Of a stretch of DNA of 64,000 nt, positions 1 through 64,000 are shown one piece after another. This DNA comes from Bacteroidota bacterium (GTDB lineage Bacteria > Bacteroidota > Ignavibacteria > UBA10030 > UBA6906): positions 1,489-65,488 of the forward strand of contig DASRUE010000196.1 in assembly GCA_035687895.1 (NCBI GenBank), written 5' to 3'. The notes under the pieces were generated by a model that was not told where the DNA came from, did no database searches, and worked only from the letters and a program-made list of their open reading frames with translations. Both the position numbers and the translations under genes were made by a program. Numbering within the stretch: the first letter of the stretch is position 1; every line of letters starts with the position of its first letter.

Positions 1-137
1 CAGATTCCTGAACTCTGGGATGGCAAGGCATCAATTCGGGTTGTGGATGTGGTGCAATCGTGGCTCGCAAAAGCGTCGACGGGGTAACCGGAATTACCTC
101 ACTCCAATTTGACTCCCATACAGAGAGGATGTACAGC

Positions 138-1613
138 ATGGCAAGTGTGCTCGAAGTTCATTGGAAACAACTCTTCATTCTGCTGATCGCATTTGCAGTG
201 ATTGGTGCGGTCATTTATCAGCCGGGGATCCAGGGGAAGTACTTCGCTGATGATTACAAGTTCTTCTTCAGTCCGGCGCCATCCAACCCGTTTCATTTTT
301 TCGTCAACAAAAACCCAAACAGCAGTTATGCGTATCGTCCCATCGAGGCAACGTTCTTATTGTTCGTACAAACGAACTTTGGCATGCAGACATGGCCGAT
401 ACATGCCGCACAGCTTGCGCTTCATATCTTCATCTCGTGGCTGGTGTTTGTCTGGATGCGACGCAATGGTTTTGGCAGTCAGGCAGCGATACTGGGTTCG
501 CTTTTCATGCTTGTGTCTCAGGCAAATGTGAGTGCGGTTGCAGGCAACGACACGTTCTCACAGGTGGCCTCCACGTTGTTTGGCAGTGCGTGCATGTGGT
601 TGTTTCAGAGTTACCTGCAGCGGAAAGAAGTCCGCTGGCTTGTTCTCAGCTCTTTCTCTTTTCTCCTTGCTCTTCTCTCTAAGGAGAACGGCATTGCATA
701 CTTCCTTCCAGTAGCGTTGATGGCGTGGTACGCAAATGACTTAGCCTTTGGTGCAAGAATGAAACAGAACATTGTGAAGTTGCTTCCCTTCCTTGTGGCG
801 ATTGTGCTGTTCTTCGCCCTTCGCTCTGTTGTTCAGGTCGTAGGAGTATCGACGGAAGGGGGGAAGTATGGCATCCAATTGGGCTTGGGGAGTGCAAAGA
901 ATGTGGCGATGTTCCTTCTTGCTGCAATGTCACCAGCATCGACCGTCGACATATTTATAACCCTACAAGAATCAAACTTTGCACGACTAGCTATCCTTGT
1001 TGGGGCTATCCTGGTCTTTGTTGTTCTTGTGCTTGTAGGACTTTGGAGTTCTGATCGTCGTTCCCCCGCACTCGTCTTGGGCCTCTTTGGTCTGCTCATT
1101 CTCCTCCCGATGGCGCTCTTCAAACATGTCAGTGAATTGTATGTGTATAATTCCATGCCATTGTTTGCAGTACCTGTAGGCGTGGGGCTTGGTCATCTCC
1201 TCCATCGAACGACCAGGAAAAAAGTGGTGGCGTTCGGGTTGGCTTTTCTGTTGCTTCTAATCTCTGCTGCTCAGGTTTCTGCTGTGCGTACCAAGACACG
1301 CCTGATGGCGGAGAATGGGGAGCGATCAGATGTGCTCCTTGGCCAGATCGTCCCGCTCACCAAGAACATCCCTCCAAAGGGTGAGTTGGCGCTCGTGAAT
1401 CCGGACTCAATGGGAATTGAATACTCAGTATTCTTGACTCAGGGATTCAATGTTCTTCAAAGCGGCGAGCACCAGATCCGGGTACTGGCCGGTCGGAAGG
1501 ACTTCGGCATCAGAATTCTCACTCAATCGGAATTTGAGAGAAGAACCGAAAGGCAGTCAGTCCTTACACTTCGTTTGGCGGAAGACGGGCAAACTGTACT
1601 CCCCCAGCCTTAA
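138..1613 (+). CDS. Polytopic membrane protein, putative GT-C fold glycosyltransferase (ArnT/PMT-like), ~9-11 TM helices plus C-terminal soluble domain
   Basis: The tabled ORF starts at a GTG at 60. I chose the ATG at 138 because GAGAGGA sits 8 nt upstream. The protein is strongly hydrophobic and multi-helical. The gene lies at the head of a sugar-modification cluster next to a DegT aminotransferase, as arnT/arnB do. No catalytic motif was verified. Confidence 0.4.
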   Translation: MASVLEVHWKQLFILLIAFAVIGAVIYQPGIQGKYFADDYKFFFSPAPSNPFHFFVNKNPNSSYAYRPIEATFLLFVQTNFGMQTWPIHAAQLALHIFISWLVFVWMRRNGFGSQAAILGSLFMLVSQANVSAVAGNDTFSQVASTLFGSACMWLFQSYLQRKEVRWLVLSSFSFLLALLSKENGIAYFLPVALMAWYANDLAFGARMKQNIVKLLPFLVAIVLFFALRSVVQVVGVSTEGGKYGIQLGLGSAKNVAMFLLAAMSPASTVDIFITLQESNFARLAILVGAILVFVVLVLVGLWSSDRRSPALVLGLFGLLILLPMALFKHVSELYVYNSMPLFAVPVGVGLGHLLHRTTRKKVVAFGLAFLLLLISAAQVSAVRTKTRLMAENGERSDVLLGQIVPLTKNIPPKGELALVNPDSMGIEYSVFLTQGFNVLQSGEHQIRVLAGRKDFGIRILTQSEFERRTERQSVLTLRLAEDGQTVLPQP

Positions 1614-1674
1614 GGACGAGACGGTACATTACCTAACAAACTCACAATTCTTTGATCAACAAGAAAAGCTCACC

Positions 1675-2847
1675 ATGGAAGTAATTACTCGGAAAGACTT
1701 TCTCCCATTCGCACTGCCGGACATCGATGATACTGAAATAGTAGAGGTCACCGAGGCTCTTCGATCAGGGTGGGTCACCACAGGACCCAAGACAAAACAG
1801 TTTGAAGCTGATTTTGCTTCAGTTGTGGGGGCAAAACACGCCATTGCCGTAAACTCTTGTACCGCTGCCATGCACCTTGCCCTAGAGGCAATCGGACTAC
1901 ACCCGGGTGACGAAGTCATCACAACGCCCTATACCTTTGCGGCAACCGCTGAGGTCATTCGGTACTTTGACGCCCGTCCGGTATTTGTGGATGTCGACCG
2001 TCGGTCGTTGAACATCGATCCGGAAAGGATTGAAGCAGTCATTACAAACCGGACCAAAGCTATCATCCCGGTCCACATTGCGGGGCTCCCGGTGGACATG
2101 GATCCCGTTATTGCGATTGCGAAGAGACACAACCTTCCCATCATTGAAGATGCGGCTCACTCATTCCCGACGAAATACAAGGGTCGGCTCGTTGGCGGAA
2201 TTGGGGATTTTACCTGCTTTAGCTTCTACGCCACCAAGACGATTACGACCGGCGAGGGAGGGATGATCTGTACCGGCAACGACGAGTGGGCAGAAAGATG
2301 TCGCATCATGTCCCTCCACGGTATCAGCAAGGATGCGTGGAAGCGTTACACTGCAGAGGGCTCCTGGTACTATGAAATTGTCGCCCCTGGGTACAAGTAT
2401 AACCTCACCGATATCGCAGCTGGTATGGGTCTCGCACAGTTACGCAAGACGACAACCATGCACCGCCGGAGGGATGAGATTGCGCGCGCATACAACAAAG
2501 CGTTCGCCGGTCAGGTGGAATTGGAGATACCAACCGAGAGATCTGATTCTCAGCACGCGTGGCATCTCTACATGTTAAGATTAAATCTTGAGCGACTTGA
2601 CATAGACAGGGCGGGTTTTATCGAAACGTTGAAGAAAAGCAATATTGGTGCGAGTGTTCATTTCATACCATTGCATATTCATCCGTATTACCGTGAGACG
2701 TTTGGATATCGACCTGAAGATTTTCCAATCGCTTACCAGGAATATCTGCGGGAGATTTCGTTACCGATCTACTCGAAGATGAACGATGAAGACGTCCAGG
2801 ATGTCATTCGTGCAGTTGTAGATACTGTTCATCAGCACCGACGGTAA
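1675..2847 (+). CDS. DegT/DnrJ/EryC1/StrS family PLP-dependent sugar aminotransferase (ArnB/PglE-like)
   Basis: The N-terminus reads FLPFALPDIDDTEIVEVTEALRSGWVTTGP, and a candidate PLP lysine sits in FSFYATKTITTGEGG. The tabled ORF began upstream, overlapping the previous gene. The ATG at 1675 matches the family N-terminus. Confidence 0.85.
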   Translation: MEVITRKDFLPFALPDIDDTEIVEVTEALRSGWVTTGPKTKQFEADFASVVGAKHAIAVNSCTAAMHLALEAIGLHPGDEVITTPYTFAATAEVIRYFDARPVFVDVDRRSLNIDPERIEAVITNRTKAIIPVHIAGLPVDMDPVIAIAKRHNLPIIEDAAHSFPTKYKGRLVGGIGDFTCFSFYATKTITTGEGGMICTGNDEWAERCRIMSLHGISKDAWKRYTAEGSWYYEIVAPGYKYNLTDIAAGMGLAQLRKTTTMHRRRDEIARAYNKAFAGQVELEIPTERSDSQHAWHLYMLRLNLERLDIDRAGFIETLKKSNIGASVHFIPLHIHPYYRETFGYRPEDFPIAYQEYLREISLPIYSKMNDEDVQDVIRAVVDTVHQHRR

Positions 2848-2906
2848 CAACTCCACAGCAGCGTGTGCAACAGAGATTTCATTTCCGTTTCTTAGCTCAG
2901 AGGTTC

Positions 2907-3866
2907 ATGATGCATTTCTTGGTTACTGGCGGTGCGGGGTTTATTGGATCCAACTTGGTTGAAGGCCTGCTTTCAAAGGGCTATGCGGTGCGCGTCCTTG
3001 ACAATCTCTCCACTGGTAGGAGAGACAACCTCATGGAGTCGGCAAACAAGATTGAATTCATCGAAGGGGACATTCGTAGTTACCACATTGTGCGTGAGGC
3101 TATGGAGGGAGTTGATGTTGTGCTGCATCAAGCGGCACTTCCGTCCGTGCCTCGTTCGGTCCACGACCCGATCACCTCAAATGATGTCAATGTTATGGGA
3201 TCTCTCAATGTCCTCCACGCAGCTAAGGAAGCAAGGGTGCGCAGGGTTGTCTACGCGTCTTCCTCTTCGGTGTATGGAGATACTCCCGAGCTTCCCAAAC
3301 ATGAAGGCATGAGTCCGAACCCACTCTCGCCTTATGCAGTATCGAAATTCGCTGCGGAGCAATATTGCAGGGTATTTGCTCTGGTTTATGGTTTGGAGAC
3401 GGTGTCGTTGAGATACTTCAACGTGTTCGGCCCCCGGCAGGATCCTGGTTCTCAGTACTCGGCAGTGATCCCAAAATTCATCACTGCTATGTTGAACAAC
3501 AGCCAACCGATCATCTATGGTGACGGTGAACAGACTCGAGATTTCACCTACGTGGCGAATGTGGTTCAGTCAAATATCCTGGCTGCAACTGCCAGTTGTG
3601 AATCGGGAATAGCGATGAATTGCGCCTGCCATGGAAGAGTCAGTCTCAATGAATTGGTAATGAAAATTAACCAGATCTTAGGAAGGGATATTCGACCAAT
3701 CTACAAGGACCCGAGGAAGGGAGATATCAAGCATTCCTTTGCTGCAATTGACAGGGCGAAAAAAGCAATCGGGTACACACCATCGGTTGAATTCGACTCA
3801 GGCCTTAGAAAGACCATTCAATGGTATGCTGAAACCCAACGCCTGCTGACAAATGCCGCGGAGTGA
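2907..3866 (+). CDS. NAD-dependent epimerase/dehydratase, WbpP/TviC-like UDP-sugar 4-epimerase (extended SDR)
   Basis: It has a GGAGFIGS Rossmann motif, a YAVSKFAAEQY catalytic YxxxK and a YFNVFGPRQDP motif. The start was set to MMHFLVTGG, with CAGAGG upstream. Confidence 0.8.
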   Translation: MMHFLVTGGAGFIGSNLVEGLLSKGYAVRVLDNLSTGRRDNLMESANKIEFIEGDIRSYHIVREAMEGVDVVLHQAALPSVPRSVHDPITSNDVNVMGSLNVLHAAKEARVRRVVYASSSSVYGDTPELPKHEGMSPNPLSPYAVSKFAAEQYCRVFALVYGLETVSLRYFNVFGPRQDPGSQYSAVIPKFITAMLNNSQPIIYGDGEQTRDFTYVANVVQSNILAATASCESGIAMNCACHGRVSLNELVMKINQILGRDIRPIYKDPRKGDIKHSFAAIDRAKKAIGYTPSVEFDSGLRKTIQWYAETQRLLTNAAE

Positions 3867-3932
3867 GCACTTTGGCGCGTGGCTGTACGCACAAGTGGAA
3901 GACCTCTTCTGTGCGCTTCGAATATTCGGGTA

Positions 3933-3961
3933 TTGACAACCCCTCTGCAGTACGCTATATT
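3933..3961 (+). promoter_or_regulatory. Sigma70-type promoter TTGACA-N17-TATATT upstream of the PglC/PglF-like genes (long leader)
   Basis: It matches the consensus hexamers exactly, with a 17-nt spacer. It lies in the 320-nt non-coding gap after the epimerase gene. Confidence 0.45.
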
Positions 3962-4198
3962 GGCAGTTACCACATGGGGATTCCTCTGCGTACGTGTGTG
4001 GTTATTGTTTCCAACTTCTTCTTTGCTGATCCAAAAAGGCCGGAAAGATCTGTACATTTGGGGTTCCAACGAGAATCCACACGTGTGCTCCAGAATACAA
4101 CATCTATCTCAGTCCATTCACTATCTTTAGACATCGATTTCGGTCCATTCAGCAGTTCATCTTGTATAAACCCGTCCTAGAGTACCTTGCTGGAAATT

Positions 4199-4783
4199 AT
4201 GGGAAGACTCCTTAACATAGTCATTTCACTCATAGGGCTTATTCTCCTGTCGCCAGTCCTGAGTGTTGTGGCGCTTTTCGTGAAAATGCACGATGGAGGC
4301 CCGGTGACGTACCGAGCAAAACGCGTAGGCATCAGGGGCGCGATTTTTGATCTTCACAAGTTCCGCACAATGGTGCCAAACGCGAACAAGATGGGAGGAG
4401 GCATCACTGTTCTGGGTGACAAACGCGTGACTCCGATTGGACGATTTCTCAGAAAATACAAACTTGATGAGCTCCCGCAGCTCTTTAACGTCCTCAAGGG
4501 TGACATGAGCTTCGTCGGTCCAAGGCCGGAGGATCCCCGCTATGTGGAACGTTATACGCCAGAACAGCGGGAGGTTTTAAGTGTACCGCCCGGGATAACA
4601 AGTCCAGCATCATTGCATTTCCGAAACGAAGAGGCGCTGCTCAGTGGGGGTGATTGGGAAAGCAAATACATTGAACAAATCTTGCCACGCAAATTGGCAA
4701 TGGAGCTTGAATACTTTCCAAGTCGCAGTTTGGGGGGCGACGTTCGAATCATCATCCGCACTCTGGGAGGTATACTGAAATGA
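4199..4783 (+). CDS. Undecaprenyl-phosphate sugar phosphotransferase, small PglC/WbaP-C-terminal type (bacterial sugar transferase)
   Basis: It has one N-terminal TM helix and then KRVGIRGAIFDLHKFRTM...DELPQLFNVLKGDMSFVGPRPE, the bacterial sugar transferase signature. The tabled start is a TTG, and the ATG at 4199 was chosen. Confidence 0.8.
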   Translation: MGRLLNIVISLIGLILLSPVLSVVALFVKMHDGGPVTYRAKRVGIRGAIFDLHKFRTMVPNANKMGGGITVLGDKRVTPIGRFLRKYKLDELPQLFNVLKGDMSFVGPRPEDPRYVERYTPEQREVLSVPPGITSPASLHFRNEEALLSGGDWESKYIEQILPRKLAMELEYFPSRSLGGDVRIIIRTLGGILK

Positions 4784-6798
4784 TCAGGGGATTCAAATCA
4801 TTCATGCTTCATTTGAGGAATCGGTCCCTGTTGGGGGTTGACATTGTTCTTGGGGCATTGATTCCCTCTGTAGCACTCTACATCCGAACGGAGAGTCTTA
4901 GCGCCCTGAGCCTCTACGCAACGCCAGTGATTCTTTTTACGGCTGTGGCTCTCGCTGCTAAGGTCATTGTTTTTTTCGTTACCGGACTGTATGCTCAATA
5001 CTGGCGCTACGCAAGTGTTGAAGAACTCATGACACTGCTTCGCGCCACGATGTTAGCCTGGCTCGCTGAGGCCCTGATCTTCTTCGGGTTGCTCATGCCC
5101 TTAGGCATCCTACCTTTTGGTTTTCCACGTTCGGTTGTGGTTCTTGACGGATTGCTTACCCTTGTGGTAGTTGCTGGAGTGCGATTGAGCATTCGTCTCT
5201 TCTTTGCCTTGTACACGAAGAAGGATGAAGGAATGCCCCTCAAGCCGGCGCTGGTGGTTGGGGCGGGTGTTGCCGGAGCAATGATTGTGAAGGAGCTTCA
5301 GTCAAATCAGCAACTAGGTCTCGAGCCTGTCGGGTACATCGACGATGACGTTGCGAAAGCTGGAAAGCGTATTCATGGCGTTGAGGTTCTTGGTGCCTTG
5401 AAGGACCTTCCCGCCATCCTGAATGAACACAAGATTTCAGAAGTGATCATCGCGATGCCAACGGCGCCTGGTAAGGTTGTTCGCGATGTTGTTCAGGCAT
5501 GCAAGGCATCGGGCGTGCGAAGCAAAACTATTCCGGGATTGTTCGAAATACTGAGGGGGACGGCAAAGGTCGCGCAATTCCGGAATATCCAACTCGAGGA
5601 CTTGCTCCGCCGGGGTGCGGTAAAGACGGATACGAAGAAAGTGGTCGGTCTTCTTCATGGTGTTCGCGTGATGGTGACTGGTGCGGGTGGGTCTATCGGC
5701 TCCGAACTCTGCCGACAGATCAGAGATTTCGGTCCTTCCGAGTTGGTTCTCGTGGGTCACGGAGAGAATTCGATCTATGAGATCATGCGCGAACTTCAAG
5801 AAGTTCCCAAGCAGGGACTGAAGGTGCATTCAGTCATCGCCGACATCAGAGACCGTGAGCGAATGGAGCAGGTTTTTGCGAACCACCGGCCGCACATCGT
5901 TTTCCATGCTGCAGCGCATAAGCACGTGCCGCTCATGGAGGCAAATATCCCTGATGCGATTTCGAACAATGTGCTCGGAACAAGAAACCTGATTGATCTT
6001 TCCGAGCGGCATCGTGTCGATCGATTTGTGATGATTTCCAGCGACAAGGCGGTCAACCCGACAAGCATTATGGGCGTGACCAAGAGAATCGCTGAGTTGA
6101 TTGTGCAAGAGGCCGCGTTTCGAACCAAACGGCCGTATGTTGCCGTGCGGTTTGGAAATGTCTTGGGGAGCAGGGGAAGTGTGGTTCCATTAATGAAACG
6201 GCAAATCGAGCTTGGAGGTCCCTTGACGGTCACGCACCCTGAGATGCGTCGGTACTTCATGACCATTCCTGAAGCAGTCCAACTCGTTCTGCAAGCAGCC
6301 ACAATGGGAACCAGCGGCGAGGTATTTGTCCTCGATATGGGTGATCCCATCAAGATCATCGATCTTGCACGAGATCTGATTCGCCTCAGTGGATTGGAAG
6401 AGGGCCGCGACATCGATATCACCTTTACAGGACTGCGGCCGGGCGAGAAGCTCTTTGAGGAACTCTTCTTCGACGGCGACAAAATCGAGCGGACTCACCA
6501 CGAGAAGATCATGGTGTATAGGAACGGTTCCCACTATGTCCATGAACCAGTCGGTACAGAAACCATCACCCATCGGGTTGAAGGTGTCCCAACGGCCGGT
6601 TATGAGAAGCCACTCCGCCTTGACGTGGATACACTTCTCGAGGCAGCACAACAGGGAAGCCTGCACGTTGTTCGCCGCCTGATGAAGAAGCTGGTACCGG
6701 AATACAAGCCACAAGAAGAAAGTCTGGAACCAACGAAATTACAGGCCACTCTATCGGCCGATGGGACTAAAACGACCTCTGTTGCTTTGCCTCGGTAG
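4780..6798 (+). CDS. Polysaccharide biosynthesis protein CapD/WbpM/PglF-like (membrane-anchored UDP-HexNAc 4,6-dehydratase)
   Basis: It has four N-terminal TM helices. A Rossmann region LVVGAGVAGA is followed by a second MVTGAGGSIGSEL, and the SDR-type dehydratase core is present. An ATGA overlap with the upstream gene gives translational coupling. Confidence 0.85.
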   Translation: MIRGFKSFMLHLRNRSLLGVDIVLGALIPSVALYIRTESLSALSLYATPVILFTAVALAAKVIVFFVTGLYAQYWRYASVEELMTLLRATMLAWLAEALIFFGLLMPLGILPFGFPRSVVVLDGLLTLVVVAGVRLSIRLFFALYTKKDEGMPLKPALVVGAGVAGAMIVKELQSNQQLGLEPVGYIDDDVAKAGKRIHGVEVLGALKDLPAILNEHKISEVIIAMPTAPGKVVRDVVQACKASGVRSKTIPGLFEILRGTAKVAQFRNIQLEDLLRRGAVKTDTKKVVGLLHGVRVMVTGAGGSIGSELCRQIRDFGPSELVLVGHGENSIYEIMRELQEVPKQGLKVHSVIADIRDRERMEQVFANHRPHIVFHAAAHKHVPLMEANIPDAISNNVLGTRNLIDLSERHRVDRFVMISSDKAVNPTSIMGVTKRIAELIVQEAAFRTKRPYVAVRFGNVLGSRGSVVPLMKRQIELGGPLTVTHPEMRRYFMTIPEAVQLVLQAATMGTSGEVFVLDMGDPIKIIDLARDLIRLSGLEEGRDIDITFTGLRPGEKLFEELFFDGDKIERTHHEKIMVYRNGSHYVHEPVGTETITHRVEGVPTAGYEKPLRLDVDTLLEAAQQGSLHVVRRLMKKLVPEYKPQEESLEPTKLQATLSADGTKTTSVALPR

Positions 6799-6817
6799 CA
6801 CTCTGAAGAGAACTTGC

Positions 6818-6861
6818 AATCCGCGGGAGACTGCGCATCGTCACCTGCGGATTTGTTTTTT
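6818..6861 (+). terminator. Rho-independent terminator after the dehydratase gene
   Basis: An AATCCGCGGG...CCTGCGGATT stem is followed by TTTGTTTTTT. Confidence 0.6.
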
Positions 6862-6915
6862 CCTCTAAGTGGGAGACTACCTGGCGCAATAAGCCTTGCC
6901 TTTCTTTACTCACCT

Positions 6916-6944
6916 CTTGCAATTTGTTGGCCGTGACCGTATTT
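6916..6944 (+). promoter_or_regulatory. Candidate promoter TTGCAA-N17-TATTTT
   Basis: The hexamers are near-consensus and lie about 165 nt upstream of the receiver-domain gene. Confidence 0.3.
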
Positions 6945-7110
6945 TGGTCCTACCCTGCCGTCTTGTTTGGCAAGAGGCCCGGTACCTTCAACGACAGACA
7001 CCTTGTTATTGGTCTCAAACGGTCCTTGGAGTGACCTTGATTCACTCGTTCAAGACCAGATTGTGGGGGGCTTGGACGAACTCTTTGACTGGTGAAACTT
7101 CCAACATTTC

Positions 7111-7470
7111 ATGTCCAAAGTTCTTGTTATTGATGACGATGAGATGCTCCTTAGCCTCATGCAAAACATCCTGCAAGGGGAAGGATACACAATTCTCTCG
7201 ACGGCTGACGGCCCTCGCGGAATCGCTATCTACAAAGAAGAACGACCTGACGTTGTGCTGCTCGATCTGGGGCTCCCCAGCATGAACGGCCTGGAAGTGC
7301 TCCGCAGGATCCGTAGCTTCGACGACAAAGCCAAGGTAATCGTCGTGACAGGGTACGGATCGGCAGAGTCTGTGGAAGTTGCCTACCGATCCGGTGCGTG
7401 GGACTTCGTGCAGAAGCCGTTCAATAATGCCGACGTTTTGAAGTTGATCAAGACGGCTATTGATGCGTAA
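7111..7470 (+). CDS. Single-domain response regulator (CheY-like receiver)
   Basis: It has VLVIDDDEMLL (acidic pocket), VVLLDLGLPSMNG (phospho-Asp) and the conserved T and K regions. There is no output domain. Confidence 0.8.
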   Translation: MSKVLVIDDDEMLLSLMQNILQGEGYTILSTADGPRGIAIYKEERPDVVLLDLGLPSMNGLEVLRRIRSFDDKAKVIVVTGYGSAESVEVAYRSGAWDFVQKPFNNADVLKLIKTAIDA

Positions 7471-7583
7471 GTCCCATTTCTACACCATCTTGATTCCTGC
7501 CCCACCACCGATTCCTGCTGTCATTCAATGCGCTACCTTTTCGTGCCACCAGGCATGATATCATCCCTGAAAGAGAATCAATC

Positions 7584-8615
7584 GTGACATCGAAAAACCA
7601 ATCCTCCAGAATTCTGGTGACCGGAGGTGCCGGTTATATTGGGAGCCATACGTCTCTTGAGCTCTTGCGCGCCGGATATGATGTTGTTGTGGTGGACAAT
7701 CTCTCCAATAGCAAACGCGAAGCCATCAAGAGAGTTGAGGATCTTTCCGGCCGGAAAATCGTCTTCCATGAGGTTGATCTGCTGGACAGGGACAGTCTGA
7801 ACTCTGTGTTTCGATCTACACCTGTGGATGCTGTAATTCATTTCGCAGGCTTGAAAGCAGTTGGCGAATCAGTGCGTGTTCCTCTTCAGTACTATCACAA
7901 CAACATCACCGGGAGCTTACATCTCCTGGAGGTAATGCAGCGACACAATGTGCGGCATGTCGTGTTCAGCTCATCCGCCACTGTATATGGCGACCCTCAT
8001 GCTGTTCCGATTACGGAGGACTTCCCGCTTGGGGCCACCAATCCCTATGGCTGGACAAAGCTGATGATTGAACAGATCTTTCGCGATATCCGCCAAGCGG
8101 AACCTTCCTGGAATATCGCTCTCCTTCGATACTTCAACCCTGTCGGCGCTGATCGCAGCGGGTGTATTGGCGAGGATCCAAATGGGATTCCCAACAATCT
8201 CCTCCCATACATCGCCCAAGTCGCTGTAGGAAAGCTACCGCAGTTAAGTGTCTTTGGGAGCGACTATCCGACGCCGGATGGAACGGGGGTCCGCGACTAC
8301 ATCCATGTTGTCGATCTGGCACTGGGTCATCTCAAAGCACTGCAGAAGCTTGCCACTGACCCCGGTCTGCTTACTTATAACCTCGGTACGGGGCGAGGTT
8401 ATAGCGTTCTTGAGATGGTGCAGGCATTTGAGCGGGCCTCTGGTCGACGCATTCCTTATTCGATCGTGGGGCGCCGGGCCGGCGACATCGCTTCTTGTTA
8501 TGCCAATCCCGCAAAGGCAAGCTCCGAACTGGGGTGGGTGGCTCAGATGGATATCCACGATATGTGTGCGGACACGTGGAGATGGCAGCAAAACAACCCT
8601 GATGGATACAAGTAA
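7584..8615 (+). CDS. galE: UDP-glucose 4-epimerase
   Basis: It has [14 protein letters not shown], the YxxxK motif and YFNPVGAD. The length matches GalE. It uses a GTG start. Confidence 0.85.
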
Positions 8616-8710
8616 CCGATTCTGAACCCAGCTCCGCGGGTTAAATTTCTACCTGCTTTCCCGGCAACGTGCGTCCGCCATTTCCTCCGCAACGACTGAC
8701 TACAAAAGGG

Positions 8711-8739
8711 TTGACGATCTGCGGTCAAGAACGTACATT
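8711..8739 (+). promoter_or_regulatory. Candidate promoter TTGACG-N17-TACATT containing the palindrome TTGAC-N8-GTCAA
   Basis: This hand-read motif lies 40 nt upstream of the small ORF at 8782. Confidence 0.3.
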
Positions 8740-8781
8740 AAAGACGTCAACGAGCAGATTCAGTCACAGTTCCCCATCCTT

Positions 8782-8982
8782 ATGTCGATGACTAGTGCAG
8801 AACAACGCCGGATGATTGAGGAGCTCTCCGATCACACGCGTAAGATGAAAAGGTATGACCTGGAAGAGTTCGAGATGTTTGCCAAGAGAAACAAAGATGA
8901 TGAAGACCTGGATCTTCAATCTGAAAAACGTCTTCGGCAAATGTACGACTTCTATGTGGTGAAACAAGGGAAGGGCTCATGA
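8782..8982 (+). CDS. Hypothetical small charged protein (66 aa)
   Basis: Its stop overlaps the ATG of the downstream oxidoreductase (ATGA), which gives translational coupling. I recognised no family. Confidence 0.35.
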   Translation: MSMTSAEQRRMIEELSDHTRKMKRYDLEEFEMFAKRNKDDEDLDLQSEKRLRQMYDFYVVKQGKGS

Positions 8983-10001
8983 AGGCGGCTGTAGTGGTAC
9001 GTTATGGAGGTCCGGAGGTGATGGAAGTCCGCGAGCTTCCAGTTCCCACGCCGGATGCCAACCAGATTCTGGTGCGCGTGAAGGCCATCGGATTGAATTT
9101 TGCCGATATTTTTGCGCGGTTTGGTGTATATCCCGGCACACCCAAGCCTCCATTCGTTCCGGGTCTGGAGTTTTCCGGTGAGGTAGTTGCCGCGGGATCG
9201 AAAACGTCTTTGTTCAAAGGCGGTGAACGGGTGATGGGATATAGTCGCCTGGGCAGCCATGCAGAGTATGTTATTCTGAATGAAAAACTCGCGACTGAAA
9301 TCCCTGCACCGATGACTTACGAAGAAGCGGCCGCGTTTCTAGTCTCCTACTTGACTGCATATCACGGCATCGTGCGTCTCGCGAATACACGGCCTGGGGA
9401 ACAACTGCTCGTCCATGCGGCGGCCGGCGGTGTTGGCCTCGCCTCGGTGCAGCTTGCACTGCACTTGGGGATTCACATCTATGCGACAGCGGGGTCAGAC
9501 GAGAAAGTTGCGCTCGTGCAAAAGCAGGGCGCACACCATGTGATCAACTACCGGACCCAGGATTTTGCCGAAGAAGTGCGCACCCTCTCGGACGGGTACG
9601 GCGTCGACGTCGTGATGGACTCTGTTGGTGGAGAAACATACAAGAAGAGCTGGCAACTGCTTGCGCAAATGGGGCGCTACATTCTCTTGGGTGTATCGGC
9701 TGTGACGGGATCCGGCGCTTTGAACCGGCTGAAAGCCGCAGCGGTGTTTTCGTTCATGAAACCCATCTTCCCTCCCCACCTCCTCAGTGCCAACAAAGGG
9801 ATCTTCGGCTTCAATCTTGGTACATTGACTGGGAAGGAGCAGTACTTCCGGGAGGCAACGCTTGAACTCCTGCAGATGTATACACAGAAAGTACTGAAGC
9901 CGATAATCGGCAGGACATATCCGTTCGATCAGATTGTCGAAGCCCACCGGATGCTACAGACTCGCCAGAGCGTCGGAAAGGTAGTGGTGATTGTCTCCTG
10001 A
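8979..10001 (+). CDS. Zinc-binding/MDR-superfamily NADPH:quinone oxidoreductase-like dehydrogenase
   Basis: It has a GroES-like N-terminus and a nucleotide-binding motif VHAAAGGVGLASVQLA. It is about 340 aa, typical of Qor. Confidence 0.8.
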   Translation: MKAAVVVRYGGPEVMEVRELPVPTPDANQILVRVKAIGLNFADIFARFGVYPGTPKPPFVPGLEFSGEVVAAGSKTSLFKGGERVMGYSRLGSHAEYVILNEKLATEIPAPMTYEEAAAFLVSYLTAYHGIVRLANTRPGEQLLVHAAAGGVGLASVQLALHLGIHIYATAGSDEKVALVQKQGAHHVINYRTQDFAEEVRTLSDGYGVDVVMDSVGGETYKKSWQLLAQMGRYILLGVSAVTGSGALNRLKAAAVFSFMKPIFPPHLLSANKGIFGFNLGTLTGKEQYFREATLELLQMYTQKVLKPIIGRTYPFDQIVEAHRMLQTRQSVGKVVVIVS

Positions 10002-10085
10002 CATGGGACATACGCCCCCTGCGGTCGGGGTGTTCGGCCTCCAGGATGACCTCTATCGTACCGGTCAGGATCGGAGGCCTGACCA

Positions 10086-11630
10086 ATGAAATTTCCCTTC
10101 TCGATTTCATCAAAGATCCTGCTGGGGGTTGTTCCAGCCGTTCTGGTATGCATGGTTGCCAGCGTCTGGCTTAATAACTACTTTCAGGAACGGGAAATGC
10201 TCGCCCAGGCGGAGGCATCCGCCGGCACGTACGCGGAGATCATGCGGGAAGCTCTGGTAAGCATGATGGTGACCAACTACCGTGTGGACGAGAGCTTTCT
10301 CGCCCGTGTGGATTCCATCAAGGAGATCGACAGCCTCCGACTGGCACTGAACGATCTGCACCTGCGGGAAGATCTGTTGACTGAAGAGAGAATCCAACGG
10401 CTGAATACAAAACGCTTGTTGTCCGGATATCTGGATTCGATTGATAAACGGGTTCTTACGTCCGGCAACTCCGAATTCCACAAGAATGGCGATCACTTCC
10501 GGGCCGTGATTCCGTTCAAGGCAACGAAGGTCTGCCAGGAGTGTCATCGGGTGCCTTTGAACTATACCCTTGGTGCAGCGGACATCCATATCTCGCTCAG
10601 CGCAATCTCCAATGCTGTCGATGAGAATTGGAAACGCTCCTTCTCCATTGTTGTCGTCTTTCTTGTGCTTGCACTCGGTATCGGCACGTTTGCCTTTCGC
10701 CGTGTGGTGGCGGATCCGATCGATGTGTTGATGAATGCAACCCAGCAGATTACCAGTGGCCGTCTCGACCGTCCGATCATCTCCCCTCGATCACGGGATG
10801 AACTGGGGACACTCTCAATGGCGTTTGAGGAAATGCGCCGATCATTGTGGGAAACACTCTCGGAACTCGCCTCGGTGAATCGAGAACTGGCAGGGAAGAA
10901 CACTTCGTTGCAGGAGTCGCTTGAAGCATTGCGTAAGGCGCAGGATGAACTTCTGAGCGCCGAGCGACTATCTGCCATAGGACAAATGGCCAGTTCAGTC
11001 ATCCATGATTTCAAGAACCCCATGAGCGTAGTGATCTCGTACGCCGATATATTGAGGAAGAACCCTGCAATGCCTGAGGAACAGCGGAGTCGTGCGTACG
11101 ATGCGATCCTGCGATCAATCAATCAGATGTCGGCCATGACGCACGACCTCCTCTATTTCTCCCGGGGAAAAGTTCAACTCCACCCCGAACCCATGCCGGT
11201 CCATGTCCTTGTGAAGGACATACAAGAAAGTGTAGCGATGAGCCTTGAGAAAGCGGGAGTAAGATTCGAGGTTCATCAACTGTATCATGGCGAGGTCGTG
11301 GTGGACGCGGAGCATTTTCGACGAGCGCTGGTCAACGTGATCACGAATGCCCAGGAAGCCATGCCGCACGGAGGGTGTGTGGCATTGAGCATCCTCCGCC
11401 TCAATGGTAGAATTGAGTTCAGGGTTTCGGATACAGGAGTCGGGATCCCACCTGGGTTAATGCACAAAATATTCGATCCGTTCATCACTCATGGAAAAGC
11501 AAATGGCACAGGGCTGGGCCTCGCAATCACCAAACTGATAGTGGAACAACACGGTGGCACTATCGATGTCAGCAGCCAGGTTGGCGTCGGTACCACCTTT
11601 GGGCTTATGATCCCCGGGGCAACTTCCTGA
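10086..11630 (+). CDS. Sensor histidine kinase (periplasmic sensor-TM-HAMP-HisKA-HATPase)
   Basis: It has two TM segments, a HAMP-like linker, the H-box SVIHDFKNPMSVV, and the N, G1 and G2 boxes (DTGVGI, GTGLGLAI). Confidence 0.85.
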   Translation: MKFPFSISSKILLGVVPAVLVCMVASVWLNNYFQEREMLAQAEASAGTYAEIMREALVSMMVTNYRVDESFLARVDSIKEIDSLRLALNDLHLREDLLTEERIQRLNTKRLLSGYLDSIDKRVLTSGNSEFHKNGDHFRAVIPFKATKVCQECHRVPLNYTLGAADIHISLSAISNAVDENWKRSFSIVVVFLVLALGIGTFAFRRVVADPIDVLMNATQQITSGRLDRPIISPRSRDELGTLSMAFEEMRRSLWETLSELASVNRELAGKNTSLQESLEALRKAQDELLSAERLSAIGQMASSVIHDFKNPMSVVISYADILRKNPAMPEEQRSRAYDAILRSINQMSAMTHDLLYFSRGKVQLHPEPMPVHVLVKDIQESVAMSLEKAGVRFEVHQLYHGEVVVDAEHFRRALVNVITNAQEAMPHGGCVALSILRLNGRIEFRVSDTGVGIPPGLMHKIFDPFITHGKANGTGLGLAITKLIVEQHGGTIDVSSQVGVGTTFGLMIPGATS

Positions 11631-11649
11631 GTCACGTTTTTATAGTGCA

Positions 11650-12288
11650 ATGACAGGCACGCGACGGATTCATTCACAGCTCGATGCAGCAACCGTCCTC
11701 GCTGCGTACCGCGCGGGATATTTTCCGATGGCCGACCCTGAGACCCGTGCTATTTCCTGGTACTCTCCTGATCCGCGGGCGATTATTCCCCTCGATGAGT
11801 TTCCTATCTCCCGAAGTCTTCGTCAAACGATCAACAAGCATCGTTTTGAGGTCAGGCTGGACACAGCATTCGAAAGCGTTATCCGTTCGTGCGCTGACAG
11901 GGAGGAAACGTGGATCTCTGATGAGATCATCGCCGTGTACACTGAACTGCACCGGCTCGGTCACGCTCATTCCGTGGAATCGTGGCTTGGTGGCGTGCTC
12001 GCAGGGGGACTATACGGTGTTGCGATCGGGGGGGCGTTTTTCGGGGAGTCCATGTTCAGCAGGAAGACAGATGCATCAAAGGTTGCACTTGTTTTCCTTG
12101 TCTGTCATCTGCATGATCGCGGCTTCGGACTCCTTGACTCACAATTTATCAATGATCACATCAGACGGTTCGGCGCAGTTGAGATCAAAAGGTCTGATTA
12201 CCTTGCACGCTTGCGAGGCGCCCTTTCATTGAAGACGGGGTTCGGGGAACCAACAAAAGACAAAACGGGTGATGCGAATAGCCGCTGA
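11650..12288 (+). CDS. aat: Leucyl/phenylalanyl-tRNA--protein transferase
   Basis: The sequence is LAAYRAGYFPMADP...ISWYSPDPRAIIPLDEF...FGESMFS, the characteristic L/F-transferase sequence. Confidence 0.85.
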   Translation: MTGTRRIHSQLDAATVLAAYRAGYFPMADPETRAISWYSPDPRAIIPLDEFPISRSLRQTINKHRFEVRLDTAFESVIRSCADREETWISDEIIAVYTELHRLGHAHSVESWLGGVLAGGLYGVAIGGAFFGESMFSRKTDASKVALVFLVCHLHDRGFGLLDSQFINDHIRRFGAVEIKRSDYLARLRGALSLKTGFGEPTKDKTGDANSR

Positions 12289-12428
12289 ACTTCTCATCAT
12301 TCTCGTTCACCGGGCAATGGACAGTGCGGTTCCGAGGTCACTCCGAAGGATCGTTGAAGTGGGGGCCGGCGACCGCAGCATGCGAACGGGCTGTGTGTCC
12401 GAAATCAAGTCCAGAATTATCCCCCGTG

Positions 12429-12468
12429 ACGGCTGGCCTCATGATCAGAATCAGCCGTGGACCTTTTT
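12429..12468 (+). terminator. Candidate terminator or attenuator hairpin followed by CCTTTTTGC
   Basis: An ACGGCTG...CAGCCGT stem is followed by a T-run, about 140 nt downstream of aat. Confidence 0.35.
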
Positions 12469-12488
12469 GCATTTCAGGGCATGAGCAG

Positions 12489-12517
12489 TTGCAACAGTAA
12501 CAATTACTGCCTATATT
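12489..12517 (+). promoter_or_regulatory. Sigma70-type promoter TTGCAA-N17-TATATT
   Basis: It has a perfect -10 hexamer and a 17-nt spacer, about 75 nt upstream of the ORF at 12595. Confidence 0.45.
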
Positions 12518-12594
12518 CACGAAGACATGAGCGACGAGTTCCAGGCGATGCCGGCAAACCTGCAAGTAACCACTTTCCCGTAAGGAGATAGTCG

Positions 12595-12996
12595 ATGGTC
12601 GTCTCGCGCGGAACACAAAAGTTCGATCGAGTTACCATTACTCTTGTGCCCACTGCGGATGAAAGAAGTTACCGCCACGTTCCATCTACGTTTGATCGGA
12701 CGAACCGTACCTACGCATGGCGACATTTTGAGAAGATCGAGTATCTCATCGTACCGACCAGGATTTCGAGCCGTGAAGTGAAGATAGATATGTTTGTGGG
12801 ATCGACCGGTAAGCGCAAGGCACACGGATCGAGTCTACACAAGACAATCGAGAATCTCGTGAAGACAAAAATTGAGTCCGAATGGCAAGGTCTCAAACTC
12901 GCAGGCATCAGCCGTCCCACGTCTGCGGCGCCCCCGGAGCAGACGTTTTCCCGGGGCACGATTGAAGAGATACTTGGGACGAGTCTGGAAGAGTAA
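12595..12996 (+). CDS. Hypothetical soluble protein (133 aa) with its own promoter, SD and terminator
   Basis: An AAGGAG Shine-Dalgarno site lies 7 nt upstream of the ATG. It has a dedicated promoter and terminator. I recognised no family. Confidence 0.5.
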   Translation: MVVSRGTQKFDRVTITLVPTADERSYRHVPSTFDRTNRTYAWRHFEKIEYLIVPTRISSREVKIDMFVGSTGKRKAHGSSLHKTIENLVKTKIESEWQGLKLAGISRPTSAAPPEQTFSRGTIEEILGTSLEE

Positions 12997-13016
12997 CACT
13001 AGTACCCGCATCGCTC

Positions 13017-13050
13017 ATGCATCGGGGAAAGAACCTGGTGCATTTTTTTT
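13017..13050 (+). terminator. Rho-independent terminator (stem then T8)
   Basis: An ATGCATC...GGTGCAT stem is followed by TTTTTTTT. Confidence 0.5.
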
Positions 13051-13103
13051 GGTTGCCCTCTCCTTCGTCACAACAAGTTCGGTCTTAAGGCTTAGAGTAT
13101 CAC

Positions 13104-13994
13104 ATGAACCCTGTTGTCCTGACTCAGACTTCTAGCCCGCGGTTCACCCCGACAAAGCAGGGGAAGGTGCGAGACATTTTCGATCTGGGCAACAGGCTCC
13201 TGATTGTTGCCACCGACCGGCTCTCTGCATTTGACGTGGTTCTTCCAGACGGAATCCCCGACAAAGGAAGGGTGCTCACACAGATCTCGGCGTTCTGGTT
13301 TCGAAAGCTCTCAAACGTTGTGCCTCACCATATGATCTCTGTGGACGTGAATGATTTTTCCGAGCCGTTTCGTTCTGCCCCGGAGATCTTTGCGGGACGT
13401 AGCATGCTCGTCAAGAAGACAACACCACTTCCTGTTGAGTGTGTCGTGCGTGGTTACCTTTCGGGATCGGGCTGGAATGATTACAGAAAGACACAGTCCA
13501 TCTGCGGGATTCCGCTTCCACCGGGGCTGAGAGAATCTGACAAGCTTCCTGAGCCGCTTTTCACTCCCTCTACAAAAGCTGAGCGAGGGATGCATGATGA
13601 AAATATTTCGTTCGATGAAGTTGTTAGGACGGTCGGCAGGGATATCGCCACACGAGTCCGTGATCTCACCATTGCGATTTACAGCGAAGGAGCTGCATTC
13701 GCTCTTACACGCGGGATCATCATCGCAGATACGAAGTTTGAGTTTGGTGTTGATGACAACGGCAATGTCATCTGGATTGACGAGGCCATGACACCCGACT
13801 CGTCCCGCTTTTGGCCGAAGAACGGGTACACACCAGGCGTCCCACAGCCGAGCTTTGACAAGCAATTTGTGCGTGACTATCTCCTCTCCATCAAATGGAA
13901 CAAGACGCCGCCTGCGCCCCGCCTGCCTCATCACGTGATTGAAACCACCAGTCAGAAGTACATCGAGGCATTGACACTTCTGACTCGGTTCTGA
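13104..13994 (+). CDS. purC: Phosphoribosylaminoimidazole-succinocarboxamide (SAICAR) synthase
   Basis: The sequence is [47 protein letters not shown], the classic PurC N-terminal signature. Confidence 0.9.
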
Positions 13995-14015
13995 GTTCAG
14001 TGAAAGGTAATCTCC

Positions 14016-15278
14016 ATGCTGGCTGACACGCCGCCGATATTGTCCGAGGTGGAGAACCTGCGTTTTTTTATCCCGCCTGTTTATGGTACACACCTTCTTC
14101 CGCTCCCTTGGCACAGTCCACTTGATGCATGGGGAGATAGTGGCATTTCCTTTATCCCGGTGAAGAGCGGGCTTTCTCGGCACGTTGTTCGATTTATCGA
14201 ATCTGGAGAAAAGAGATTCGCTGTCAAAGAAACCTCCCTGGAAAGTGCACAGCGGGAGTTTGCGAACTATGTGCAACTTGTCAAAAGGGAGATCCCGACC
14301 CTCATTCCTGTTGGCGTTGTTTCCCGTTACGAAGGAACCGAGATTGTCTCGACCAAGGTGGGTCAGCAGCCACAGGTCAGGGACACGGGGTACATAGTCA
14401 CCGAACTGATGGAGAAAGTAATTCCGGATTCGTTTCTGTTCAAGCGCGGGTTCACGAAAGAGAACAGAAATAAGATCTGGGACGCGGTAATCAGGTTGTT
14501 CATCCAACTGCATAGCCGCGGAATCTACTGGGGAGACGCCTCGCTCGCGAACATGCTGATCCGGTTTGAGACGGAAGTCGTTCCCGAGCTTGGCAAGCGG
14601 ACGCTCTTGACTGCCATCTTAGCCGACGCGGAAACAGTCGAAATCCACCCGGCTATCTCCGATTCACTGAGGATGGCAGACGTGGAGTTTTTTCTTGAAT
14701 CCATGTTATGGACGGAAGCGGATCTGCGGGCAAGCGGGATTGTCCGCGACCCGATGATCACGGAGAGAGATCAGGCGTACATTATGGCATCGTACAAAGG
14801 TCGGTTTGCCGTGGAGCTGGAGATTGCCTCCTTTGAACTGGTAACGCACATCGATGTTGACAAACTCCTCGGCAACTTTGACGTAAAGGGGTATGGAAAA
14901 CTGTTGCTCCAGCACATTCAGGAACATAAATGGTATGTCAGCGAGCGAAAAGGACGCGAGGTAACGCTGATTGAGGCGGCGGAGGATTGGTATAAAGAAA
15001 TTTTCAAACCGGTGTGCAAAATCTTCCATGATCAAGGGTTGTTGGAGTTCTTTCCCGACAAGACTGCCTCCAGCCTATATGTGGAGATCATGGAACACAA
15101 ATACTTTATGAGCGAGCGTGAGAAAAAGGATGTCGGTCTCGTGGCTGCACTGGAGGACTACTCTCGGAGATACGCTCAGCATGAGCCGGTGCACATGACC
15201 CTCGGTTCGATTATCAGAGCGTTGACGTCCCTTCTTGGGGGAGGTGACCCACAACGAACGAACATCTATCTTTCTTGA
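14016..15278 (+). CDS. Kinase-fold (Kdo/WaaP/RIO-like) protein with a C-terminal DUF4032-like region containing an internal tandem repeat
   Basis: GIYWGDASLANMLI resembles a kinase catalytic loop. Two ~30-aa repeats are HKWYVSERKGREVTLIEAAEDWYKEIFKP and HKYFMSEREKKDVGLVAALEDYSRRYAQ. The family assignment is from memory and is tentative. Confidence 0.55.
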   Translation: MLADTPPILSEVENLRFFIPPVYGTHLLPLPWHSPLDAWGDSGISFIPVKSGLSRHVVRFIESGEKRFAVKETSLESAQREFANYVQLVKREIPTLIPVGVVSRYEGTEIVSTKVGQQPQVRDTGYIVTELMEKVIPDSFLFKRGFTKENRNKIWDAVIRLFIQLHSRGIYWGDASLANMLIRFETEVVPELGKRTLLTAILADAETVEIHPAISDSLRMADVEFFLESMLWTEADLRASGIVRDPMITERDQAYIMASYKGRFAVELEIASFELVTHIDVDKLLGNFDVKGYGKLLLQHIQEHKWYVSERKGREVTLIEAAEDWYKEIFKPVCKIFHDQGLLEFFPDKTASSLYVEIMEHKYFMSEREKKDVGLVAALEDYSRRYAQHEPVHMTLGSIIRALTSLLGGGDPQRTNIYLS

Positions 15279-15279
15279 A

Positions 15280-15594
15280 ATGATGAGGCCACTGAGGATT
15301 CATCAGGTTGCTCTTGATCGGCTGCATGTTGTATGGGATGATAAGCATGAATCTCAATTCACAACCGAGTATCTGCGGAATAATTGTCCCTGTGCAACCT
15401 GCATCCATGAAAAAGAGGAGGATATCAAGAGCGGGATCTTTTCACTCCCCCTTGCCTCAAAAACCCACCTCGTCAAGATCGACCGTTCCGGCCATAACGC
15501 AATTGTGATTTCCTGGGGGGATGGACACAAGACAGGCATTTACACATGGGACTACCTGCGTTCCCTTTGCCCTTGCGACGATTGCCAGGAGTGA
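15280..15594 (+). CDS. DUF971/COG3536 family small Cys-rich protein (gamma-butyrobetaine hydroxylase N-terminal-like domain)
   Basis: It has two CPC..C motifs, NNCPCATCIHE and LCPCDDCQE. Its ATG lies 2 nt after the upstream stop. The tabled start at 15235 overlaps the upstream gene. Confidence 0.6.
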   Translation: MMRPLRIHQVALDRLHVVWDDKHESQFTTEYLRNNCPCATCIHEKEEDIKSGIFSLPLASKTHLVKIDRSGHNAIVISWGDGHKTGIYTWDYLRSLCPCDDCQE

Positions 15595-15782
15595 GGGGCC
15601 ATTTTTGCAGAAACTGCCATCGGGGTGCAACTCTTGAAGATGTTTCCGTACAATTAGGAAGAGTCGTCGCCCAACGCGATTGTACGGTCGTGCAAACGCA
15701 CATCCATCTTTTCCTCTGAGTTTGTCGTTTTTGACCCAAGTACTATCACCAACAAACCAATCATCTCATTAAAGGAGGGCTC

Positions 15783-17135
15783 ATGTACAGGGTTCTGCAA
15801 ACCCTCATTTTTGCGCTTATGGCTACGGCAGCATTACACGCCGGGCCTCCGGGTGCAGGCGAGAAGATACTTCCCTTTCCCATCCACCAAACGGTTTTGG
15901 ACAATGGGTTGAAGATTGTCACCATCGAATTCGATAGTCCGGGCATCATTGCGTACTATACAGTGGTCCGTTCCGGTTCGCGCAACGAGGTGGAGTCTGG
16001 TCTTTCCGGGTTTGCTCATTTCTTTGAGCACATGATGTTTCGCGGGACTGAGAAGTACGGTAAGGATAAGTACAATGATGTCCTCAAGTCCATCGGGGCA
16101 GACAACAACGCGTTTACAACCGACGACTACACGACGTACCACACACTCGCAAGTGCCGAAGCGCTGGAAACAATCATGGATCTGGAATCTGATCGGTTTA
16201 TGAACCTAAAATACTCTGAGGAAGCGTTTAAGACGGAGGCAGGTGCGATTCTCGGAGAGTACAACAAGAACTATTCGAGCCCGTTCCTGACGATCTTTGA
16301 GAAGCTCCGTAATGCAGCCTATACAGTCCACACCTACAAGCATACCACGATGGGATTTCTCGGGGACATCATGGATATGCCGAACCAATATCAGTACAGC
16401 CTGACGTTTTTCAACCGATGGTACCGACCTGAGTACTGCACGGTTCTCATTGTGGGAGACGTGCAGCACCACAAAACGGTAGCTATGGCCAAAAAATACT
16501 ATGGCAAGTGGAAGCGGGGGAATTACGTCCTTGACGTCCCGAAAGAGCCACCTCAGACAAAGGGAAGTGTTGTGGAGATGTCCTGGAAGGCCGAGACGCT
16601 TCCGATACTTGCCATTGGTTACCACGGGCCGGCATTCAGCGACGCACAGATCGATATGCCCGCGATGGATGTCCTTTCGCAAGCTCTGTTCTCACCGTCC
16701 TCGGATCTGTTCCGCAAACTCGTGATCGAAGAGCAAGCCGTGGAGTTCGTTCAGGGTGGCCAGCAGGATTCGCGTGATCCAGGGCAGTTCATGATCTTCA
16801 CACGGATCAAGGATCCTAAGATGATCCAGAAGGTCAGTGACGAGATCTATGGAACGATTGAGGAGGCCAAGACAACACCAGTATCTGCCGAGCGGTTGGC
16901 AGAAATTAAGTCGTTTCTTAAGTATAGCTATGCTATGGGGCTCGACAACGCCGACGCGATTGCCCGCAGTATTGTCCACTACATTGCCATGACCGGTGAC
17001 CCTGAGTCAGTAAACAAGGTCTATGCACTTTATGACAGAGTCACAGCTGAGGACTTAATGGCAGTGGCGAGTAAGTACTTCGACGCCAATAATCGTACCG
17101 TTGTGTTGCTGACGCAGGAAGGAGCGAAGCAATAA
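15783..17135 (+). CDS. M16 family zinc peptidase (insulinase/pitrilysin-like), active subunit, secreted
   Basis: It has a signal peptide. The HFFEHMMF inverted zinc motif HxxEH is present with a downstream E. There is a strong SD, AAAGGAGGG. Confidence 0.85.
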   Translation: MYRVLQTLIFALMATAALHAGPPGAGEKILPFPIHQTVLDNGLKIVTIEFDSPGIIAYYTVVRSGSRNEVESGLSGFAHFFEHMMFRGTEKYGKDKYNDVLKSIGADNNAFTTDDYTTYHTLASAEALETIMDLESDRFMNLKYSEEAFKTEAGAILGEYNKNYSSPFLTIFEKLRNAAYTVHTYKHTTMGFLGDIMDMPNQYQYSLTFFNRWYRPEYCTVLIVGDVQHHKTVAMAKKYYGKWKRGNYVLDVPKEPPQTKGSVVEMSWKAETLPILAIGYHGPAFSDAQIDMPAMDVLSQALFSPSSDLFRKLVIEEQAVEFVQGGQQDSRDPGQFMIFTRIKDPKMIQKVSDEIYGTIEEAKTTPVSAERLAEIKSFLKYSYAMGLDNADAIARSIVHYIAMTGDPESVNKVYALYDRVTAEDLMAVASKYFDANNRTVVLLTQEGAKQ

Positions 17136-18685
17136 TGAGGCCATTATCATTTGTAATTCTCGTTATTGTGCTGATCACCCTGATTAGTGGATCAATCGAT
17201 GCCAAAACCCCCGTAAAGGTGACGGAAATAAGAAGTGAACACTCGCCTCTGGTCAATTTTCGCATCATCCTTCGCGCCGGGTCGATTAACGACCCCAAGG
17301 GGAAAGAAGGGCTAAATGCCCTAACTGCCTTCTTGCTTGCCAAGGGAGGAACAAAGGAGCTTACCTACCAGCAGGTTGTTGCAAGTCTCTACCCATGGGC
17401 GGCTTCCATTAACGTGCAGCCGGACAAGGAGATCACGACATTTATTGGCAATGTCCATCGCGACCACCTGGAAGAATTCTACAAGATTTTCTCTGACCTT
17501 CTTCTCAACCCACGTTTCGATCCAGATGATTTCACCAGGAACAAAGATTTAGCCATCAGTTTTTTGGAGAAGAACCTTCGAGGGACGGACGATGAAAACC
17601 TCGGCAAGGAAGCACTTGGCCTCGTAATGTTTGGAAATCATCCTTACGGGACCGCGGATGCCACCGTCCAGGGCTTGAAGTCATCGACGTTGGAGGACGT
17701 GAAGGAATACTATGCGAAAACCTATACGATCGGCACAATGTGGATAGGAATTGCGGGCGGCTACCCCAGGGCATTCGTGGAAACAATGAAGAAGGACTTT
17801 GGCAAACTTCCGGATGGAAAATTTTCTCCTATCTCACTTCCGGAACCGGAGGCCATCAATGGGCTGGAGATTGCCTTCGTTGAAAAGCCGGCTCGCGGCA
17901 CGGCGATCTCGATTGGCCATCCGCTTCCTGTAACACGGAAGGACAAAGATTTTTACGCCCTTCTCGTTGCCAACTCGCACTTTGGCGAGCACCGTACATT
18001 CAACGGTGTTCTCATGAACCGCCTGCGAGGAGATCGCGGATTGAACTACGGCGATTATTCGTATATCGAGAAGTTCACTGGAGGAACCGGCTCCTCGCGG
18101 TTTCCCAATGTGAATACTCCACTACGGCAGCAGTATTTCAGTATTTGGCTAAGGCCGGTCCAACCCGAGAATGCTCATTTTGCGGTGAGAGCTGCGCTAT
18201 TCGAACTGGAGAAGTATGTGAAGGAGGGATTAACTGCAGAGCAGTTTCAGCAGACAAGGAAGTTTGTCTCCAACTACTCAAAGCTTTGGGCCCAAACACT
18301 CGATCGTCGTCTTGGCTACAAGATGGACTCCGAGTTTTATGGGACTGGAGACTACATTGAGAGAATCGACAAGGAGTTGAAGACGTTGACAGTAGCAGAC
18401 GTCAACAGCGCCATCAAGAAATACATCAGCCCGGCGAACCTCAAGGTTGCCATCGTTGCCAATGATGGGAAGAGTCTTATGGACGCAATGGTCTCTAACG
18501 CGCCCTCTCCAATCAACTATCAATCTCCAGTGTCTGAGAATATTCTCGAAGAGGACAAGTTGATATCCAACTATTCACTCTCGATCAACCCAAAAAAAAC
18601 CAAGCTGATACGAGTCCAGCAATTGTTTGAGAACGAGAGTCCTTCGAGAACACTGGGTCGCAAGGACAAAGAGAATATCAGATAG
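17135..18685 (+). CDS. M16 family peptidase partner subunit (no intact HxxEH motif)
   Basis: It has a signal peptide and the M16 fold, and I found no HxxEH motif on inspection. Its start overlaps the upstream stop by 1 nt, a typical paired arrangement. Confidence 0.8.
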   Translation: MRPLSFVILVIVLITLISGSIDAKTPVKVTEIRSEHSPLVNFRIILRAGSINDPKGKEGLNALTAFLLAKGGTKELTYQQVVASLYPWAASINVQPDKEITTFIGNVHRDHLEEFYKIFSDLLLNPRFDPDDFTRNKDLAISFLEKNLRGTDDENLGKEALGLVMFGNHPYGTADATVQGLKSSTLEDVKEYYAKTYTIGTMWIGIAGGYPRAFVETMKKDFGKLPDGKFSPISLPEPEAINGLEIAFVEKPARGTAISIGHPLPVTRKDKDFYALLVANSHFGEHRTFNGVLMNRLRGDRGLNYGDYSYIEKFTGGTGSSRFPNVNTPLRQQYFSIWLRPVQPENAHFAVRAALFELEKYVKEGLTAEQFQQTRKFVSNYSKLWAQTLDRRLGYKMDSEFYGTGDYIERIDKELKTLTVADVNSAIKKYISPANLKVAIVANDGKSLMDAMVSNAPSPINYQSPVSENILEEDKLISNYSLSINPKKTKLIRVQQLFENESPSRTLGRKDKENIR

Positions 18686-18700
18686 AACCACCGATATCCT

Positions 18701-18733
18701 GGGGTGGCGATTCAGTCGCCACCCTTTCCTCTT
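18701..18733 (+). terminator. Rho-independent terminator after the M16 pair
   Basis: A GGGTGGCGA..TCGCCACCC stem is followed by TTTCCTCTT. Confidence 0.55.
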
Positions 18734-18833
18734 AGGCTTCCATTTCTCGTTTTCCACGCTTTAAGAAGATCCTGCCTAACCCATTGATATAGATGGTTGT
18801 CCAGACGACTTCAAGTGATCGTTAAGAAAGTTC

Positions 18834-18862
18834 TTGCATATTGTTTGAGAATTGGCTAATTA
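18834..18862 (+). promoter_or_regulatory. Candidate promoter TTGCAT-N17-TAATTA
   Basis: It lies about 50 nt upstream of the hybrid kinase ATG. Confidence 0.3.
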
Positions 18863-18910
18863 CGTATCAGTCATCAATTCCCTCCAATTTGGCCAATTTC
18901 TGGAGCATCC

Positions 18911-21340
18911 ATGCCCGAGAGTATTCAGTTCGAAAGCATTCTTGAGAGCATTAGCGGTGGGTTCTTCGCTCTCGACAATGAATTCAGAATCACATATTGG
19001 AACCACGCTGCGGAGGCAGGGACGGGGCTTTCGGCAGCAGAGGTGCTTGGGAAGAACGTGTTTGAGGTATTCCCCAATGCAAAAGATGCTCCACTTGGTG
19101 AAAAGTACCGACTGGCAATGGCGACGAAGACATTCCAAAGTATCGAATCTGCCTACAAGGACGAACGGTTCGAGGCTTGGTATGATGTGCGCATCTATCC
19201 GGCTGAAAGTGGGGGCTTGTCCGTGTTCTTTCAGGACATCACCGACAGGAAAAGGGACCAGCGCCAAAAGGAAATCCTTGTAGAGATCTCCCACGCCGTC
19301 AATTCCTCGCGACACCTCGATGAGTTATGCGTACGAGTTGCAGAAAAGATTGCACTCTTGTTTGAAGTTTCCTCCAAGTTCATCTGTATCTATTTATTTG
19401 ATCCTCGAGGGAACGAGATTAGGCTCGTTGCGCCGGCGCTCTTTGACGCTGACTTCCCGCAAGAAAGAGTGCATCAGCCGGTGCAGCCAACCGCGGTATT
19501 CCTTGCGGCAAAGGCCGCGTTCTCGAAGGAAACGATTCTCTCCGATCAGATCACTGAAAGCACCGTTGCCGGTCTGTTTCTTGACGAAATGAATGAACGA
19601 AAACTTAAGACCCTGATTGTCCTGCCTCTCGTGGTGCAAGGTGAGTTACAGGGAGTGATGGAAGTGCTCAGCATCAAAGACAGGGAGTTCGTGCAGAGTG
19701 ACCTCGAGACTCTCTCCGTAGTAACGAATGAGCTTGCGGGTGGGATGAGTAGGAAACGCCTGATGGATGAACTCAGGATGAAGAATGTGGAGCTCGAAAC
19801 GCAGACACAGAAGGCACTCGATGCCAGCGATACGCTCAAGAAGTTTCTTGCTACCTTCAGCCACGAGCTTCGCTCGCCGTTGAATTCGATCATTGGATTT
19901 TCGGAGCTCCTGACTACGCAGTTCAGTGATCTTCCCGCCGAATCGGTCCAGGAATTCATGAAGAACATCAACATGAGCGGGAGGCATTTGCAGCAAATCA
20001 TCAACGACATTCTGGACCTTTCCAAAATCGAAGCGGGGAAATTGGAACTTCATATCGCCAGCTACCCGATGTCATACTTCAAGGAAAGCATCGAACGGGT
20101 GCTCGCGTCGGACATTGGGGGAAAAGCCGTTCAACTGGAACTGGCGTTCTCCCTTGAGTTTGATGATATCGTGGTCGACCAGACTCGCTTCAAGCAAATC
20201 CTCATAAACCTTGTGTCGAATGCTATCAAGTTCAGCAATCGAGGGGCGAAGGTCGTCGTCCGTTCGGAGCGGATAGGCAACGATATCCAGTTCACTGTCC
20301 AGGACTCTGGCGTAGGCATGAGGCCTGAGGAAGTTGCCGGGTTGTTCAAGCCCTTCAAGCAGGCGGCAAGCGGGAAGGAGATGAACCGCCAGGGGATCGG
20401 CCTTGGGTTGACCATTGCCAAGAAGCTTGTAGAGTTGCACGGTGGTTCTATTTGGATTGAGAGCGAATGGGGGAAGGGCACCGTGGTGTCGTTCAAGATC
20501 CCCATGATTATTGATGCGACTTCCGAGCAGGTGTTGCAGGCAGGAATGCTCCTGGATGCGTTGCAGCGAGAGAACAAACCACTCGACCCGAACGAAAAAC
20601 CGCTTGCGCTCATCATTGAGGATGCACCGCAGGCAAGCGAGTTATTGAGAATGCATATCGAGTCTGCAGGATATAGAGTGGAGATCGCCCGCGACGGCGC
20701 ACAAGCAGTGGATATGGCCAAGCGGCTTCATCCGAGTGTTATTACACTTGATCTGCTGCTCCCCGTAAAGGACGGCTGGCAAGTGATGAAAGAACTTAAG
20801 CGACATCCCCTGTGCAAACATATCCCTATCATCATTGTTTCCATTATTGATGAGAAGAACCTCGGATTTAGCCTGGGTGCTGTGGACTATTTTGTCAAAC
20901 CCGTGAACAAAGAAGACCTGCTCCAGGCGTTGGATCGCGTCCACCTTGTACCACGCCAGAACAACAGGAGACCGTCGGTTCTCGTCATTGATGATGACCG
21001 CGCGGCAACCGACCTCATCCAGATAATTCTGGAAAATGAAGGCTACCAAGTATTGAAGGCGTTCCAAGGAAAGGACGGTGTCGAGATCGCTGCTCGTGAG
21101 CGACCAGACCTTATTATTCTCGACCTGATTATGCCCGAAGTATCAGGGTTCAACGTGGCTTATCAGTTGAAGCAGATACCAGCGACACGGTCGATACCCA
21201 TTATCATTCTGACATCAATGGAGATTGACTCCGATACGCAGTCGCAACTTGGAACCTACGTTTCTGGCCTTATGAGCAAGTCCACATTCACTAAGAAAGA
21301 TCTTCTTAGGGAGATTAGCATTATTGACCACCCAAGGTAG
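18911..21340 (+). CDS. Hybrid sensor histidine kinase/response regulator (PAS-GAF-HisKA-HATPase-REC-REC)
   Basis: It has an N-terminal PAS-like region and a GAF-like region. The H-box is FSHELRSPLNSIIGF, with G-boxes DSGVGM and GIGLGLTI. Two receiver domains follow (LALIIEDAP...ITLDLLLPVKDG and VLVIDDDRA...IILDLIMPEVSG). Confidence 0.85.
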   Translation: MPESIQFESILESISGGFFALDNEFRITYWNHAAEAGTGLSAAEVLGKNVFEVFPNAKDAPLGEKYRLAMATKTFQSIESAYKDERFEAWYDVRIYPAESGGLSVFFQDITDRKRDQRQKEILVEISHAVNSSRHLDELCVRVAEKIALLFEVSSKFICIYLFDPRGNEIRLVAPALFDADFPQERVHQPVQPTAVFLAAKAAFSKETILSDQITESTVAGLFLDEMNERKLKTLIVLPLVVQGELQGVMEVLSIKDREFVQSDLETLSVVTNELAGGMSRKRLMDELRMKNVELETQTQKALDASDTLKKFLATFSHELRSPLNSIIGFSELLTTQFSDLPAESVQEFMKNINMSGRHLQQIINDILDLSKIEAGKLELHIASYPMSYFKESIERVLASDIGGKAVQLELAFSLEFDDIVVDQTRFKQILINLVSNAIKFSNRGAKVVVRSERIGNDIQFTVQDSGVGMRPEEVAGLFKPFKQAASGKEMNRQGIGLGLTIAKKLVELHGGSIWIESEWGKGTVVSFKIPMIIDATSEQVLQAGMLLDALQRENKPLDPNEKPLALIIEDAPQASELLRMHIESAGYRVEIARDGAQAVDMAKRLHPSVITLDLLLPVKDGWQVMKELKRHPLCKHIPIIIVSIIDEKNLGFSLGAVDYFVKPVNKEDLLQALDRVHLVPRQNNRRPSVLVIDDDRAATDLIQIILENEGYQVLKAFQGKDGVEIAARERPDLIILDLIMPEVSGFNVAYQLKQIPATRSIPIIILTSMEIDSDTQSQLGTYVSGLMSKSTFTKKDLLREISIIDHPR

Positions 21341-21364
21341 AAACAAGGCTTGATTTTTATTTTC

Positions 21365-21393
21365 TTGACAATTGAGCTCCAGTGATGTATATT
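21365..21393 (+). promoter_or_regulatory. Sigma70-type promoter TTGACA-N17-TATATT
   Basis: It matches the consensus perfectly and lies 54 nt upstream of the 21447 ATG. The SD is AAAAGAGGGG. Confidence 0.5.
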
Positions 21394-21446
21394 GAATCAG
21401 GTAAATCGAGAAAAACATCCCTATCGGAAAAGAGGGGCTAGTCACT

Positions 21447-22055
21447 ATGACATACAAGAAACCATTGAGCGTCGGTCAAGTAGCAGAAATCTGTTGCGTC
21501 AGCAAGAAGACCGTGCTGAACTGGATTTACGATGGGGCGCTTAAGGCATTCACAACCTACGGCGGTCATTATCGGGTGTGGCCCGTCAATGTCAAGAAAT
21601 TTCTTGATTCAACCGGGATGGATATTGATTTTGAGTACGTAGACGAGAGGATAACACACATTCTCATCATTGATGACGATGCTGACTACTCCCAAATGCT
21701 CAAGAGTGCGATCAGCACTGAATTACCCGGCGCCGAAATCACGGCAACGGATGACGGGTACGAGGGACTAATGCTCATTGGTGAGATCAAGCCACAGTTG
21801 GTGATTCTCGACATCAAAATGCCGAAGATTGATGGTTTTCAGGTGCTGGACCTTCTCAAGACAAGAAAGATTGATCACGACATGAAGGTACTCGTCATAA
21901 CGGGATACCTGGATGAGGGTACGAAGAAGCAATTAGCTGGCACTATTGCGGATCACTGGATGGACAAGCTGGCCGACATCAATGGGATGATCAAGACCAT
22001 AGTCTCATTTGTCCGATCAGACAAGCCCGTATTCCTGAATGGCTCAAACAACTGA
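21447..22055 (+). CDS. Response regulator with an N-terminal excisionase/MerR-type HTH and a C-terminal receiver domain
   Basis: LSVGQVAEICCVSKKTVLNWIYDGAL matches HTH_17. The receiver is ILIIDDDADYS...VILDIKMPKIDG...VLVITGY. Confidence 0.75.
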   Translation: MTYKKPLSVGQVAEICCVSKKTVLNWIYDGALKAFTTYGGHYRVWPVNVKKFLDSTGMDIDFEYVDERITHILIIDDDADYSQMLKSAISTELPGAEITATDDGYEGLMLIGEIKPQLVILDIKMPKIDGFQVLDLLKTRKIDHDMKVLVITGYLDEGTKKQLAGTIADHWMDKLADINGMIKTIVSFVRSDKPVFLNGSNN

Positions 22056-22102
22056 CCTTGGGACAAGCAACAGATATCTACAGAAAAGAGGATGTTCTTG
22101 TT

Positions 22103-22378
22103 ATGAAGCAACAGGATCTCGATGAGCACTCGGTTCAGGTCGAAAACCTCAAGGCCGGTATTCGGGAGATATCCCACGAGATCAACAATCCGCTTGGCGT
22201 TATGCGCATGGCCGCCTACTTCCTGGAGGTAACAAATCCGCCCGAGGACAAAAAGACACACTATTTCAAAGTCCTGAACGAGAGCATCGACAAGATTGAA
22301 AAGTGCCTCGAACAGCTTAAAATACTCCGCGAGAATCCCTCAGCTGCATCTGTTCACCCACCCCTTCAGGATACCTGA
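22103..22378 (+). CDS. Stand-alone HisKA/DHp-like protein (H-box only, no ATPase domain)
   Basis: It has an EISHEINNPLGVM H-box embedded in predicted helices. It is 91 aa. AAGAGGA sits 10 nt upstream of the ATG. Confidence 0.5.
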   Translation: MKQQDLDEHSVQVENLKAGIREISHEINNPLGVMRMAAYFLEVTNPPEDKKTHYFKVLNESIDKIEKCLEQLKILRENPSAASVHPPLQDT

Positions 22379-22489
22379 GATACTGCCGACCTTATGCCGA
22401 CGCGTCCTTCGTGCACGGGAACCAACGCCGCACATATTACGTACATATTAGCAGCCTAGTCGGCTCACGTTGCGAGGCCAGAGACAATC

Positions 22490-23926
22490 ATGGAACGACG
22501 TTCGCTCATCATATACTTGGTTCTGGCAATAGTCCTTGCCGGATGTACTCGAGAACAGAAGATTACCACCTCATCCCCTGAGGCGTTGCGATGCTATAAC
22601 GAAGGCGTTGACCGGTGGAAGAACTTCTATTATCAAGAGGCAAAATCGGTTCTTGACTCCGCTATCTCATTAGACTCAACGTTCGCTATGGCGTGGGCAC
22701 GGCTGGCACTGGTTGATGAAGGGATGAGAAATGAAGCTCAGTCGAAGCTGCACATAGAACGCGCCAGACGTTATTCCAGCAATGCGTCCCGGCGGGAGCA
22801 GCTTTTCATTAACATGTGGTACCATAAGATCAATTATACCTTCAAAGAGGCGGTAACGGCGGCTGATTCATTAATAGCCCTCTCTCCGGAGGACGCCGAA
22901 GCACACGCCTTCCGGGGAATCATGTATGAGGAAGCGAAGGACTTCGAGGCGGCCATTCGCTCGTATGAGCGGGCGACCAAGGTGGACACCGGCTACGCCC
23001 CTGCAGTCATGTCGCTTGGCTACGCGTATTCCACACTGGGGGAGCAAAGCAAAGCCATTGCGCAGATGAAGCGTTACATTCGTATGGCGCCAACCGCCGC
23101 AGATCCACGTGCAAGCTACGCGGATTTGCTGCTCCGCGTGGGGAGGTACGAAGAGGCTCTCTCACAATACACCAAATCGCTTGAGCTCAAGCCGGACTAC
23201 TGGTACTCCATCAATCAGATTGGCAATGTATATATTATCCAGGGGCGTCTACGCGAGGCGGAAGAACAATTCCACAAAGGGCTGACACTCCTGTTGCAGA
23301 GCCAGCAACTCGAGTCTTCCCATCTCTCTGTTGATGCCACTTTGAATGTTCTGCGCGGCGACTATCCACGAGCGATAGAGCAGTACATCCGGGCCCTTAC
23401 GATTGATTCGACAAACAGCGGACCTGCGTACGGCCTGGTAAACGCCTTCATCCAGATGAAGAAATTCAAAGAAGCGGATGCAACCATCAGCCGGATCAGG
23501 GTGGAATTGGATCGCCGTAACCTCGGTGAGTCGCAGGCAATGTTGGGGTTCTTTCTGGCACGCGCGAGGTTCTTAACGGCACAAGGACAACTTATGGAGG
23601 CACTGGCGGTATGTGATTCTGCGCTCGACCATTCCTCACCACTCACTCGTGGAGTCGTTTATCGTCAGGTGGCGGAGATCAGGCTTGAGCAGCGTCAGTA
23701 TGAGGGTGCATTCGACGCCTGCGAGGAGGCGCTCCGTGCGAATCCCAATAACCCCGATGCGTTGCTTACGCTCATGAAGGTGTACCATGCAAAAGGCGAC
23801 CTCCGAATGACGCACGAGATAGGCGGAAGGTTGCTTGAGTTCTGGAAGAATGCGGACGCGGATTTCAGGTATCTCGGCGACGTGAAGAAGATGCTTGCTG
23901 GAAACCGTTCGGGTGTGTCCGCTTAG
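22490..23926 (+). CDS. TPR-repeat lipoprotein
   Basis: It has a lipobox LAGC after the signal peptide, followed by multiple 34-aa TPR-like repeats. Confidence 0.75.
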   Translation: MERRSLIIYLVLAIVLAGCTREQKITTSSPEALRCYNEGVDRWKNFYYQEAKSVLDSAISLDSTFAMAWARLALVDEGMRNEAQSKLHIERARRYSSNASRREQLFINMWYHKINYTFKEAVTAADSLIALSPEDAEAHAFRGIMYEEAKDFEAAIRSYERATKVDTGYAPAVMSLGYAYSTLGEQSKAIAQMKRYIRMAPTAADPRASYADLLLRVGRYEEALSQYTKSLELKPDYWYSINQIGNVYIIQGRLREAEEQFHKGLTLLLQSQQLESSHLSVDATLNVLRGDYPRAIEQYIRALTIDSTNSGPAYGLVNAFIQMKKFKEADATISRIRVELDRRNLGESQAMLGFFLARARFLTAQGQLMEALAVCDSALDHSSPLTRGVVYRQVAEIRLEQRQYEGAFDACEEALRANPNNPDALLTLMKVYHAKGDLRMTHEIGGRLLEFWKNADADFRYLGDVKKMLAGNRSGVSA

Positions 23927-24032
23927 TGCGAACGAACACCTCTTTCCGACTTTGTAACTTCTGCAAGATTTCTGTACATTATTCACGCAGGGCACATCCG
24001 GGCACAATTTTCCTCTCAACCTCAGCTTCTCA

Positions 24033-25130
24033 ATGGGTTTCAATTGTGGTATCGTCGGGCTTCCGAACGTAGGGAAGTCTACTCTCTTCAATGCCATCAC
24101 GGCGGCGGGCGCTGAGGCGGCGAACTACCCCTTCTGCACAATCGATCCGAACGTTGGCGTAGTGGTCATTCCCGATCAGCGTATCGATGGGCTTGTCCGG
24201 ATATACCAGCCGCCCAAGGTGGTGCCGTCAACCATCGAGTTCGTAGATATTGCCGGCCTCGTCAAAGGAGCCAGCAAAGGAGAAGGCCTGGGAAATCAGT
24301 TTCTTTCTCATATCCGCGAGGTGGATGCCATTGCTCACGTTGTTCGGTGTTTCGATGACTCCAATGTTGTGCACGTGGACGGGAATGTCAATCCGAGGCG
24401 GGATATCGAGGTGATCGAAGCGGAACTGATCTTTAAGGATCTCGACACGGTTGAAAAGAAACTGAGCGAGACGCAACGGAAGGCAAAGACCGGCGACAAG
24501 AAGATGAAGGCAGAGGCCGATCTTTACACTCGGGTACGGGATCATCTCCTCTCAGGGCGGTTGGTCCGCTATCTCTCCATTGAGAATGAGGATGACGTCC
24601 TATGGATGCGCGATCTCCATCTATTGACAAATAAACCCGTGATGTACGTCTGCAACGTGCACGAGAGAGACGTCGCCTCCGAGATTGCTTACGTTCAGGC
24701 CGTACGTGAAATTGCGGCGAAGGAGGGGGCAAAAGTGGTAACCGTAAGTGCTGCTGTGGAGGCGGAAGTGGCCGAGCTGCCGACTGGCGACAGGAGGGGG
24801 TTCCTGGAGGGACTGGGTATGAAGGAGTCCGGACTCGATAAGGTGGTACGTGAAGGATACGATTTGCTCCACCTGATCACATTCTTCACTGCTGGTCCCA
24901 AAGAGGTGCATGCATGGACCGTCCGGAAGGGTGCAACTGCCCCCCAGGCAGCCGGAGTGATCCACTCAGACTTTGAAAAGGGCTTCATCCGGGCTGAGAT
25001 CATGAAATACGAGGATCTTGTCCGCCTTGGCTCTGAACAGGCGGTGAAGGACGGAGGCCTTCTGCACATCGAAGGGAAGGAATACGTCGTGGAAGATGGT
25101 GACATTGTCCATTTCAGATTTAATGTTTGA
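24033..25130 (+). CDS. ychF: Redox-regulated ribosome-associated ATPase YchF (Obg-family GTPase)
   Basis: It has GIVGLPNVGKSTLFNA (G1) and a YchF-type TGS C-terminal domain. It is 365 aa. Confidence 0.9.
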   Translation: MGFNCGIVGLPNVGKSTLFNAITAAGAEAANYPFCTIDPNVGVVVIPDQRIDGLVRIYQPPKVVPSTIEFVDIAGLVKGASKGEGLGNQFLSHIREVDAIAHVVRCFDDSNVVHVDGNVNPRRDIEVIEAELIFKDLDTVEKKLSETQRKAKTGDKKMKAEADLYTRVRDHLLSGRLVRYLSIENEDDVLWMRDLHLLTNKPVMYVCNVHERDVASEIAYVQAVREIAAKEGAKVVTVSAAVEAEVAELPTGDRRGFLEGLGMKESGLDKVVREGYDLLHLITFFTAGPKEVHAWTVRKGATAPQAAGVIHSDFEKGFIRAEIMKYEDLVRLGSEQAVKDGGLLHIEGKEYVVEDGDIVHFRFNV

Positions 25131-25218
25131 CTCTTTCGCTTGACTCTGTTATCTTTGCCGTTACTTTCCAGGGTCACAAATGTACTACTTTCATTCCCAC
25201 AATCAAGGAGTCTCCCCG

Positions 25219-26028
25219 ATGAAACGCGCACACCAACTGTTTGCCATCGGTTGCGTTGCAGTGATGATGGTACTTGCCCTTGTTCTCGCTGGATGCGAGG
25301 AGGATTCCACCTCCCCAAGTACGACCATCGTGCCGATTACGGACAATCTCTTTCCACTTACAGTGGGCAACAAGTTCACCTACACAGGTTATGCAACGGC
25401 TCCTGGCAGCGGATCCCAAATTCCAGATCCAACCGGCTCGTATCAAACGGTCTGGACTATAGCGAGTAATGTCGCCCCGAGTCCGTTGGGTGGAGTCGCA
25501 ACGGCCATTGTTGACAGTACCAGGGGACCTTTTGGTCCAGGCGGCCTCGTGGTGACTGTCGCCCGAACTCTTCTCATCCGGAAGGATACAACAGGAGACT
25601 TTGACTTCCTACAGACAATCGGACCATTCAAGCGGGCGTTCGGAATTCCGACTGGGACCACCGCAGCCGATACACTTAAGTGGATAGCTGTAGCCCGACC
25701 CTCGCAAGGCGTTGGGGCAACGGGAGCAAACTGGACTGCGTTTGACTCCACTTTCACTGGGTCTGGTGGCGCCCAGGTCAGGCTGCAGATCTTTGGCAGG
25801 ATCGAGACTCAAGAAACCATCACGGATAGCACTACCACCCACACCCAGCACAACGCGTATCGGTCACGTACCTGGCGACGCATTACCGTGAATGGCACCA
25901 TCGTGCAGGATGATGCGACAACTTCGCGTTTGCATCTCGTTAAGGATATAGGGCCGGTGCAGGTCCGCATCGTTGAAGACACCGAAAACCTTGGTCATTT
26001 CCGTGTCATGAAAGCGAAGAACTTCTAG
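25219..26028 (+). CDS. Hypothetical lipoprotein
   Basis: An AAGGAG SD precedes it. It has a signal peptide with lipobox LAGC. I recognised no family. Confidence 0.55.
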   Translation: MKRAHQLFAIGCVAVMMVLALVLAGCEEDSTSPSTTIVPITDNLFPLTVGNKFTYTGYATAPGSGSQIPDPTGSYQTVWTIASNVAPSPLGGVATAIVDSTRGPFGPGGLVVTVARTLLIRKDTTGDFDFLQTIGPFKRAFGIPTGTTAADTLKWIAVARPSQGVGATGANWTAFDSTFTGSGGAQVRLQIFGRIETQETITDSTTTHTQHNAYRSRTWRRITVNGTIVQDDATTSRLHLVKDIGPVQVRIVEDTENLGHFRVMKAKNF

Positions 26029-26042
26029 TCATTCTGCTTCTC

Positions 26043-26076
26043 GGGGACTTCCGCTTGCGGGGGTCCCCTTTGTCTT
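26043..26076 (+). terminator. Rho-independent terminator
   Basis: A GGGGAC...GGTCCCC stem is followed by TTTGTCTT. Confidence 0.55.
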
Positions 26077-26143
26077 ACCATCCGGTTGACCGAATAACCG
26101 AGACACTTTGCTTTCGCAAACATATCCACGGAGAATCGGATCT

Positions 26144-28411
26144 ATGGCTTTTCTGGACTCTGTTTTTGCCCCTGCCGGTCGTCTCTTGATCATTGTCTCC
26201 TGTTGGTGTTGCTTTACAACTCAAATCGTTGCCCAGACCTCTGGCTCCATTCGTGGGAAGGTGACCGATAAGAAAACCGGCGACTCACTTCCTTTCGCCA
26301 ATGTCGTTGTGAAAGGGACAAACGCCGGAGCATCAACGAATATAGACGGCTCATTCGAGATCCGCGGTCTTGAACCCGGCACCTACACGATTGTGGTTTC
26401 CCTGGTGGGCCATGAAACCCGGCAGATTACAGGACTGAAAGTAACCGCCGGTGATGCCACGACTCAGGACGTGTCGCTTGGTGATGCCAGTGTTCAAGTG
26501 GGTGACATCACCGTATATGGGGCGTCATTAAGAGGAGAAAAAGTAACGGATGCCCCGGCCGCCGTCTCCGCTCTTTCGCCCGAGGAGATCAAACTGAACT
26601 CAGTTAGCGGCCAGGTGCCGAAGCTTCTCGAGAACCAGCCGGGGGTGGATATTGCGCAGAGCGGTGTGAACGACTTCAATGTAAACACGCGGGGCTTTAA
26701 CAGCTCGCTTAATCGCCGTCTTCTTGTATTGCTTGATGGCAGAGACCTTGCTGTGGCGTTTCTCGGTTCGCAGGAGTGGAACGGTCTTTCCGTTCCCGTC
26801 GAGGATCTTGGCAAACTCGAACTTATCCGTGGTCCGGGCTCCGCCCTTTATGGTGCCAATGCCTTCAACGGGGTCATTAACATTCTCACGCCGCGCCCCA
26901 GAGATATCGCCGGCGGCAAAGTGACGATAGCGGGTGGAGAGAAAAACACCGCCAGGACTGACATTCGTTACGCAGGCTTCAGCGACGCATGGTCGTACAA
27001 GGTCAACGTGGGAAGATTCCAGGGTGACACCTGGAGTGTCTCAAGGACAATGTGGACTGGTGGTCAGATCGGTGTTTTCGAGTACTCCGGTTTCAATCCA
27101 GTTCTGAATATGGAGGTCGTGGAGGTCAACCGTGGAAAGGTCGCATCGACGTATGGTTCCGGTCGTCTGGACTACGCCTTTGCTGATGGCGCAAACGGCA
27201 CGATTGAAGGAGGACTCACGCAGGTGGAAAACGAAATCCTAGTGACCGGCATTGGGCGGGTGCAGGTGCCGAAGGCGGTGAAGTCTTGGGGGCGCGCAAG
27301 TTACAGCGATGAGCATGTGTTTGTGCAGGCATGGGTGGCGGGGAGAAATTCGTTGAAGCCGCAGGTGTCGCTGTCAACAGGCCTACCTCTCGAGGAGAAA
27401 TCATTGTTAGGCCAGGCGGATGTGCAATACCGGTTTTCTGAACTCGAAGACAGACTCTATGTCATCCTGGGAGCCGCACACAAGTATCAGTTCGTTGACA
27501 CGAAAGGAACGCTGACCTTGGCGGCGCATCACGACAATCTCAGTGGTCTTTACGGGCAGTTCGAATACAAGGTAACCGATCAAATAAAGGCAATTGCCGC
27601 CGGACGGTGGGATCGCAGCACTCTTCACGCCAGCCAGTTCTCACCAAAGGTAGCGATGGTGTGGTCGCCATTCGTAGGACAGTCATTCCGCGCAACGTAC
27701 AACAAGGCATTCCAGGCTCCAAACTATTCAGAGCTGTTCCTGAATGTAAAACACCCGATTCGTAATCTCGTCTATTTCGGGAATGAGGATCTGATTGTTG
27801 AGAAGATCACGGGGTATGAAGTGGGGTACAAGGGTGTATTTGAGAACGCTGTGTTCGTGACCTTGGATGGCTATTATAACCAGCTGACGGACTTCATCAC
27901 AGATTTGGCGCCGAGTGTCAACCCTAAATACCCAGGTCAAATCACATTGCCTGGAGAAACCATTACCCGAACAGTATGGTCCTATGGAAATGCTGGCAAG
28001 GTGAATGAATACGGGTTCGAGCTGGGAGTCAACTATTACGTCTCATCTGAGTGGCAGTTGAATGCCAACTATGCGTTCTTCGACTTCAAGGTGAAGGAGC
28101 AAAGCGCGAATGACGTTCTTCTTCCCAACGCCCCAAAGCACAAGGTGAACGGCGGAATCACGTACAGGAATGACACGTTCGAGTTCGGCCTGAGCGGAAA
28201 GTACGTTCCCCGGTTCGATTGGGCGGCGGGGATCTTCAAAGGACCGATTCTAGCGTATGCACTGTTTAACCTGAATGCGTCCTACAAGTTGGCCCAAAAC
28301 CTCACCCTGGGTTTGAATATTACAGACCTGCTGGATCGTGAACACTATCAGATCTTCGGTGGCTCGTTGATCGGTAGAAGAGCGATCATGAGCATGACAG
28401 CGACATTCTAA
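26144..28411 (+). CDS. TonB-dependent outer-membrane receptor with an N-terminal carboxypeptidase-regulatory-like domain
   Basis: It has a signal peptide, then a CarbopepD-reg-like domain (GKVTD...NIDGSFEIRGLEPGTYTIVVS), a plug domain, a beta-barrel and a C-terminal aromatic residue. Confidence 0.85.
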   Translation: MAFLDSVFAPAGRLLIIVSCWCCFTTQIVAQTSGSIRGKVTDKKTGDSLPFANVVVKGTNAGASTNIDGSFEIRGLEPGTYTIVVSLVGHETRQITGLKVTAGDATTQDVSLGDASVQVGDITVYGASLRGEKVTDAPAAVSALSPEEIKLNSVSGQVPKLLENQPGVDIAQSGVNDFNVNTRGFNSSLNRRLLVLLDGRDLAVAFLGSQEWNGLSVPVEDLGKLELIRGPGSALYGANAFNGVINILTPRPRDIAGGKVTIAGGEKNTARTDIRYAGFSDAWSYKVNVGRFQGDTWSVSRTMWTGGQIGVFEYSGFNPVLNMEVVEVNRGKVASTYGSGRLDYAFADGANGTIEGGLTQVENEILVTGIGRVQVPKAVKSWGRASYSDEHVFVQAWVAGRNSLKPQVSLSTGLPLEEKSLLGQADVQYRFSELEDRLYVILGAAHKYQFVDTKGTLTLAAHHDNLSGLYGQFEYKVTDQIKAIAAGRWDRSTLHASQFSPKVAMVWSPFVGQSFRATYNKAFQAPNYSELFLNVKHPIRNLVYFGNEDLIVEKITGYEVGYKGVFENAVFVTLDGYYNQLTDFITDLAPSVNPKYPGQITLPGETITRTVWSYGNAGKVNEYGFELGVNYYVSSEWQLNANYAFFDFKVKEQSANDVLLPNAPKHKVNGGITYRNDTFEFGLSGKYVPRFDWAAGIFKGPILAYALFNLNASYKLAQNLTLGLNITDLLDREHYQIFGGSLIGRRAIMSMTATF

Positions 28412-28434
28412 GGGGAGACAAACGAAAAACAAAG

Positions 28435-28472
28435 AAGGCAAGTCGGGTTCTCCGGCTTGCCTTCGTGTTTTT
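28435..28472. terminator. Bidirectional rho-independent terminator between convergent genes
   Basis: An AAGGCAAG...CTTGCCTT stem is flanked by T-runs on both strands. Confidence 0.6.
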
Positions 28473-28483
28473 ACCGCCCGACC

Positions 28484-28807
28484 CTACGCGTTCATTCCGA
28501 GCTTTTTCTTTGCCTCGTCAGACATCCTTACGGGGGACCATGCAGGTTCCCACACAATTCTCACGTCTGCGTCCTTCACGCCGGGGACCTTTAGTACCCG
28601 GTTTCGGACGTTTTGTGAGATCATCCCACTCATCCCACAGCCAGGGGAGGTCAATGTCATTTTCACACCCACCCAGTCGTCAATGATCTTCACATCATAG
28701 ATAAGGCCCAAATCCACGAGATTCACTGGGATCTCAGGGTCGTAGCACTCCTTGAGCGCGTCCATGATCTCCGTTTCAGTGGGGATTGTCGTTTTCGGTT
28801 CTTCCAT
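28484..28807 (-). CDS. SufT/MIP18-family (DUF59) Fe-S cluster assembly protein
   Basis: The sequence is ALKECYDPEIPVNLVDLGLIYDV...LTSPGCGMSGM, which has the conserved DUF59 cysteine. Confidence 0.7.
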   Translation of the reverse strand: MEEPKTTIPTETEIMDALKECYDPEIPVNLVDLGLIYDVKIIDDWVGVKMTLTSPGCGMSGMISQNVRNRVLKVPGVKDADVRIVWEPAWSPVRMSDEAKKKLGMNA

Positions 28808-28868
28808 TGCTGCTCCTTCGATGTTCACCTGTTTAAAGATAGCCTTTCACTGGGGGAGTTGCAACTCA

Positions 28869-29363
28869 TCATTGCTTGTGCCGGGGGAACCAGAGTTCCC
28901 TTAAAATAAGATAGCCCATCACACAATAACAAACAAACAGAGACACGCCCGAGAGAAGTACAAGCCAACTAAACAGGGGCGAAACAAAGCGGATTAGCAC
29001 GATCCCGCCAAATGTTGTCACTACTGCAATGAAGGGTTCAACGATGAGGAACTTCTTCACACCATCCGAGACAAGAGAGGAAAAATAGAAAATCCCCCCC
29101 AGGGCGAGGAACACCAGAGAAAGAGAAAGGATGTGGTTGTGAAGGAAGACATACATCTCATTGGCCGATTTGGCATACTTCATCTCCTGGATGGTTTGCA
29201 CATTTGCGGAGCCGAGGAATTGCTCCTGTATCCCTTGCGATGACAGGGACGTCGTATGCTCGACGAAGAAGAGTCCGATAAGATAGCCAGCGCTCATCAC
29301 CGCGATGAACAAAGTGAGAAAGAGCTTGAGCGTAGCATCGGCCTCTCGCAATCGGAATGTCAT
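28869..29363 (-). CDS. Hypothetical 4-TM inner-membrane protein
   Basis: It has four hydrophobic helices. An ATGA overlap with the upstream FMN-binding gene places them in one operon. Confidence 0.55.
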   Translation of the reverse strand: MTFRLREADATLKLFLTLFIAVMSAGYLIGLFFVEHTTSLSSQGIQEQFLGSANVQTIQEMKYAKSANEMYVFLHNHILSLSLVFLALGGIFYFSSLVSDGVKKFLIVEPFIAVVTTFGGIVLIRFVSPLFSWLVLLSGVSLFVCYCVMGYLILRELWFPRHKQ

Positions 29364-29968
29364 TGTGTCTCCAATGGTGTGTGAGGCAGGCGATCCCTAA
29401 CCGCTGCCAACACGGAAAGGACCTTCTTGACGCCAAACGTCACCGACCGAGCCGAAATCGTTGCGCCGCTGATATTCTTGATTTCCTTGCCTGGGCGGAG
29501 TTCCTCGCCCGGTCTTCTTCCGAAGAACTGCTTCTGCCATGATTTATAGCGCACTTCTCCGCCGTACGCTTCCCGATAGGCGAGAATTTCAAGATCCTTC
29601 ACCACGAGAGAGGAGTCAACAGCCACGATATACGTAATCAGTTGATCCTTCCCTTTGACATTGTCCACCACAGCATATCCCGCGGCAGCGTTTCCTTTGA
29701 ACGATGCGAGAACAACGAGCGTATCCCCTCCCCACCGTTGATTGCAAAGAATAAAGACCGCCTCTTTGTCTTGAGACAAAAGGGGGATGGTGACCAACAC
29801 TGCCTTGGTTTCCTTTCCAAACATTCGCTGAACGGACGCCTGTGCCTGGTCCAATTCACGTTCGGTGACTCCCACATCTGGCCATGCAGCGATGGAGAGA
29901 AACATTGCGGCAACCGCAAGGGTCGCTGCTCGTGTGATGCCCTTAGAAAAAATAATAGCCGATGCCAA
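29360..29968 (-). CDS. FMN-binding domain (FMN_bind) protein, predicted periplasmic, with a flavinylation motif
   Basis: It has a signal peptide. NISGATISARSV matches the [S/T]GA[S/T] covalent-FMN motif of NqrC, RnfG and PplA. Confidence 0.7.
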   Translation of the reverse strand: MASAIIFSKGITRAATLAVAAMFLSIAAWPDVGVTERELDQAQASVQRMFGKETKAVLVTIPLLSQDKEAVFILCNQRWGGDTLVVLASFKGNAAAGYAVVDNVKGKDQLITYIVAVDSSLVVKDLEILAYREAYGGEVRYKSWQKQFFGRRPGEELRPGKEIKNISGATISARSVTFGVKKVLSVLAAVRDRLPHTPLETQ

Positions 29969-31061
29969 GATTCAATTGCCTGGTGTTTTTGAAGCTGCCG
30001 GAATTCAATTCGTTGTTCATGAATGTGTAATCAAACTTGAAAGCTGTGTTGAATGTGGGTTTGTATGTCAACCCGAATACGATATCACTCCGGTTGTATT
30101 GCTTGAAGGGTTCAAAACCGGTCGTGGCAGCCTGGGTGTTGTACTTCTCGTATCGCCCGAAGAAGTTCAGTTCCTCTTCGGAGTCCGGGCAAAGCAAAGG
30201 AAGCACATTGTACGAGCCTTCGACGTAGTAGCCGTAAATCCGATCCGCGACAGCGGCATTAAACTGCGCGTTGATCTTGTCTGCATCTCCGATTGTACCA
30301 ATTGCACCAACAGCACGAAGTGCGAACCCATCGACAGAATACCTCACGTCACCGGACCAGAGTGAAACCATGGCGTCTCCGATGCTATCCAGATCAGCCG
30401 AGGAATTGCCGACAAAAAAAGAGCCGCCTAAGAAGAGTCCAAGGCATGGGGAATAGTCCAGTCGACCAGTGAAGGATGGATTTGCCGGGTTGCTTTCGAA
30501 TGCCCTCTGCCGCCCGTTACGCAACCCATTGCTTCCGCTGAACCCATCCGCCCTGAACCCAGCAACCACATAGAGTTGATAGTTGAGCCCTTCAACTAGG
30601 TTGCCGTACAGACCCGCTCCCGATTCTCTCCACGTGGTAGGGATTATTACTCGATCGACGCTTGGTCGCTCCACGCCGTTGAACGTGGGTGGTTCGTGAT
30701 AGGTGTTGATCAGGCCAACAGGGGGGAGGATGATACCTGCCCGGATACCGAAGGATCGGTTGATCTGATAGTCAAGAAATGCTTGTTCGATGGACAATTC
30801 CCCGCCGTCTGGATTTCCTGCTTCAATCAAGGTATGTTCGATCTCGAGCTCAGACCTGAACGCGAGTTTCTCGTTGAAATTGTGACCGAGATAGAGGACG
30901 AACCGGTGAAAATCCAGCATTCCGCGTCGATGTCCATCGGGTTCATTGTAGTGAAGTTCGCCGTAGCCACCGAGGCTTGTTTTGGGTTCACCCTGAGAGA
31001 AAGTTGATGCGGATATCAAGATCACGACTCCAACAAGAGCCAGAGCTGAGCGCAAGAACAT
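29943..31061 (-). CDS. Outer-membrane beta-barrel protein (porin-like), hypothetical
   Basis: It has a signal peptide and alternating beta-strand amphipathicity. The C-terminus ...LNLGIGYYFF ends in Phe. Confidence 0.55.
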   Translation of the reverse strand: MFLRSALALVGVVILISASTFSQGEPKTSLGGYGELHYNEPDGHRRGMLDFHRFVLYLGHNFNEKLAFRSELEIEHTLIEAGNPDGGELSIEQAFLDYQINRSFGIRAGIILPPVGLINTYHEPPTFNGVERPSVDRVIIPTTWRESGAGLYGNLVEGLNYQLYVVAGFRADGFSGSNGLRNGRQRAFESNPANPSFTGRLDYSPCLGLFLGGSFFVGNSSADLDSIGDAMVSLWSGDVRYSVDGFALRAVGAIGTIGDADKINAQFNAAVADRIYGYYVEGSYNVLPLLCPDSEEELNFFGRYEKYNTQAATTGFEPFKQYNRSDIVFGLTYKPTFNTAFKFDYTFMNNELNSGSFKNTRQLNLGIGYYFF

Positions 31062-31230
31062 GACTACCCCATGATTGATGTGGATGTGATTCTTACACTT
31101 CCACATCTTGCCTTAACAAACCGAGGCACCTTCGCTATACTGACATAGAAAAGGGACGCGTTGCCACGCAACGTGGAAGCCTTTTTCGTTTTCGGAGCGT
31201 GCCCATCATTAGCCTTTTGCCGAGGTCCCG

Positions 31231-31464
31231 CTATGCGGGTGAGAGCACGCTCCGTTTTTTTAAGCCAGACTCTTCCTTACAAAATTCCGATTTCTTGTCT
31301 GCAATGGTGTCTTCTTTGATTCGCTCAATGACTGTAGAGGAACAGCCACAGTCATGACCGCAGGCGCGAAGGCGTGCCCGGCGTCGTTTTCGAACCTCGG
31401 ATCGCAGGAGAATCACTCCGCTGATGAACACGATTCCTAATGATGCGATTTGTTGCCAGTCCAT
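31231..31464 (-). CDS. FeoB-associated Cys-rich membrane peptide
   Basis: One TM helix is followed by a basic stretch and CGHDCGC. It sits immediately downstream of feoB. Confidence 0.5.
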   Translation of the reverse strand: MDWQQIASLGIVFISGVILLRSEVRKRRRARLRACGHDCGCSSTVIERIKEDTIADKKSEFCKEESGLKKRSVLSPA

Positions 31465-33585
31465 TTATCCTCCCAATCCTATGTACAGGCCGATTCTGTA
31501 AACGACGAATGTCACCGAGTAGGCAAGGGTGGTCATATACCCGATCTGGAACAGAGGCCATTTCCAGCCATTGGTTTCTCGTCGCATGACAGCGACCGTC
31601 GACATACACTGCATGGCAAGAACGTAATACACCATTAGACAGATCGCTGTGAGAACCGTGAAAGTCGGCGCACCAGTGGCCGGATCTCGATCCTGTTGCA
31701 TCTGCTGGCGGAGCGAGACACTCCCCTCATTCTCGTCCGCATTCTGGATGTTGTAGATAGTTCCCATGGTACTGACAAACACCTCTCGTTGGAGGATCGA
31801 TCCGACAAGTCCAATGCCGATTCTCCAGTCAAACCCGAGAGGTTTGATCAGGGGTTCGATAAGGTGTCCCGCTTGTCCGGCAAGACTGTGCTTCAGTTGT
31901 TCCGCAGCAGAGACATTATCAAGTCTCGGGTAGCTTGCGAGAAACCATAGGATGATAGAGACACCAAGAATGAATGTTCCGGCACGCTTCAGAAAAAGCC
32001 AGGATCGCTCCCACATCTGCAACAGCACCGACCTGAGTGACGGAAGTCGGTAAGGCGGAAGCTCCATAATGAAGATCGGTGGTGCACTCCGAAGCAAAGT
32101 CTTCTTGAACAACCAAGCCATGGCGAGCGCTGCAACGAGTCCGAGCAAGTACATGGAAACCATAGTAATGCCCGCGAGGGAGAAAATTCCCAGCACGTTT
32201 GTGTTCGGAATAAACGCCGCAATCAAAAGCGTGTACACAGGGAGTCGGGCGCTGCAACTGATCAGAGGGGAGACCAGCATGGTCACCAGCCGATCTTTGG
32301 GGTTTTCAATTGTCCGCGTGGCCATGATGCCGGGAATTGCACAAGCAAAGGAACTGAGCATGGGGATAAATGATTTCCCGTGCAACCCTACCTTGCTCAT
32401 GAGCCTGTCCATAATGAAGGCAGCCCGCGACATGTATCCGGTGTCCTCCAGGAGTCCGAGGAACAAGAAGAGGAAGAGAATCTGTGGCAGAAACGTTACA
32501 ACCGCTGCCACCCCCGCAATGGCTCCATTCACGGTCAGGTCTTGAAGGTCTCCCGGTGGTATCAGGGCGGTGACCTGTTGGCCAACCCAATCAAAACCAT
32601 TCCCAATTAGCTCCATTGGGGCATTTGCCCATGTGAAGATGGTTTGGAAGACGACTGTCATCAGGCCAAGGAAGATGAAGAACCCCCAAATTCGGTGCGT
32701 CACAAAACGGTCAATTTTGTCACTGGTGCCCATCTTACTCCGAGCAGTCTGCTTTGTTGAAGCAGCGCAAATGAGCTTTATCCACTCATAGCGTGATTCC
32801 ACAAATACAGACTGGCGATCGAAGCCAAGGAAGTCGAGCTTCTGGTGATCCCGCTTCACATGCTCTCGAACCTCAGGGTCAAACCGATCCATGTGGTCAA
32901 GCAAATCACTTTGCGAGGTCAGAAGAAGGATCGCGTCGTGGAATGCCTGCTGGTCGGCGAGTTGGTGCCTATTTCGAAGGATGCTGACAAGTTCCTCGGT
33001 TTCCTTGTGAACAGCATCCGGCAGTTGCCATTGCCGCGGTTTACTTGTTGCGTTAGTCGTGCGCAGCATCGCGTCTTTCAGTTCCGAGATTCCGATTCCT
33101 TTGTTTGCGATGATTGATACAACGCGAACGCCCAGTTCCCGCTCAAGTCGTTTCACGTCAATTTCAATGCCTAACTCCTCCGCGAGATCAATCATGGTCA
33201 AAGCGACTATAACGGGAAGATGCCTGTCGATTATCTGGCTGACGAGGTAGAGATTGCGTTCGAGGTTGGTGGCATCGACGACGCAGACAACGAGGTCGGG
33301 AGCGGGAGTATGAACAACGCGGCCGAGAAGGACATCAGTGGCAACTTTTTCGTCCGGAGAGTTGGCAGTCAAACTGTATGTGCCAGGGAGATCCAGGATG
33401 GAAGCACTGACACCATTTTCGAAGATGACTCTTCCCTCTTTCTTCTCCACAGTAACCCCGGGGTAGTTCCCTACCTTCTGTCGAAGACCGGTGAGTTCAT
33501 TAAAGAGGGTGGTTTTCCCGCAATTCGGGTTTCCGATCAAAGCAATGTTTTTGCTGTGAACTGCAGTCTGAACGGATCCCATCAA
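31465..33585 (-). CDS. feoB: Ferrous iron transporter B
   Basis: It has an N-terminal G-domain (ALIGNPNCGKTTLFN) and a C-terminal polytopic permease. It is 706 aa. Confidence 0.9.
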   Translation of the reverse strand: MMGSVQTAVHSKNIALIGNPNCGKTTLFNELTGLRQKVGNYPGVTVEKKEGRVIFENGVSASILDLPGTYSLTANSPDEKVATDVLLGRVVHTPAPDLVVCVVDATNLERNLYLVSQIIDRHLPVIVALTMIDLAEELGIEIDVKRLERELGVRVVSIIANKGIGISELKDAMLRTTNATSKPRQWQLPDAVHKETEELVSILRNRHQLADQQAFHDAILLLTSQSDLLDHMDRFDPEVREHVKRDHQKLDFLGFDRQSVFVESRYEWIKLICAASTKQTARSKMGTSDKIDRFVTHRIWGFFIFLGLMTVVFQTIFTWANAPMELIGNGFDWVGQQVTALIPPGDLQDLTVNGAIAGVAAVVTFLPQILFLFLFLGLLEDTGYMSRAAFIMDRLMSKVGLHGKSFIPMLSSFACAIPGIMATRTIENPKDRLVTMLVSPLISCSARLPVYTLLIAAFIPNTNVLGIFSLAGITMVSMYLLGLVAALAMAWLFKKTLLRSAPPIFIMELPPYRLPSLRSVLLQMWERSWLFLKRAGTFILGVSIILWFLASYPRLDNVSAAEQLKHSLAGQAGHLIEPLIKPLGFDWRIGIGLVGSILQREVFVSTMGTIYNIQNADENEGSVSLRQQMQQDRDPATGAPTFTVLTAICLMVYYVLAMQCMSTVAVMRRETNGWKWPLFQIGYMTTLAYSVTFVVYRIGLYIGLGG

Positions 33586-33833
33586 TGGGTCGCCTTCAAA
33601 ATTATTACAGACTCTGCTTCTAGTCTTCTCATAGAGAGTCTATATCCTCTGACGCGCACTTCGATCGGATCTCCCATGGGGGCCACCCTTACCAATTCGA
33701 CTAGAGTTCCCCTTATGAGACCCATCTCGAGCAGCCGTTGCTTTAAAGCAGAACCCACTGTGTTGATTCGGGAGACTGTTCCTCGTTCCCCCGGGATCAT
33801 GGTGTCTAGTTGGACCTCAATGGTCGATTCCAT
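33582..33833 (-). CDS. feoA: FeoA family protein
   Basis: It has an SH3-like FeoA motif (GERGTVSRI...GLIRGTLVELVRVAPMGDPIEVRVRGYRLSMR). It overlaps the feoB start. Confidence 0.8.
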   Translation of the reverse strand: MESTIEVQLDTMIPGERGTVSRINTVGSALKQRLLEMGLIRGTLVELVRVAPMGDPIEVRVRGYRLSMRRLEAESVIILKATH

Positions 33834-33845
33834 GGTTCTCTACTA

Positions 33846-34082
33846 CTAAAAAGTGAATACGGAGATAGTGCTTGCCAGCAGGTTGTTGATCCCAAGCCGG
33901 GTGTTACAGACTTCGCAAATCACGTTGCCGTTACCCCTATTGAGACAGCGAATGACGGCATTTTCACAAAATCCAAGTTCACGAAGTCGTATACAGACGT
34001 CGGGGTGCGATTGGATTTCCCTAATGCGGACAGGGCGCCCAAGAGGTGCGTTAGCAAGCGTGAATGACGAACTTGGGTTCAT
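33846..34082 (-). CDS. feoA: Second FeoA family protein (tandem paralog)
   Basis: The sequence is LGRPVRIREI...LRELGFCENAVIRCLNRGNGNVICEVCNTRLGI. The start was set to the internal ATG (MNPSSS) 4 nt after the fur stop. Confidence 0.7.
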   Translation of the reverse strand: MNPSSSFTLANAPLGRPVRIREIQSHPDVCIRLRELGFCENAVIRCLNRGNGNVICEVCNTRLGINNLLASTISVFTF

Positions 34083-34086
34083 ATCG

Positions 34087-34530
34087 CTATGCTCTCTTCT
34101 TACATTTGGAACAGATTCCAAAAATCTGAAGTGTTGAACTTTGTGCCTTGAAACTCTTCTCGTCGCACACATCATCTTGAATCCGCTCGAGTTTTTCGTT
34201 TACGAATTCGATAATGTCTCCACAGTCCAGGCAAATAAGATGGTGGTGATGCGGACGCCCGAAGGCTTTCTCGTATCGAGATGTATTTTCGGCAAACCTG
34301 TACTTGGAGACGAGGCCGCATTCCTGAAGCACCTCCAGAGTATTGTATACAGTTGCCTTAGAGACTTTGATGCCATTCGTGATTAACCGGTAGTAGAGTC
34401 CCTCGACATCAAAGTGTCCCTGGCTTTCCAATACTGCGTCTAAGATCGCAAAACGCTCGGGAGTCGAGCGCTGCTTTCCGCTTGCCTTCAGATGGGTTGT
34501 GAGTATCTCGTGCGCTGCGTGAACGTCCAT
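34087..34530 (-). CDS. fur: Fur family transcriptional regulator
   Basis: It has a winged-helix N-terminus, HHHHLICLDCG, and C-terminal CxxC metal sites. Confidence 0.85.
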   Translation of the reverse strand: MDVHAAHEILTTHLKASGKQRSTPERFAILDAVLESQGHFDVEGLYYRLITNGIKVSKATVYNTLEVLQECGLVSKYRFAENTSRYEKAFGRPHHHHLICLDCGDIIEFVNEKLERIQDDVCDEKSFKAQSSTLQIFGICSKCKKRA

Positions 34531-34560
34531 GGCTCCTCTTATTTAGAATTAGTCTAAATA

Positions 34561-34589
34561 AAAATAAGCACAAATATCCAAGTTGTCAA
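34561..34589 (-). promoter_or_regulatory. Promoter for fur-feo operon: TTGACA-N17-TATTTT on the minus strand, AT-rich, possible Fur operator overlap
   Basis: The reverse complement reads cTTGACAacttggatatttgtgctTATTTT. It lies about 25 nt upstream of the fur ATG in a divergent AT-rich intergenic region. Confidence 0.45.
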
Positions 34590-34662
34590 GAGAGAAGTTA
34601 GAAATAGATTTGACATGTATCGAAAACAGTGTGAAAAATCTCTGGAAATTTGCAGATTTTGC

Positions 34663-34690
34663 TTGCTTATTTCGTCCGGATTAGTATATT
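34663..34690 (+). promoter_or_regulatory. Candidate promoter TTGCTT-N16-TATATT for the DHS-like gene
   Basis: It has a perfect -10. It is divergent from the fur promoter. Confidence 0.35.
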
Positions 34691-34736
34691 TTCACCGGGC
34701 AAACGGTTAGTCCCCTTCTTCTAATTCTTAGTATGA

Positions 34737-35837
34737 ATGAAGTCTCCTAAAGCCAACCTTCTCAGCGGCAGACGAATAATCAGGGCTCCTATTCCCAAGA
34801 ACATCCCAATTGTGAAATTGGTTGATGAGTACTTCCAGGCCTACAATGGAGGCAGACTGCGAGAAGCTTGCCAGTTGTTCTCTACAAAGATGCTCGCGAG
34901 AGATGTAACCGTGGGTATGAGTATTACTGGTGCACTTACGCCGGCCGGGCTCGGATCGTGCATAGTTCCTCTGATAAGAGCGGGATTTGTGGATTGGATC
35001 GTTAGCACGGGGGCCAACCTTTACCACGACACTCACTTCGCAATTGGCCACACCCTTCACCGCGGCTCGCCATTTCTCGATGATCGAGTCCTGCGCAAGG
35101 AAGGAGTGATTAGGATATATGACATTCTCTTCGATTATGAAGTTCTGCTGAGCACGGATGAGTTCTTCAGGACTGTTCTTCGCAACGAAGAGTTCCAGAA
35201 AGAAATGGGGACGGCCGAGCTACACTATAAGCTTGGTAAATATGTCCTTGAGCGCGAGAGAGTATTACGTATCAGGCATAGCAGTGTGCTAGCAACCGCG
35301 TACCGATGCGGTGTGCCGGTTTACACCCCTTCGCCGGGTGATAGCTCTATAGGAATGAATATAGCTGAGATTGAGTTATCTGGATATAGGACGCGTCTAG
35401 ATGTTCTTCTTGATGTCAACGAAACAGCAGCCATTGTGCTAGACGCAAAGAAAAGGGGTGGGAGGAGTGGAGTGTTGATCTTCGGTGGTGGGTCACCAAA
35501 GAATTTCATTTTACAGACTGAACCTCAGATCCAAGAAGTGCTGAAGATCAACGAGAAAGGGCACGATTTCTTCTTGCAGGTTACCGATGCCCGACCCGAT
35601 ACGGGTGGTTTGTCAGGTGCGACCCCGTCAGAAGCAGTCAGTTGGGGAAAAGTGGATCCCGACAAGCTTCCTGATACCGTTGTGGCCTACCTTGATGCAA
35701 CGGTAGCCATGCCAATTTTGACCTCGTATGCCTTGGCAAGACGTAAACCTCGCCAACTTAAACGCCTGTACGATCGTCGAGCAGAGTCGTTGGAACGATT
35801 GAAACGTGAATACAAAAGAGTGAGCAAGAGTTCTTAG
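34737..35837 (+). CDS. Deoxyhypusine synthase-like protein
   Basis: The sequence is [13 protein letters not shown]...[16 protein letters not shown]...[12 protein letters not shown], a DHS-family Rossmann core. It is 366 aa. Confidence 0.7.
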
Positions 35838-35875
35838 CAAAGAAACCCTTTCATTCACACTAAGGAGAAAAAATC

Positions 35876-36067
35876 ATGAGCAGGCTTCAGGAACTCAAGG
35901 ACTTGGTACAGTCTTTTGATAAAGACTTCGTAAAGTTCTATGAGAAGGGGAACAAGTCAGCCGGGACGCGCGTGCGGAAGGCCATGAATGAATTGAAGAA
36001 GAAGGCCCAAGAAATTAGAAAAGAAGTGCAGGAAATCAAGGCCCAAGCGAAAGAGGGTGGGGCCTGA
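35876..36067 (+). CDS. Histone H1-like nucleoid protein (Hc1 family)
   Basis: The sequence is FVKFYEKGNKSAGTRVRKAMNELKKKAQEIRKEVQEIKAQAKEG. It is small and basic, with an AAGGAG SD. Confidence 0.7.
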   Translation: MSRLQELKDLVQSFDKDFVKFYEKGNKSAGTRVRKAMNELKKKAQEIRKEVQEIKAQAKEGGA

Positions 36068-36164
36068 AAAGCCTCTCGATCCATTTACTGAAGGAGATGC
36101 ACCCCCCATGGCTGCGGTGGGATGGCCATCTGGGTGTGTGTCTCCTTCATCAATCTGCAAAAAG

Positions 36165-36190
36165 AAACCCACCATGTGGTGGGTTTGTCT
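36165..36190. terminator. Bidirectional terminator between the histone-like gene and rpsU
   Basis: AAACCCACCA-TG-TGGTGGGTTT is a perfect palindrome, flanked by CAAAAAG and TTTGTCTCTC. Confidence 0.6.
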
Positions 36191-36193
36191 CTC

Positions 36194-36388
36194 TCAGACT
36201 TGCTCCGCGAGAGTTCGTTGAGCTCGTCGTACCGCTTTGACTTTCTTCATCCGCTTTTTTACTGAAGGTTTTGTGAAGTAGGCTCTCTTCTTGAATTCCT
36301 TCAAGATGCCCGACCGCTCGTATTTCTTCTTGAACCGCTTGATAGCGCGGTCAATCGGCTCGTTCTCTGCAACGACGATTCCTACCAA
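36194..36388 (-). CDS. rpsU: 30S ribosomal protein S21, TTG start
   Basis: VGIVVAENEPIDRAIKRFKKKYERSGIL aligns with S21 MPVIKVRENEPFDVALRRF. The tabled ATG lies inside the SD: ATGCTGAAGGAGGTGATAGAA-TTG. Confidence 0.8.
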   Translation of the reverse strand: MVGIVVAENEPIDRAIKRFKKKYERSGILKEFKKRAYFTKPSVKKRMKKVKAVRRAQRTLAEQV

Positions 36389-36441
36389 TTCTATCACCTC
36401 CTTCAGCATTTATCAAGTGATTTTGATTCCGTGGTCATGCA

Positions 36442-36834
36442 TCATTGAGCGTTGTCTGATGCCGTCACAACACTCTCCAAAAGTCGTCTTTGTCCCAGTT
36501 TTTCAAAAGACACGACAATTGCGCGCTCTCCTCTCGAGGTTCGTTCCTTGGAAATGATCTTTCCGATATCGTCCCATTCCAAATGGAATATCGCCTGGCC
36601 GACAACGTAAGTGTTTTCAGGCCGATACTCCAAGCACTCAGTTCGATCGAGCTTTTTCTTTGATTCTTCTTGTTCCCGTTTGTATTCGTTAATGTCAACT
36701 AACATCGAATGTCTGCACCGTGTGCACCGGTACCATGTTTTTTCGGGTTGACTTTCTACTGCACCTACCATCTCCATCTTGTTGACGCGTTCACAATGGT
36801 TACAATAGCGGGTGATACTCTTACCCCTTGCCAT
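36442..36834 (-). CDS. Zinc-ribbon protein (two CxxC pairs), co-transcribed upstream of rpsU
   Basis: The sequence is CNHCERV...CTRCRH. An AAGGAGG SD precedes the internal ATG MARGKSITRY. The tabled ORF started upstream. Confidence 0.6.
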   Translation of the reverse strand: MARGKSITRYCNHCERVNKMEMVGAVESQPEKTWYRCTRCRHSMLVDINEYKREQEESKKKLDRTECLEYRPENTYVVGQAIFHLEWDDIGKIISKERTSRGERAIVVSFEKLGQRRLLESVVTASDNAQ

Positions 36835-36969
36835 GTTAACCCTCCTTAGTTGAAAGAAACTCTGGGATTCGAACCTGGGACACGACGCTGGGATTTCCAC
36901 ACGAGGGCAGGTGACAAACGACTCAATACAAGGTACTTGATTTCCTTTTGGAAGTCAAGATATTGTCGC

Positions 36970-36998
36970 TTGTGTTTGCGTGCATTGGTCGCTATATT
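36970..36998 (+). promoter_or_regulatory. Candidate tRNA promoter TTGTGT-N17-TATATT
   Basis: The -10 hexamer ends about 14 nt before the tRNA 5' end. Confidence 0.4.
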
Positions 36999-37012
36999 TC
37001 AGTGGTTCGCTT

Positions 37013-37086
<74 letters not shown>

Positions 37087-37090
37087 CAGA

Positions 37091-37120
37091 GGCATCACGA
37101 TTTCGTGATGCCTTTCTTTG
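37091..37120 (+). terminator. Rho-independent terminator after the tRNA
   Basis: A GGCATCAC-GATTTC-GTGATGCC stem-loop is followed by TTTCTTTG. Confidence 0.65.
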
Positions 37121-37322
37121 TTTGTGCGCAGTTCCCAGCTTTTCGAGAAAGCTATGTATCCACATGGTCAAATCTGCCGTTAAGGTAAAACTTACATGGC
37201 ATAAGCTCTCGAAATCCCCCAGTTTAACTCGTTTTAGGCCCTCCTTTCTGGCTTAACCTTTGCGCAAATCATGACTTACAAATAAGAACCTCTCGAATGT
37301 CCACATTGTCAGAAGGTTGACT

Positions 37323-37703
37323 ATGAGAATCTTGGTTGTTGACGACAATAAGGGTTTCCTCAACGTCATGGGTGACTTGCTGCGCGACTATGGTTACGAG
37401 GTTTTTCTTGCGGAGGATGGAAAGCAGGCCCGGGAGTTCTTGGAAGGAGAGAAGGTCGACGTTATCGTATCCGATGTTTTTATGCCGACGCTTGACGGGA
37501 CTCGGTTCCACAGTTACGTTCGTGAGTTTACGGACTTTCAGGACATTCCTTTCATCTTCATCTCAGGGTACGATGACGAGCACACACGAAATGTAGTAGT
37601 TGATTCCAAGATCGATTTCTTCATCAGCAAAACAGCGCCGGTGGAGACGCTCGTATCTCTGATTGAAAGCCTGAAACCAACAAAGCAGCTAAAGTCCGTC
37701 TGA
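37323..37703 (+). CDS. Single-domain response regulator (PilH/PilG-like position at head of pilus cluster)
   Basis: It has ILVVDDNKGF and VIVSDVFMPTLDG. AGAAGG sits 6 nt upstream of the ATG. The tabled start is a TTG 6 nt upstream. Confidence 0.8.
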   Translation: MRILVVDDNKGFLNVMGDLLRDYGYEVFLAEDGKQAREFLEGEKVDVIVSDVFMPTLDGTRFHSYVREFTDFQDIPFIFISGYDDEHTRNVVVDSKIDFFISKTAPVETLVSLIESLKPTKQLKSV

Positions 37704-37755
37704 TACGCGCGTCATTCACTGTAGAAAACCAATCTTTGCCAAGGAGCGGAACACT

Positions 37756-39627
37756 GTGTCAATTTCGGGAAATGTACATCCCCTACAACGGCCCCTCGAG
37801 GATGAGGAAGCATCATCCGTGTCGTCACACCCAGCGAACGACACCATGTCGAACGGTGCTGGACAACCATTCATGTCCTCCTTCATGGAGCATTTGGTCC
37901 GATCCAAGATCGTGACTGAGGAAGTTGCACTTCGGGCGTCGGCATGGAAACACGAACAGAATGGACGCGGGAAGAAAAGCCTCGTGGAAATCCTTGCGGA
38001 TGAGTTCAGCGTTCCACGGGACATCCTATATAATGAAGTCGCTCACTTCTACTCCTTTCGCATGATCGACCTTAATGATCGGAATGCAAGGAGGCTACCT
38101 CCGTCGACGGTCAACAAACTTCTTGCTGGGCTTCCGGAGTCAATCTACCAACTGGCACTCAAGCACAAAGTTCTTCCATACGAAGTTCCCGAAAACCAGC
38201 CGGACAAAATGTTGGTCGTTACCCCCAACCCTTCTGATCGCGAAGTGTATGAAGTAGCACGTTCGTTCACCTACAAGAAGTTCGAAATATGTTACATGAA
38301 GGAGCGAGACTGGGCGGAGTTCTGGCGCCAGGTCACCTTGGATAAGCAGCAGGTTGTTAGTGGGCTCGGCGGCTCAGACTCGGTTTTTGAGGAAGAGGAT
38401 GCAGAGTTGGACTTGGTGCTGGATAAAGAGATCAACAGAAGCCAGTTGATTGCGCTGGTGGAAAATCTCTTCGCCGATGCTGTGCGTGTCGGTGCCAGTG
38501 ACATTCACATCATGCCTAAAGGAGCACGCAAGACGGTAGTCTCATTCAGACTTGACGGAAGGTTGACTGAGTGGTACACGATTGAGGATGCTCGCGCAGA
38601 AGCCGTAGTTGCGGTTGTTAAAGGCAGGGGGTTGAACCTCGACAGGTTTGAGCGTATGGCCGCCCAGGATGGCTCGGCGCAGAAGGTTATCGATAATCAA
38701 GTGGTCAGGTTTCGCATTTCGATTATTCCAGTTGTCTCGCGTGAGCTGTCCGGCAAGTTCGAATCCGTCGTGATCCGCATTTTGAAGGACGCGGACGCAT
38801 CCGTTACCCTGGAGGCAATCGGTTTCGATCCCTACTCATTGAAGGTTTTCGGTGAGGCGATCGCGAAACCGCATGGCATGGTAATTCTAACGGGACCAAC
38901 GGGGAGCGGAAAAAGCACGACACTCGTTGCTGCGCTTCGGTCCGTGATGCATCCATCACGTAATACTATTACAGTCGAAGACCCAGTGGAATATCTGCTT
39001 GAAGGAGCGCGGCAGGTAAAGCTGAACCATAAACTCAATTTCGATGATGCCTTGCGCGCGATCCTTCGTCACGATCCTGACATTGTGATGGTGGGAGAGA
39101 TCCGTGATCGAATTACCGCAGATCTTGCCATCAAGCTTGCAAATACCGGCCATCTGACATTTTCGACCCTGCACACGAATGACGCGCCAAGCGCTGTCTC
39201 GCGGCTTTTCAAAATAGGTGTGGAACCCTTTCTTCTTGCTCAGGCACTAAATATTGTAGTTGCGCAACGTCTTGTCCGAAAACTCTGTGAAAAGTGCAAA
39301 CAGCCTGTTTCACAGGTGAGCGATATGCTTCTCGCAAAGACAGGATTTACGCAGGAAGAGGCAGAGACAACAACGTTTTACCGGGCAGTGGGATGTATCA
39401 ATTGCGTTGGTGGGTTCAAGGGCCGTACTGCGATTCACGAGTCGCTGTATGTGACGCAAGAAGTCCGAGACATTATCCTTGAGAGTGGAGACAAGATCGA
39501 CGTTAACGCCATCCGTGATACGGCTGTGGCCCACGGCATGCAGACGCTTCGACAGTCTGGTATTGAATTGGTGAAGAGTGGCATCACTACAATGGATGAG
39601 ATCATCAGTGGCACCACAAACGACTGA
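37756..39627 (+). CDS. pilB: GspE/PilB-family secretion ATPase (type IV pilus extension ATPase-like), copy 1
   Basis: It has the Walker A LTGPTGSGKSTTL, the Asp and His boxes, and a tetracysteine CxxC...CxxC. Its N-terminal GSPII_E_N region carries MshEN-like repeats. It uses a GTG start, with AAGGAG 9 nt upstream. Confidence 0.85.
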   Translation: MSISGNVHPLQRPLEDEEASSVSSHPANDTMSNGAGQPFMSSFMEHLVRSKIVTEEVALRASAWKHEQNGRGKKSLVEILADEFSVPRDILYNEVAHFYSFRMIDLNDRNARRLPPSTVNKLLAGLPESIYQLALKHKVLPYEVPENQPDKMLVVTPNPSDREVYEVARSFTYKKFEICYMKERDWAEFWRQVTLDKQQVVSGLGGSDSVFEEEDAELDLVLDKEINRSQLIALVENLFADAVRVGASDIHIMPKGARKTVVSFRLDGRLTEWYTIEDARAEAVVAVVKGRGLNLDRFERMAAQDGSAQKVIDNQVVRFRISIIPVVSRELSGKFESVVIRILKDADASVTLEAIGFDPYSLKVFGEAIAKPHGMVILTGPTGSGKSTTLVAALRSVMHPSRNTITVEDPVEYLLEGARQVKLNHKLNFDDALRAILRHDPDIVMVGEIRDRITADLAIKLANTGHLTFSTLHTNDAPSAVSRLFKIGVEPFLLAQALNIVVAQRLVRKLCEKCKQPVSQVSDMLLAKTGFTQEEAETTTFYRAVGCINCVGGFKGRTAIHESLYVTQEVRDIILESGDKIDVNAIRDTAVAHGMQTLRQSGIELVKSGITTMDEIISGTTND

Positions 39628-39850
39628 TTCGTTAAAGTTCGTCATTACAATAGGTATCGGAAATTCTGACTCTCGTCCAGTTACTTTTACCACAAGCATC
39701 CAAAACCCACACCAGAAAGCCTGTTTTGACGGTCGCTCAATGAATTCTAATTCTGGCATGGCGCTTGGGACATTCTGTTGCACAAACACAAATGAATACA
39801 AACAACTAACTCCCACATTTAATCACATTCACCAATAAAGGAGCTCCACC

Positions 39851-40243
39851 ATGGGACAGCAGCAACTTTTGTTAATCATCCTTGGCGTCATCGTTGTCGG
39901 TATCGCAGTGGCGGTCGGCATCACGATGTTCCAGGATAACGCAGTGTCGGCGAACCGCGATGCGGTCACGAACGATCTCGTGAACCTCGCCTCACGTGCG
40001 CAACAGTACTATCGTCGTCCGACGGCGTTGGGTGGCGGCCAGGGTGACTTTGACGGTCTGACCCTCGTAAAGCTGACCTCCAAGTCAATCAATGCAAACG
40101 GTTCATACGGGCTGACCTCGGCAGCAGGCCAGACAGCTGTTATCGAAGGATATGGCACGGAGAATGGCAATGACGGTTCGACGGTGATTCATCTTACGAT
40201 GAACGTGCTTTCGGATAGCACGTACATTGTAGAAGTTAACTAA
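39851..40243 (+). CDS. Pilin-like protein with a non-canonical N-terminus (MGQQQLLLIILGVIVVGIAVAVG...), candidate major subunit
   Basis: It has a strong SD, AAAGGAG, and an N-terminal hydrophobic helix at residues 5-27. A terminator hairpin follows it. It lacks the G-F-T-L-I-E prepilin motif. Confidence 0.55.
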   Translation: MGQQQLLLIILGVIVVGIAVAVGITMFQDNAVSANRDAVTNDLVNLASRAQQYYRRPTALGGGQGDFDGLTLVKLTSKSINANGSYGLTSAAGQTAVIEGYGTENGNDGSTVIHLTMNVLSDSTYIVEVN

Positions 40244-40252
40244 CGCATGCTT

Positions 40253-40292
40253 GAACGGGCTTCCCTTGTCGGGGAGCCCGTTCACTATTTTC
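40253..40292 (+). terminator. Intrinsic terminator/attenuator between tandem pilin-like paralogs
   Basis: A GAACGGGCTTCCC-TTGTC-GGGGAGCCCGTTC stem-loop is followed by ACTATTTTCAC. Confidence 0.5.
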
Positions 40293-40308
40293 ACAAAACG
40301 GTAAAGCC

Positions 40309-40719
40309 ATGGGCACTCAACAGTTATTGCTAATCGTCGTCGGCGTCGTCCTCGTTGGAATCATGATTGCAGTGGGACTCTTCATGTTTCGGGACCAGGC
40401 GGCTGCCACGAACAGAGATGCGCTCACAAACGATCTGACACATCTTGCTTCGGCGGCACAGCAGCACTATCGGCGCCCAACGGTTTTTGGTGGTGGACAG
40501 AGGAGATTTACAGGTCTCACGTTGAGCAAGCTGACGACAAAACCCATCAACGCTAATGGGACGTACTCACTGTCTCCGGATCCAGTAACAGGAACACCGG
40601 CCTCGGTTCAGATTACCGGGATTGGGCGTGAAACTGGAATTGATGGGACTAATAAGGTCAAAGTTGTTGTGCTGGTATTCCCCGACAGCGTCTATGTAGA
40701 CGACTCCAACGGCAACTAG
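40309..40719 (+). CDS. Pilin-like protein, tandem paralog (MGTQQLLLIVVGVVLVGIMIAVG...)
   Basis: It shares the first-gene N-terminus and downstream motifs (NRDA.TNDL..LAS.AQQ.YRRPT..GGGQ..F.GLTL.KLT.K.INANG.Y.L). Confidence 0.55.
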   Translation: MGTQQLLLIVVGVVLVGIMIAVGLFMFRDQAAATNRDALTNDLTHLASAAQQHYRRPTVFGGGQRRFTGLTLSKLTTKPINANGTYSLSPDPVTGTPASVQITGIGRETGIDGTNKVKVVVLVFPDSVYVDDSNGN

Positions 40720-40796
40720 ACCGATGTTCGGAAGCAACAGTCTGAGCAACACAAAAAAGAGGATGTAGGAATCTAGACAGAGGATTAGTACAAACA

Positions 40797-40840
40797 GGGG
40801 GGAGTCGTAATAGGGGGTACCTCCCCTTGTTGGTTCGCTT
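40797..40840 (+). terminator. Candidate terminator hairpin
   Basis: A GGGGGGAG...CTCCCC stem is followed by TTGTTGGTT. Confidence 0.3.
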
Positions 40841-40960
40841 GTTTTGCTAGGTGGGGGATCTAGTAAGACGTCGGGCGATTCCAACGGGGGAGCTTACCCT
40901 TTACGTGTTCAATAGAGAGAGTGTGATACAGCGTACAATTTAACGTAAGAGGAATGCATC

Positions 40961-42340
40961 ATGGCAGAGTTCAGAATCGAAGGTGTCACTGCTGGTGGAA
41001 AACCGGTCCAAGGTATCCTGGAAGCGGACTCCACCCGGTCGGCCAAGCAGAAAGCAGCAGTCATGGCGCAGCAGCGAAAATTCAAGCTGTTGCATGTTGT
41101 TCCTCGCTCCACGTGGGTGTACAAAGTACAGCGCGGGACGGAGAAACCTGTAATTGGTGAGCAGAAAGCCTTCACCAAAGGAGAGGTTCAGGAAGCCCTT
41201 CAGAAAATGGGCTACCGTGTAATCCGAATTCAGAAGCGGCTCATCAACTTCAAAGCAAGACCGCCCGCTACTGAAATCGTGACCTTCGTGCGGGTGAGTG
41301 CGGACCTTATACGGCAGAAGCTTCCGTTCAATGAGATCATGCAGTTGCTGGTGAACGACATTCAGAACAGGACCCTGCGCGAGGCGATCAAGGATATCAA
41401 CGCCGAACTGAAACAGGGCAAAGACAGCGAGCGTGCGTTCATCAAGCACGAAGCAGTTCTCGGTCGGTTCACCGCCCACATGCTCGGCTTGGCCTCGAAG
41501 AGTGGTAACATGGCCGAAATCTATGACAGCACGGCGAAGTTTTTGGAGCGCCAGTCGGAATTTAAAAAGAACCTCAAGAGCGCGCTGATCATGCCCATTG
41601 TGACTCTCTTCGTTCTGTTCGGTGCGGTGGTTTACTATGTCGGATACATCTTTCCGGCGACTGCCAATTTGTTCCGGAAGTTTAATATTGAACTACCGCC
41701 AATGACCCGGGCAACGCTCGCGCTTAGCGATTTTCTGGTGGAGAACATTGTGATAATTCTCATCGGGACAATCATCCCCACCATTCTCGCAGTTCGTTTC
41801 TTCACGACGGAAAAGGGGCGTTTCATTCTTGATCGTTACATCTGGAAGGTCCCCGCAATGGGACAACTCCTCCATAAAATGAGTATCGAGATCTTCTGCC
41901 GGGTATTCTATGCCCTGTACAGTGGGGCGGGCGAGAATATCGAGGTCATCCGTATGGCATCTGAGGCATGCGGCAACAAGTACATGGAGCACCAAATCAA
42001 GACCATCGCACTTCCCCTGATGATTCAAAAAGGTGCGGGTATCACCGAAGCGTTCGAAGCGACGGGTGTCTTTACGAAAACTGCGATTTCGCGATTCCAC
42101 TCGGGAGCCGAGACAGGGACAGTAAAGAACACGGCCCTTCAGCTGGCGGAGTACTACGAGAAGGAAACGTCGTACAAAATGAGGAATGCGATTGACTATA
42201 TTCAGTTGATGATTTCGATGATCATCATGGTTGTGTTGACGGCCCTGACGATTGTGTCGTCCGAGACGGCGACCATTCGGCCCAAGAACCCGGCGCTGGG
42301 TCACGCCACAGTGCAGCACGCTGAAAAGTCCTTGACGTAA
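40961..42340 (+). CDS. pilC: Type IV pilus/T2SS platform protein (two T2SSF domains)
   Basis: It has duplicated GspF-like domains and three TM segments. It is 459 aa, with SD AAGAGGAA. Confidence 0.85.
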   Translation: MAEFRIEGVTAGGKPVQGILEADSTRSAKQKAAVMAQQRKFKLLHVVPRSTWVYKVQRGTEKPVIGEQKAFTKGEVQEALQKMGYRVIRIQKRLINFKARPPATEIVTFVRVSADLIRQKLPFNEIMQLLVNDIQNRTLREAIKDINAELKQGKDSERAFIKHEAVLGRFTAHMLGLASKSGNMAEIYDSTAKFLERQSEFKKNLKSALIMPIVTLFVLFGAVVYYVGYIFPATANLFRKFNIELPPMTRATLALSDFLVENIVIILIGTIIPTILAVRFFTTEKGRFILDRYIWKVPAMGQLLHKMSIEIFCRVFYALYSGAGENIEVIRMASEACGNKYMEHQIKTIALPLMIQKGAGITEAFEATGVFTKTAISRFHSGAETGTVKNTALQLAEYYEKETSYKMRNAIDYIQLMISMIIMVVLTALTIVSSETATIRPKNPALGHATVQHAEKSLT

Positions 42341-42376
42341 TGTGTGTCTATCCCCCAACAATGAACAGACAGCGCA

Positions 42377-44164
42377 ATGGCACAGATTGACATTACAGAT
42401 AAGATAGGGTTCGCACTCCTCAAAAAAGGAATCATTGACTACGAGACGCTGGAGAAGTCGCTCAAGGTCAAAGACTCCGAAGGGAAGAAGAACCGGCGGA
42501 ATCTAGGGCAGATCCTCGTCCACGATTTCAATGCCGACCACGACGCGGTGTTCAGAGAAGTTGCCGATCTCTATGCGTTCCGGGAGATCTACCTTGCTGA
42601 TGAAAACATCGAGAAACAACGGATTGATTTCATTAGGAAGTTTGTTGATGCTCTTTCCGAGAGCGCACGCGACATGATGTTGCAGGCCAAGATTCTCCCA
42701 CTCAAGTTCGACGAGAAACAACCGGATAAGTTGGTGGTAATTGCCGCCGACCCGACCGATCGACGCATCCCGCTGGTTGCCCGCAATTTCGGCGTGAAGA
42801 AGTACGAGGTTGTGTACACCCGCCTCAAGGAACTGCAGAACCTCATGGAACAGGTTGTTCCACCGGAGAATGAGTTCCTCCGACTTCTTGAGGATTCACA
42901 GGTCGGCATCGAGGTAAAGGAAGATGAAAGCGCCGTTGATGAAGAGGCGCTCGAAGCGGAGATCGGAAAAAGCGCGTTGGTTAACCTCGTGGAAGGCTCG
43001 TTGATTGAAGCCGTGCGCCAGGGGGTGAGTGATATCCACATTATCGCAAAGGAAGGGAACCGAACCGAGTTTTGGTTTCGAGTGGATGGGAATCTGAAGC
43101 TGTGGCATGTGCAAGAGAACACGATGCCCGAGGCAGTTGCCGCAGTTGTTAAAGACCGTTCCAAGAATATAGACCGTTTCGAACGCGAAATGTCTCAGGA
43201 CGGTTTCATCCAGCGGCTTATCGACGACCACATGATCCGCTTCCGCGTCTCCATCATGCCGATCGTGGGTGTCGAATTCAGACACAAGTTTGAAAGCATC
43301 GTCATCCGTGTGCTGGACGATCGAAAGGTTATCACTGACCTGGATAAGCTGGGCTTGCAGGGCCCAGCGAAAGATTTCTTCTACAAAGCCATTGAGAAAC
43401 CTCAGGGGATCGTCATCCTGACCGGGCCGACTGGAAGCGGTAAGAGCACAACTCTGGTTGCTGCCTTGCACCAGGTGATTGACCCGACGGTGAATGTCCT
43501 CACAGTCGAAGACCCGGTCGAATATATTATACGCGGTGCACGTCAGCTGAAAATTGGCCCAAAAATGAACTTCGATCTGGCCATCCGCGGTATTCTCCGG
43601 CATGACCCGGACATTGTGCTCGTCGGCGAAATGCGTGACAAAGCAACGTCAGAAATCGCCATCAAGCTCGCTAACACAGGCCACCTCACGTTCTCCACGC
43701 TTCACACAAACGATGCACCGAGCGCTGTTGCTAGACTGTACAAAATGGGGATCGAGCCATTTCTGATCGCGTATGCCATTAATATAATTGTGGCCCAGCG
43801 TCTTGTCCGGACGTTGTGCAAAGTCTGCAGACGCCTCATCCCCAAGGAGGAAATTGACCGGGACGTATACCTGAAATTTGGTTTCGCGGAAGAAGACCTT
43901 GAAACACGGACAATGTACGAAGCGGTTGGTTGCGATAAGTGTAATGGAGGATACAAAGGACGTGCTGCAATCCACGAGGCGCTGTATTTCACCCGTGAGA
44001 TTCGCGGGTTGATCGTCAAGGCCGGTGGCGACATTGATGAGGAACAGATTCGCAACCAGGCGATGAAAGATGGGATGTGGACCCTTCGCAGGGCGGGTAT
44101 TGAGAGGATCAAGGATGGTATAACGACGCTCGAAGAAATTGCATCAGCAACAACGGATGATTAA
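42377..44164 (+). CDS. GspE/PilB-family secretion ATPase, copy 2
   Basis: It has the Walker A LTGPTGSGKSTTL and a tetracysteine. Its N-terminus carries MshEN-like motifs (IGFALLKKGIIDYETLEKSL; RNLGQILV...). Confidence 0.85.
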   Translation: MAQIDITDKIGFALLKKGIIDYETLEKSLKVKDSEGKKNRRNLGQILVHDFNADHDAVFREVADLYAFREIYLADENIEKQRIDFIRKFVDALSESARDMMLQAKILPLKFDEKQPDKLVVIAADPTDRRIPLVARNFGVKKYEVVYTRLKELQNLMEQVVPPENEFLRLLEDSQVGIEVKEDESAVDEEALEAEIGKSALVNLVEGSLIEAVRQGVSDIHIIAKEGNRTEFWFRVDGNLKLWHVQENTMPEAVAAVVKDRSKNIDRFEREMSQDGFIQRLIDDHMIRFRVSIMPIVGVEFRHKFESIVIRVLDDRKVITDLDKLGLQGPAKDFFYKAIEKPQGIVILTGPTGSGKSTTLVAALHQVIDPTVNVLTVEDPVEYIIRGARQLKIGPKMNFDLAIRGILRHDPDIVLVGEMRDKATSEIAIKLANTGHLTFSTLHTNDAPSAVARLYKMGIEPFLIAYAINIIVAQRLVRTLCKVCRRLIPKEEIDRDVYLKFGFAEEDLETRTMYEAVGCDKCNGGYKGRAAIHEALYFTREIRGLIVKAGGDIDEEQIRNQAMKDGMWTLRRAGIERIKDGITTLEEIASATTDD

Positions 44165-44215
44165 CCCGATGGAATGTGCGAATACACTCGCTATCAGAAA
44201 CCTCCGGGGTGACGT

Positions 44216-44782
44216 ATGAACCTCGGTCAAAGCATGCTGGTCATTGGTGCAATATTGCTTCTGGGGATTCTTACCCTTAACGCCAACAGGACAGTGATGG
44301 AGACAAATGATGTAACAAATTCAAGCGAGTTCGGAATTGCCGCGGTGTCGCTGGCGACGTCTCTGGTTGAGGAGGCAATGGGGAAGATGTTCGATGAAGT
44401 TGTGGCTGACACGGTGCCTCCAACGATGGCTCTGTCGATTCTCTCGACTACCCTGCAGAAGGAATCAGGCGAGCGGTATCGCGGCGGCACAAACGACTTT
44501 GACGATATTGATGACTACAATAACCTGTTTGTAGTCTATACAAGCCCGAATGACATGAGCGCGGTTGCCGGTGCGGATACGATTCTCGTTGTTCCTGGGT
44601 TGAGAGCCAGATACTATGTGAGAGCAAGAGTCAACTACGTCAACAGTACAGCTCTTGATGACACCACTTCTGCGCGAACGTGGCACAAGAAGATCCGAGT
44701 GGAAGTCACGAGTCCCCGGATATTACCGATCGGGCAGGCACAGGATACACTCGTGTATCCGGCCGTAATGAGTTATTGGTGA
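44216..44782 (+). CDS. Pilin-like/minor-pilin candidate (N-terminal TM helix then L.N.NR motif)
   Basis: The N-terminus is MNLGQSMLVIGAILLLGILTLNANRT. It has no prepilin Gly-Phe/Glu5 motif. Confidence 0.4.
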   Translation: MNLGQSMLVIGAILLLGILTLNANRTVMETNDVTNSSEFGIAAVSLATSLVEEAMGKMFDEVVADTVPPTMALSILSTTLQKESGERYRGGTNDFDDIDDYNNLFVVYTSPNDMSAVAGADTILVVPGLRARYYVRARVNYVNSTALDDTTSARTWHKKIRVEVTSPRILPIGQAQDTLVYPAVMSYW

Positions 44783-44813
44783 GTATGAGAATCTGCCTTG
44801 TGGAAGGGATATC

Positions 44814-45437
44814 ATGAGTGTAATTCTTGATTTAATCTGGTCGACGTTGATCGCAGCCTTCGTCATCCTATTGGGGTTGCGCCTGAACGCGAGTATTGCG
44901 GGGAGTGCAGATGCTTCAAAGGCCAGTCTCAACGTCCAGGAATCTTTGGTTGACATCGTTCAAACGATCGAGTACGATTTCAGGAAAATCGCATACCGAA
45001 TTGCTGATCCTTCGGCCGCAATTATCGTAGCTGACTCGAGTCGGTTGACCTTCTTGTCGGACATTGACAACAACGGCACCATTGATACGGTTTCGTGGTA
45101 TGCGGGACCGAAACTCACGTCGATGGCAAACCCGAACATCCGCGGCCTCTTCAGATCAGTGAGTGGAGAAGGGGCGGTCGCAGCGCCAGGGTTGGGTGTG
45201 ACAGAGTTTCATCTCAAGTACCTGGATCAGGATGGAGTCGAGATTTCGTCGTCGTACCCGCTACCAATAGCCGACCTTCGACGGATCTGGATCATAGAGA
45301 CGACGATGATGATTGAGAGTCCATACAAGGTGCAAGATCAACTGAATCCTGAAATGAGTTATGCAGATATGGGATACGCTGCTGCCTTTTGGAGACAAAC
45401 GCGGCTTGCATCGCGCAATATCCGGCGGCACGGCTAG
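44814..45437 (+). CDS. Pilin-like/minor-pilin candidate (PilW/GspJ-like region SDIDNNGTIDTVSWY)
   Basis: The N-terminus is MSVILDLIWSTLIAAFVILLGLRLNAS, with SD GGAAGGG. Confidence 0.45.
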   Translation: MSVILDLIWSTLIAAFVILLGLRLNASIAGSADASKASLNVQESLVDIVQTIEYDFRKIAYRIADPSAAIIVADSSRLTFLSDIDNNGTIDTVSWYAGPKLTSMANPNIRGLFRSVSGEGAVAAPGLGVTEFHLKYLDQDGVEISSSYPLPIADLRRIWIIETTMMIESPYKVQDQLNPEMSYADMGYAAAFWRQTRLASRNIRRHG

Positions 45438-45488
45438 GCACCGGCGAATGATAGCAGGTTCTAGTTCTTCATCTAAGTAGGGGGATCT

Positions 45489-46820
45489 ATGGGAAAAGCA
45501 AGTATCGTCTATGTGATCGGGTTGACTCTTGTTCTGGGTATCGCACTGTTCAACATCAACAGATCCAGCACGGACTCGATGGATACATATACCGAGTACT
45601 ATGGACGAACGATGGCGCACAACATCGCATCGGCAGGAGCGAACATTGCAACCAGTGCGCTACTGGTTCCTCCAGTGGCAATTGTCTCCGGCACCGATTC
45701 GTTCGCAGGGGGGACATACACCGTTCGGGTAGACAGCTTGAATTCAAACGGAGATAGTGTAGTGGTGGTGTCCACATCAAAGATTGATCTCTACGACAAC
45801 ATTGCTGAAAACCAAATCATCCGCGATACCATCGTGGCGAAACTCAGGCACCGACGGTTTGCGGAGTATGCTTATTTCTCCCAATCGGAGACGAACGGTT
45901 ACCTTGCTCCTGGGAGCACTGCGGCTCCATCAGGTGTCAATATGTGGAAAATTACAGGTGATTCACTTTTTGGACGAGCTCACACAAACGGTCGATGGAA
46001 TCTCTCAGGGAGACCGTATTTTGAGGATCGAGTAACGGCTCAGTTCGCAGCAAACCTTGCGGCAGGAGCAAATCCTATTTATAACAAGGGGTATCAGTGG
46101 CAAGTATATCTTAATCGTCCTGCAAGCAACTTGACCAATCTTGAGGCACGCGCAAACGCTGGCGGAGCCTTATTGACGAATAACGATGTTGCACTTACTT
46201 TTTTCCCTAATGGGAATGTGAATGTCCGGATTCCACCGACGACTGGCGGAACGCGCAACGATACAATTCCTATCTCGACCCTTACAAGTACGGGCGTTGT
46301 GGCCGTGAAAAACGGAGACGTGCGCGTCAAGGGGACCTACCAAGGTCAGTTGACTGTCGTGGCCCTCAAGGGAACAACTGCAGGTAATACCAAAGGGAAC
46401 ATCTGGATCGATGGAAATATTGTTGCGGCAACGAACCCGAACGGCAACATGTCTTCACCTGATATGCTCGGTCTGGTTGCCCAAAGAATGGCATATGTGA
46501 CAACCCGGGATCCAGCCACGGGGCTTTGGATCCCGCGTACATCAGCATCGGTTCTGAATATTCAGGCTGCGATCTATACGCACGAAGGGACGTTTGCCGC
46601 GCAAGAGTACAACAACACAGGTCTCGGGCTCTGCGGGAGAATCAACCAGTTCGGGGCTCTGGCGATGGCTGCATCCACTTCGACCGGTCTTATGAGCGGC
46701 GGTGTGATCTCTAATGGGTTTTTAAAGACAATTCGGCATGATCCACGGTATGATGAACAAGCGCCTCCTGGCTTTCCAGCGTCCGACAGCTACGTGCTTG
46801 TTTCGTGGTGGGAAAAATAG
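45489..46820 (+). CDS. Large pilin-like/pilus-tip candidate protein (443 aa, N-terminal TM helix)
   Basis: The N-terminus is MGKASIVYVIGLTLVLGIALFNINRS. It is Gly/Asn/Thr-rich and predicted to be beta-rich. Confidence 0.4.
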   Translation: MGKASIVYVIGLTLVLGIALFNINRSSTDSMDTYTEYYGRTMAHNIASAGANIATSALLVPPVAIVSGTDSFAGGTYTVRVDSLNSNGDSVVVVSTSKIDLYDNIAENQIIRDTIVAKLRHRRFAEYAYFSQSETNGYLAPGSTAAPSGVNMWKITGDSLFGRAHTNGRWNLSGRPYFEDRVTAQFAANLAAGANPIYNKGYQWQVYLNRPASNLTNLEARANAGGALLTNNDVALTFFPNGNVNVRIPPTTGGTRNDTIPISTLTSTGVVAVKNGDVRVKGTYQGQLTVVALKGTTAGNTKGNIWIDGNIVAATNPNGNMSSPDMLGLVAQRMAYVTTRDPATGLWIPRTSASVLNIQAAIYTHEGTFAAQEYNNTGLGLCGRINQFGALAMAASTSTGLMSGGVISNGFLKTIRHDPRYDEQAPPGFPASDSYVLVSWWEK

Positions 46821-46872
46821 GTACAACATGCAGGATATGAGATGAACGATGCTTTTCCACAAATCCCAAGAA

Positions 46873-46906
46873 ATTCATTGACATTACTTACGTCAATGAA
46901 TATATT
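46873..46906 (+). promoter_or_regulatory. Promoter TTGACA-N17-TATATT overlapped by a perfect inverted repeat ATTCATTGAC-N9-GTCAATGAAT (candidate operator) upstream of the pilT-like gene
   Basis: The 10-bp arms are perfect. They span the -35 through the -10. Confidence 0.5.
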
Positions 46907-46981
46907 CAACGTGAATTCGTGTGACCAATATCAGAGCGGACGGCGAAAGCACGCAACGGAAAGTGACCAAGAGAGCTTGAG

Positions 46982-48214
46982 ATGATAGCAACAGCAGTAA
47001 AAACATTGCAGGATATCGCAGCATCCATCCCGGATACAGCCCCAGGCATGGAACGGCAGATGCTAATTGGGGATTTGGTCTCGAAACAATCTCCCGCCGA
47101 GCGTACTGCCCTACGGAAGCTCATGGACAGCTACCTGACGCGGATGAGCAAAATCAACGCATCAGATATAGATATGGGCGGTTATGGATGTGGCGGTCAC
47201 ATCTGGTATCGCGTGTATGGTGACAAGAAGGTCGATGCTGCGATTGGGAAATTCACACATGATGAGTTTAACGTTCTCATTCAGAGCGTCTTGATTGAGC
47301 GGCAGCGCCTTTTCCTGTATGAAAACCGAAATCTTGATTTCTCATACAGTATCGTTGAAGACGACAAGATGTTCAGGTTTCGCGCGGACGCGTACTTCGA
47401 CCTCGATCAACTGGCGCTCAACATGCGCGCTATTAACGCGACGGTTCGTCCGTACAAGAATCTGGAACTCAATCCGAATGTAACTAAAGCGCTCAGTCTC
47501 TCCTATACGCAGCAAGGGCTCACGCTTATCACTGGCATCACGGGTTCGGGGAAAAGCGCTACACTCGACAGTATCATCGACGCAAACAACCATACCGTAG
47601 ATGCGCATGTTGTGATCATTGCATCCCCGGTGGAGTATGTTCATAAACCGGATCGTTGCATTATCCGCCATCGAGAAGTGGGACGAGATGTTCTGTCGTT
47701 CAAGGAAGGGGCCATTCAGGCATTGCGACAAGACCCCGATATCATTGTAATCGGAGAAATGCGCGATCCGGATACAATTATGACGGCTCTCGAAATCACA
47801 GATAGTGGTCATAAAGTGTTCTCGACGCTCCACACCGCCTCGGCCGTGGAAACCATAGATCGTGTCATTGGCGAAGTTCCACCGGTCGAGCAAGAACGTG
47901 TAAGGATGCGTCTTGCGGACACGTTGAGTTGTGTGATGTCACAGAAACTGGTTCCGAGCTTGGACGGGAAGCTGGTTCTCGCAAAAGAAGTTATGGTAAT
48001 GATCCCGTCCGTACGGGCAGCGATTAAGAACAATAATACGGGTGAAGTCTACCAGATGATGGCCGAATCAGGTGATCTGGGAATGATCACCCTTGAGCAG
48101 GACCTGAAAAGATTGTACATGCAGAAGAGGATATCGCTGGAGAATGCTATAGTCACGGCAAACAACAAGCGACGCTTCCAGCAGATCATGAACTTAACTC
48201 CTGTGGGAGACTGA
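46982..48214 (+). CDS. pilT: PilT/PilU-family retraction ATPase with an ~55-aa N-terminal extension
   Basis: It has the Walker A ITGITGSGKSATL, a KINASDIDMGG (ASDLH-like) region, and the His-box region STLHTASAVETIDR. Confidence 0.8.
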   Translation: MIATAVKTLQDIAASIPDTAPGMERQMLIGDLVSKQSPAERTALRKLMDSYLTRMSKINASDIDMGGYGCGGHIWYRVYGDKKVDAAIGKFTHDEFNVLIQSVLIERQRLFLYENRNLDFSYSIVEDDKMFRFRADAYFDLDQLALNMRAINATVRPYKNLELNPNVTKALSLSYTQQGLTLITGITGSGKSATLDSIIDANNHTVDAHVVIIASPVEYVHKPDRCIIRHREVGRDVLSFKEGAIQALRQDPDIIVIGEMRDPDTIMTALEITDSGHKVFSTLHTASAVETIDRVIGEVPPVEQERVRMRLADTLSCVMSQKLVPSLDGKLVLAKEVMVMIPSVRAAIKNNNTGEVYQMMAESGDLGMITLEQDLKRLYMQKRISLENAIVTANNKRRFQQIMNLTPVGD

Positions 48215-48272
48215 CGCGAGGGTACGAGGAGTCATCACGAACACTTTCTAGAACAATACAGGAAGCTCCCCT

Positions 48273-49826
48273 ATGGCTTCTATGAAAGGGCCGAACAAGA
48301 CAGTCCTTGGAATCTTTGTCGACGGTCTGGATGTTAAGCTCGCTCATCTGAGCGTAAAAGGAAAACGGGTCACCGTACATGAGTTGCGGTCTGGGACCCT
48401 TGTAGCGAAGCTGGAAGAGCGCAAGGCAGTTGAAGTTGGCAGCATGTCCGACACCGCCGATGCGTTCAGCTTACCCGCTGGTATTTCTGCGGATTCCGGC
48501 ATTGAAGCCCAATCGGAGGACAACAATGCCGTCTTGCTGGGCCTTCTTGCCCAGTATCCTTCCAACAAGTACTCACTGACCTATAGCATCGCCGAACCAG
48601 CGATCTACTATCACCTCCTGGAAAGTGATTTTGGCTTGAAAGGGAAGAAGCTCAAGGAACGAATCCTTGCAGAGCTTAGAAACATTCGCGCCTTTCAGCC
48701 TGCAGCTGATGCTGTAGATGCCATTACCACGGATGAGGGGAACCTCCTCTGTGTGGTCCGCGAAGATGGGCTTAGCCTCATCAATTCTCTTGAGAACATC
48801 AAGGGGTTCATGGGTAACAGGTTGCCCCGGATCCCGGCGATCGACAGCGCTGACATTTCGTTGATGAACCTTGTCAGGCTGAACTATGACCTTCAGCCCC
48901 AGGAAGTTTCCGTTATCATTTATGTGGGTGTTGAGTTTACCCGCTTGATCTTCATGAGGGGGAGTCAGTTCTATCAGTTTGCCCCGATCCTTGGAGAAGG
49001 GTACGATTCGCCGAACCTCCAAAACACGGTCTACAGCAGGCTATTGCTGGAACAGGATAATCTAGCCATCCCTCGCATCAGTAAGATCATACTTGCAGGC
49101 GAATGTCGTCGCATCAACTTCAAAGAGTTCCTCACCCAGCAACTCCCTGATCAAGAAGTCGACTACCTGTTGACGCCTCAGCTTGATTCCAGTCCGTTGC
49201 CTCCTGAACAACAGGAGTCAATCTCGGAGTTTGCCGTGCCTATTGCCGCGGCATGGAAGGTGTTGGATCCCACGAACCCGAGAATTTACAATATTAACCT
49301 CTTACCCGCGATTGTGCGGGAAGGTCAGCGTGTCTTCAAACTGGCATGGCACGGATATCTCCTCCTCCTCCTGCTCTTCTTTTCGACCCTGTTCTTCACA
49401 TGGTCGATTGCGCGAAAGCAGCGCGATATCGTCGAGCAGTCTGACGTCCTCGAACGAAAGAAAGTCCAGCTTGCGGAGAATGAGGCAGTGCAGAATTCCA
49501 TCATTGACCTCCAGCAACAAATAGCCCGCTACCAGACTTCCCTGGCATTGTATGACACCCTTGTGCCAGGTAGTGAACGATGGAGCAAGGTCTTCACCCA
49601 GTTTAGCCACGGTGTGGAGGACTTGAATTCGATCTGGTTGACGGACTTCTCAACTGGTGATGCCGGCGTGATGACTGTAAACGGGTTTACGGTGTACCGG
49701 ACCCGCATCCCGCGGCTCGCAACATTGTTTGATAACACGCTCCTGAAGGAAGTAAATGTGCAGGCGATTCGTGAGCAGGCCGTCTATCGGTATAAGATTG
49801 AAGTACCTGCCCCGTCCGGGCAGTAG
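48273..49826 (+). CDS. PilM-PilN fusion protein (actin-like PilM domain, then TM helix and coiled coil)
   Basis: The first ~340 aa resemble PilM (VLGIFVDGLDVKLAHL...). A TM helix LLLLLLFFSTLFFTWSI follows at ~350, then a Q/E-rich coiled coil. Confidence 0.6.
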   Translation: MASMKGPNKTVLGIFVDGLDVKLAHLSVKGKRVTVHELRSGTLVAKLEERKAVEVGSMSDTADAFSLPAGISADSGIEAQSEDNNAVLLGLLAQYPSNKYSLTYSIAEPAIYYHLLESDFGLKGKKLKERILAELRNIRAFQPAADAVDAITTDEGNLLCVVREDGLSLINSLENIKGFMGNRLPRIPAIDSADISLMNLVRLNYDLQPQEVSVIIYVGVEFTRLIFMRGSQFYQFAPILGEGYDSPNLQNTVYSRLLLEQDNLAIPRISKIILAGECRRINFKEFLTQQLPDQEVDYLLTPQLDSSPLPPEQQESISEFAVPIAAAWKVLDPTNPRIYNINLLPAIVREGQRVFKLAWHGYLLLLLLFFSTLFFTWSIARKQRDIVEQSDVLERKKVQLAENEAVQNSIIDLQQQIARYQTSLALYDTLVPGSERWSKVFTQFSHGVEDLNSIWLTDFSTGDAGVMTVNGFTVYRTRIPRLATLFDNTLLKEVNVQAIREQAVYRYKIEVPAPSGQ

Positions 49827-49859
49827 CACTATCGACCTGATGATCAAAGGAGAGTAGCC

Positions 49860-50756
49860 TTGTCATACAAAATACGAAATAGCGTCGTGCTGGGCGTCCT
49901 GCTCTTCCTCGTCCTTGGAGTAGGAGTGTATGTCCGCGGCTTCAATCTTCCGGGGAAACTCAACAAGATTGAGACAGAGATCCGCACCATTGAGGACCAG
50001 CTGCAGAACACGCCAAACTTGGTGGCGGAGTTCAACGATCTGAGCGCCAACCTTGCGGACACAAAGAAGCGCTGGGAAAACCGGAACAAGGATATCCCAC
50101 CGGTGGATGTTACGTCTCAGACCTATGCATATTTCAGCCGATTGATTGACTTGAGTGGCGATGTGAAACTTGACCTTCTGTACACTGGAGTAGAGCAAAA
50201 AGGGAACTACGGGTTCAATGTGTACAATTTAAGGGGCGAGGCGCCGTTTGAAAACTTTTACAGGTTCATCTGGTACCTTGAAAACGGTCGTAAACTCTAC
50301 AAGATCAAAAAAATGAATGTGAAGGGGCTTGAGATAGCTCCCAAAGAGGATGAGCCGGGCGGCATTTTGGTCACCTTTGAGATGGTCGTCCATGCATATT
50401 TCTCGTCGGTCGCAGAGCTTGCGAGCGCTCCCGGTGAACGAACCATAACGCCAAATTATCTGATGATTGATCCTTTCAATCCGGTGATTTCGAGCGACAT
50501 TCCGGCCAACCTCCGGAAGCTGATAGAGATTGAGCGTTCCGATTTGAAAGCAGTCATTCCAGGAAAGGCGTTTGTCCTTGATCAGACAAACGCGTTCAGA
50601 ACACTGACGGAAGGGGATGAAGTTTACCTTGGCTATGTGACCAAGATCGACCCCGAACTAGGACGGATCGAGTGCACGCTCAACAAGGGCGGCATCATTG
50701 AGAAGGTGGAATTGAAGATACGCTACGGCATTCAACAAAACGTTGTGCAAAAATAG
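49860..50756 (+). CDS. PilO/PilN-family inner-membrane pilus alignment protein
   Basis: It uses a TTG start, with AAAGGAGAG 5 nt upstream. An N-terminal TM helix is followed by a coiled coil and then a ferredoxin-like periplasmic region. Confidence 0.5.
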   Translation: MSYKIRNSVVLGVLLFLVLGVGVYVRGFNLPGKLNKIETEIRTIEDQLQNTPNLVAEFNDLSANLADTKKRWENRNKDIPPVDVTSQTYAYFSRLIDLSGDVKLDLLYTGVEQKGNYGFNVYNLRGEAPFENFYRFIWYLENGRKLYKIKKMNVKGLEIAPKEDEPGGILVTFEMVVHAYFSSVAELASAPGERTITPNYLMIDPFNPVISSDIPANLRKLIEIERSDLKAVIPGKAFVLDQTNAFRTLTEGDEVYLGYVTKIDPELGRIECTLNKGGIIEKVELKIRYGIQQNVVQK

Positions 50757-50769
50757 GATCGAGGACAGC

Positions 50770-52023
50770 ATGAAAACACGCACTATTGTCTGCATACTTA
50801 CTCTGCTGGCAGCCAGCATGGCACCGGCCCTTGGTCAGACAAACCCCGAGGAGCGACGCTCGTTCCGGGAGTACACATCTCCTGAAGAACTCGTCTCAAT
50901 TGCTCCGACTGCCACGATGGACAAGGCGCTTGCAGCCATCAGCGAGGTAAGTCGGAAGTTCGTCGGGAAGATCATTATTGATACGGAGCGGCGGACGATG
51001 CCGGTCAACGTCGACATCCAGGGCGTGCAGTGGCGCGACGCCCTTGAGATGATCTGTCGCAAAAATGAGATCTGGTACTCGGAGTATGAAAACTATATCC
51101 AGCTCACATCGTCCGGCAGCGCAACGACTGCCGATGGTGCGCGGCAGGGAGCCGCCGCCGCCGGGAGCCCCGATATCCAGAAGGAATTTGCCACCTTCAG
51201 GAGCCGGGAAATCAAAATCTCGGGAGTTTTTTTGGAAGTGAATCTGAGCAAACTCGATGAAGTCGGATTGAACTGGACTTTCATGAAGAGTACATCAGAC
51301 TATTCGATCAATTCCTCACTCGCCGCGGGTGATAGGGTTTCTAGTGAGATCTTCAAAACGGAAATCACACCGAAGGTGAGCTTCGCCAACATTAACATCC
51401 TCGCAAAGATGTTCTCGAACTACAACCTTGGTGAGATTCTTTCAAGTCCGCAAATCAACGTGCGTTCGGGGGAAGATGGAAGGATACAGGTAGGGCAGGA
51501 CTTCTCCATTAAAGAGCGTGACTTTGCCGGTAACCTGATCGATAAGTTCTACAGTGCTGGAACGATCATCAAGGTGAAGCCGCAGGTGATCAACGAGCAA
51601 GGGGTGAACTTCGTGCACATGGTGGTTGATGTTGAGCGCAGCTCGGTGGTGCCCGGGTCCGTTAGCACAATCATCAACAAGACGAAAGCAAGTACCAACG
51701 TCCTTCTGCTCGACGGTGAAGAAACAATCATTGGTGGTTTGTACACCACAGAGGTCACCACGGTGCGTTCAGGTATTCCATTTCTGAAGGACCTGCCTTG
51801 GTATGTCTTTGGTCTCCGGTATCTGTTTGGGTATAACAGAGAGGAAGAGACGAAGAAGGAGCTTATCATCCTTCTGAAAGCTGAGCTCGTCCCGACATTG
51901 CAGGAACGGATTACGCAGAAGACCAGGCCGGGTGAACTTTACGAGCAGTGGCGGGCGGATCGTGCGAAGGAAGAGCAAAACCTCAAAGGCGAGAGCGCCG
52001 CAGACGAAAGTGAAGAAAAGTAA
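50770..52023 (+). CDS. pilQ: Secretin (type II/III secretion system protein family), short form
   Basis: It has a signal peptide. The C-terminal secretin domain is NVLLLDGEETIIGGL...SGIPFLKDLPWYVFGLRYLFG. The start was set to the ATG (MKTRTIV) in the tabled frame. Confidence 0.75.
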   Translation: MKTRTIVCILTLLAASMAPALGQTNPEERRSFREYTSPEELVSIAPTATMDKALAAISEVSRKFVGKIIIDTERRTMPVNVDIQGVQWRDALEMICRKNEIWYSEYENYIQLTSSGSATTADGARQGAAAAGSPDIQKEFATFRSREIKISGVFLEVNLSKLDEVGLNWTFMKSTSDYSINSSLAAGDRVSSEIFKTEITPKVSFANINILAKMFSNYNLGEILSSPQINVRSGEDGRIQVGQDFSIKERDFAGNLIDKFYSAGTIIKVKPQVINEQGVNFVHMVVDVERSSVVPGSVSTIINKTKASTNVLLLDGEETIIGGLYTTEVTTVRSGIPFLKDLPWYVFGLRYLFGYNREEETKKELIILLKAELVPTLQERITQKTRPGELYEQWRADRAKEEQNLKGESAADESEEK

Positions 52024-52059
52024 TCCTCCATGGGAACCACAACATTTAGGGGACGGTCA

Positions 52060-53517
52060 ATGAAGAGAACTATGCTCATGCTGGCGCTCGTTGCCACGAT
52101 GGCACTCGTCCTGTTTGCGTGCAAGAGCGACGAACAGGGGGCAACACAGGGTGAAGGTGTCATTACCGGAGTTGTCACGGACGCGGCAACGGGGAATGCA
52201 CTGGCGTCTGTGACTCTGCAGGCACAGACGATTGGTGGCGCAACCCAGACAGCTACCACGGACGCACAGGGTAACTTTCGCTTCAGCTTTACCACTGATA
52301 GTGCCAAGTCTGTCACAATCTCCGTCACAAAATCGGGGTACCGCGATACGTCGGTTGTTGTTCAAATTCAGCCCGGTGTTGTCGTGACCCTTGGCCTCCA
52401 GATAGCTGCGCGATCACCAATTTCTGGTGTTGGAGGAGGCAGCGGGGTTGCGCAGACTATTGCCTTCCTCGGAGCCAGCCCCCGGCAAATCTCAGTCTAT
52501 GGTGTCGGCGGACTGGAGACATCCATACTCGGATTCGAAGTACGCGATTCACTTGGACTCGCTATAGATGCAGCACATTCCGTTAGCATGAGTTTTCAGA
52601 TTGTCGGTGGATTGAACGGCGGCGAATACATTTCGCCACTCTCTGTCACCACTAATGCCATCGGTCAGGCCTATACCACGTTCAATAGCGGGATCCGGGC
52701 AGGCGTCTTTCAGGTTGTTGCAACGGTGACTTTGGCCGGACGCCCGCCGATCACTTCGAATCCGGTCAGGTTGATCATTACGGCTGGATTCCCGGATCAG
52801 GCGCACTTCACAATCGGCATCGACCGCTTTAATTTCCCGGCACTGGGAATTGTCGGCAAGCGGAATAGTGTAAGTGTTCTCGTGGGCGATAAGTACACAA
52901 ACCCGGTCCAACCGAACACTGCTGTGTACTTCAGAAGTAGTGCAGGGGTTATTCAGCCCAGCGTTTTTACGGACGCAAGTGGCCAGGGGACTGTGGACCT
53001 CATCAGTGGAAACCCGGCACCATTTGGCATCTATGCGGCTCGGCCGCCATATGGTCCGGATACAGCGGGCTATCACCATATCGTCGCGCGAACCGTGGGT
53101 GAAGGTGGTGTGACGGTTCAGGACAGCACATTGATCCTTTGGAGCGGCGGGTCCATAATCTCAAATGTCAATCCCACGACTTTTAATATCCCGGACGGTG
53201 GTTTCCAAGACTTCACCTTTACTGTCTCTGACTTCCTCGGGCACCCACTGTCGGAAGGGACTATCATCAGTGTGCAGGCCACTGTGCCACCTCCCCCCGA
53301 TCCAAATGCTCAAGTTAATCAGGTCCAGCTTGCTTTCGGGCGGAATGGCTCACTGACCTTGCCGGATGTTATATTGCCTGGACCCGGAAGGACGGCTTTC
53401 GGCTTCCGCCTTAGCGATGGGAGTACGATTGTCGCGGTAACACCGGTTACTGTCTCAATCACGGTGACGAGCGAGAACAATAACGCTTACTTCACGTTCT
53501 TCGGTATTGTCAACTAG
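52060..53517 (+). CDS. Lipoprotein with a CarboxypepD-reg-like domain and Ig-like repeats, last gene of the pilus cluster
   Basis: It has a lipobox LFAC. GVITGVVTDAATGNALASVTLQ...DAQGNFRF resembles CarbopepD_reg. AGGGGA precedes the ATG. Confidence 0.6.
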   Translation: MKRTMLMLALVATMALVLFACKSDEQGATQGEGVITGVVTDAATGNALASVTLQAQTIGGATQTATTDAQGNFRFSFTTDSAKSVTISVTKSGYRDTSVVVQIQPGVVVTLGLQIAARSPISGVGGGSGVAQTIAFLGASPRQISVYGVGGLETSILGFEVRDSLGLAIDAAHSVSMSFQIVGGLNGGEYISPLSVTTNAIGQAYTTFNSGIRAGVFQVVATVTLAGRPPITSNPVRLIITAGFPDQAHFTIGIDRFNFPALGIVGKRNSVSVLVGDKYTNPVQPNTAVYFRSSAGVIQPSVFTDASGQGTVDLISGNPAPFGIYAARPPYGPDTAGYHHIVARTVGEGGVTVQDSTLILWSGGSIISNVNPTTFNIPDGGFQDFTFTVSDFLGHPLSEGTIISVQATVPPPPDPNAQVNQVQLAFGRNGSLTLPDVILPGPGRTAFGFRLSDGSTIVAVTPVTVSITVTSENNNAYFTFFGIVN

Positions 53518-53546
53518 TATCCGTTAGCGATTTCTGTGGTATCAAA

Positions 53547-53580
53547 CCCCGGCGAGGTACTCGCCGGGGTTTTGTCATTT
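53547..53580 (+). terminator. Strong rho-independent terminator ending the pilus cluster
   Basis: A CCCCGGCGAG-GTA-CTCGCCGGGG stem-loop is followed by TTTTGTCATTTGTT. Confidence 0.75.
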
Positions 53581-53661
53581 GTTCCACCTTTTCCTTCATT
53601 TGATTTTGCGCGCTATTTCCGTTAGCTTTTGGTTCACGAATTTGACCCCCAGATTACATCT

Positions 53662-56523
53662 ATGGCAACGATAGCCTCCGAGAAAAAACTCTTTCTTCGT
53701 TCTACCTCCAATGAAATTGCCGACAAGATTGTCATCCGCGGTGCACGCGTCCATAATCTGAAGAGCATAAACCTTGACCTGCCCCGGAAGAAGCTAATTG
53801 TGTTCACCGGTGTGAGCGGCTCCGGCAAGTCCAGTCTCGCTTTTGATACTATCTATGCAGAGGGGCAACGCCGATATGTAGAGAGCCTCTCGTCGTATGC
53901 GCGACAGTTCTTGGAACGGATGGACAAGCCTGACGTGGACCTGATTCAAGGAATCAGCCCCGCGATGGCCATTGAGCAGAAGACCAATACCCGCAACCCG
54001 CGTTCCACCGTAGGCACGACGACGGAGATCTACGATTACCTTCGTCTGTTGTTTGCCCGTGTCGGAAAGACGTACTGCGAAAAATGTGGCAGGGTTGTAA
54101 CAAGGGATTCTGTCCAGAGTGTGATGGAGGCACTCCAGCTCGAGACGCACCAACGCAGGCAGGCAGGGGGGGACTCGGCTCTGAAGATTCACATAGCATT
54201 CCCTCTTCCTCTTCATCCGAAAGAGACACTCGGCCAGGCACTGATCAATCTGAAGAAGGAGGGTTTCTTCCGCATTCTTGTTGCCGGTGACGTTGTTGAT
54301 CTGAACGAAACACCGACAATAGGGAAGCGAAAGGCAGGGGAAATCTCCGTACTTGTCGATAGGCTGGTGGTCCGCCCTCAAGAGGAGAATGACCGATTGG
54401 CGGATTCTATCGAAACCGCTTTTGCATCTGGAAACGGACGTATGTCCGTGGTTCTTGTTGAAGACTCCCGCGTTCTTCCATTCAACCAGAATTTTGAATG
54501 CCCGCACTGCCATATCAAATACGAAGAACCTGAGCCGAGACTCTTCTCATTTAACAGCCCCTTTGGCGCCTGCCCTGAGTGCCAGGGGTTTGGTCGGGCC
54601 GTTGGCATCGATATGAACCTTGTTGTTCCAGACAAGAACAAGACGTTGCGTGAAGGTGCCATCCAACCCTGGGCGACCCCGAAGTTTCTGGAAAACCTCC
54701 GGAGCTTGGTCCGCATCGCGCAGAAGGCGGGGGTGAGGTTGGATGTTCCTTTTGCACAGCTTGGGCCGGAAGAACTGGACGTTGTGATGCGCGGGTTTCA
54801 GACGTTCGATGGGGTTGACGGGTTTTTCAAGAAGGTGGAGAAGAAGGCATACAAGATTTATTATCGCGTATTGTTGAGCCGTTATCGCGGGTACACTATA
54901 TGCCCTGCATGCAAGGGCTCCCGTCTTCGCAAAGAGGCCCTGAGCGTCAAGATCGATGGGAAAAGCATAGCTGACGTGGTACGAATGACGATTGCTTCGG
55001 CCGATGATTTTTTCAAAATAGTTGCCTTGACGCCACATGAGATGGAGATCGCCCGGAGGATCCGCGAAGAACTCCAAAAGCGACTGCGGTATCTCCATGA
55101 GGTGGGGATCGGGTACCTCACCCTGGACCGACTCTCCAACACTCTGTCCGGCGGGGAATCGCAACGGATCAATCTGGCGACGTCGCTGGGCTCGTCGCTC
55201 GTCGGGGCGCTCTATGTGTTGGATGAACCAAGCATCGGTCTTCATCCCCGCGACAATGAACGGCTGATTCGGATTCTGAAGGCCCTGCGAGATGTGGGGA
55301 ACACAGTCATAGTAGTTGAGCATGACGCTGACATGATGCGGGCATGCGACCTCATTGTAGATATGGGTCCAGAGGCGGGTGAGCATGGTGGCGAAGTAGT
55401 GTTTTCAGGATCACCAACGACCATCCTTGATGATCAGAAGTCCCTTACAGGCAAATATCTTTCCGGCCGTCGCGAAATACCTGTTCCCGCAGTCCGCCGA
55501 AAGGCAGGCGGCAAGGCAATCAAGGTAGTAGGAGCAACAGAGAATAATCTTGCCGGAATCGACGTGACATTTCCACTCAACAAGTTGGTTTGTATTACAG
55601 GTGTGAGTGGCAGCGGCAAAAGCACGCTTGTCCATGATGTGCTGTTTGGTGGCCTCAAAAGGCTGAAAGGTGATTTCAGCGCCAAGGAAGGAGCCTGTCA
55701 CTTCATTGAAGGCCACGAGGAGATCGCTGCTGTGGAACTTGTGGACCAATCACCCATCGGCCGATCGCCACGGTCAAATCCGATCACCTATATTCAAGTG
55801 TTCGACCAGATCCGGAATCTGTTTGCATCAACGCAGGCGGCACGGATACATGGTTTTAGGCCGGGCCATTTTTCCTTCAATGTTCCAGGGGGGCGATGCG
55901 AGACCTGTGAGGGGGATGGTGTTATCAAAGTGGAAATGCAGTTCCTCGCTGATCTCTATTTGATGTGTGACTCGTGTAAAGGGAAACGATACAAACAAGA
56001 AGTACTCGACGTCCGGTACCGGGGAAAGAACATCGATGATGTGTTGGCGATGACCGTCACGGAAGCAATCGACTTCTTTGAAGGGAGCGCCGTGGGGGCA
56101 AAAATCGCCCGGCGGCTCAAGGTCCTTGCAGATGTCGGTCTTGGCTATGTACGGCTCGGCCAGTCTTCAACGTCGCTTTCGGGTGGAGAGGCGCAGCGCA
56201 TTAAGCTTGCGGCCCATCTTGGAAACACACACAAGGATGGCCACACGCTCTTCATCTTCGATGAACCCACCACGGGTCTGCATTTCGATGACATTGCCCG
56301 GCTAATGTCGTGCTTCACAGCTCTGCTGGATGCGGGTAATTCCGTGGTAATAATTGAACACAACCTTGATGTTATCAAGTGTGCCGATCATCTCATCGAT
56401 CTTGGTCCCGAGGCAGGAGAGGGGGGTGGAAAGGTTGTTGGTGTTGGGACGCCGGAAGAGATTGCCCGAAACGAGCGCTCACATACGGGACGGTTTCTCC
56501 GTCCGTATTTAAGGATGCCTTGA
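53662..56523 (+). CDS. uvrA: Excinuclease ABC subunit A
   Basis: It has two ABC modules ([28 protein letters not shown]; [11 protein letters not shown]) and zinc-finger CxxC pairs. It is about 953 aa from the ATG. The tabled start is a TTG upstream. Confidence 0.9.
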
Positions 56524-56668
56524 CGGTGAGTGGGTGGGCGCCGGGTGAGCCTCGTCACCGCAGTCGCTTGGTGAATGTATTAAGTTGGAACTGCAAGAAG
56601 CACTGAAAGGCATTGGTGCCACAATGGATTTAGGGGAGGTCCTGCGTGTGCGCCAGTGCCTTTCGCCA

Positions 56669-57463
56669 TTAATAGGCCATTCCCACGTTCAGCGTGATGA
56701 AAAACCCCCCAAAGTTTTTCTTCGTGGCCGCGACTGTTCCATCTGAGGTATTAAACAGCGAAGGAAGCCCGTCTCCAAAAAGATAGTTGAAATAGTATCT
56801 GAAATTCACACCAAAGACATTGCTCTTCTCCGACCCGAAGTTCGCCCCCACCCCGATGAAAGCCCCTGCTGTATAGTGAGGCTGTCCTTTTCCGAGACTT
56901 TTGAAAAACTCAACTTGGCGGAATTCTGCCACCCCAGAGACATTCGTAACGATTTCGGTAAAAGGTGCAGCGAAGATCATTGTGGGTCCCGCACCACCAT
57001 TCACATAGGGCCGAAATGTGTCAACGATATCCTCCCTGAAGAGGCGGTGCTGAACACCGAACATAAGAGGGAGAACAAGAAAGCGGTTCAACTTTCCGGG
57101 TACAAACGACACTCCGAGGTATTGATCAAACCGTTCGACCTCCCGCTCATCTTTTGATTCAGAAATGGAAAAGGTAACGAATCCGAAAAGGTCTTCAGTA
57201 AACTCGCGCCGGTAAAATGTCCCGAGTCCGAACCCGCCGTCAGAGATAAGAACATCCAGGCCCCATGCATTCAGCAGAGGGGCCTGCGCGACAGGGCTAG
57301 CGGCGCCGGGGATCGAGTCCCACATTGTGGATAGGTTATTACTTCTCATTCCATTTGCAGGAAAAGGTGAGGACATGTTCAGCTGTCCAAACGCGGTTTG
57401 AGCCGTCAGCCACGTCATTATCACCACGTACGTTAATAGACGCACCTTCATTCCTGGAAGCAT
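56669..57463 (-). CDS. Outer-membrane beta-barrel protein, hypothetical
   Basis: AAAGGAGGGAGG sits 4 nt upstream of the ATG (MLPGMKVRLL...). It has a signal peptide and a beta-rich region. The tabled ORF translated the SD. Confidence 0.5.
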   Translation of the reverse strand: MLPGMKVRLLTYVVIMTWLTAQTAFGQLNMSSPFPANGMRSNNLSTMWDSIPGAASPVAQAPLLNAWGLDVLISDGGFGLGTFYRREFTEDLFGFVTFSISESKDEREVERFDQYLGVSFVPGKLNRFLVLPLMFGVQHRLFREDIVDTFRPYVNGGAGPTMIFAAPFTEIVTNVSGVAEFRQVEFFKSLGKGQPHYTAGAFIGVGANFGSEKSNVFGVNFRYYFNYLFGDGLPSLFNTSDGTVAATKKNFGGFFITLNVGMAY

Positions 57464-57530
57464 AGCCCCTCCCTCCTTTGGCGGCAACGAGTTTTGTCAG
57501 CAAGATAGGCTGTTTGTGTCAGAAAATCAA

Positions 57531-58715
57531 TCAACAGATTCGGAAGACGCCAAACTTCAAATAGTGGGTCTCTGGGACGGAAGGAAGTGTAGGATGGTCG
57601 GGGGCAGCTCCCTGCCAGATCAGCATCTGAAGCTTTCTTCCTGTCTTCTGGGCAGCTTCACGGATGATCGTTAGGAACAGGTCCTGTTCGATGTGATGGG
57701 AACACGATGCAGTCATCAGCGTGCCACCTTCGCGAATCGACCGGATTGCATTAACGTGGAGCTCTTTGTACCCCTTCCTTGCGGCGGGAACTGTCTTTCT
57801 GCTTTTAGTGAACGATGGGGGATCGAGAACAACAACATCATACCCTGGCTTTTCCGTTGCCACGGAGGCGAGCCGTTCAAAAACGTCCCCTTTCTCGAAC
57901 CGGACATTCTGCACCTCGTTGAGTACAGCATTCTGTGCTGCTCGTTGGACTGCTTCTTCAGAAACATCAATGCCGGTGACCTCCAACGCACCACCTCTGG
58001 CAGCATGCAGGGCGAATCCGCCGTCATTGCAAAAACAGTCGAGAACGCGTGCGTTCTTACTGAACCGTCGGATCACTGCACGGTTCTCACGCTGATCAAG
58101 AAAAAACCCCGTCTTCTGTCCCTCGAGTGTATCTACCAGAAACTGAATTCCATTCTCATGGTGAACGGTCTTTTGAACGGATCCACGGAGGACCCCCTTC
58201 TTCTGAGGGAGATGCTCCAACAGCCGCAGTGGCGATTCGTTTCGCTCCACAATGCCGTCAGGGTGCAATAGATCCTCCAGCACATCGCAGATCATTGATA
58301 GTCGAACGTCCATTCCATAGGAGAACGTCTGCACACACAGGTAGTTGTTGTACTTGTCGATAACAAGTCCGGGGAGAAAATCGCTTTCTCCGTGCACCAG
58401 ACGGAAGCTCTCGCTCTCAGGATACAGTTGTCTCCGAAGCGCGAGTGCGGCTGTGATTCGCTTACGGAAAAAAGGCCCATCAATTTCTTCAGTCACCGAT
58501 GAGAGGAGACGAAAGGCAATAAGCGAATGAGGGTTGTACATCCCGATTCCCAACAACAGACCGCTTGCTGCGCGGAGTTCAACAATGTCGCCAATCGCAG
58601 GTGATCCTTTCGTCTCGCGTATCTCGTTGCTGAAAATCCACGGGTGACCTGAGAGCAGCCTTCTGTCTTCGTTCTTCTTCAGGATGAGTTGTTTTCTTGG
58701 TGAGGTAGTGTTCAT
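57531..58715 (-). CDS. rlmI: Class I SAM-dependent rRNA methyltransferase, RlmI/RlmK-like (PUA domain plus methyltransferase domain)
   Basis: The N-terminus RLLSGHPWIFSNEI is PUA-like. The methyltransferase region is RVLDCFCNDGGFALHAA, with a DPPSF motif. It is 395 aa from the internal ATG. Confidence 0.75.
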   Translation of the reverse strand: MNTTSPRKQLILKKNEDRRLLSGHPWIFSNEIRETKGSPAIGDIVELRAASGLLLGIGMYNPHSLIAFRLLSSVTEEIDGPFFRKRITAALALRRQLYPESESFRLVHGESDFLPGLVIDKYNNYLCVQTFSYGMDVRLSMICDVLEDLLHPDGIVERNESPLRLLEHLPQKKGVLRGSVQKTVHHENGIQFLVDTLEGQKTGFFLDQRENRAVIRRFSKNARVLDCFCNDGGFALHAARGGALEVTGIDVSEEAVQRAAQNAVLNEVQNVRFEKGDVFERLASVATEKPGYDVVVLDPPSFTKSRKTVPAARKGYKELHVNAIRSIREGGTLMTASCSHHIEQDLFLTIIREAAQKTGRKLQMLIWQGAAPDHPTLPSVPETHYLKFGVFRIC

Positions 58716-58837
58716 GGCTTGACAAGGTATCAAGAACACCTCCGAATTGCAAGGAAGTGCGAAAGTGCCTCGTTGATATTCGGAGCGAATATGGTTATAT
58801 TTTTCTAAGAACCTGTCACACAGAGACCAACCTTTGC

Positions 58838-59524
58838 ATGAACAACTCATCATCATCGAACCGGTCCGATCACAATCGTCTGACCTGTGTGATATTTGAT
58901 CTCGACGGCACGTTGACGCGGACAAACGATCTGATCTTTGCCAGCTTCAATCACGTCGCAATGAAATACCTTGGAAAGACTCTTACGAAGGAAGAAATCA
59001 TAGGTCTTTTTGGCCCCCCTGAAGAACATGGTATGGCCGTTCTTGTGGGGGACGATCAGGCTGCAACAGCACTGGACGATCTGTGCAAGTACTACCGTGC
59101 CTACCACAGCAAGCTCGCCTCGCTCCACCATGGGATTGACGAGGTTCTTCGGTACCTGAAGAATCATGGCGTCAAGATTGCCTTGTTCACCGGGAAAGGA
59201 AGGCGGACGACACACATTACGCTGGAAGAACTGAGTATCGGCCAATACTTCGATCTTGTTGTGTCCGGGTCTGACGTCGCCCATCATAAGCCCCATCATG
59301 AAGGAATCGCACGCGTCCTTGAAACCTTCTCACTCCAGGCGTCGGAAGTGTTGATGGTGGGTGACGCGCTGGCTGATCTGAAGGCGTCTCGCGCTGCCGG
59401 AGTGAGGATGGCAGCCGTGGTGTGGGACTCTTACGACCGCGAACGGGTTATCCGGTCGGATGCCGACTATCTCTTTACTGAAGTGCAGGAATTGTTTCTC
59501 TGGCTCCAACAGCACATTAATTGA
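58838..59524 (+). CDS. HAD-superfamily hydrolase (phosphoglycolate phosphatase-like)
   Basis: It has motif I VIFDLDGTL, motif II near FTGK, and motif III VGDALADL. The tabled start is a GTG upstream. Confidence 0.7.
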   Translation: MNNSSSSNRSDHNRLTCVIFDLDGTLTRTNDLIFASFNHVAMKYLGKTLTKEEIIGLFGPPEEHGMAVLVGDDQAATALDDLCKYYRAYHSKLASLHHGIDEVLRYLKNHGVKIALFTGKGRRTTHITLEELSIGQYFDLVVSGSDVAHHKPHHEGIARVLETFSLQASEVLMVGDALADLKASRAAGVRMAAVVWDSYDRERVIRSDADYLFTEVQELFLWLQQHIN

Positions 59525-59539
59525 AGTGACCGCAAATCC

Positions 59540-60871
59540 GTGAACGACGAGCATCCTCTCATTTTCAGGATTGTCCGGTACGGACTTCCTCTTGTTGTAG
59601 CCCTCTTCTATCTAACCGCATCGCTCACCTTTGACTACACTCCCGACAGCGCGTATGCAACATTTCACGCTGCACGTGAGCTTGTTCAGTATGGAGAAGT
59701 CATACAGAACCAGTCTGCTGCCGTGAGCCCGAATCCTCTCTGGGTGTTTTTCCTAGCCCTGGGGGTGGTGCTCGGTATTGACGTTGTGTTGACGGCTAAG
59801 GTCTTCAGTTTATTTTTTGCTTCGCTGAGTGTACTCTTCACATATCTGGTTGCTAACGAGCTTTTGAAAGAGAGGCTGCTTGGTTTTTGTACGGCCCTTC
59901 TGGTGGCAATGCAATATTCGTTGCTGCAGTCTGCGCCGTCCGGGACAGCGCACGCAATAGCGATGACGCTCTCTCTTGCTGCGATGTTCTTCCTCCTGCG
60001 GAACGAGTATCTGCTTGCCACCCTTTTCACAGGTCTCTGCACGCTCGTATTCTGGGAAGGAATTGCACTCTTTTTCATCCTCATTATTGATATTTGGCTG
60101 AACTCGACAAGCAAGCGCCGCGGCATAAAAGTCATCGGTTCCGCCGTGCTTGTGTACGTGGCAGTCCTTCTTCCGTGGCTACTGTATTCTATTGCTGTTC
60201 GAAGTTCCTTTATCACGCTGCTCGTGCCAGTGGGTGAGTTTCCAGAGGTCAGTTGGAAAGAGACTGTCTCGATGGCCGTCATAGGTGTGTTGACCGTTGC
60301 GGGTGTAGCGCTTCTCACGCGCAGGCTCGAGGAGCGGGTTGCTTTCATGAGGAATCAATCCGCCGCACTTGCGTGGGGGCTGTTGGCATGTTGTATTGGC
60401 CTCTATGGCGGCTCCGATCTCTGGATGCTGGCAATCCCCTTCGGCGTTGCTTTTGCGTTCCAGGGACTGAAGCAGAGCCTGATTCGTTGGAACAAGCCGG
60501 GTGCAGTTTACTCTTCAGCGTTTCTCCTTACTGCGTTGCTCCTTGCATTGAGTCAGGCAACCTTCACCGGAGTGGCGCGGACTGCCATGGTTGAAGGGAT
60601 CGAAGCGTCACAGCAGCTGATTCCTATTTCGTACTGGATCAGATCGCATATACCGGATGACGCCACTGTGTGTGCGGTGTACCGGCCGGAAATTCTTAGC
60701 TACTATGCAGAGCGGGACGTTACCTGTGCTGATCGTTCGAAAACAGATCGTAAGAGAGAGGAACGTGACTACGTGGTGGACAACGCGGCGACGATGGATG
60801 GCTTTGACTTGGTGTACACAACGGGAATTGCTGGGCCCACACACGTGTACGGAGTCTGGAGGAGACGATGA
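59540..60871 (+). CDS. Polytopic membrane protein (putative GT-C-like glycosyltransferase), GTG start
   Basis: It has about 10 TM helices and a C-terminal soluble domain. Its architecture resembles the ORF at 138. Confidence 0.45.
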   Translation: MNDEHPLIFRIVRYGLPLVVALFYLTASLTFDYTPDSAYATFHAARELVQYGEVIQNQSAAVSPNPLWVFFLALGVVLGIDVVLTAKVFSLFFASLSVLFTYLVANELLKERLLGFCTALLVAMQYSLLQSAPSGTAHAIAMTLSLAAMFFLLRNEYLLATLFTGLCTLVFWEGIALFFILIIDIWLNSTSKRRGIKVIGSAVLVYVAVLLPWLLYSIAVRSSFITLLVPVGEFPEVSWKETVSMAVIGVLTVAGVALLTRRLEERVAFMRNQSAALAWGLLACCIGLYGGSDLWMLAIPFGVAFAFQGLKQSLIRWNKPGAVYSSAFLLTALLLALSQATFTGVARTAMVEGIEASQQLIPISYWIRSHIPDDATVCAVYRPEILSYYAERDVTCADRSKTDRKREERDYVVDNAATMDGFDLVYTTGIAGPTHVYGVWRRR

Positions 60872-62187
60872 TGCACCGCGGGAGAGGGAGTCTGATTTGC
60901 GTCTGGCTTGGGATGTGGGGATTGGGAATAGCCCGGGGACAAGAAATCCCATCGGCGGTTGGGCCGGTTGTTGTCAGGGGACTCTCGGTCTATGCCATGG
61001 AGAACGAGCAAAACTTTCCCGTTGTGACGCGAGATAGTGCCAACGCTCCCTTCCGACAGTACCTTACCATTCAGTTCGATGTGCTGGCCGATGATCCACC
61101 GTTGTTGAAGATCAGGTTCTGGCATTGTACACGTGACTGGGTACCGGACAACAATGTTTTCCTGCAGGATGAGACGCACAATACTTCGTTCAACCTATCC
61201 TATCGCACATCTCCCAACGGCGTGCGTGGGTACGCCTACCGGTACAAGAACCGATTTCCAGATGAAGATGACATCGTGCGGTTTGCCTACTCCGGAAACT
61301 GGGTATTCAGAATAATGGATAATGATGAGACCTTTGTATATGGTGAAGGAAAGTTCTTTGTGGTGGACAATCGGACGCCGACGGATGTCCATGTGACAGA
61401 TGATTATCTTACAGACAACGCCTCACCGATGAACCAGATCCATAAAGTGGAAGTTGGTATCATCTTGCCGGATGAGGTAGAAGGACAATTTTATTCGACG
61501 GTTGATGTGTATCAGAATTGGCGCATCGATCATGCCTACCGTATTGATGCGAGCGACAGAAATTCATACACCATAGTGGATGGCTATAACACAGGGCGTC
61601 GTCGGTTCTCTGTCTCGAATGTCTTTCCCGGGAACGAGTATCGTAAGCTTGATCTCAGCAATGTCAACCGGTATCCGAACCGTTCGCTCGTCAGATTAGT
61701 GGAAGGAGCTGACCAGGAGCGGAGCTTCTGGCGAACGGGTCCCGACAGGAACGGAGCAGCGATTCTTGGCAGGTTCACCGGCATTAATTCCGACTACCTT
61801 GAGGTTCTCTTTCGTCTCGATTTGACACAAGCGTCACTCCGGGCAGCCACGGTCGGAGGGAGGGAAATTTTTGTTGTTGGTCAATTCAACCGATGGCAGC
61901 CCACTGTCGATGACATGCTTGTCTACGACGAGGATGAGATGTCATACGTTGTAAGGAAACTTCTTCGCAGGGGAGTGTATGACTACCAGTATGTAACGGG
62001 ATTCCGGGACGCCAGAAGCCGGACCGTTCTGGATCAGGACTGGCTCGTCCTGGAGGGGAACGACTGGCGAACGACAAACACTTATCGTGCCTTTGTGTAT
62101 TACAAAGATCCTCGCTACGGCGGGTTTGATCGACTTGTGGGCTATGGGACCGCACTCAGCGGGACGGCGCCGGCTGGCTCATATTAA
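60868..62187 (+). CDS. Secreted beta-rich protein, DUF5103/T9SS-plug-like (tentative)
   Basis: It has a signal peptide. Its aromatic/Asp-rich repeats recall DUF5103. This assignment is from memory only. Confidence 0.4.
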   Translation: MMHRGRGSLICVWLGMWGLGIARGQEIPSAVGPVVVRGLSVYAMENEQNFPVVTRDSANAPFRQYLTIQFDVLADDPPLLKIRFWHCTRDWVPDNNVFLQDETHNTSFNLSYRTSPNGVRGYAYRYKNRFPDEDDIVRFAYSGNWVFRIMDNDETFVYGEGKFFVVDNRTPTDVHVTDDYLTDNASPMNQIHKVEVGIILPDEVEGQFYSTVDVYQNWRIDHAYRIDASDRNSYTIVDGYNTGRRRFSVSNVFPGNEYRKLDLSNVNRYPNRSLVRLVEGADQERSFWRTGPDRNGAAILGRFTGINSDYLEVLFRLDLTQASLRAATVGGREIFVVGQFNRWQPTVDDMLVYDEDEMSYVVRKLLRRGVYDYQYVTGFRDARSRTVLDQDWLVLEGNDWRTTNTYRAFVYYKDPRYGGFDRLVGYGTALSGTAPAGSY

Positions 62188-62201
62188 TCACGGGAGTTTC
62201 T

Positions 62202-63194
62202 GTGGAACAACTCAGAATTGGCGTGGTGGGTGTCGGGCATCTCGGCTCATTGCATGCGAAAATGTTGGCGGATCTTCCGTCGGTTAAGCTGGTTGGTGTG
62301 TATGATCTGGAACAGGAAAAAGCTGCCGCGATTGCAGCCGAATATGGCACGTGTGCGTTTGCATCGCTTGACGAATTGCTGGGTCACGTAGATGCACTGA
62401 CCATTGCCACGGCAACCAAGTCACATTTCTCTGTTGCCGTCGAGGCTCTCGGACACGGCAAACATCTCTTCATTGAGAAACCGATCACGCAAACGATCGC
62501 CGAAGCGGAAACTGTCTGCTCACTTGCAAAGCAGAAGGGACTCCTCGTACAGGTGGGTCATATCGAGCGGTTTAACCCTGCGATCCTTGCGCTGGAACGA
62601 TACACGATCCAGCCGATGTTTGTTGAGTCCCACAGGCTTGCCCAGTTCAATCCGCGTGGTGCAGATGTTGCCGTTGTTCTCGACCTGATGATCCACGATA
62701 TCGACATCATACTCACTTTTGTCAAGTCGCCGGTCGCGCGTGTTGACGCCAACGGTGTCGCAGTGGTGTCCGACAGCGTTGACATTGCCAATGCGCGGCT
62801 GCAATTTGAGAACGGCTGCGTTGCCAATGTCACTGCCAGCCGGATCTCACAGCGAAAAATGCGCAAGATGCGCCTCTTCCAAAGGAACGAGTATATCTCA
62901 ATCGATTTTTCTGAAGGGCTTGCCGAGGTTTTCCGGCTGGTCGGAGAGGACGAACCAGATGCCAAGGGGACCATGATGCTTGGTGAGCTTGGGTCTGGAA
63001 AGTACAAACGGAAGATTGTATACGTGCAACCCGAAGTGAAGGAGGTGAACGCGCTGAAGTACGAACTTGATCTCTTTGCCAAAGCCGTTATCAATCGTAC
63101 CCAGCCACTCGTCACCTGCGAAGACGGCAAACGGGCGCTCGAGGTTGCCCAGATCATTATGGAGAAGATCAGTCAACAGACGGTGCAAATGTAA
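62202..63194 (+). CDS. Gfo/Idh/MocA family NAD(P)-dependent oxidoreductase
   Basis: The sequence is LRIGVVGVGHLGSLHAKML...LFIEKP. It is 330 aa. Confidence 0.85.
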   Translation: MEQLRIGVVGVGHLGSLHAKMLADLPSVKLVGVYDLEQEKAAAIAAEYGTCAFASLDELLGHVDALTIATATKSHFSVAVEALGHGKHLFIEKPITQTIAEAETVCSLAKQKGLLVQVGHIERFNPAILALERYTIQPMFVESHRLAQFNPRGADVAVVLDLMIHDIDIILTFVKSPVARVDANGVAVVSDSVDIANARLQFENGCVANVTASRISQRKMRKMRLFQRNEYISIDFSEGLAEVFRLVGEDEPDAKGTMMLGELGSGKYKRKIVYVQPEVKEVNALKYELDLFAKAVINRTQPLVTCEDGKRALEVAQIIMEKISQQTVQM

Positions 63195-64000
63195 ATGGCG
63201 GAACGACAAGACATCATTGCGCTGCCCCATCCCATGCTCACTGCAATCGCCTCCGTGGCAGATCGGGATGGAGTTGAGGCCTATGTCGTCGGTGGGTACG
63301 TCAGGGATGTCCTGCTGGGCCGCGATGGCAAGGATATCGACATTCTGGTGATTGGTGACGGAGTGCAGTTTGCACGCACGGTTGCCCGGACATTAGGGCT
63401 GGCAAATGTTGTCGTGTTCGATCAGTTTGGAACGGCCATGGTCCCAACGGAGAATGGAAAGATCGAGTTCGTAGGGGCAAGGAAAGAGGAGTATTCCTCT
63501 GATTCCCGTAATCCAGTCGTCAGGGTCGGGACGTTGGAGGATGATCTGCGCCGCCGGGACTTCACGGTGAACGCGTTGGCAGCGAGCTTGAATAAGGGAC
63601 GGTTTGGCATGCTGTACGATCCCTTCATGGGGCAGGAGGACATGAAGCGTAGGTACCTCCGCACGCCGCTGGAACCGGCAAGGACCTTTAATGACGACCC
63701 TCTCCGCATCATGCGAGCGCTCCGATTTGCTTCGCAGCTCGAGTTCACTATCGAAGAGAAAACCATGGCCGCGCTCCGTGGCATGAAGGAGAGGCTTTCC
63801 ATCATCTCACAAGAACGGATCACGGACGAGCTTCTGAAAATCCTAAAGAGTCCGCGTCCTTCTATAGGTCTGCGGCTGATGTATGATACCGGTGTGATGC
63901 ACCTGGTTTTTCCCGAGGTTGCCCAGATGGCCGGCGTGGACCAACGGAAGGATCATCACCACAAGGATGTTTTTCTTCACACGTGTATTGTGGTTGACAA
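63195..64000 (+). CDS. tRNA nucleotidyltransferase/poly(A) polymerase family protein (CCA-adding enzyme-like), 3'-truncated by window end
   Basis: It has GGYVRDVLLGRDGKDIDI and RRDFTVNALA of the polymerase beta head domain. It begins 1 nt after the upstream stop. No stop codon occurs before 64000. Confidence 0.8.
   Translation, partial: MAERQDIIALPHPMLTAIASVADRDGVEAYVVGGYVRDVLLGRDGKDIDILVIGDGVQFARTVARTLGLANVVVFDQFGTAMVPTENGKIEFVGARKEEYSSDSRNPVVRVGTLEDDLRRRDFTVNALAASLNKGRFGMLYDPFMGQEDMKRRYLRTPLEPARTFNDDPLRIMRALRFASQLEFTIEEKTMAALRGMKERLSIISQERITDELLKILKSPRPSIGLRLMYDTGVMHLVFPEVAQMAGVDQRKDHHHKDVFLHTCIVVD

Follow-up and report, generated by a model that had tools for sequence, protein, structure and literature searches.

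What can a protein that consists of little more than the H-box helical hairpin of a histidine kinase do in a signalling pathway? The question is raised by a 64,000-nt stretch of DNA from a Bacteroidota bacterium (assembly GCA_035687895.1, contig DASRUE010000196.1, positions 1,489-65,488 of the forward strand), hereafter the window. Between positions 18911 and 22378, its + strand carries three protein genes, encoding a hybrid kinase, an HTH_17-REC response regulator and a 91-aa HisKA-only protein. All three lie where an earlier sequence-only reading of this DNA had placed them. That reading made no mention of a conserved fourth gene, which encodes a TPR lipoprotein and follows immediately. Judging from the sequences, we give about even odds to a His-Asp-His-Asp phosphorelay encoded by the four genes, with a dimer of the DHp-only protein in the role played elsewhere by Spo0B or ChpT.

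The locus and its conserved neighbourhood

The features on which the argument rests are the following.

18911..21340, + strand: soluble hybrid histidine kinase, PAS-GAF-HisKA-HATPase_c-REC1-REC2, 809 aa (Pfam)
19862-19864, 20750-20752 and 21122-21124, + strand: codons of the predicted kinase phospho-sites His318, Asp614 (REC1) and Asp738 (REC2), respectively
21365..21393, + strand: sigma-70-type promoter TTGACA-17-TATATT for the regulator/91-aa protein (/TPR) unit, matching 11/12 consensus positions and conserved in 10/10 orthologous spacers
21401..21417, + strand: conserved 17-nt block GTAAATCGAGAAAAACA, just 3' of the -10 element, kept in 10/10 spacers
21447..22055, + strand: response regulator with reversed domain order (HTH_17, then receiver), 202 aa (Pfam)
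21810-21812, + strand: codon of the regulator acceptor Asp122
22103..22378, + strand: 91-aa DHp-only (HisKA-only) protein, a single helical hairpin (HisKA match, AlphaFold2)
22175-22177, + strand: codon of the H-box His25 of the 91-aa protein, motif H-E-I-N-N-P-L-G
22490..23926, + strand: TPR-repeat lipoprotein with signal peptide and lipobox (LAG-C), 478 aa (TPR families, Pfam)

The domain order proposed earlier for the kinase is borne out by Pfam, which places PAS at residues 6-115, GAF at 134-276, HisKA at 309-376 (E 4.8e-18) and HATPase_c at 423-532 (E 1.7e-28), together with two Response_reg stretches (E 6.6e-41). Across 8 loci, H318 is invariant, as are E570/D571/D614/S644/K663 in REC1 and D694-696/D738/T768/K790 in REC2, and both receivers possess the full set of active-site residues in 8/8 orthologues. 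Pfam found no Hpt domain in the kinase, nor in 20 other small or mid-sized open reading frames scanned in the window.

In the regulator, an excisionase/MerR-type HTH_17 domain (residues 7-53, 32.5 bits against a cut-off of 27) does precede the receiver (Response_reg, residues 72-184, 61.4 bits against 30.2), as had been proposed. It has at least 344 homologues, the best 120 of which are all at least 70% identical and all of HTH_17+REC architecture; the HTH is nearly invariant, and D76/D77, D122 and K174 are conserved. The AlphaFold2 model (pLDDT 82.5) has a canonical receiver fold. With the acceptor D122 and an HTH_17 output domain, the protein has the make-up of a terminal regulator, and all three receivers of the locus (REC1, REC2 and that of the regulator) keep the acidic pair, the acceptor Asp, the Thr/Ser and the Lys across orthologues. 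MerR/excisionase-type response regulators, such as the one whose receiver is PDB 3CNB ('merR family'), belong to the same receiver + HTH class and share a similar receiver fold; for the arrangement with HTH_17 before the receiver, we found neither a full-length structure nor a characterised example.

The same four-gene block was found on 11 other distinct contigs of uncultured Ignavibacteria-like Bacteroidota, whose flanking regions differ. At all loci examined, the HTH_17-REC gene has the 91-aa gene directly 3' of it, and this includes 4/4 loci that were fetched via the regulator and not via the small protein. The distance of the 91-aa gene from the end of the regulator gene ranges from -4 to +47 nt, and the TPR lipoprotein gene is directly downstream in every locus, the lipobox Cys being conserved in 8/8 of its products. 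No terminator-like site was found between 22378 and 22490. Possibly the regulator has the TPR lipoprotein as its output or as a target. Identity between orthologues amounts to 71-75% for the kinase (full length), 54-61% for the 91-aa protein (28% in locus L089) and 47-55% for the TPR lipoprotein; by this comparison the small protein diverges faster than the kinase.

The presence of a consensus promoter behind the kinase gene had also been proposed. Taken as a single sequence, the promoter does not rise above chance (4 sites found against 4.4 expected in shuffles). However, the -35 element CTTGAC[A/T] and the 17-nt spacing are kept in 10/10 orthologous spacers that are otherwise divergent, with a -10 element that reads TATATT in nine and TATCTT in L089, and we therefore regard it as a genuine conserved promoter. 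The 17-nt block behind it forms an imperfect inverted repeat with 21360-21368 and could be an operator or part of a leader. It is unique in the window, where a search for more copies yielded nothing above chance level, and an Rfam scan of 18600-24100 returned no match.

The 91-aa protein and its family

The mechanical start of the small open reading frame, a TTG at 22058, would give 106 aa. Since the homologues (91-96 aa) align from the ATG at 22103, the length of 91 aa initially proposed is the right one. The sole significant Pfam match is HisKA (PF00512; 31.6 bits against a cut-off of 26.9, E 1.7e-7), and the H-box is an ordinary NtrB/KinB-type HisKA motif. AlphaFold2 predicts two antiparallel helices (3-44 and 48-77) joined by a turn (pLDDT 88). 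When this model was compared with the PDB using Foldseek, its best fold matches were kinase DHp domains. The E-values were weak, which is not surprising for a hairpin; the top ten rows consisted mostly of DHp domains, from histidine kinases (VC2136, SrrB, KinB) and from the Leptospira hybrid response regulator LvrB. Similarly, the nearest solved sequences to the family profile were the DHp domains of KinB and ThkA. The description of the protein as essentially an H-box helix hairpin thus holds.

Pfam finds no HATPase (CA) domain in the small protein, which sets it apart from a classical sensor kinase, and there is no space for one, as only 66 residues follow the His, and the next gene begins 111 nt further on. 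We considered whether the gene might be a decayed kinase fragment and rejected this, given the family-wide conservation of both length and stop position and the mere 111 nt to the next gene.

The 39 homologues measure 91-105 aa, and the family forms about 30 clusters at 50% identity, every one of 75-105 aa. His25 is invariant both in the 29 aligned homologues and in 30/30 cluster representatives (<50% identity), within the consensus H-[ED]-[ILV]-x-[NST]-P-L-G. Position His+1 is acidic in 27 of the 30 representatives, while His+4 is more variable (N in 20, S in 5, T in 3 and G in 2). The face of helix 1 that follows the His (Gly+7, Arg+10 in 30/30, Met+11, Ala+12 and Tyr+14) is as conserved as the H-box itself. 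In kinases this face is the receiver docking surface. In the small protein it differs from the DHp of the neighbouring kinase at nearly every position.

Two wider searches added little. A profile scan of metagenome contigs with the family alignment had ordinary kinases alone among the matches listed, and one of genome contigs listed three close relatives, both results reflecting the generic nature of the back-translated H[ED]INNPLG pattern.

Proposed phosphotransfer and its alternatives

In the relay that we favour, the cytoplasmic PAS-GAF hybrid kinase would autophosphorylate at His318 and the phosphoryl group would move to Asp614 or Asp738 of the kinase's own receivers. It would then be taken up by His25 of the 91-aa protein, presumed to act as a homodimeric four-helix bundle of DHp hairpins, and be handed to Asp122, upon which the regulator would alter transcription. 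A candidate target is its own operon, including the TPR lipoprotein gene. The 91-aa protein would therefore achieve, with the smallest structure possible, what Spo0B, ChpT or an Hpt domain does elsewhere, and would be the smallest known relay protein of its type. Because the full HisKA H-box is kept, with the acid at His+1 and Asn/Thr/Ser at His+4, the transfer is probably reversible. With the kinase switched off, the protein may additionally make the regulator lose its phosphate faster.

Several observations count for this relay: the two competent receivers on a kinase that has no Hpt; the invariant His of the small protein next to a more variable His+4; a conserved helix-1 docking face that is not that of the kinase's DHp; the small gene placed tightly behind the regulator gene and a conserved promoter, in a cluster kept in 11 further loci with different flanks; and the second CA-less DHp family described below, which adjoins another Hpt-less hybrid kinase. 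By analogy, precedents from Spo0B, ChpT and the RedD-RedE pair point the same way. Transfer proteins of the DHp type include Spo0B and ChpT (PMC9981736, PMC3433190), and RedD, a receiver, phosphorylates RedE, a HisKA protein that does not autophosphorylate (PMC2755868).

A point against the relay is that the HisKA phosphatase motif is largely kept as well. Because of this motif, a phosphatase or a decoy is kept as a less probable alternative; sequence alone cannot separate these functions from phosphotransfer, which is the one we favour. Kinase-fused receivers can be purely regulatory; consequently, the kinase might phosphorylate the regulator directly. In that case the DHp-only dimer could be a dedicated phosphatase, docking on the phosphorylated regulator and dephosphorylating it through the HisKA E/D-x-x-N/T motif. 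It would thereby set the off-rate of the regulator, in the manner of a transmitter phosphatase that has become separate from the kinase. The acid at His+1 and an Asn, Thr or Ser at His+4 (28/30) would suit such a role, and co-transcription with the regulator would fit a stoichiometric modulator. CA-less kinases can show phosphatase action: in vitro, HK853 stripped of the CA domain removes phosphate from its regulator (PMC7005713). RedE is a phosphatase on RedF (PMC2755868). Nevertheless, we consider this reading rather unlikely. The His is dispensable for HisKA phosphatase activity and required for phosphotransfer (PMC12632262), yet it is the residue that is absolutely invariant here, whereas the phosphatase-specific His+4 varies, even to Gly in 2/30. 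Moreover, two competent and almost invariant receivers on an Hpt-less kinase would be left without a downstream partner.

As a decoy or inhibitor, the hairpin would either heterodimerise with the DHp of the kinase or sequester a receiver without chemistry, and would thereby damp or insulate signalling. The small protein does amount to a dimerisation and receiver-docking module alone, and its faster evolution relative to the kinase would be in keeping with such a role. A passive binder would, however, need no invariant His or H-box. Paralogous DHp domains normally homodimerise specifically, and helix 1 differs from the kinase DHp at most core and specificity positions, which argues against heterodimerisation. 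We regard a decoy as improbable.

The sequence-only reading stated that a DHp-only protein cannot autophosphorylate. This stands insofar as the protein has no CA domain; what it did not consider is that phosphorylation in trans by a separate CA domain is possible in principle. The free DHp dimer could be phosphorylated by the CA domain of the neighbouring hybrid kinase, or by one encoded elsewhere, and then phosphorylate the regulator, so that one CA domain would serve two DHp outputs. The H-box is complete, including the His+1 acid needed for the chemistry of autophosphorylation (27/30), and separated DHp and CA domains of EnvZ reportedly reconstitute kinase activity in vitro. Since the cluster contains no free-standing CA gene and the fused receivers would again have no role, we think such a split kinase very improbable.

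Known systems and a second CA-less family

The earlier label 'Spo0B-like' is apt for the proposed mode of action and does not extend to family membership. The SPOB_a and ChpT family models gave no Pfam match to the small protein at E<=1, Hpt (PF01627) matched neither the small protein nor the kinase nor the regulator, and the AlphaFold2 model of the small protein has no C-terminal domain of the kind found in Spo0B and ChpT. Membership of the Spo0B, ChpT and Hpt families was thus rejected. In Bacillus sporulation (Spo0B) and in the Caulobacter CckA-ChpT-CtrA pathway, the phosphate of an intermediate receiver reaches a DNA-binding regulator by way of a His on a DHp-like hairpin, and the same role is proposed here. 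These proteins and the 91-aa protein alike are without ATP-driven autophosphorylation, and the partner hybrid kinase of ChpT lacks an Hpt, as does ours. Both Spo0B and ChpT, in contrast, retain a C-terminal CA-like alpha/beta domain, and this counts against the relay.

The RedCDEF 'four-component' system of Myxococcus xanthus (PMC2755868) has the same parts list, namely a kinase, a dual receiver, a non-autophosphorylating HisKA protein phosphorylated by a receiver, and a terminal regulator. The likeness is one of parts list: in the present locus the kinase itself carries the two receivers, no HATPase is present in the HisKA protein, and the terminal regulator includes a domain for DNA binding. 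Hpt proteins (PF01627; ShpA of ShkA-ShpA-TacA, LuxU, Ypd1) occupy the same pathway position between hybrid kinase and regulator, and ShkA has two receiver-like domains, like the hybrid kinase in this locus. Hpt proteins are monomeric four-helix bundles, whereas the HisKA hairpin is expected to need dimerisation. Formally, the small protein falls among the 'incomplete histidine kinases' of P2CS (HisKA without HATPase). While that bin is a bookkeeping class without assigned function, the small proteins form a coherent family: their length is fixed, the His is invariant and the operon partners are conserved. Phrase searches of a library of papers found no DHp-only or HisKA-only transfer protein, which also counts against the relay. 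A paper on Hik36/Hik43 was dropped because it concerns a CheA-like kinase.

The same bacterial group has a second, paralogous CA-less DHp family, whose members are about 225 aa long and combine a DHp with a pseudo-receiver. Its genes lie directly upstream of a second hybrid kinase in 6/6 loci, and no Hpt was found in that kinase in the two loci checked (L011 and L012). We tentatively propose, at somewhat less than even chances, that CA-less DHp proteins represent a third structural class of histidine phosphotransfer protein, beside the monomeric Hpt bundles and the Spo0B/ChpT pseudo-kinases, and that they link Hpt-less hybrid kinases to regulators across this uncultured Ignavibacteria-like lineage. 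The class would possibly comprise two forms, the 91-aa hairpin and the pseudo-receiver-DHp of about 225 aa.

If the 91-aa hairpin is a working transfer protein, a bare DHp dimer would suffice for receiver-to-receiver transfer and would constitute the minimal dimeric relay module. It would follow that kinases can give rise to relay proteins by losing the ATP-binding domain, among other possible routes. Some of the many 'incomplete histidine kinases' would gain a testable function, and a small orthogonal relay part would become available for engineered phosphorelays. For the poorly studied, uncultured group in which the locus occurs, it would explain how Hpt-less hybrid kinases signal.

A conserved four-gene cluster

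The three genes that the sequence-only reading had placed here are all present on the + strand, and a fourth belongs with them:

18911-21340, + strand: hybrid histidine kinase, 809 aa (ORF list and Pfam scan)
21447-22055, + strand: response regulator, 202 aa (ORF list and Pfam scan)
From ATG 22103 (longest ORF from TTG 22058), + strand: small HisKA-only protein, 91 aa (ORF list, Pfam and homologue alignment)
22490-23926, + strand: TPR lipoprotein, conserved fourth gene, downstream of the small gene

The Pfam scan of the kinase returned the domain order first proposed, namely PAS (6-115), GAF (134-276), HisKA (309-376), HATPase_c (423-532) and two receivers, and no Hpt domain, which was also absent from 20 other small and mid-sized ORFs scanned in the window. 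His318 is kept in eight orthologues, as are E570, D571, D614, S644 and K663 of the first receiver and D694-696, D738, T768 and K790 of the second. The regulator does carry its excisionase/MerR-type HTH_17 (residues 7-53) N-terminal to the receiver (72-184), as had been noted. Its D76/D77, D122 and K174 are kept among orthologues, the HTH is almost invariant, and structure prediction gave a canonical receiver fold.

We fetched neighbourhoods on other contigs by two independent routes, from the small protein (loci L001-L010) and from the regulator (L088, L089, L090 and L163). All share one gene order, that is, hybrid kinase, HTH_17-REC regulator, small H-box protein and TPR protein of ~480 aa, and the small gene is present in 4/4 loci reached through the regulator, a favourable outcome for the proposed co-occurrence check on this pair; in L089 and L163 the small protein's recorded Pfam match has been lost through divergence, with the His kept. 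The small gene starts -4 to +47 nt relative to the regulator stop codon. The order holds although the neighbours on either side vary: on the upstream side some loci have a UvrD/PD-(D/E)XK helicase and others SAICAR synthase or M16 peptidases, and downstream lies an AMP-binding enzyme or YchF. The four genes thus move together as one block. Compared with their counterparts in the window, the kinases are 71-75% identical, the regulators 59-77%, the small proteins 54-61% (28% in L089) and the TPR proteins 47-55%; the source names throughout are those of uncultured Bacteroidota/Ignavibacteria MAGs.

A signal peptide and lipobox Cys were found in 8/8 TPR proteins inspected. The fourth gene encodes an exported lipoprotein, yet the cluster's sensor kinase is cytoplasmic, with no membrane segment ahead of its PAS domain.

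Elsewhere in the window, a 420-aa DUF4032/weakly kinase-like protein is encoded at 14016-15278, and the last 44 nt of its gene are shared with the start of the gene for a 119-aa GBBH-like_N protein (15235-15594); in L090, too, a DUF4032 gene stands ahead of the kinase cluster. Fur and FeoA genes (33846-34530, - strand) and FeS_assembly_P and FMN_bind genes (28484-29968, - strand) lie downstream of a TonB-dependent receptor (26108-28411), an iron-related neighbourhood, parts of which also flank the cluster in L005 and L088. A 128-aa single-domain receiver protein (37317-37703; Response_reg, E 6e-22) and the following 623-aa ORF (37756-39627) may form another signalling pair.

Promoter and candidate operator

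The consensus promoter proposed after the kinase, TTGACA-17-TATATT, is at chance level in the window alone, but comparison rescues it: the -35 CTTGAC[A/T] and the 17-nt spacing are kept in 10/10 orthologous kinase-regulator spacers, the remainder of which is unalignable, and nine of them carry the -10 TATATT, with TATCTT in L089. The regulator and small protein have their own promoter and, since no terminator-like site occurs between the regulator, small and TPR genes, the last is probably under the same one. Just 3' of the -10, the 17-nt block GTAAATCGAGAAAAACA (21401-21417; consensus GTAAATC..G.AAAACA) is conserved in all ten spacers and unique within the window. Within it, TCGAGAAAA forms an imperfect inverted repeat with TTTTCTTGA (21360-21368), which overlaps the -35; the corresponding arms of L009 show perfect complementarity. 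The block could serve the nearly invariant HTH_17 domain as an autoregulatory operator.

The small protein and other CA-less families

The proposed length of 91 aa is correct, because 39 homologues (91-105 aa) align from ATG 22103. HisKA is the only significant Pfam match (31.6 bits; gathering score, 26.9), and NCBIfam gave only partial, sub-threshold matches to NtrB-type kinases, hence no curated family. AlphaFold2 with the family alignment predicted a single helical hairpin (helices 3-44 and 48-77, pLDDT 88). Its best PDB fold matches are the DHp domains of the kinases VC2136, SrrB, KinB and HK853 and the hybrid response regulator LvrB, with weak E-values, as expected for a two-helix object; KinB and ThkA are the nearest solved proteins by sequence.

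When 1.84 billion cluster representatives were searched exhaustively with a profile HMM, 564 matched. The top ~30 clusters are all 75-105 aa long; a second CA-less family (215-234 aa) ranks next, ahead of ordinary kinases. Among 30 small-family representatives, the His and an Arg at His+10 are present in 30/30, Gly at His+7 in 29/30 and an acidic His+1 in 27/30, while His+4 is N in 20, S in 5, T in 3 and G in 2. Judged by this conservation, the small ORF is a real gene under selection. We rejected the view that it is a kinase fragment because the family and its His are conserved, length and stop position are kept, and the next gene is only 111 nt away. The L089 protein (6627-6866; 79 aa, H-box CHDIRNSIG) is only 28% identical to ours, against 75% for the neighbouring kinase and 73% for the regulator, so sequence change in the small protein is much faster than in its presumed partners.

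A second, paralogous CA-less family (~225 aa) fuses a receiver-like N-terminus without acceptor Asp to a C-terminal HisKA hairpin:

L011, 5608-6282
L012, 5596-6282
L091, 7001-7675
L092, 1857-2570
L093, 5951-6640
L094, 7001-7678

In 6/6 loci, from Ignavibacteria-like MAGs, it lies directly upstream of a multi-PAS hybrid kinase of 1074-1328 aa, without Hpt in L011 and L012, where this was scanned. These loci are syntenic and therefore count as one further conserved association. A third type (225-231 aa), from Pseudomonadota, Bdellovibrionales and Dadabacteria MAGs, fuses a genuine receiver to HisKA and adjoins ComF-like phosphoribosyltransferase and DsbA-like genes, with no adjoining kinase:

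L013, 5587-6282
L064, 5560-6237
L044, near 1319

A candidate phosphorelay

We consider a four-step relay the most economical reading, a function that we infer throughout. Phosphate would pass from kinase His318 to a fused receiver (Asp614 or Asp738), then to His25 of a predicted DHp-only dimer, and finally to the regulator's Asp122. A hybrid kinase that has two intact receivers but lacks Hpt needs a partner to supply the His. Receivers dock on the helix-1 surface of DHp domains, and in the small protein this surface is as conserved as the H-box and differs from that of the kinase's own DHp, which also favours the relay, as does the second CA-less family's position beside another hybrid kinase. 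Furthermore, the one residue that never varies is the His, indispensable for phosphotransfer and dispensable for HisKA phosphatase activity (PMC12632262), and precedents exist in the DHp-type transfer of Spo0B and ChpT (PMC9981736, PMC3433190) and in receiver-to-His transfer onto RedE, which does not autophosphorylate (PMC2755868).

On the other hand, the small protein largely keeps the E/D-x-x-N/T phosphatase motif, and HK853 without its CA domain acts as a phosphatase in vitro (PMC7005713). A dedicated phosphatase is thus a serious rival, although we hold it to be rather unlikely given the invariant His. A bifunctional relay and phosphatase protein, as in RedE, would reconcile the two. Less likely than the phosphatase are a decoy or heterodimer partner, which seems improbable, and phosphorylation in trans by a separate CA domain, which seems slightly more so.

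In its proposed relay action the small protein resembles Spo0B and ChpT, but both have a CA-like domain, which it lacks. Membership of the Spo0B, ChpT or Hpt families was rejected, as no such model matched in the Pfam scan. The parts list resembles that of RedCDEF, except that here the dual receiver is fused to the kinase. The protein formally fits the P2CS 'incomplete histidine kinase', and phrase searches of a paper library turned up no account of a DHp-only protein with a function.

Altogether, the HisKA match, the hairpin, the conserved His and the linkage support the original hedged proposal of a Spo0B-like phosphotransfer protein or phosphatase/decoy, and make the small protein a candidate for a minimal dimeric phosphotransfer protein, encoded in a four-gene module that is conserved and uncharacterised.

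Follow-up and report, generated by a model that had tools for sequence, protein, structure and literature searches.

A Fur-associated ferrous iron locus of an uncultured bacterium combines FeoAB with a conserved porin–flavoprotein–membrane protein trio and a candidate antisense sRNA

What would an outer-membrane porin, a flavinylated exported protein and a small membrane protein contribute to a ferrous iron operon, and do they form one transcription unit with it? These questions arise from a 64 kb window (the whole stretch of DNA that was analysed), in which such a trio lies downstream of fur, feoA and feoB; the trio joined to FeoAB is conserved and uncharacterised, and its host is an uncultured Ignavibacteria-like bacterium. 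A preliminary description of the sequence had reported nine packed minus-strand genes, and all nine ORFs were recovered at the coordinates below, in the order fur, feoA, feoA, feoB, Cys-rich peptide, porin, FMN_bind, four-TM (4-TM) protein and DUF59. The FMN_bind, FeoA, FeoB_N/FeoB_C and DUF59 domains assigned to them were all found by HMM, and the operon is bounded, as had been proposed, by a near-consensus promoter before fur and a bidirectional terminator after the DUF59 gene. The features of the locus are as follows:

26108–28411, plus strand: TonB-dependent receptor gene, convergent with the operon (Plug and TonB_dep_Rec_b-barrel domains)
28434–28464, no strand assigned: bidirectional intrinsic terminator that separates the receptor gene from the operon (14-bp stem, 8 GC pairs, T-runs on both strands)
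28484–28828, minus strand: DUF59/FeS_assembly_P protein, SufT-like (PF01883, 71 bits)
28869–29363, minus strand: four-helix inner-membrane protein, PF27139 Aq_1264_TM (from the precomputed tag of its homologues)
29360–29968, minus strand: exported FMN_bind protein resembling RnfG; flavinylation motif, ISGATIS (Thr170) (PF04205, 30.2 bits, cut-off 22)
29943–31061, minus strand: outer-membrane porin with OprP-like 16-strand fold, 372 aa including signal peptide
31113–31141, plus strand: antisense sRNA promoter, TTAACA-17-TATACT (most orthologues have TTGACA-17-TATATT)
31148–31261, plus strand: candidate sRNA of ∼115 nt, antisense to the operon, with 5′ hairpin, branched terminator hairpin and U-run
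31231–31464, minus strand: small Cys-rich membrane protein, MDWQQ-TM-RKRRR-CGHDCGC, directly after feoB
31465–33585, minus strand: feoB, 706 aa (TIGR00437, 555.9 bits, cut-off 315.65)
33582–33833, minus strand: feoA copy 2 (PF04023, 75.1 bits)
33846–34082, minus strand: feoA copy 1 (PF04023, 42.3 bits; probable start Met32 of the listed ORF)
34087–34530, minus strand: fur, Fur-family regulator, 147 aa (PF01475, 109.5 bits)
34541–34559, no strand assigned: candidate Fur operator, perfect inverted repeat ATTTAGA-N5-TCTAAAT, just 3′ of the −10 box
34561–34589, minus strand: fur promoter of sigma-70 type, TTGACA-17-TATTTT (agrees with the consensus at 10 of 12 positions)

With feoA1 taken to start at 34082, fur and feoA1 are separated by ∼4 nt and feoA1 and feoA2 by 12 nt, whilst feoA2 overlaps feoB and the Cys-rich gene follows feoB with a spacing of 0 nt. 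Further downstream, the porin gene overlaps that for the FMN_bind protein, which in turn overlaps the 4-TM gene by 4 nt, and the 4-TM and DUF59 genes are 40–61 nt apart. The sole gap, of ∼169 nt, lies between the Cys-rich gene and the porin gene, the latter taken to start at 31061 (Met16 of its ORF), where the signal peptide begins.

The best NCBIfam matches of the fur product were Fur equivalogs, with scores under their cut-offs. The perfect inverted repeat that overlaps the fur promoter occurs only once in the window and is kept before fur in 15 of 15 orthologous loci, with diverging flanks; a 13/14 copy also lies ahead of the trio in L026, a distant locus in which the trio stands alone. Additionally, a TTGACA-like −35 element upstream of fur recurs in most, although not all, orthologous loci. 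The feoB product contains FeoB_N, two Gate domains and FeoB_C. The Cys-rich peptide had no HMM match even at E ≤ 1, and is found directly 3′ of feoB in 11 loci in the form MDWQQ-TM-basic-CGxDCGC. The view that these genes make up a conserved locus for iron acquisition, controlled by a regulator of the Fur family, is supported.

The gap between the Cys-rich and porin genes had been given as about 170 nt; it is indeed present, but rather than being empty it appears to house a conserved gene on the opposite strand. Promoter hexamers that are nearly invariant across 12 loci precede a putative transcript whose branched terminator hairpin carries the loop motif CCUUUGCCGAGG ahead of the U-run, and which at its 3′ end runs into the final codons of the Cys-rich ORF. 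The predicted minimum free energy is −50.1 kcal/mol (z = −4.1). A covariance model matched 11 other loci, at identical position and strand, and the sRNA was also found in two loci beyond these, L077 and L033. In the helices, 86 % of cells were paired compared with 77 % in shuffles, and both partners had changed in 23 pairs, where 11.8 would be expected (0 of 500 shuffles); the figure for slid controls was 44–53 %, and G-U pairs numbered 34 compared with nine A-C. No Rfam family was matched by the sRNA. With its promoter, covarying helices and terminator, the gap thus encodes a candidate conserved antisense sRNA gene.

Of the trio, the porin scored under its Pfam gathering cut-off (18 vs 20.9) and is only 14 % identical to OprP/OprO, the phosphate-selective porins of Pseudomonas. 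Its N-terminal strands bear an invariant, Glu/His-rich alternating pattern (SExEIEH); because Glu and His predominate among its invariant residues, in place of the Arg ladder of OprP, the pore is suggested to be cation- rather than anion-selective. For the FMN_bind protein, the covalent-flavinylation motif described earlier as intact proved invariant (SGAT) in 22 diverse homologues. Among solved structures, its closest relative is RnfG (9eri_G, E = 8 × 10−13, nearly full length), NqrC being a weak match of the profile, and it shares with RnfG/NqrC a common fold and the covalent-FMN motif. Assignment as an Rnf, Nqr or NosR subunit, a grouping that the preliminary description had named as the outcome contrary to its proposal, was rejected: rnfG models gave 25 bits against cut-offs of 102–230, and the constant neighbours are instead the porin and the 4-TM protein, unlike those of RnfG/NqrC in Rnf/Na+-NQR. 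Neither rnf nor nqr genes turned up among the operon and ∼30 other ORFs of the window, a scan that covered all but ∼15 kb at one end and ∼10 kb at the other. A search for ApbE had also been advised; none was detected in the window (hmmsearch, E ≤ 10), and in nine of 20 loci an ApbE gene (PF02424, E = 2.4 × 10−77) lies inside the operon.

The 4-TM protein had no match in a local Pfam copy, and homologues at 79–99 % identity bear the precomputed tag PF27139 Aq_1264_TM. The family comprises 465 representatives, with invariant columns G51, H75 and H77, and the AF2 model is a four-helix bundle (pLDDT 80). We saw no recognised redox-cofactor motif in it, only the invariant HxH; both histidines lie at the periplasmic face, and therefore the protein alone cannot relay electrons across the membrane. 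The last gene, which probably begins with the ATG at 28807 going by its ribosome-binding site, had been called SufT. Membership of the DUF59 family holds, whereas the more specific name does not, as the product falls under both SufT cut-offs (TIGR03406, 120.7 vs 202.6; TIGR02945, 114 vs 143.4). DUF59 is missing in four loci having enough downstream sequence.

The porin, FMN_bind and Aq_1264_TM genes were contiguous in each of the 20 loci from genomes and also in additional loci from metagenomes, with the 4-TM protein as little as 26–37 % identical. Wherever enough upstream sequence was available (15 of 15 loci), fur lay upstream; next came feoAB in ten of these and, in the other five, a fusion of FTR1 and FtrD at full length. 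Moreover, in L077 a TonB-dependent receptor occupies the slot of the trio, flanked by the sRNA and DUF59 genes. Both the exchange of permease (FeoAB or FTR1-FtrD) and the L077 receptor fit an outer-membrane/periplasmic iron-supply step. The convergent TonB-dependent receptor gene of the window is syntenic in L007, L009 and L077. In one locus, L034, the trio is found without a feo, fur or DUF59 neighbour. Distant, proteobacterial porin-FMN_bind-ApbE loci possess a homologous porin (hhalign probability 99.9 %) and have Fur-box-like 19-mers essentially only upstream of these operons; there, the trio version adjoins genes for a di-haem cytochrome c peroxidase and for cytochrome bd.

From these comparisons, the trio probably supplies reduced iron, and the explanation that we favour, with belief and doubt evenly balanced for it as a whole, is of a Fur-family-repressed iron-acquisition locus with a portable iron-supply trio. 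Fur would bind the inverted repeat, which overlaps the transcription start of the fur promoter, and free the operon when iron is scarce; the two FeoA proteins, FeoB and the small Cys-rich membrane protein would then import Fe(II) through the inner membrane. As for the trio encoded downstream of them, it would act as a separate, portable outer-membrane/periplasmic supply module, in which the porin, with its pore-facing invariant Glu and His residues, may let in iron, either as cations or as small species. The RnfG-like protein, with FMN covalently attached to Thr170 by an ApbE presumably encoded elsewhere in the genome, could reduce Fe(III), or keep Fe(II) reduced, in the periplasm. The four-helix protein may dock the flavoprotein at the inner membrane and pass electrons to it, most likely from the quinol pool via a periplasmic-face site around the HxH, whilst the DUF59 protein would handle incoming iron for cytoplasmic Fe-S assembly. 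Finally, the constitutively promoted sRNA, lying between the feo and trio halves, could pair with read-through transcript, probably adjusting the relative amounts of the two halves or their stability. Set against this explanation are the narrowness of OprP-type pores, which chelated Fe(III) may not pass, the location of both invariant histidines of the 4-TM protein at the periplasmic face, the lack of an ApbE gene in the window, the solitary L034 trio, the loci missing DUF59, and the proteobacterial peroxidase and cytochrome bd neighbours, which would also suit oxidant defence.

Co-transcription of the two halves as a single operon is made less certain by the antisense sRNA gene in the sole gap. 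The locus might instead comprise two units, a feo half that begins with fur and ends with the Cys-rich gene, and a trio half (porin to DUF59) with its own, unrecognised promoter, split by the convergent sRNA gene and its hairpins. We consider this a tentative possibility, less probable than not: the only gap is taken up by conserved antisense signals, a near-consensus promoter and a terminator, the trio exists independently elsewhere, with its own operator in L026, and a weak hairpin with a T-rich tail is present on the operon strand (31173–31159). However, the long hairpin on that strand is trailed by an A-rich tract without a U-run and is thus not an intrinsic terminator in the operon direction, the gap has no second operator copy or convincing operon-strand promoter, and in L017, L018 and L023 the permease gene directly abuts the porin gene with no gap.

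The remaining alternatives concern the chemistry of the trio. It could be a redox guard rather than a reductase, the porin admitting Fe(II) whilst the flavoprotein and its membrane partner remove oxidants (O2, H2O2) from the periplasm or act on another substrate; co-regulation with iron import would follow because Fe(II) influx raises Fenton risk. The proteobacterial gene neighbours, the ability of the trio to stand without feo, and a narrow OprP-like fold better suited to a free cation than to a ferric chelate all speak for such a role, which we nevertheless regard as unlikely: the Ignavibacteria-like lineage always ties the trio to fur and an iron permease, the TonB-dependent receptor that can take its place points to supply rather than defence, and the operon in the window has no peroxidase or oxidase gene. 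FTR1 systems (Fet3-Ftr1, FtrABCD) are thought to link transport to Fe(II) oxidation, and in five loci the trio follows the FTR1-FtrD-like fusion; the flavoprotein might accordingly take electrons from Fe(II), as a ferroxidase partner of the kind proposed for FtrB/FtrD or Fet3-Ftr1, and deliver Fe(III) to the permease. This appears very improbable, given that the partner in most loci, including the window, is the Fe(II) transporter FeoB and that FMN at RnfG/NqrC-like potentials would oxidise Fe(II) poorly. We give least credence to a respiratory or extracellular electron-transfer conduit, akin to Listeria PplA/EetAB or a porin–cytochrome complex, for which adjacency to feo would be lineage-specific synteny only; the cluster contains no Ndh2, quinone-biosynthesis or multihaem cytochrome genes, a single FMN cannot span the outer membrane, and Fur control together with exchange with iron importers points to assimilation.

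The locus belongs to a known class, the flavinylation-linked iron-assimilation clusters; a role of extracytosolic flavinylated proteins in assimilating iron has already been proposed on bioinformatic grounds (Meheust et al., 2021, eLife, PMC8238504). Those clusters, which pair P19/FTR1 with FMN_bind or PepSY-like, MsrQ-like or DsbD systems with VIT1, likewise place an ApbE-dependent extracytosolic FMN_bind protein beside an iron permease, with a predicted redox aid to uptake. They differ in their membrane partner (PepSY, MsrQ, NapH, DsbD or NQR-like, compared with PF27139 here), and our operon lacks P19 and VIT1; an OprP-like porin is an obligate neighbour here, and FeoB and porin each have 0 occurrences in the text of that study (PMC8238504). 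In Caulobacter, a different ApbE cluster of this general class (DUF2271 flavinylation target, no FMN_bind listed) is Fur-regulated (PMC3751524). An OprP-like porin termed 'psp', predicted to be Fur-controlled in Geobacter metallireducens and Desulfuromonas, is preceded by Fur boxes, shows weak similarity to PF07396, has homologues in Aquifex and uncultured bacteria, and was proposed as a ferrous iron carrier (Rodionov et al., 2004, PMC545781). By description it agrees with the porin studied here and with the Aquifex-derived 4-TM family name, although no flavoprotein or 4-TM neighbour was reported for it.

The flavin-based extracellular electron transfer (EET) system of Listeria monocytogenes (PplA, FmnB/ApbE, EetA, EetB, Ndh2 and DmkA) shares a covalently flavinylated extracytosolic protein that reduces ferric iron, as proposed here, and that is fed by small membrane proteins without an obvious cofactor; unlike our operon, which has no Ndh2 or Dmk gene, it is Gram-positive, respiratory and without a Fur link. 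For the sRNA, the closest parallels are RNA-β, a cis-antisense RNA in the fatDCBA-angRT operon of Vibrio anguillarum, and IsrR, a cis-antisense RNA opposite isiA in Synechocystis, which similarly lie antisense inside iron-related operons and bear no sequence relation to it. An antisense transcript within an iron operon could uncouple upstream from downstream gene expression.

ORF listing, HMM scans and a signal scan bore out the description of nine tightly packed, co-oriented minus-strand genes, running from position 34530 to 28484, with a promoter before fur and a bidirectional terminator beyond the last gene. Adjacent genes overlap or are separated by 0–12 nt, with two exceptions: ~169 nt between the gene for a Cys-rich peptide and that for a porin, and 40–61 nt before the final, DUF59-encoding gene. 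The features to which we refer below are as follows.

34589–34561: promoter TTGACA-17-TATTTT, upstream of fur
34541–34559: candidate operator ATTTAGA-N5-TCTAAAT, a perfect inverted repeat immediately downstream of the −10 box
31113–31141, plus strand: near-consensus sRNA promoter TTAACA-17-TATACT, from motif scan and alignment
31148–31261, plus strand: candidate sRNA of ~115 nt, from fold, covariance model and conservation
28869–29363, minus strand: gene for a 164-aa membrane protein with four helices (4-TM protein)
28434–28464: hairpin with a GC-rich 14-bp stem, bordered by T-runs at either end and separating the operon from the TonB-dependent receptor gene that converges on it

The feoB product scored 555.9 bits against TIGR00437 (cut-off 315.65) and contains PF02421, PF07670 twice and PF07664, which stand for the GTPase at its N-terminus, the pair of Gate domains and FeoB_C. 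Two FeoA proteins adjoin it (PF04023, SH3-like; 42.3 and 75.1 bits, cut-off 23), and on both counts the operon is predicted to encode a FeoA/FeoB ferrous-iron transporter. Directly after feoB lies the gene for the Cys-rich membrane peptide (77 aa), which was kept in this position in 11 loci as MDWQQ-TM-basic-CGxDCGC. Its architecture, an N-terminal TM helix and a CGxDCGC cluster encoded directly 3' of feoB, is like that of PF12669; nevertheless, no Pfam or NCBIfam match, PF12669 included, was obtained even at E ≤ 1. The domains named in the preliminary description were recovered by HMM for FMN_bind, FeoA, FeoB and DUF59, with the Cys-rich peptide left without such support. The label SufT given there to the last gene product had to be withdrawn: the protein carries a DUF59 domain (PF01883, 71 bits) and scores below both SufT models (TIGR03406, 120.7 vs a cut-off of 202.6; TIGR02945, 114 vs 143.4). 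No suf genes adjoin this gene, and its product is best described as a SufT-like DUF59 protein.

The fur product matched PF01475 with 109.5 bits; its best NCBIfam matches were Fur equivalogs, at 81–83 bits vs cut-offs of 146–220, and the PerR model scored 73.5. Genomic association with feo or FTR1, together with the conserved operator, favours Fur rather than PerR, Zur or Irr. The operator repeat occurs once in the window, and a search for a second copy before the porin gene and the TonB-receptor gene found none there. It was kept in 15/15 orthologous fur promoters whose flanking sequences diverge, and is probably lineage-specific. At a distant, low-GC locus (L026:1176–1200), the sequence ATTTAGA-TTAAA-TCTGAAT, with 13/14 operator positions, was observed ~55 nt upstream of a stand-alone set of porin, FMN_bind and 4-TM genes.

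The GC content of the window is uniform (~0.47–0.54), the closest database relatives of its proteins are proteins of Ignavibacteria or 'Bacteroidota' MAGs, and the operon is surrounded by housekeeping genes, namely those for YchF, M16 peptidases, two-component systems and a TPR protein, and one that is deoxyhypusine-synthase-like. The deoxyhypusine-synthase-like gene (34737–35837, plus strand) and a 63-aa lysine-rich ORF (35876–36067, plus strand) are oriented divergently from fur; their counterparts in related loci are tagged PF01916 (DS) and PF07432 (Hc1 histone-like), in synteny with the iron locus across most relatives. A long same-strand type II secretion/type IV pilus cluster (37693–52020, plus strand), with three T2SSE ATPases, a T2SSF platform protein, a secretin and several ORFs without a Pfam match, is followed by a gene for a Big_1/CarboxypepD_reg surface protein.

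Downstream of the Cys-rich gene lies a trio encoding a porin, an FMN_bind protein and the 4-TM protein. The porin is a signal-peptide protein of 372 aa (C-terminus ...GIGYYFF) with a predicted 16-strand OprP-type barrel fold. It scored 18.0 bits against PF07396 (OprP/OprO), under the gathering threshold of 20.9, whilst some homologues bear the PF07396 tag in precomputed data; the PDB gave no match to its sequence or its profile. The barrel family has >5,000 homologues, and the invariant columns of the porin are mostly Glu and His, including an alternating SExEIEH strand. The phosphate selectivity of OprP depends on an arginine ladder and a lysine cluster, and we infer that the pore encoded here would be cation-selective, a charge mirror of that arginine ladder.

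The FMN_bind protein (202 aa) scored 30.2 bits against PF04205 (cut-off 22), and its ISGATIS motif, of the [S/T]GA[S/T] type, was invariant in 22 homologues with identities as low as 27 %, in agreement with the intact covalent-flavinylation motif originally described. An N-terminal hydrophobic export segment, AATLAVAAMFLSIAAW, was recognized by inspection, and homologues have classical signal peptides ending AQA or AFS. The protein is thus predicted to be extracytosolic and, possessing both the domain and the motif of ApbE-flavinylated proteins, to be flavinylated. Among solved structures it comes closest to RnfG (9eri_G, E 8e-13), with a weak match to NqrC. As it scored only 20.7–26.5 bits against rnfG models with cut-offs of 102–230, and the scanned ORFs (the operon and ~30 neighbouring ORFs, i.e. 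the window short of its outermost ~25 kb at the two ends) included no rnf or nqr genes, it is unlikely to be a subunit of an RnfG/NqrC complex. Grouping with complexes of the RnfG or NosR type had been named as grounds for abandoning a role as reductase, and with rnfG scores so far below the cut-offs this objection falls away. A search for the flavin transferase ApbE had also been proposed; this covered the whole 64-kb window and found none there.

In precomputed data, homologues sharing 79–99 % identity with the 4-TM protein bear the tag PF27139.1, and from these tags we assign it to PF27139 (Aq_1264_TM). A full HMMER scan gave 465 representatives of this family, in which only G51, H75 and H77 are invariant throughout. 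The Ignavibacteria-like clade keeps many polar residues in the membrane (H36, H75, N76, H77, E109-P110, R125 and C145); these comprise an HNH motif and, in helices 3 and 4, an EP motif and a Cys, respectively. The positive-inside rule would place the HxH where helix 2 meets the periplasm. There is no recognizable redox cofactor in this protein, a PDB search with its profile gave no match, and Pfam scans found no PepSY_TM, MsrQ/DUF4405, NapH-like, DsbD or NqrB/RnfD domain in any of the nine operon proteins.

Using the 4-TM profile we collected 20 genome loci, all from Ignavibacteria or 'Bacteroidota' MAGs, which were analysed with phmmer, and added several metagenome loci (all designated L followed by a number). 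The porin, FMN_bind and 4-TM genes were contiguous in every locus, down to 26–37 % identity of the 4-TM protein, and fur lay upstream in 15/15 loci with enough upstream sequence. The genes between fur and the porin gene varied: in 10 loci these were feoA(A)B and the Cys-rich gene, and in five others (L014, L015, L017, L018 and L023) feoAB was absent and the position was taken by a full-length FTR1–FtrD-like fusion (428 aa, e.g. L014:5825–7111; PF03239 plus PF10080, the Cys-rich FtrD-like domain). All five operons of the latter type also carry ApbE, which is encoded after the 4-TM gene in 9/20 loci (PF02424, E 2.4e-77); in the window's own lineage the operon is without it. A DUF59 gene was present in 13 loci and missing from four with enough downstream sequence, and stand-alone trios were observed in L034 and L026. 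In one metagenome contig (Ga0326597_10004577, L077), a TonB-dependent receptor gene (3814–6213; Plug and barrel domains) occupies the slot of the trio in an otherwise identical context, fur-feoA-feoA-feoB-Cys-sRNA-[TBDR]-DUF59. This arrangement amounts to a displacement in situ and suggests functional equivalence between the trio and a TonB-dependent receptor. The trio would thus be an iron-supply module, because it sits beside two unrelated iron permeases and is exchangeable for an outer-membrane iron importer; the exchange of permease and receptor is the strongest argument for this proposed role.

A related cluster, porin–FMN_bind–ApbE–165-aa membrane protein, was found in Proteobacteria (L030 and L031, also L004), with a porin of 462 aa that is homologous to that of the window (hhalign probability 99.9 %, E 2e-35). 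The 165-aa protein was considered as an Aq_1264_TM homologue and rejected (hhalign probability 0.3 %), and is a positional analogue only. Fur-box-like sequences matching at 13–15 of 19 positions precede these clusters (L030:6256–6280 and L031:5137–5161). Both of the 19-mers in L031 that agree with the E. coli Fur-box consensus at 13 or more of 19 positions sit just upstream of the operon, as do two of the four in L030, the best one (15/19) included.

The ~170-nt gap before the porin gene, pointed out in the preliminary description, contains a candidate sRNA gene. When gaps from 12 loci were aligned, a nearly invariant promoter (TTGACA-17-TATATT) was apparent on the strand antisense to the operon. 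A Bacteroidetes-type promoter (TAnnTTTG) on the operon strand was also considered and rejected, as the antisense sigma-70 promoter accounts much better for the bases conserved there. The transcript would form one hairpin at its 5' side and then a long, branched one, which has the motif CCUUUGCCGAGG conserved in its loop and precedes a U-run; the 3' end would overlap the Cys-rich ORF in its final codons. Read on the operon strand, this long hairpin is flanked by A-tracts, and therefore would terminate the antisense transcript only. The window RNA folds with −50.1 kcal/mol (z = −4.1). A covariance model built from five sequences matched 11 further loci at the same place and strand, as well as L077 (62 bits) and L033 (34 bits); top matches were weak in L015, an FTR1-type locus, and in L019. 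Overall, at least 13 related loci have the element, in the same position and orientation. In the alignment, which was fitted to the model so that its pairing counts lean towards it, 86 % of cells pair vs 77 % in shuffles and 44–53 % in slid controls, pairs changed on both sides number 23 vs 11.8 expected (0/500 shuffles), and G-U pairs exceed A-C pairs by 34 to 9, favouring the plus (antisense) strand.

A known riboswitch or sRNA was rejected as an identity for this element, since an Rfam scan of 28000–35000 gave no match at E ≤ 1. Scanning metagenomes with the pattern CCTTTGCCGAGG-N(4-34)-GCACGCTCC returned 52 stretches, of which only L077 was real by covariance-model score and context; by the same measures, the remainder were chance matches. 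When the window was searched for trans targets of the conserved loop, nine complementary matches were obtained vs 5.8 expected, which is not significant. We read the gap as holding a conserved cis-antisense sRNA gene of ~115 nt, whose candidate RNA would pair with any read-through transcript and, judging by position, could decouple the feo half of the operon from the trio half. As such, the one 'gap' in the operon may be a regulatory element. Literature searches returned no earlier report of a riboregulator at an iron locus in this phylum, and to our knowledge this would be the first one proposed.

Taken together, domain identification, structure prediction and synteny make a Fur-repressed locus for iron supply and periplasmic reduction the most likely reading. 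Fur would repress the locus and the porin would admit iron, which the covalently flavinylated, RnfG-like protein would reduce from Fe(III), or keep reduced as Fe(II), in the periplasm. The 4-TM protein may anchor the flavoprotein and supply its electrons via the HxH site, probably from quinol, with iron then imported by FeoB (FTR1–FtrD in relatives) and presumably received in the cytoplasm by the DUF59 protein. The Fe(III)-reductase idea of the preliminary description is therefore supported in part, by the synteny with iron permeases and by an FMN_bind protein that does not group with RnfG or NosR complexes. The weak points are the lack of ApbE in the window and of a recognizable redox cofactor in the 4-TM protein, the occurrence of the trio without feo in some genomes, and the narrowness of OprP-type pores. 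The flavoprotein module may instead guard against oxidants, as the proteobacterial cluster in L031 and L032 is flanked by cytochrome bd genes and by that for a di-haem cytochrome c peroxidase. An oxidative role as a ferroxidase partner and a role in respiratory electron transfer are less likely than iron supply with periplasmic reduction. Extending this preferred reading, we tentatively propose, with rather more doubt than conviction, that the trio is a widespread and so far unrecognized type of Fur-regulated, assimilatory periplasmic iron reductase in diderms, fed from quinol via a cofactor-poor four-helix protein and serving FeoB or FTR1–FtrD, with the cis-antisense sRNA of the Ignavibacteria-like lineage balancing the transporter and reductase halves. 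The third member of the trio would then be Aq_1264_TM or, in Proteobacteria, a non-homologous small membrane protein.

How Fe(II) is supplied to FeoB in the Gram-negative periplasm, and what reduces ferric iron there, is largely unknown, and a portable, Fur-controlled module of porin, flavoprotein and membrane protein is a concrete three-protein candidate for this step. It would also give a testable role to the uncharacterized PF27139 and to a porin family with thousands of members, and extend the known range of ApbE flavinylation. ApbE-flavinylated extracytosolic proteins have been linked to iron assimilation by bioinformatic inference (PMC8238504), and Caulobacter has one unrelated ApbE cluster that is Fur-induced (PMC3751524); FeoB goes unmentioned in PMC8238504 and PMC11334425. 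Rodionov et al. (2004; PMC545781) predicted a porin preceded by a Fur box, 'psp', in Geobacter and Desulfuromonas; by their account it resembles OprP and has homologues in Aquifex. By description only, this fits both the porin family of the window and the Aquifex-derived name of PF27139. Full-text literature searches returned no paper on Aq_1264 or PF27139, and searches for the combination of feo, FMN_bind and porin no description of such a module. What is new in comparison with these systems is the module of OprP-like porin, RnfG-like protein and PF27139, and its link to FeoAB, along with its exchange with the FTR1–FtrD permease and the TonB-dependent receptor, the lineage-specific candidate operator and the putative embedded sRNA.

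Follow-up and report, generated by a model that had tools for sequence, protein, structure and literature searches.

A type IVa-like pilus gene cluster with leaderless pilin-like subunits and no linked prepilin peptidase gene

Introduction

The prepilin peptidase has so far been treated as a core component of every type IV filament system. In the archaeal pilins processed by EppA (Methanococcus), Gln is found at position +1 and pyroglutamate has been reported; these pilins carry a real basic leader and are associated with a dedicated A24 peptidase and FlaI/PilB-like ATPases, with no PilT or secretin.

In the 'T2SS' of Cytophaga hutchinsonii (CHU_3191-3201), a Peptidase_A24 gene (CHU_3197) forms part of the cluster and is situated between those for the ATPase and the major pseudopilin (Wang et al. 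2017, PMC5553014), and the Bacteroidetes 'T2SS' was placed with the type IVa pili (Denise et al. 2019). According to the M. roseus genome paper, pilD was not found in the closed genome of that organism. Here, a gene cluster of the type IVa kind is described from an Ignavibacteria-like soil bacterium.

Organization and Distribution of the Cluster

The pilus cluster is located at positions 37317-53580 of the window (the whole 64-kb stretch of DNA that was analysed), and it consists of 14 genes, all on the + strand (Table 1). A receiver gene, pilB, two pilin genes, pilC, a second pilB, three minor-pilin-like genes and pilT are followed by the genes for the PilN fusion, the PilO-like protein, the secretin and a lipoprotein, and then by a terminator; the PilB/PilT ATPases, the PilC platform, the PilN-containing bitopic protein, the PilO-like protein and the secretin thus surround five subunits. 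An earlier sequence-only reading had counted 13 genes, which is one too few. Its description of a single co-oriented cluster and its gene positions agreed with the Pfam and NCBIfam matches to machine parts, and the strong terminator it had placed at the cluster end was recovered as a GC-rich hairpin.

Table 1. Features of the pilus cluster and its downstream boundary (window positions).
Feature	Position	Strand	Evidence or remarks
CheY-like receiver, stand-alone	37317..37703	+	Pfam Response_reg E 6e-22
PilB-type assembly ATPase, copy 1	37756..39627	+	T2SSE E 3e-101; TIGR02538 PilB 421 bits vs GspE 386
Major pilin, 130 aa, leaderless	39851..40243	+	N-terminus MGQQQLLLIILG, starting MGQQQLLL
Hairpin directly 3' of major pilin gene	40252..40284	+	14-bp stem, 9 GC pairs, then T-rich tail
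Second pilin paralogue, 136 aa	40309..40719	+	N-terminus MGTQQLLL; 55% identical to first pilin (alignment)
PilC/GspF inner-membrane platform	40961..42340	+	T2SSF E 3.5e-29, two stretches; GspF and PilC NCBIfam models ~140 bits each
PilB-type assembly ATPase, copy 2	42377..44164	+	T2SSE E 1.7e-97; TIGR02538 417 bits vs GspE 362
Minor-pilin-like protein, 188 aa, GspI/PilV position	44216..44782	+	N-terminus MNLGQSML
GspJ/PilW-type minor pilin, 207 aa	44814..45437	+	N-terminus MSVILDLI, invariant Asp
Large TM-anchored protein, 443 aa, GspK/PilX position	45489..46820	+	N-terminus MGKAS; DUF4900
PilT-type retraction ATPase	46982..48214	+	TIGR01420 pilT_fam 313.6 bits, model positions 2-341
PilN fusion: ~340-aa cytoplasmic domain, one TM helix, periplasmic PilN domain	48273..49826	+
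PilO-like bitopic protein, extra C-terminal beta domain	49860..50756	+
Short outer-membrane secretin	50743..52023	+	Pfam Secretin E 7e-28
Lipoprotein with CarboxypepD_reg, Big_1 and invasin-D3 domains	52030..53517	+	Pfam; lipobox LFAC read from sequence
Intrinsic terminator, cluster end	53544..53572	+	13-bp stem, 9 GC pairs; GC-rich hairpin
uvrA, next gene past terminator	53629-56523		UvrA by Pfam

The pilin family comprised 1759 clusters at 50% identity and was present in at least 513 species genomes, with members in Ignavibacteriota, Melioribacteraceae, Kryptoniota, Calditrichota, KSB1 and Zixibacteria. The synteny pilin(s)-PilC-PilB-(trio)-PilT-PilN-PilO-secretin was conserved in 41 complete-looking loci; far from being a one-off, the cluster is the standard pilus locus of much of the FCB superphylum. 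When 78 related loci were compared, PilC was found immediately behind the pilins (one to three tandem copies per locus) in 63, PilB behind PilC in 55 and PilT in 45. The second PilB copy is the conserved core copy. The first copy, present in only 9 of the 78 loci, is an accessory paralogue, and together with the receiver, an accessory regulator found in 31 loci and often located 3' of the secretin instead, it forms an accessory module. The three minor pilins, missing as a GspI-J-K-like trio from 26 of the 41 complete-looking loci, are likewise an accessory module, and the lipoprotein, located 3' of the secretin in only 5 of the 78 loci, is accessory.

Components of the Machine

The NCBIfam models assigned the assembly ATPases to the PilB kind, the TadA and ComGA models reaching only 49 and 208 bits, respectively, against 421 for PilB. 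For PilC, the GspF model scored marginally above the PilC model. The PilT score was just below the TIGR01420 cut-off of 319, with the full model length covered. The receiver probably starts at the ATG at 37323. Read from the ATG at 50770, the secretin has about 417 residues including a signal peptide; PilQ (TIGR02515, 77.5 bits) was its best NCBIfam model, followed by GspD (72 bits), both below their cut-offs, and AMIN and N0 domains were not detected in it.

A profile of 29 orthologues of the PilN fusion matched Myxococcus PilN (3jc8_N) with an E of 3e-6 over residues 378-486, and Pfam PilN was matched in 5 of these orthologues. No match was detectable for the ~340-aa N-terminal cytoplasmic domain, and PilM is therefore not demonstrated; the 'PilM-PilN fusion' of the sequence-only reading holds for its PilN part only, although the architecture resembles that of GspL or of a PilM-PilN fusion. 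With the PilO-like profile, the best PDB match was Myxococcus PilO, with an E of only 0.15 but collinear over residues 12-163, and Pfam PilO was weakly matched in 2 of 25 orthologues. The C-terminus of this protein (residues 229-270) matched IcmG/DotF (E 6.6e-5), and this DotF-like part may replace PilP.

N-Terminal Regions and Folds of the Subunits

The N-termini of the five subunits (MGQQQLLL, MGTQQLLL, MNLGQ, MSVILD and MGK) were compared with the class III signal, namely a basic leader, Gly at -1, a hydrophobic residue at +1 and Glu at +5. The signal was not met, given that no leader, no Phe at +1 and no Glu at +5 were present: in all five proteins the start codon directly adjoins the hydrophobic N-terminal helix, and no basic residue stands ahead of the helix. 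The polar head is Gln-rich in the major pilins and the 188-aa protein, and is formed by Asp in the 207-aa protein and by Lys in the 443-aa protein. Each of the five starts is preceded by an in-frame stop at a distance of 2-19 codons (2 codons for the 188-aa gene), with no start codon between, and the absence of a class III leader is therefore real and not a misannotation. In related loci, the motif Met was the first possible start in 113 of 120 pilin ORFs (78 species-level loci). No above-noise match to N_methyl/TIGR02532 or any pilin Pfam was obtained with the pilin-like proteins or with 38 diverse family members.

It had been claimed that every subunit lacks G(-1), F(+1) and E(+5). The leader, Phe and Glu are indeed missing, but 'lacks G(-1)' is too strong, because a conserved Gly adjoins the polar head of four of the five subunits. 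The Gly-polar pair was conserved in three families and was kept even where its distance from Met1 shifted (MNLGQ vs MVNTGQ; MGK vs MFGK); in the 443-aa family, K or R follows the Gly immediately. The N-terminus of the 207-aa protein has no Gly, and neither do those of many of its orthologues.

The MGQQQ head is the most conserved part of the major pilin. An N-terminus of the form M-G-[QSNT]-Q-Q-L-L-L, without K or R at positions 1-5, was found in 108 of 150 representatives (50% identity). Gly stood at position 2 in 104 of 108 major-pilin representatives; Ala or, rarely, Met replaces this Gly in a few family members. The first acidic residue is D29. In the HMMER alignment to Geopilin, the canonical position 5 fell on L8, not Q5, so the helix register relative to canonical pilins is ambiguous. 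An SD sequence precedes the ATG of the first pilin, and the hairpin behind this gene is probably an attenuator or a partial terminator.

According to confident structural models, the major subunit is predicted to adopt the type IV pilin lollipop fold (alpha1 helix and 4-strand sheet) and the 207-aa subunit the GspJ/PilW fold; the best fold match of the latter was a Thermus type IV pilin, and GspJ proteins were also matched. The structural comparison proposed earlier thus gave pilin folds for both subunits tested, as predictions, the 188-aa and 443-aa proteins being without fold evidence. In the 188-aa family, M1, G4 and Q5 (alignment, 19 orthologues) and an FDDxDDYN motif are invariant; no Pfam or PDB match was obtained for this protein, and its assignment as a pilin rests solely on architecture and position. 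The gene was called as 161 aa in some contigs. DUF4900 was matched in 15 of 16 orthologues of the 443-aa protein (best E 2.8e-6), for which no solved relative was found; gene order and size are the grounds for inferring a tip pilin, with no fold evidence. By hhalign, the 188-aa and 207-aa families were not linked to the major pilin family, the 443-aa family being outside the comparison.

Search for a Prepilin Peptidase Gene

Neither the A24 signature (GxGDxK) nor a phmmer match to PilD, with a query validated against Pfam, was found in the 64-kb window, which confirms the claim that no PilD-type peptidase gene is present in cis. Likewise, no A24 peptidase was found in 1.32 Mb from 88 related loci (~20 kb per genome, including the 78 clusters; whole genomes were outside the search). 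The Melioribacter-labelled contigs among these (L079, L082, L086-L088) carry the MGQQQ-type pilin and the cluster. Leaderless pilins that escape detection, together with a missing peptidase, would produce just such a result as that reported for the closed genome of M. roseus, in which pilD was not found. The outcome that would have made this an ordinary locus, i.e., N_methyl matches with a normal cleavage site and a canonical pilD, did not occur in these searches.

Interpretation of the Locus

The core of the type IVa kind, the two predicted pilin folds, the absence of leaders and the lack of a linked A24 gene support the earlier proposal that this type IV filament system is divergent and possibly unlike the described families in subunit processing and filament chemistry. 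We favor, with rather more confidence than doubt, a type IVa-like, retractile pilus machine that is encoded on the chromosome and has a clade-specific design, with subunits usable without A24 cleavage; no expression or filament data exist. The pilins would insert N-in/C-out via the SRP/Sec pathway and, barring possible deformylation or Met removal, would already be 'mature', and therefore PilB/PilC would extract them into the filament without PilD-type A24 cleavage or N-methylation. The first pilin, with its strong SD and its own hairpin, may be the bulk subunit, and uncharged Gln contacts could stand in for the salt bridge between Glu5 and the N-terminal amine. The 188/207/443-aa trio, in which the I-J-K order is kept, might act as a priming tip complex like GspI-J-K or PilV-W-X. 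PilT would retract the fibre, leading to adhesion or twitching and possibly DNA uptake, and the receiver with the extra PilB could be a lineage-specific regulatory add-on.

The wider claim, which we consider as likely as not, is that retractile pili are built across much of the FCB superphylum (at least 513 species genomes) from Gln-head leaderless pilins that are never cut or N-methylated, the start codon replacing the processing site and an uncharged Gln or fMet head replacing the Glu5 salt bridge. If true, the prepilin peptidase, a step thought universal for type IV filaments, would be dispensable.

It is possible, though we consider it doubtful, that the pilins are still cut after the conserved Gly (MG/QQQ, MNLG/QS, MG/KA) by an unlinked A24 or other enzyme, which would remove an uncharged leader of 2-4 residues and leave an N-terminal Gln that could cyclise to pyroglutamate. 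Gly2 of the major pilins, the invariant Gly4 adjoining an invariant Gln in the 188-aa family and the Gly before K/R in the 443-aa family all fit such processing, and the Gly-polar pair kept at shifting distances from Met1 is how a G/Q or G/K site would look. However, none of these leaders contains a basic residue, Gly is missing from the N-termini of the 207-aa protein and of many orthologues, and we know of no precedent for a 2-residue leader. The rare Met2 variants of the major pilin also speak against it; from the mutagenesis of Strom and Lory, Met at position -1 is reportedly not expected to be accepted by PilD-type enzymes. As for the enzyme, a single prepilin peptidase, encoded apart from the cluster, often serves several systems (PMC6668835), and a canonical pilin like that of Geobacter has been published for one Ignavibacteriales MAG (PMC7399161), so that some members may own PilD. 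On the other side stand the lack of an A24 gene in the 1.3 Mb around the 78 clusters and the M. roseus report; moreover, the Bacteroidetes 'T2SS' retains its A24 gene within the cluster (PMC5553014), and therefore the loss of linkage here is a real difference.

Cleavage aside, it is improbable that the locus encodes not a surface pilus but a type II-like secretion or competence pseudopilus, i.e., a short periplasmic piston pushing substrates or DNA through the short secretin. PilT belongs to the conserved core (45 of 78 loci) and is not known as a T2SS component; both assembly ATPases score higher as PilB than as GspE. The minor set does resemble GspI-J-K in order, with GspJ proteins among the matches of the 207-aa member, but the trio is absent from most complete-looking loci and the best fold match of this member is a Thermus type IV pilin. 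The GspL-like architecture of the PilN protein, the nearly equal PilQ and GspD scores of the secretin and the marginally higher GspF score of PilC are compatible with a pseudopilus; in addition, the M. roseus authors tied these genes to type II secretion, and protein secretion does occur through the neighbouring Bacteroidetes system, itself grouped with the type IVa pili.

Finally, an ordinary type IVa locus with miscalled start codons and a normal G-F-T-L-I-E leader upstream is virtually impossible: only the general point that the starts of short pilin genes are sometimes miscalled by software (as with the 161-aa calls) favors it, and it is refuted by the stops upstream of all five starts without an alternative start between, and opposed by the motif Met as first possible start elsewhere, the SD ahead of the first pilin ATG and the conservation of the MGQQQ head.

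Comparison with Known Systems

Tad/Flp and Com pilus criteria were not met, since no Flp-like subunits were found and the TadA and ComGA scores were far below PilB. Weak NCBIfam matches point to the pilus-like cluster Amuc_1098-1102 of Akkermansia: the PilN fusion matched the family of the PilM-like Amuc_1101 (E 7e-6), and the secretin that of Amuc_1098 (E 5e-11). These matches cover only the TM/coiled-coil and secretin core, far below cut-offs, and no relationship between the pilin families emerged from the comparisons made. With the archaeal EppA-type pilins the subunits share, as a resemblance only, a Gln-rich head directly after Gly and possibly an uncharged N-terminus instead of N-methyl-Phe and Glu5.

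The T2SS (GspD-O) has a GspI-J-K-like trio in the same order, a GspL-like fusion, a GspM/PilO-like partner and one compact operon in common with the present system, which differs in having PilT, ATPases nearer PilB and a trio that is dispensable in many lineages. No matches to GspC, GspG or GspO were found in the cluster, and T2SS criteria were not met. The Cytophaga 'T2SS' comes from the same superphylum and is likewise a compact cluster, with a divergent major pilin escaping standard searches and PilM/N/O/P-like proteins detected only by remote-homology tools. In contrast to the present system, which has PilT, leaderless pilins and no A24 gene, its minor pseudopilins retain the canonical N-terminal helix (PMC5553014) and no PilT was reported there.

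Compared with the type IVa pilus (Pseudomonas, Myxococcus and Thermus PilA/PilBCD/PilT/PilMNOPQ), the present subunits have no class III leader, Phe1, Glu5 or N_methyl motif, and no pilD adjoins pilB/pilC. The PilN domain shares its polypeptide with a 340-aa cytoplasmic domain that is unrecognisable, there is no separate PilM or PilP, the secretin is only ~420 aa without detected AMIN/N0, and everything lies in a single locus. Both systems nevertheless have PilB/PilT-type ATPases, PilC, a PilN domain, a PilO-like protein, a secretin, a major pilin of alpha1 helix and 4-strand sheet (predicted here), a GspJ/PilW-type minor pilin and a hairpin behind the major pilin gene. Of the criteria of the TFF superfamily, the PilB/GspE ATPase, the PilC/GspF platform and, in predicted models, pilin-fold subunits were fulfilled, but the class III signal was not, and an A24 peptidase was absent from the 64-kb window and the 1.32 Mb of related loci. 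Of the PilM-PilN-PilO-PilP alignment subcomplex of the type IVa pilus, PilN was matched significantly, PilO only as the best-ranked match, and PilM was undetectable. Two further criteria of this pilus were fulfilled, with a PilT-family ATPase just below its cut-off and a secretin for which PilQ was the best model, also below cut-off.

Gene organization of the pilus cluster

Fourteen co-oriented open reading frames (ORFs) were found on the + strand at 37317-53580, followed by a hairpin and then by uvrA. The sequence-only reading, which had described a type IVa pilus-like machine with non-canonical subunits and no prepilin peptidase in cis, picked out a real feature and interpreted it correctly (14 ORFs, leaderless candidates and no gene for an A24, PilD-type, prepilin peptidase in the window); its count of 13 genes has to be raised to 14, the number that its own list names. 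GC content and skew were unremarkable, the flanks consisted of housekeeping genes, and the window matched soil and sediment metagenome contigs, plus an NCBI MAG labelled Bacteroidota. No significant Pfam or NCBIfam match was obtained for seven of the ORFs (the 130-, 136-, 188-, 207-, 443-, 517- and 298-aa proteins). The strong hairpin past the pilin1 gene resembles the attenuators or partial terminators that often follow major pilin genes, a resemblance that points to pilin1 as the bulk subunit.

Features of the pilus cluster, in window positions
Feature	Position	Strand	Evidence or location
Stand-alone receiver	37317-37703	+	Pfam/NCBIfam
PilB-type ATPase, copy 1 (PilB1)	37756-39627	+	TIGR02538 421 bits vs GspE 386
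Pilin1, major-pilin paralogue, 130 aa	39851-40243	+	
Hairpin, 14-bp stem	40252-40284		directly 3' of pilin1 gene, 5' of second pilin gene
Pilin2, major-pilin paralogue, 136 aa	40309-40719	+	
PilC/GspF	40961-42340	+	Pfam/NCBIfam
PilB-type ATPase, copy 2	42377-44164	+	TIGR02538 417 bits vs GspE 362
Minor-pilin-like protein, 188 aa	44216-44782	+	
Minor-pilin-like protein, 207 aa	44814-45437	+	
Minor-pilin-like protein, 443 aa	45489-46820	+	
PilT-family ATPase	46982-48214	+	TIGR01420 313.6 bits, whole model spanned
PilN fusion, 517 aa	48273-49826	+	
PilO-like protein, 298 aa	49860-50756	+	
Short secretin	50743-52023	+	Pfam/NCBIfam
Lipoprotein, CarboxypepD_reg and Big_1 domains	52030-53517	+	Pfam/NCBIfam
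GC-rich hairpin, 13 bp	53544-53572		3' of cluster, 5' of uvrA

The pilin candidates lack a class III leader

The five pilin candidates, namely pilin1, pilin2 and the trio of 188-, 207- and 443-aa proteins, begin with MGQQQLLLIILG, MGTQQLLLIVVG, MNLGQSMLVIG, MSVILDLIWS and MGKASIVYVIG, respectively. In-frame stops lie 5, 19, 2, 15 and 5 codons upstream (same order) with no start codon between, so a class III leader cannot be encoded in any of the five genes; for pilin1, an AAGGAG Shine-Dalgarno sequence was present. A start-codon artefact was excluded as the source of the odd N-termini by these stops and by the related loci, given that no possible start precedes the motif Met in 113 of 120 pilin ORFs of 78 loci. 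The finding centres on the missing leader, for which the N-terminal evidence is solid.

None of the five candidates carries a Lys or Arg ahead of the hydrophobic helix. Positions 3-5 of the major pilin are Gln and its first acidic residue is D29, so that there is no equivalent of Glu5. An invariant Asp was found at position 6 or 8 in the 207-aa family, G4 and Q5 are invariant in the 188-aa family, and a G followed by K or R is retained in the 443-aa family. When the major pilin was aligned to Geopilin with HMMER (query 9-49, mature 6-46), G17, T25 and F27 fell opposite G14, P22 and Y24, and L8 opposite Glu5; in the zero-offset register, Q5 is opposite Glu5. The helix register relative to canonical pilins is uncertain, but neither of the two places an acidic residue at the Glu5 position.

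Identity of the putative subunits

N_methyl and TIGR02532 matched none of the pilin candidates of the window, and searches of the five proteins and 38 family members with Pfam and NCBIfam, together with a PDB-sequence profile search, returned only noise-level matches to ComP_DUS, Geopilin and PilA. Since pilin detection at the sequence level was unsuccessful, fold prediction was needed. The machine parts, the missing leader and, as predictions, the pilin folds are shown.

Comparison by hhalign gave no significant match of the 188- and 207-aa families to the major pilin family, PDB-sequence profile searches with the 188-aa and the 443-aa family found nothing, and DUF4900 was the sole match of the latter (15 of 16 orthologues). 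The 188- and 443-aa genes lie on either side of the 207-aa gene, where GspI and GspK would be expected; the pilin nature and role of these two proteins are inferred, without fold evidence. The 188-aa protein contains an acidic motif, FDDxDDYN (residues about 94-101), and D97, D99, D100 and D113 are invariant among 19 orthologues; by analogy with pseudopilins, this region may be a calcium site.

Alignment proteins

The profile of the 517-aa protein (29 orthologues) matched Myxococcus PilN at residues 378-486 (E 3e-6), and a Pfam PilN match was seen in 5 of the 29 orthologues. The N-terminal cytoplasmic part of 340 aa matched neither PilM nor anything else among PDB sequences, not even the PilM chain in the PDB entry of the matched PilN, or in Pfam (29 orthologues). 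Of the proposed PilM-PilN fusion, the PilN part is therefore supported and the PilM part is not. In architecture (cytoplasmic domain, one TM helix and PilN-like domain), the protein equals GspL. The best PDB match of the 298-aa protein was Myxococcus PilO, weak (E 0.15) but collinear, and two of its orthologues weakly matched Pfam PilO. Its C-terminal beta domain (residues 229-270) matched IcmG/DotF of type IVB secretion (NCBIfam E 6.6e-5; PDB 7muc E 0.16), from which we infer that the C-terminus may replace PilP as the connector to the secretin.

Prepilin peptidase and the question of cleavage

The A24 signature GxGDxK was absent from all window ORFs of at least 80 aa. When P. aeruginosa PilD (sequence confirmed in Pfam: A24_N_bact E 9e-33, Peptidase_A24 E 7e-28) was used as a phmmer query, neither the window nor 6436 ORFs taken from 1.32 Mb of loci yielded anything, even with filters off. 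Weak matches in the loci (E 0.37-2) were rejected, as Pfam identified none of the three weakest candidates as A24 and one as a PMT_2 glycosyltransferase. The peptidase is absent in cis; its absence genome-wide has not been demonstrated. A canonical Geobacter-like pilin is listed for one Ignavibacteriales MAG in a bioanode study (PMC7399161), which counts against a blanket claim of A24 absence.

The main rival reading is that an unlinked enzyme cleaves after the conserved Gly. The G-Q and G-K pairs are retained despite shifts in their distance from Met1, as such cleavage would have it; on that account the reading is a serious one, although we regard it as rather unlikely.

Distribution and gene order

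A search of 5.8 billion proteins yielded 3454 pilin clusters, and the exact MGQQQLLLIILG start was present in 118 of the 120 best. An exhaustive search of 50%-identity representatives gave 1759 clusters, 807 of them at E<=1e-10; in almost every alignment, both proteins are matched from residue 1 onwards. The consensus of the head is M-G-[QSNT]-Q-Q-L-L-L, with Gly2 occasionally Ala or Met. When one genome per species was scanned with pilin-family alignment A1 (the divergent alignment A2 was too variable), relatives were found in at least 513 genomes, with labels including Ignavibacteriota, Melioribacteraceae, the cultured Stygiobacter electus, Candidatus Kryptonium, Calditrichota, KSB1 and Zixibacteria. 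Some pilin-bearing contigs (L065, L067, L012, L060, L061 and L078) carry the MAG labels Actinomycetota, Candidatus Kerfeldbacteria, Chitinophagales or Chitinophagaceae, which are probably binning or labelling errors, not true hosts.

Some homologues of the globular domain (P0121, P0126, P0132, P0169, P0180 and P0182) are missing the MGQQQ head; the domain follows lipoprotein or Sec signals, or N-termini with a zinc ribbon and a TM segment, and in several of them it is repeated 3-5 times (proteins of 376-581 aa). This pilin domain has been reused outside filaments.

The gene order in the 78 loci runs pilin (1-3 copies), PilC, PilB, the optional trio, PilT, PilN fusion, PilO-like protein and secretin. 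The stretch that runs from PilC through the PilN fusion is contained in 41 loci, with the trio present in 15 and absent from 26; in two further loci, the trio lies divergently upstream of the pilins (L068, 5964-8388; L080, 6822-9183). The trio is a mobile sub-module, which may be encoded elsewhere in genomes without it in the cluster. The receiver and first PilB, arranged as in the window, are an accessory module confined to a minority of loci (PilB1 in 9 of 78), and in many other lineages the receiver gene lies 3' of the secretin.

The upstream genes (31468-36409) are also conserved (L001, L007 and L009) and encode FeoB, FeoA, Fur, deoxyhypusine synthase, chlamydial-type histone-like Hc1 (35876-36067) and ribosomal protein S21; among these, the genes for deoxyhypusine synthase and Hc1 are unusual in bacteria. 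Given the conserved order of cluster and upstream genes, the locus is vertically inherited chromosomal equipment. Farther away (16-21 kb upstream; 15735-18682 and 18860-21337) are an M16 (insulinase-like) peptidase gene pair and a hybrid PAS-GAF histidine kinase that carries two receiver domains; no evidence tying either to the pilus cluster was found.

Proposed mechanism and significance

We propose that the cluster builds a retractile, type IVa-like pilus. The subunits would be synthesised "pre-matured" and inserted N-in/C-out, PilB and PilC would polymerise them without A24 cleavage or N-methylation, the GspI-J-K-like trio, where present, would prime assembly, and PilT would retract the fibre. 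That the subunits go unprocessed, that the trio acts at the tip and that the pilus serves in adhesion or twitching are inferences. A T2SS-like system instead of a pilus is weakened by PilT in the core and by ATPases that score higher on PilB than on GspE.

Should the pilins prove to be unprocessed, the mechanism of membrane extraction and polymerisation would need neither leader removal nor the Glu5 salt bridge, which bears on current assembly models, and the system would be a natural minimal one for reconstitution. The inference of piliation, adhesion, twitching and competence in abundant soil, sediment and hot-spring lineages would change as well. What surprises a specialist is that a phylum-spanning lineage of type IV pili has no leader peptides. 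Given that cultured hosts exist (Melioribacter roseus and Stygiobacter electus), the dispensability of prepilin processing is directly testable.

Type IV pilins are defined by the class III signal peptide and the A24 peptidase, and PilFind, Pfam N_methyl and the TXSScan pilin profiles are built on these. A pilin-profile match is a requirement of the generic model with which Denise et al. detect TFF systems (PMC6668835). As no profile that was run detects the subunits (TXSScan's own were not among them), tools of this kind would probably miss the system in part or altogether, and it has probably been undercounted or overlooked. The M. roseus genome paper illustrates this, the cluster being present on Melioribacter-labelled contigs; pili go unmentioned in the I. 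album genome paper. No description of leaderless pilins, or of this system in Ignavibacteria, Calditrichota or Kryptonia, was found in the literature.

Comparison with known systems

Among known families, the type IVa pilus comes closest; the window system differs from it in lacking the class III signal, a defining feature also of the whole TFF superfamily, and in having no linked A24 peptidase, the second such feature. Its nearest odd relative is the Cytophaga-type "T2SS" of Bacteroidetes, whose cluster still includes an A24 gene and whose minor pseudopilins have canonical helices (PMC5553014), and which Denise et al. place with type IVa pili (PMC6668835).
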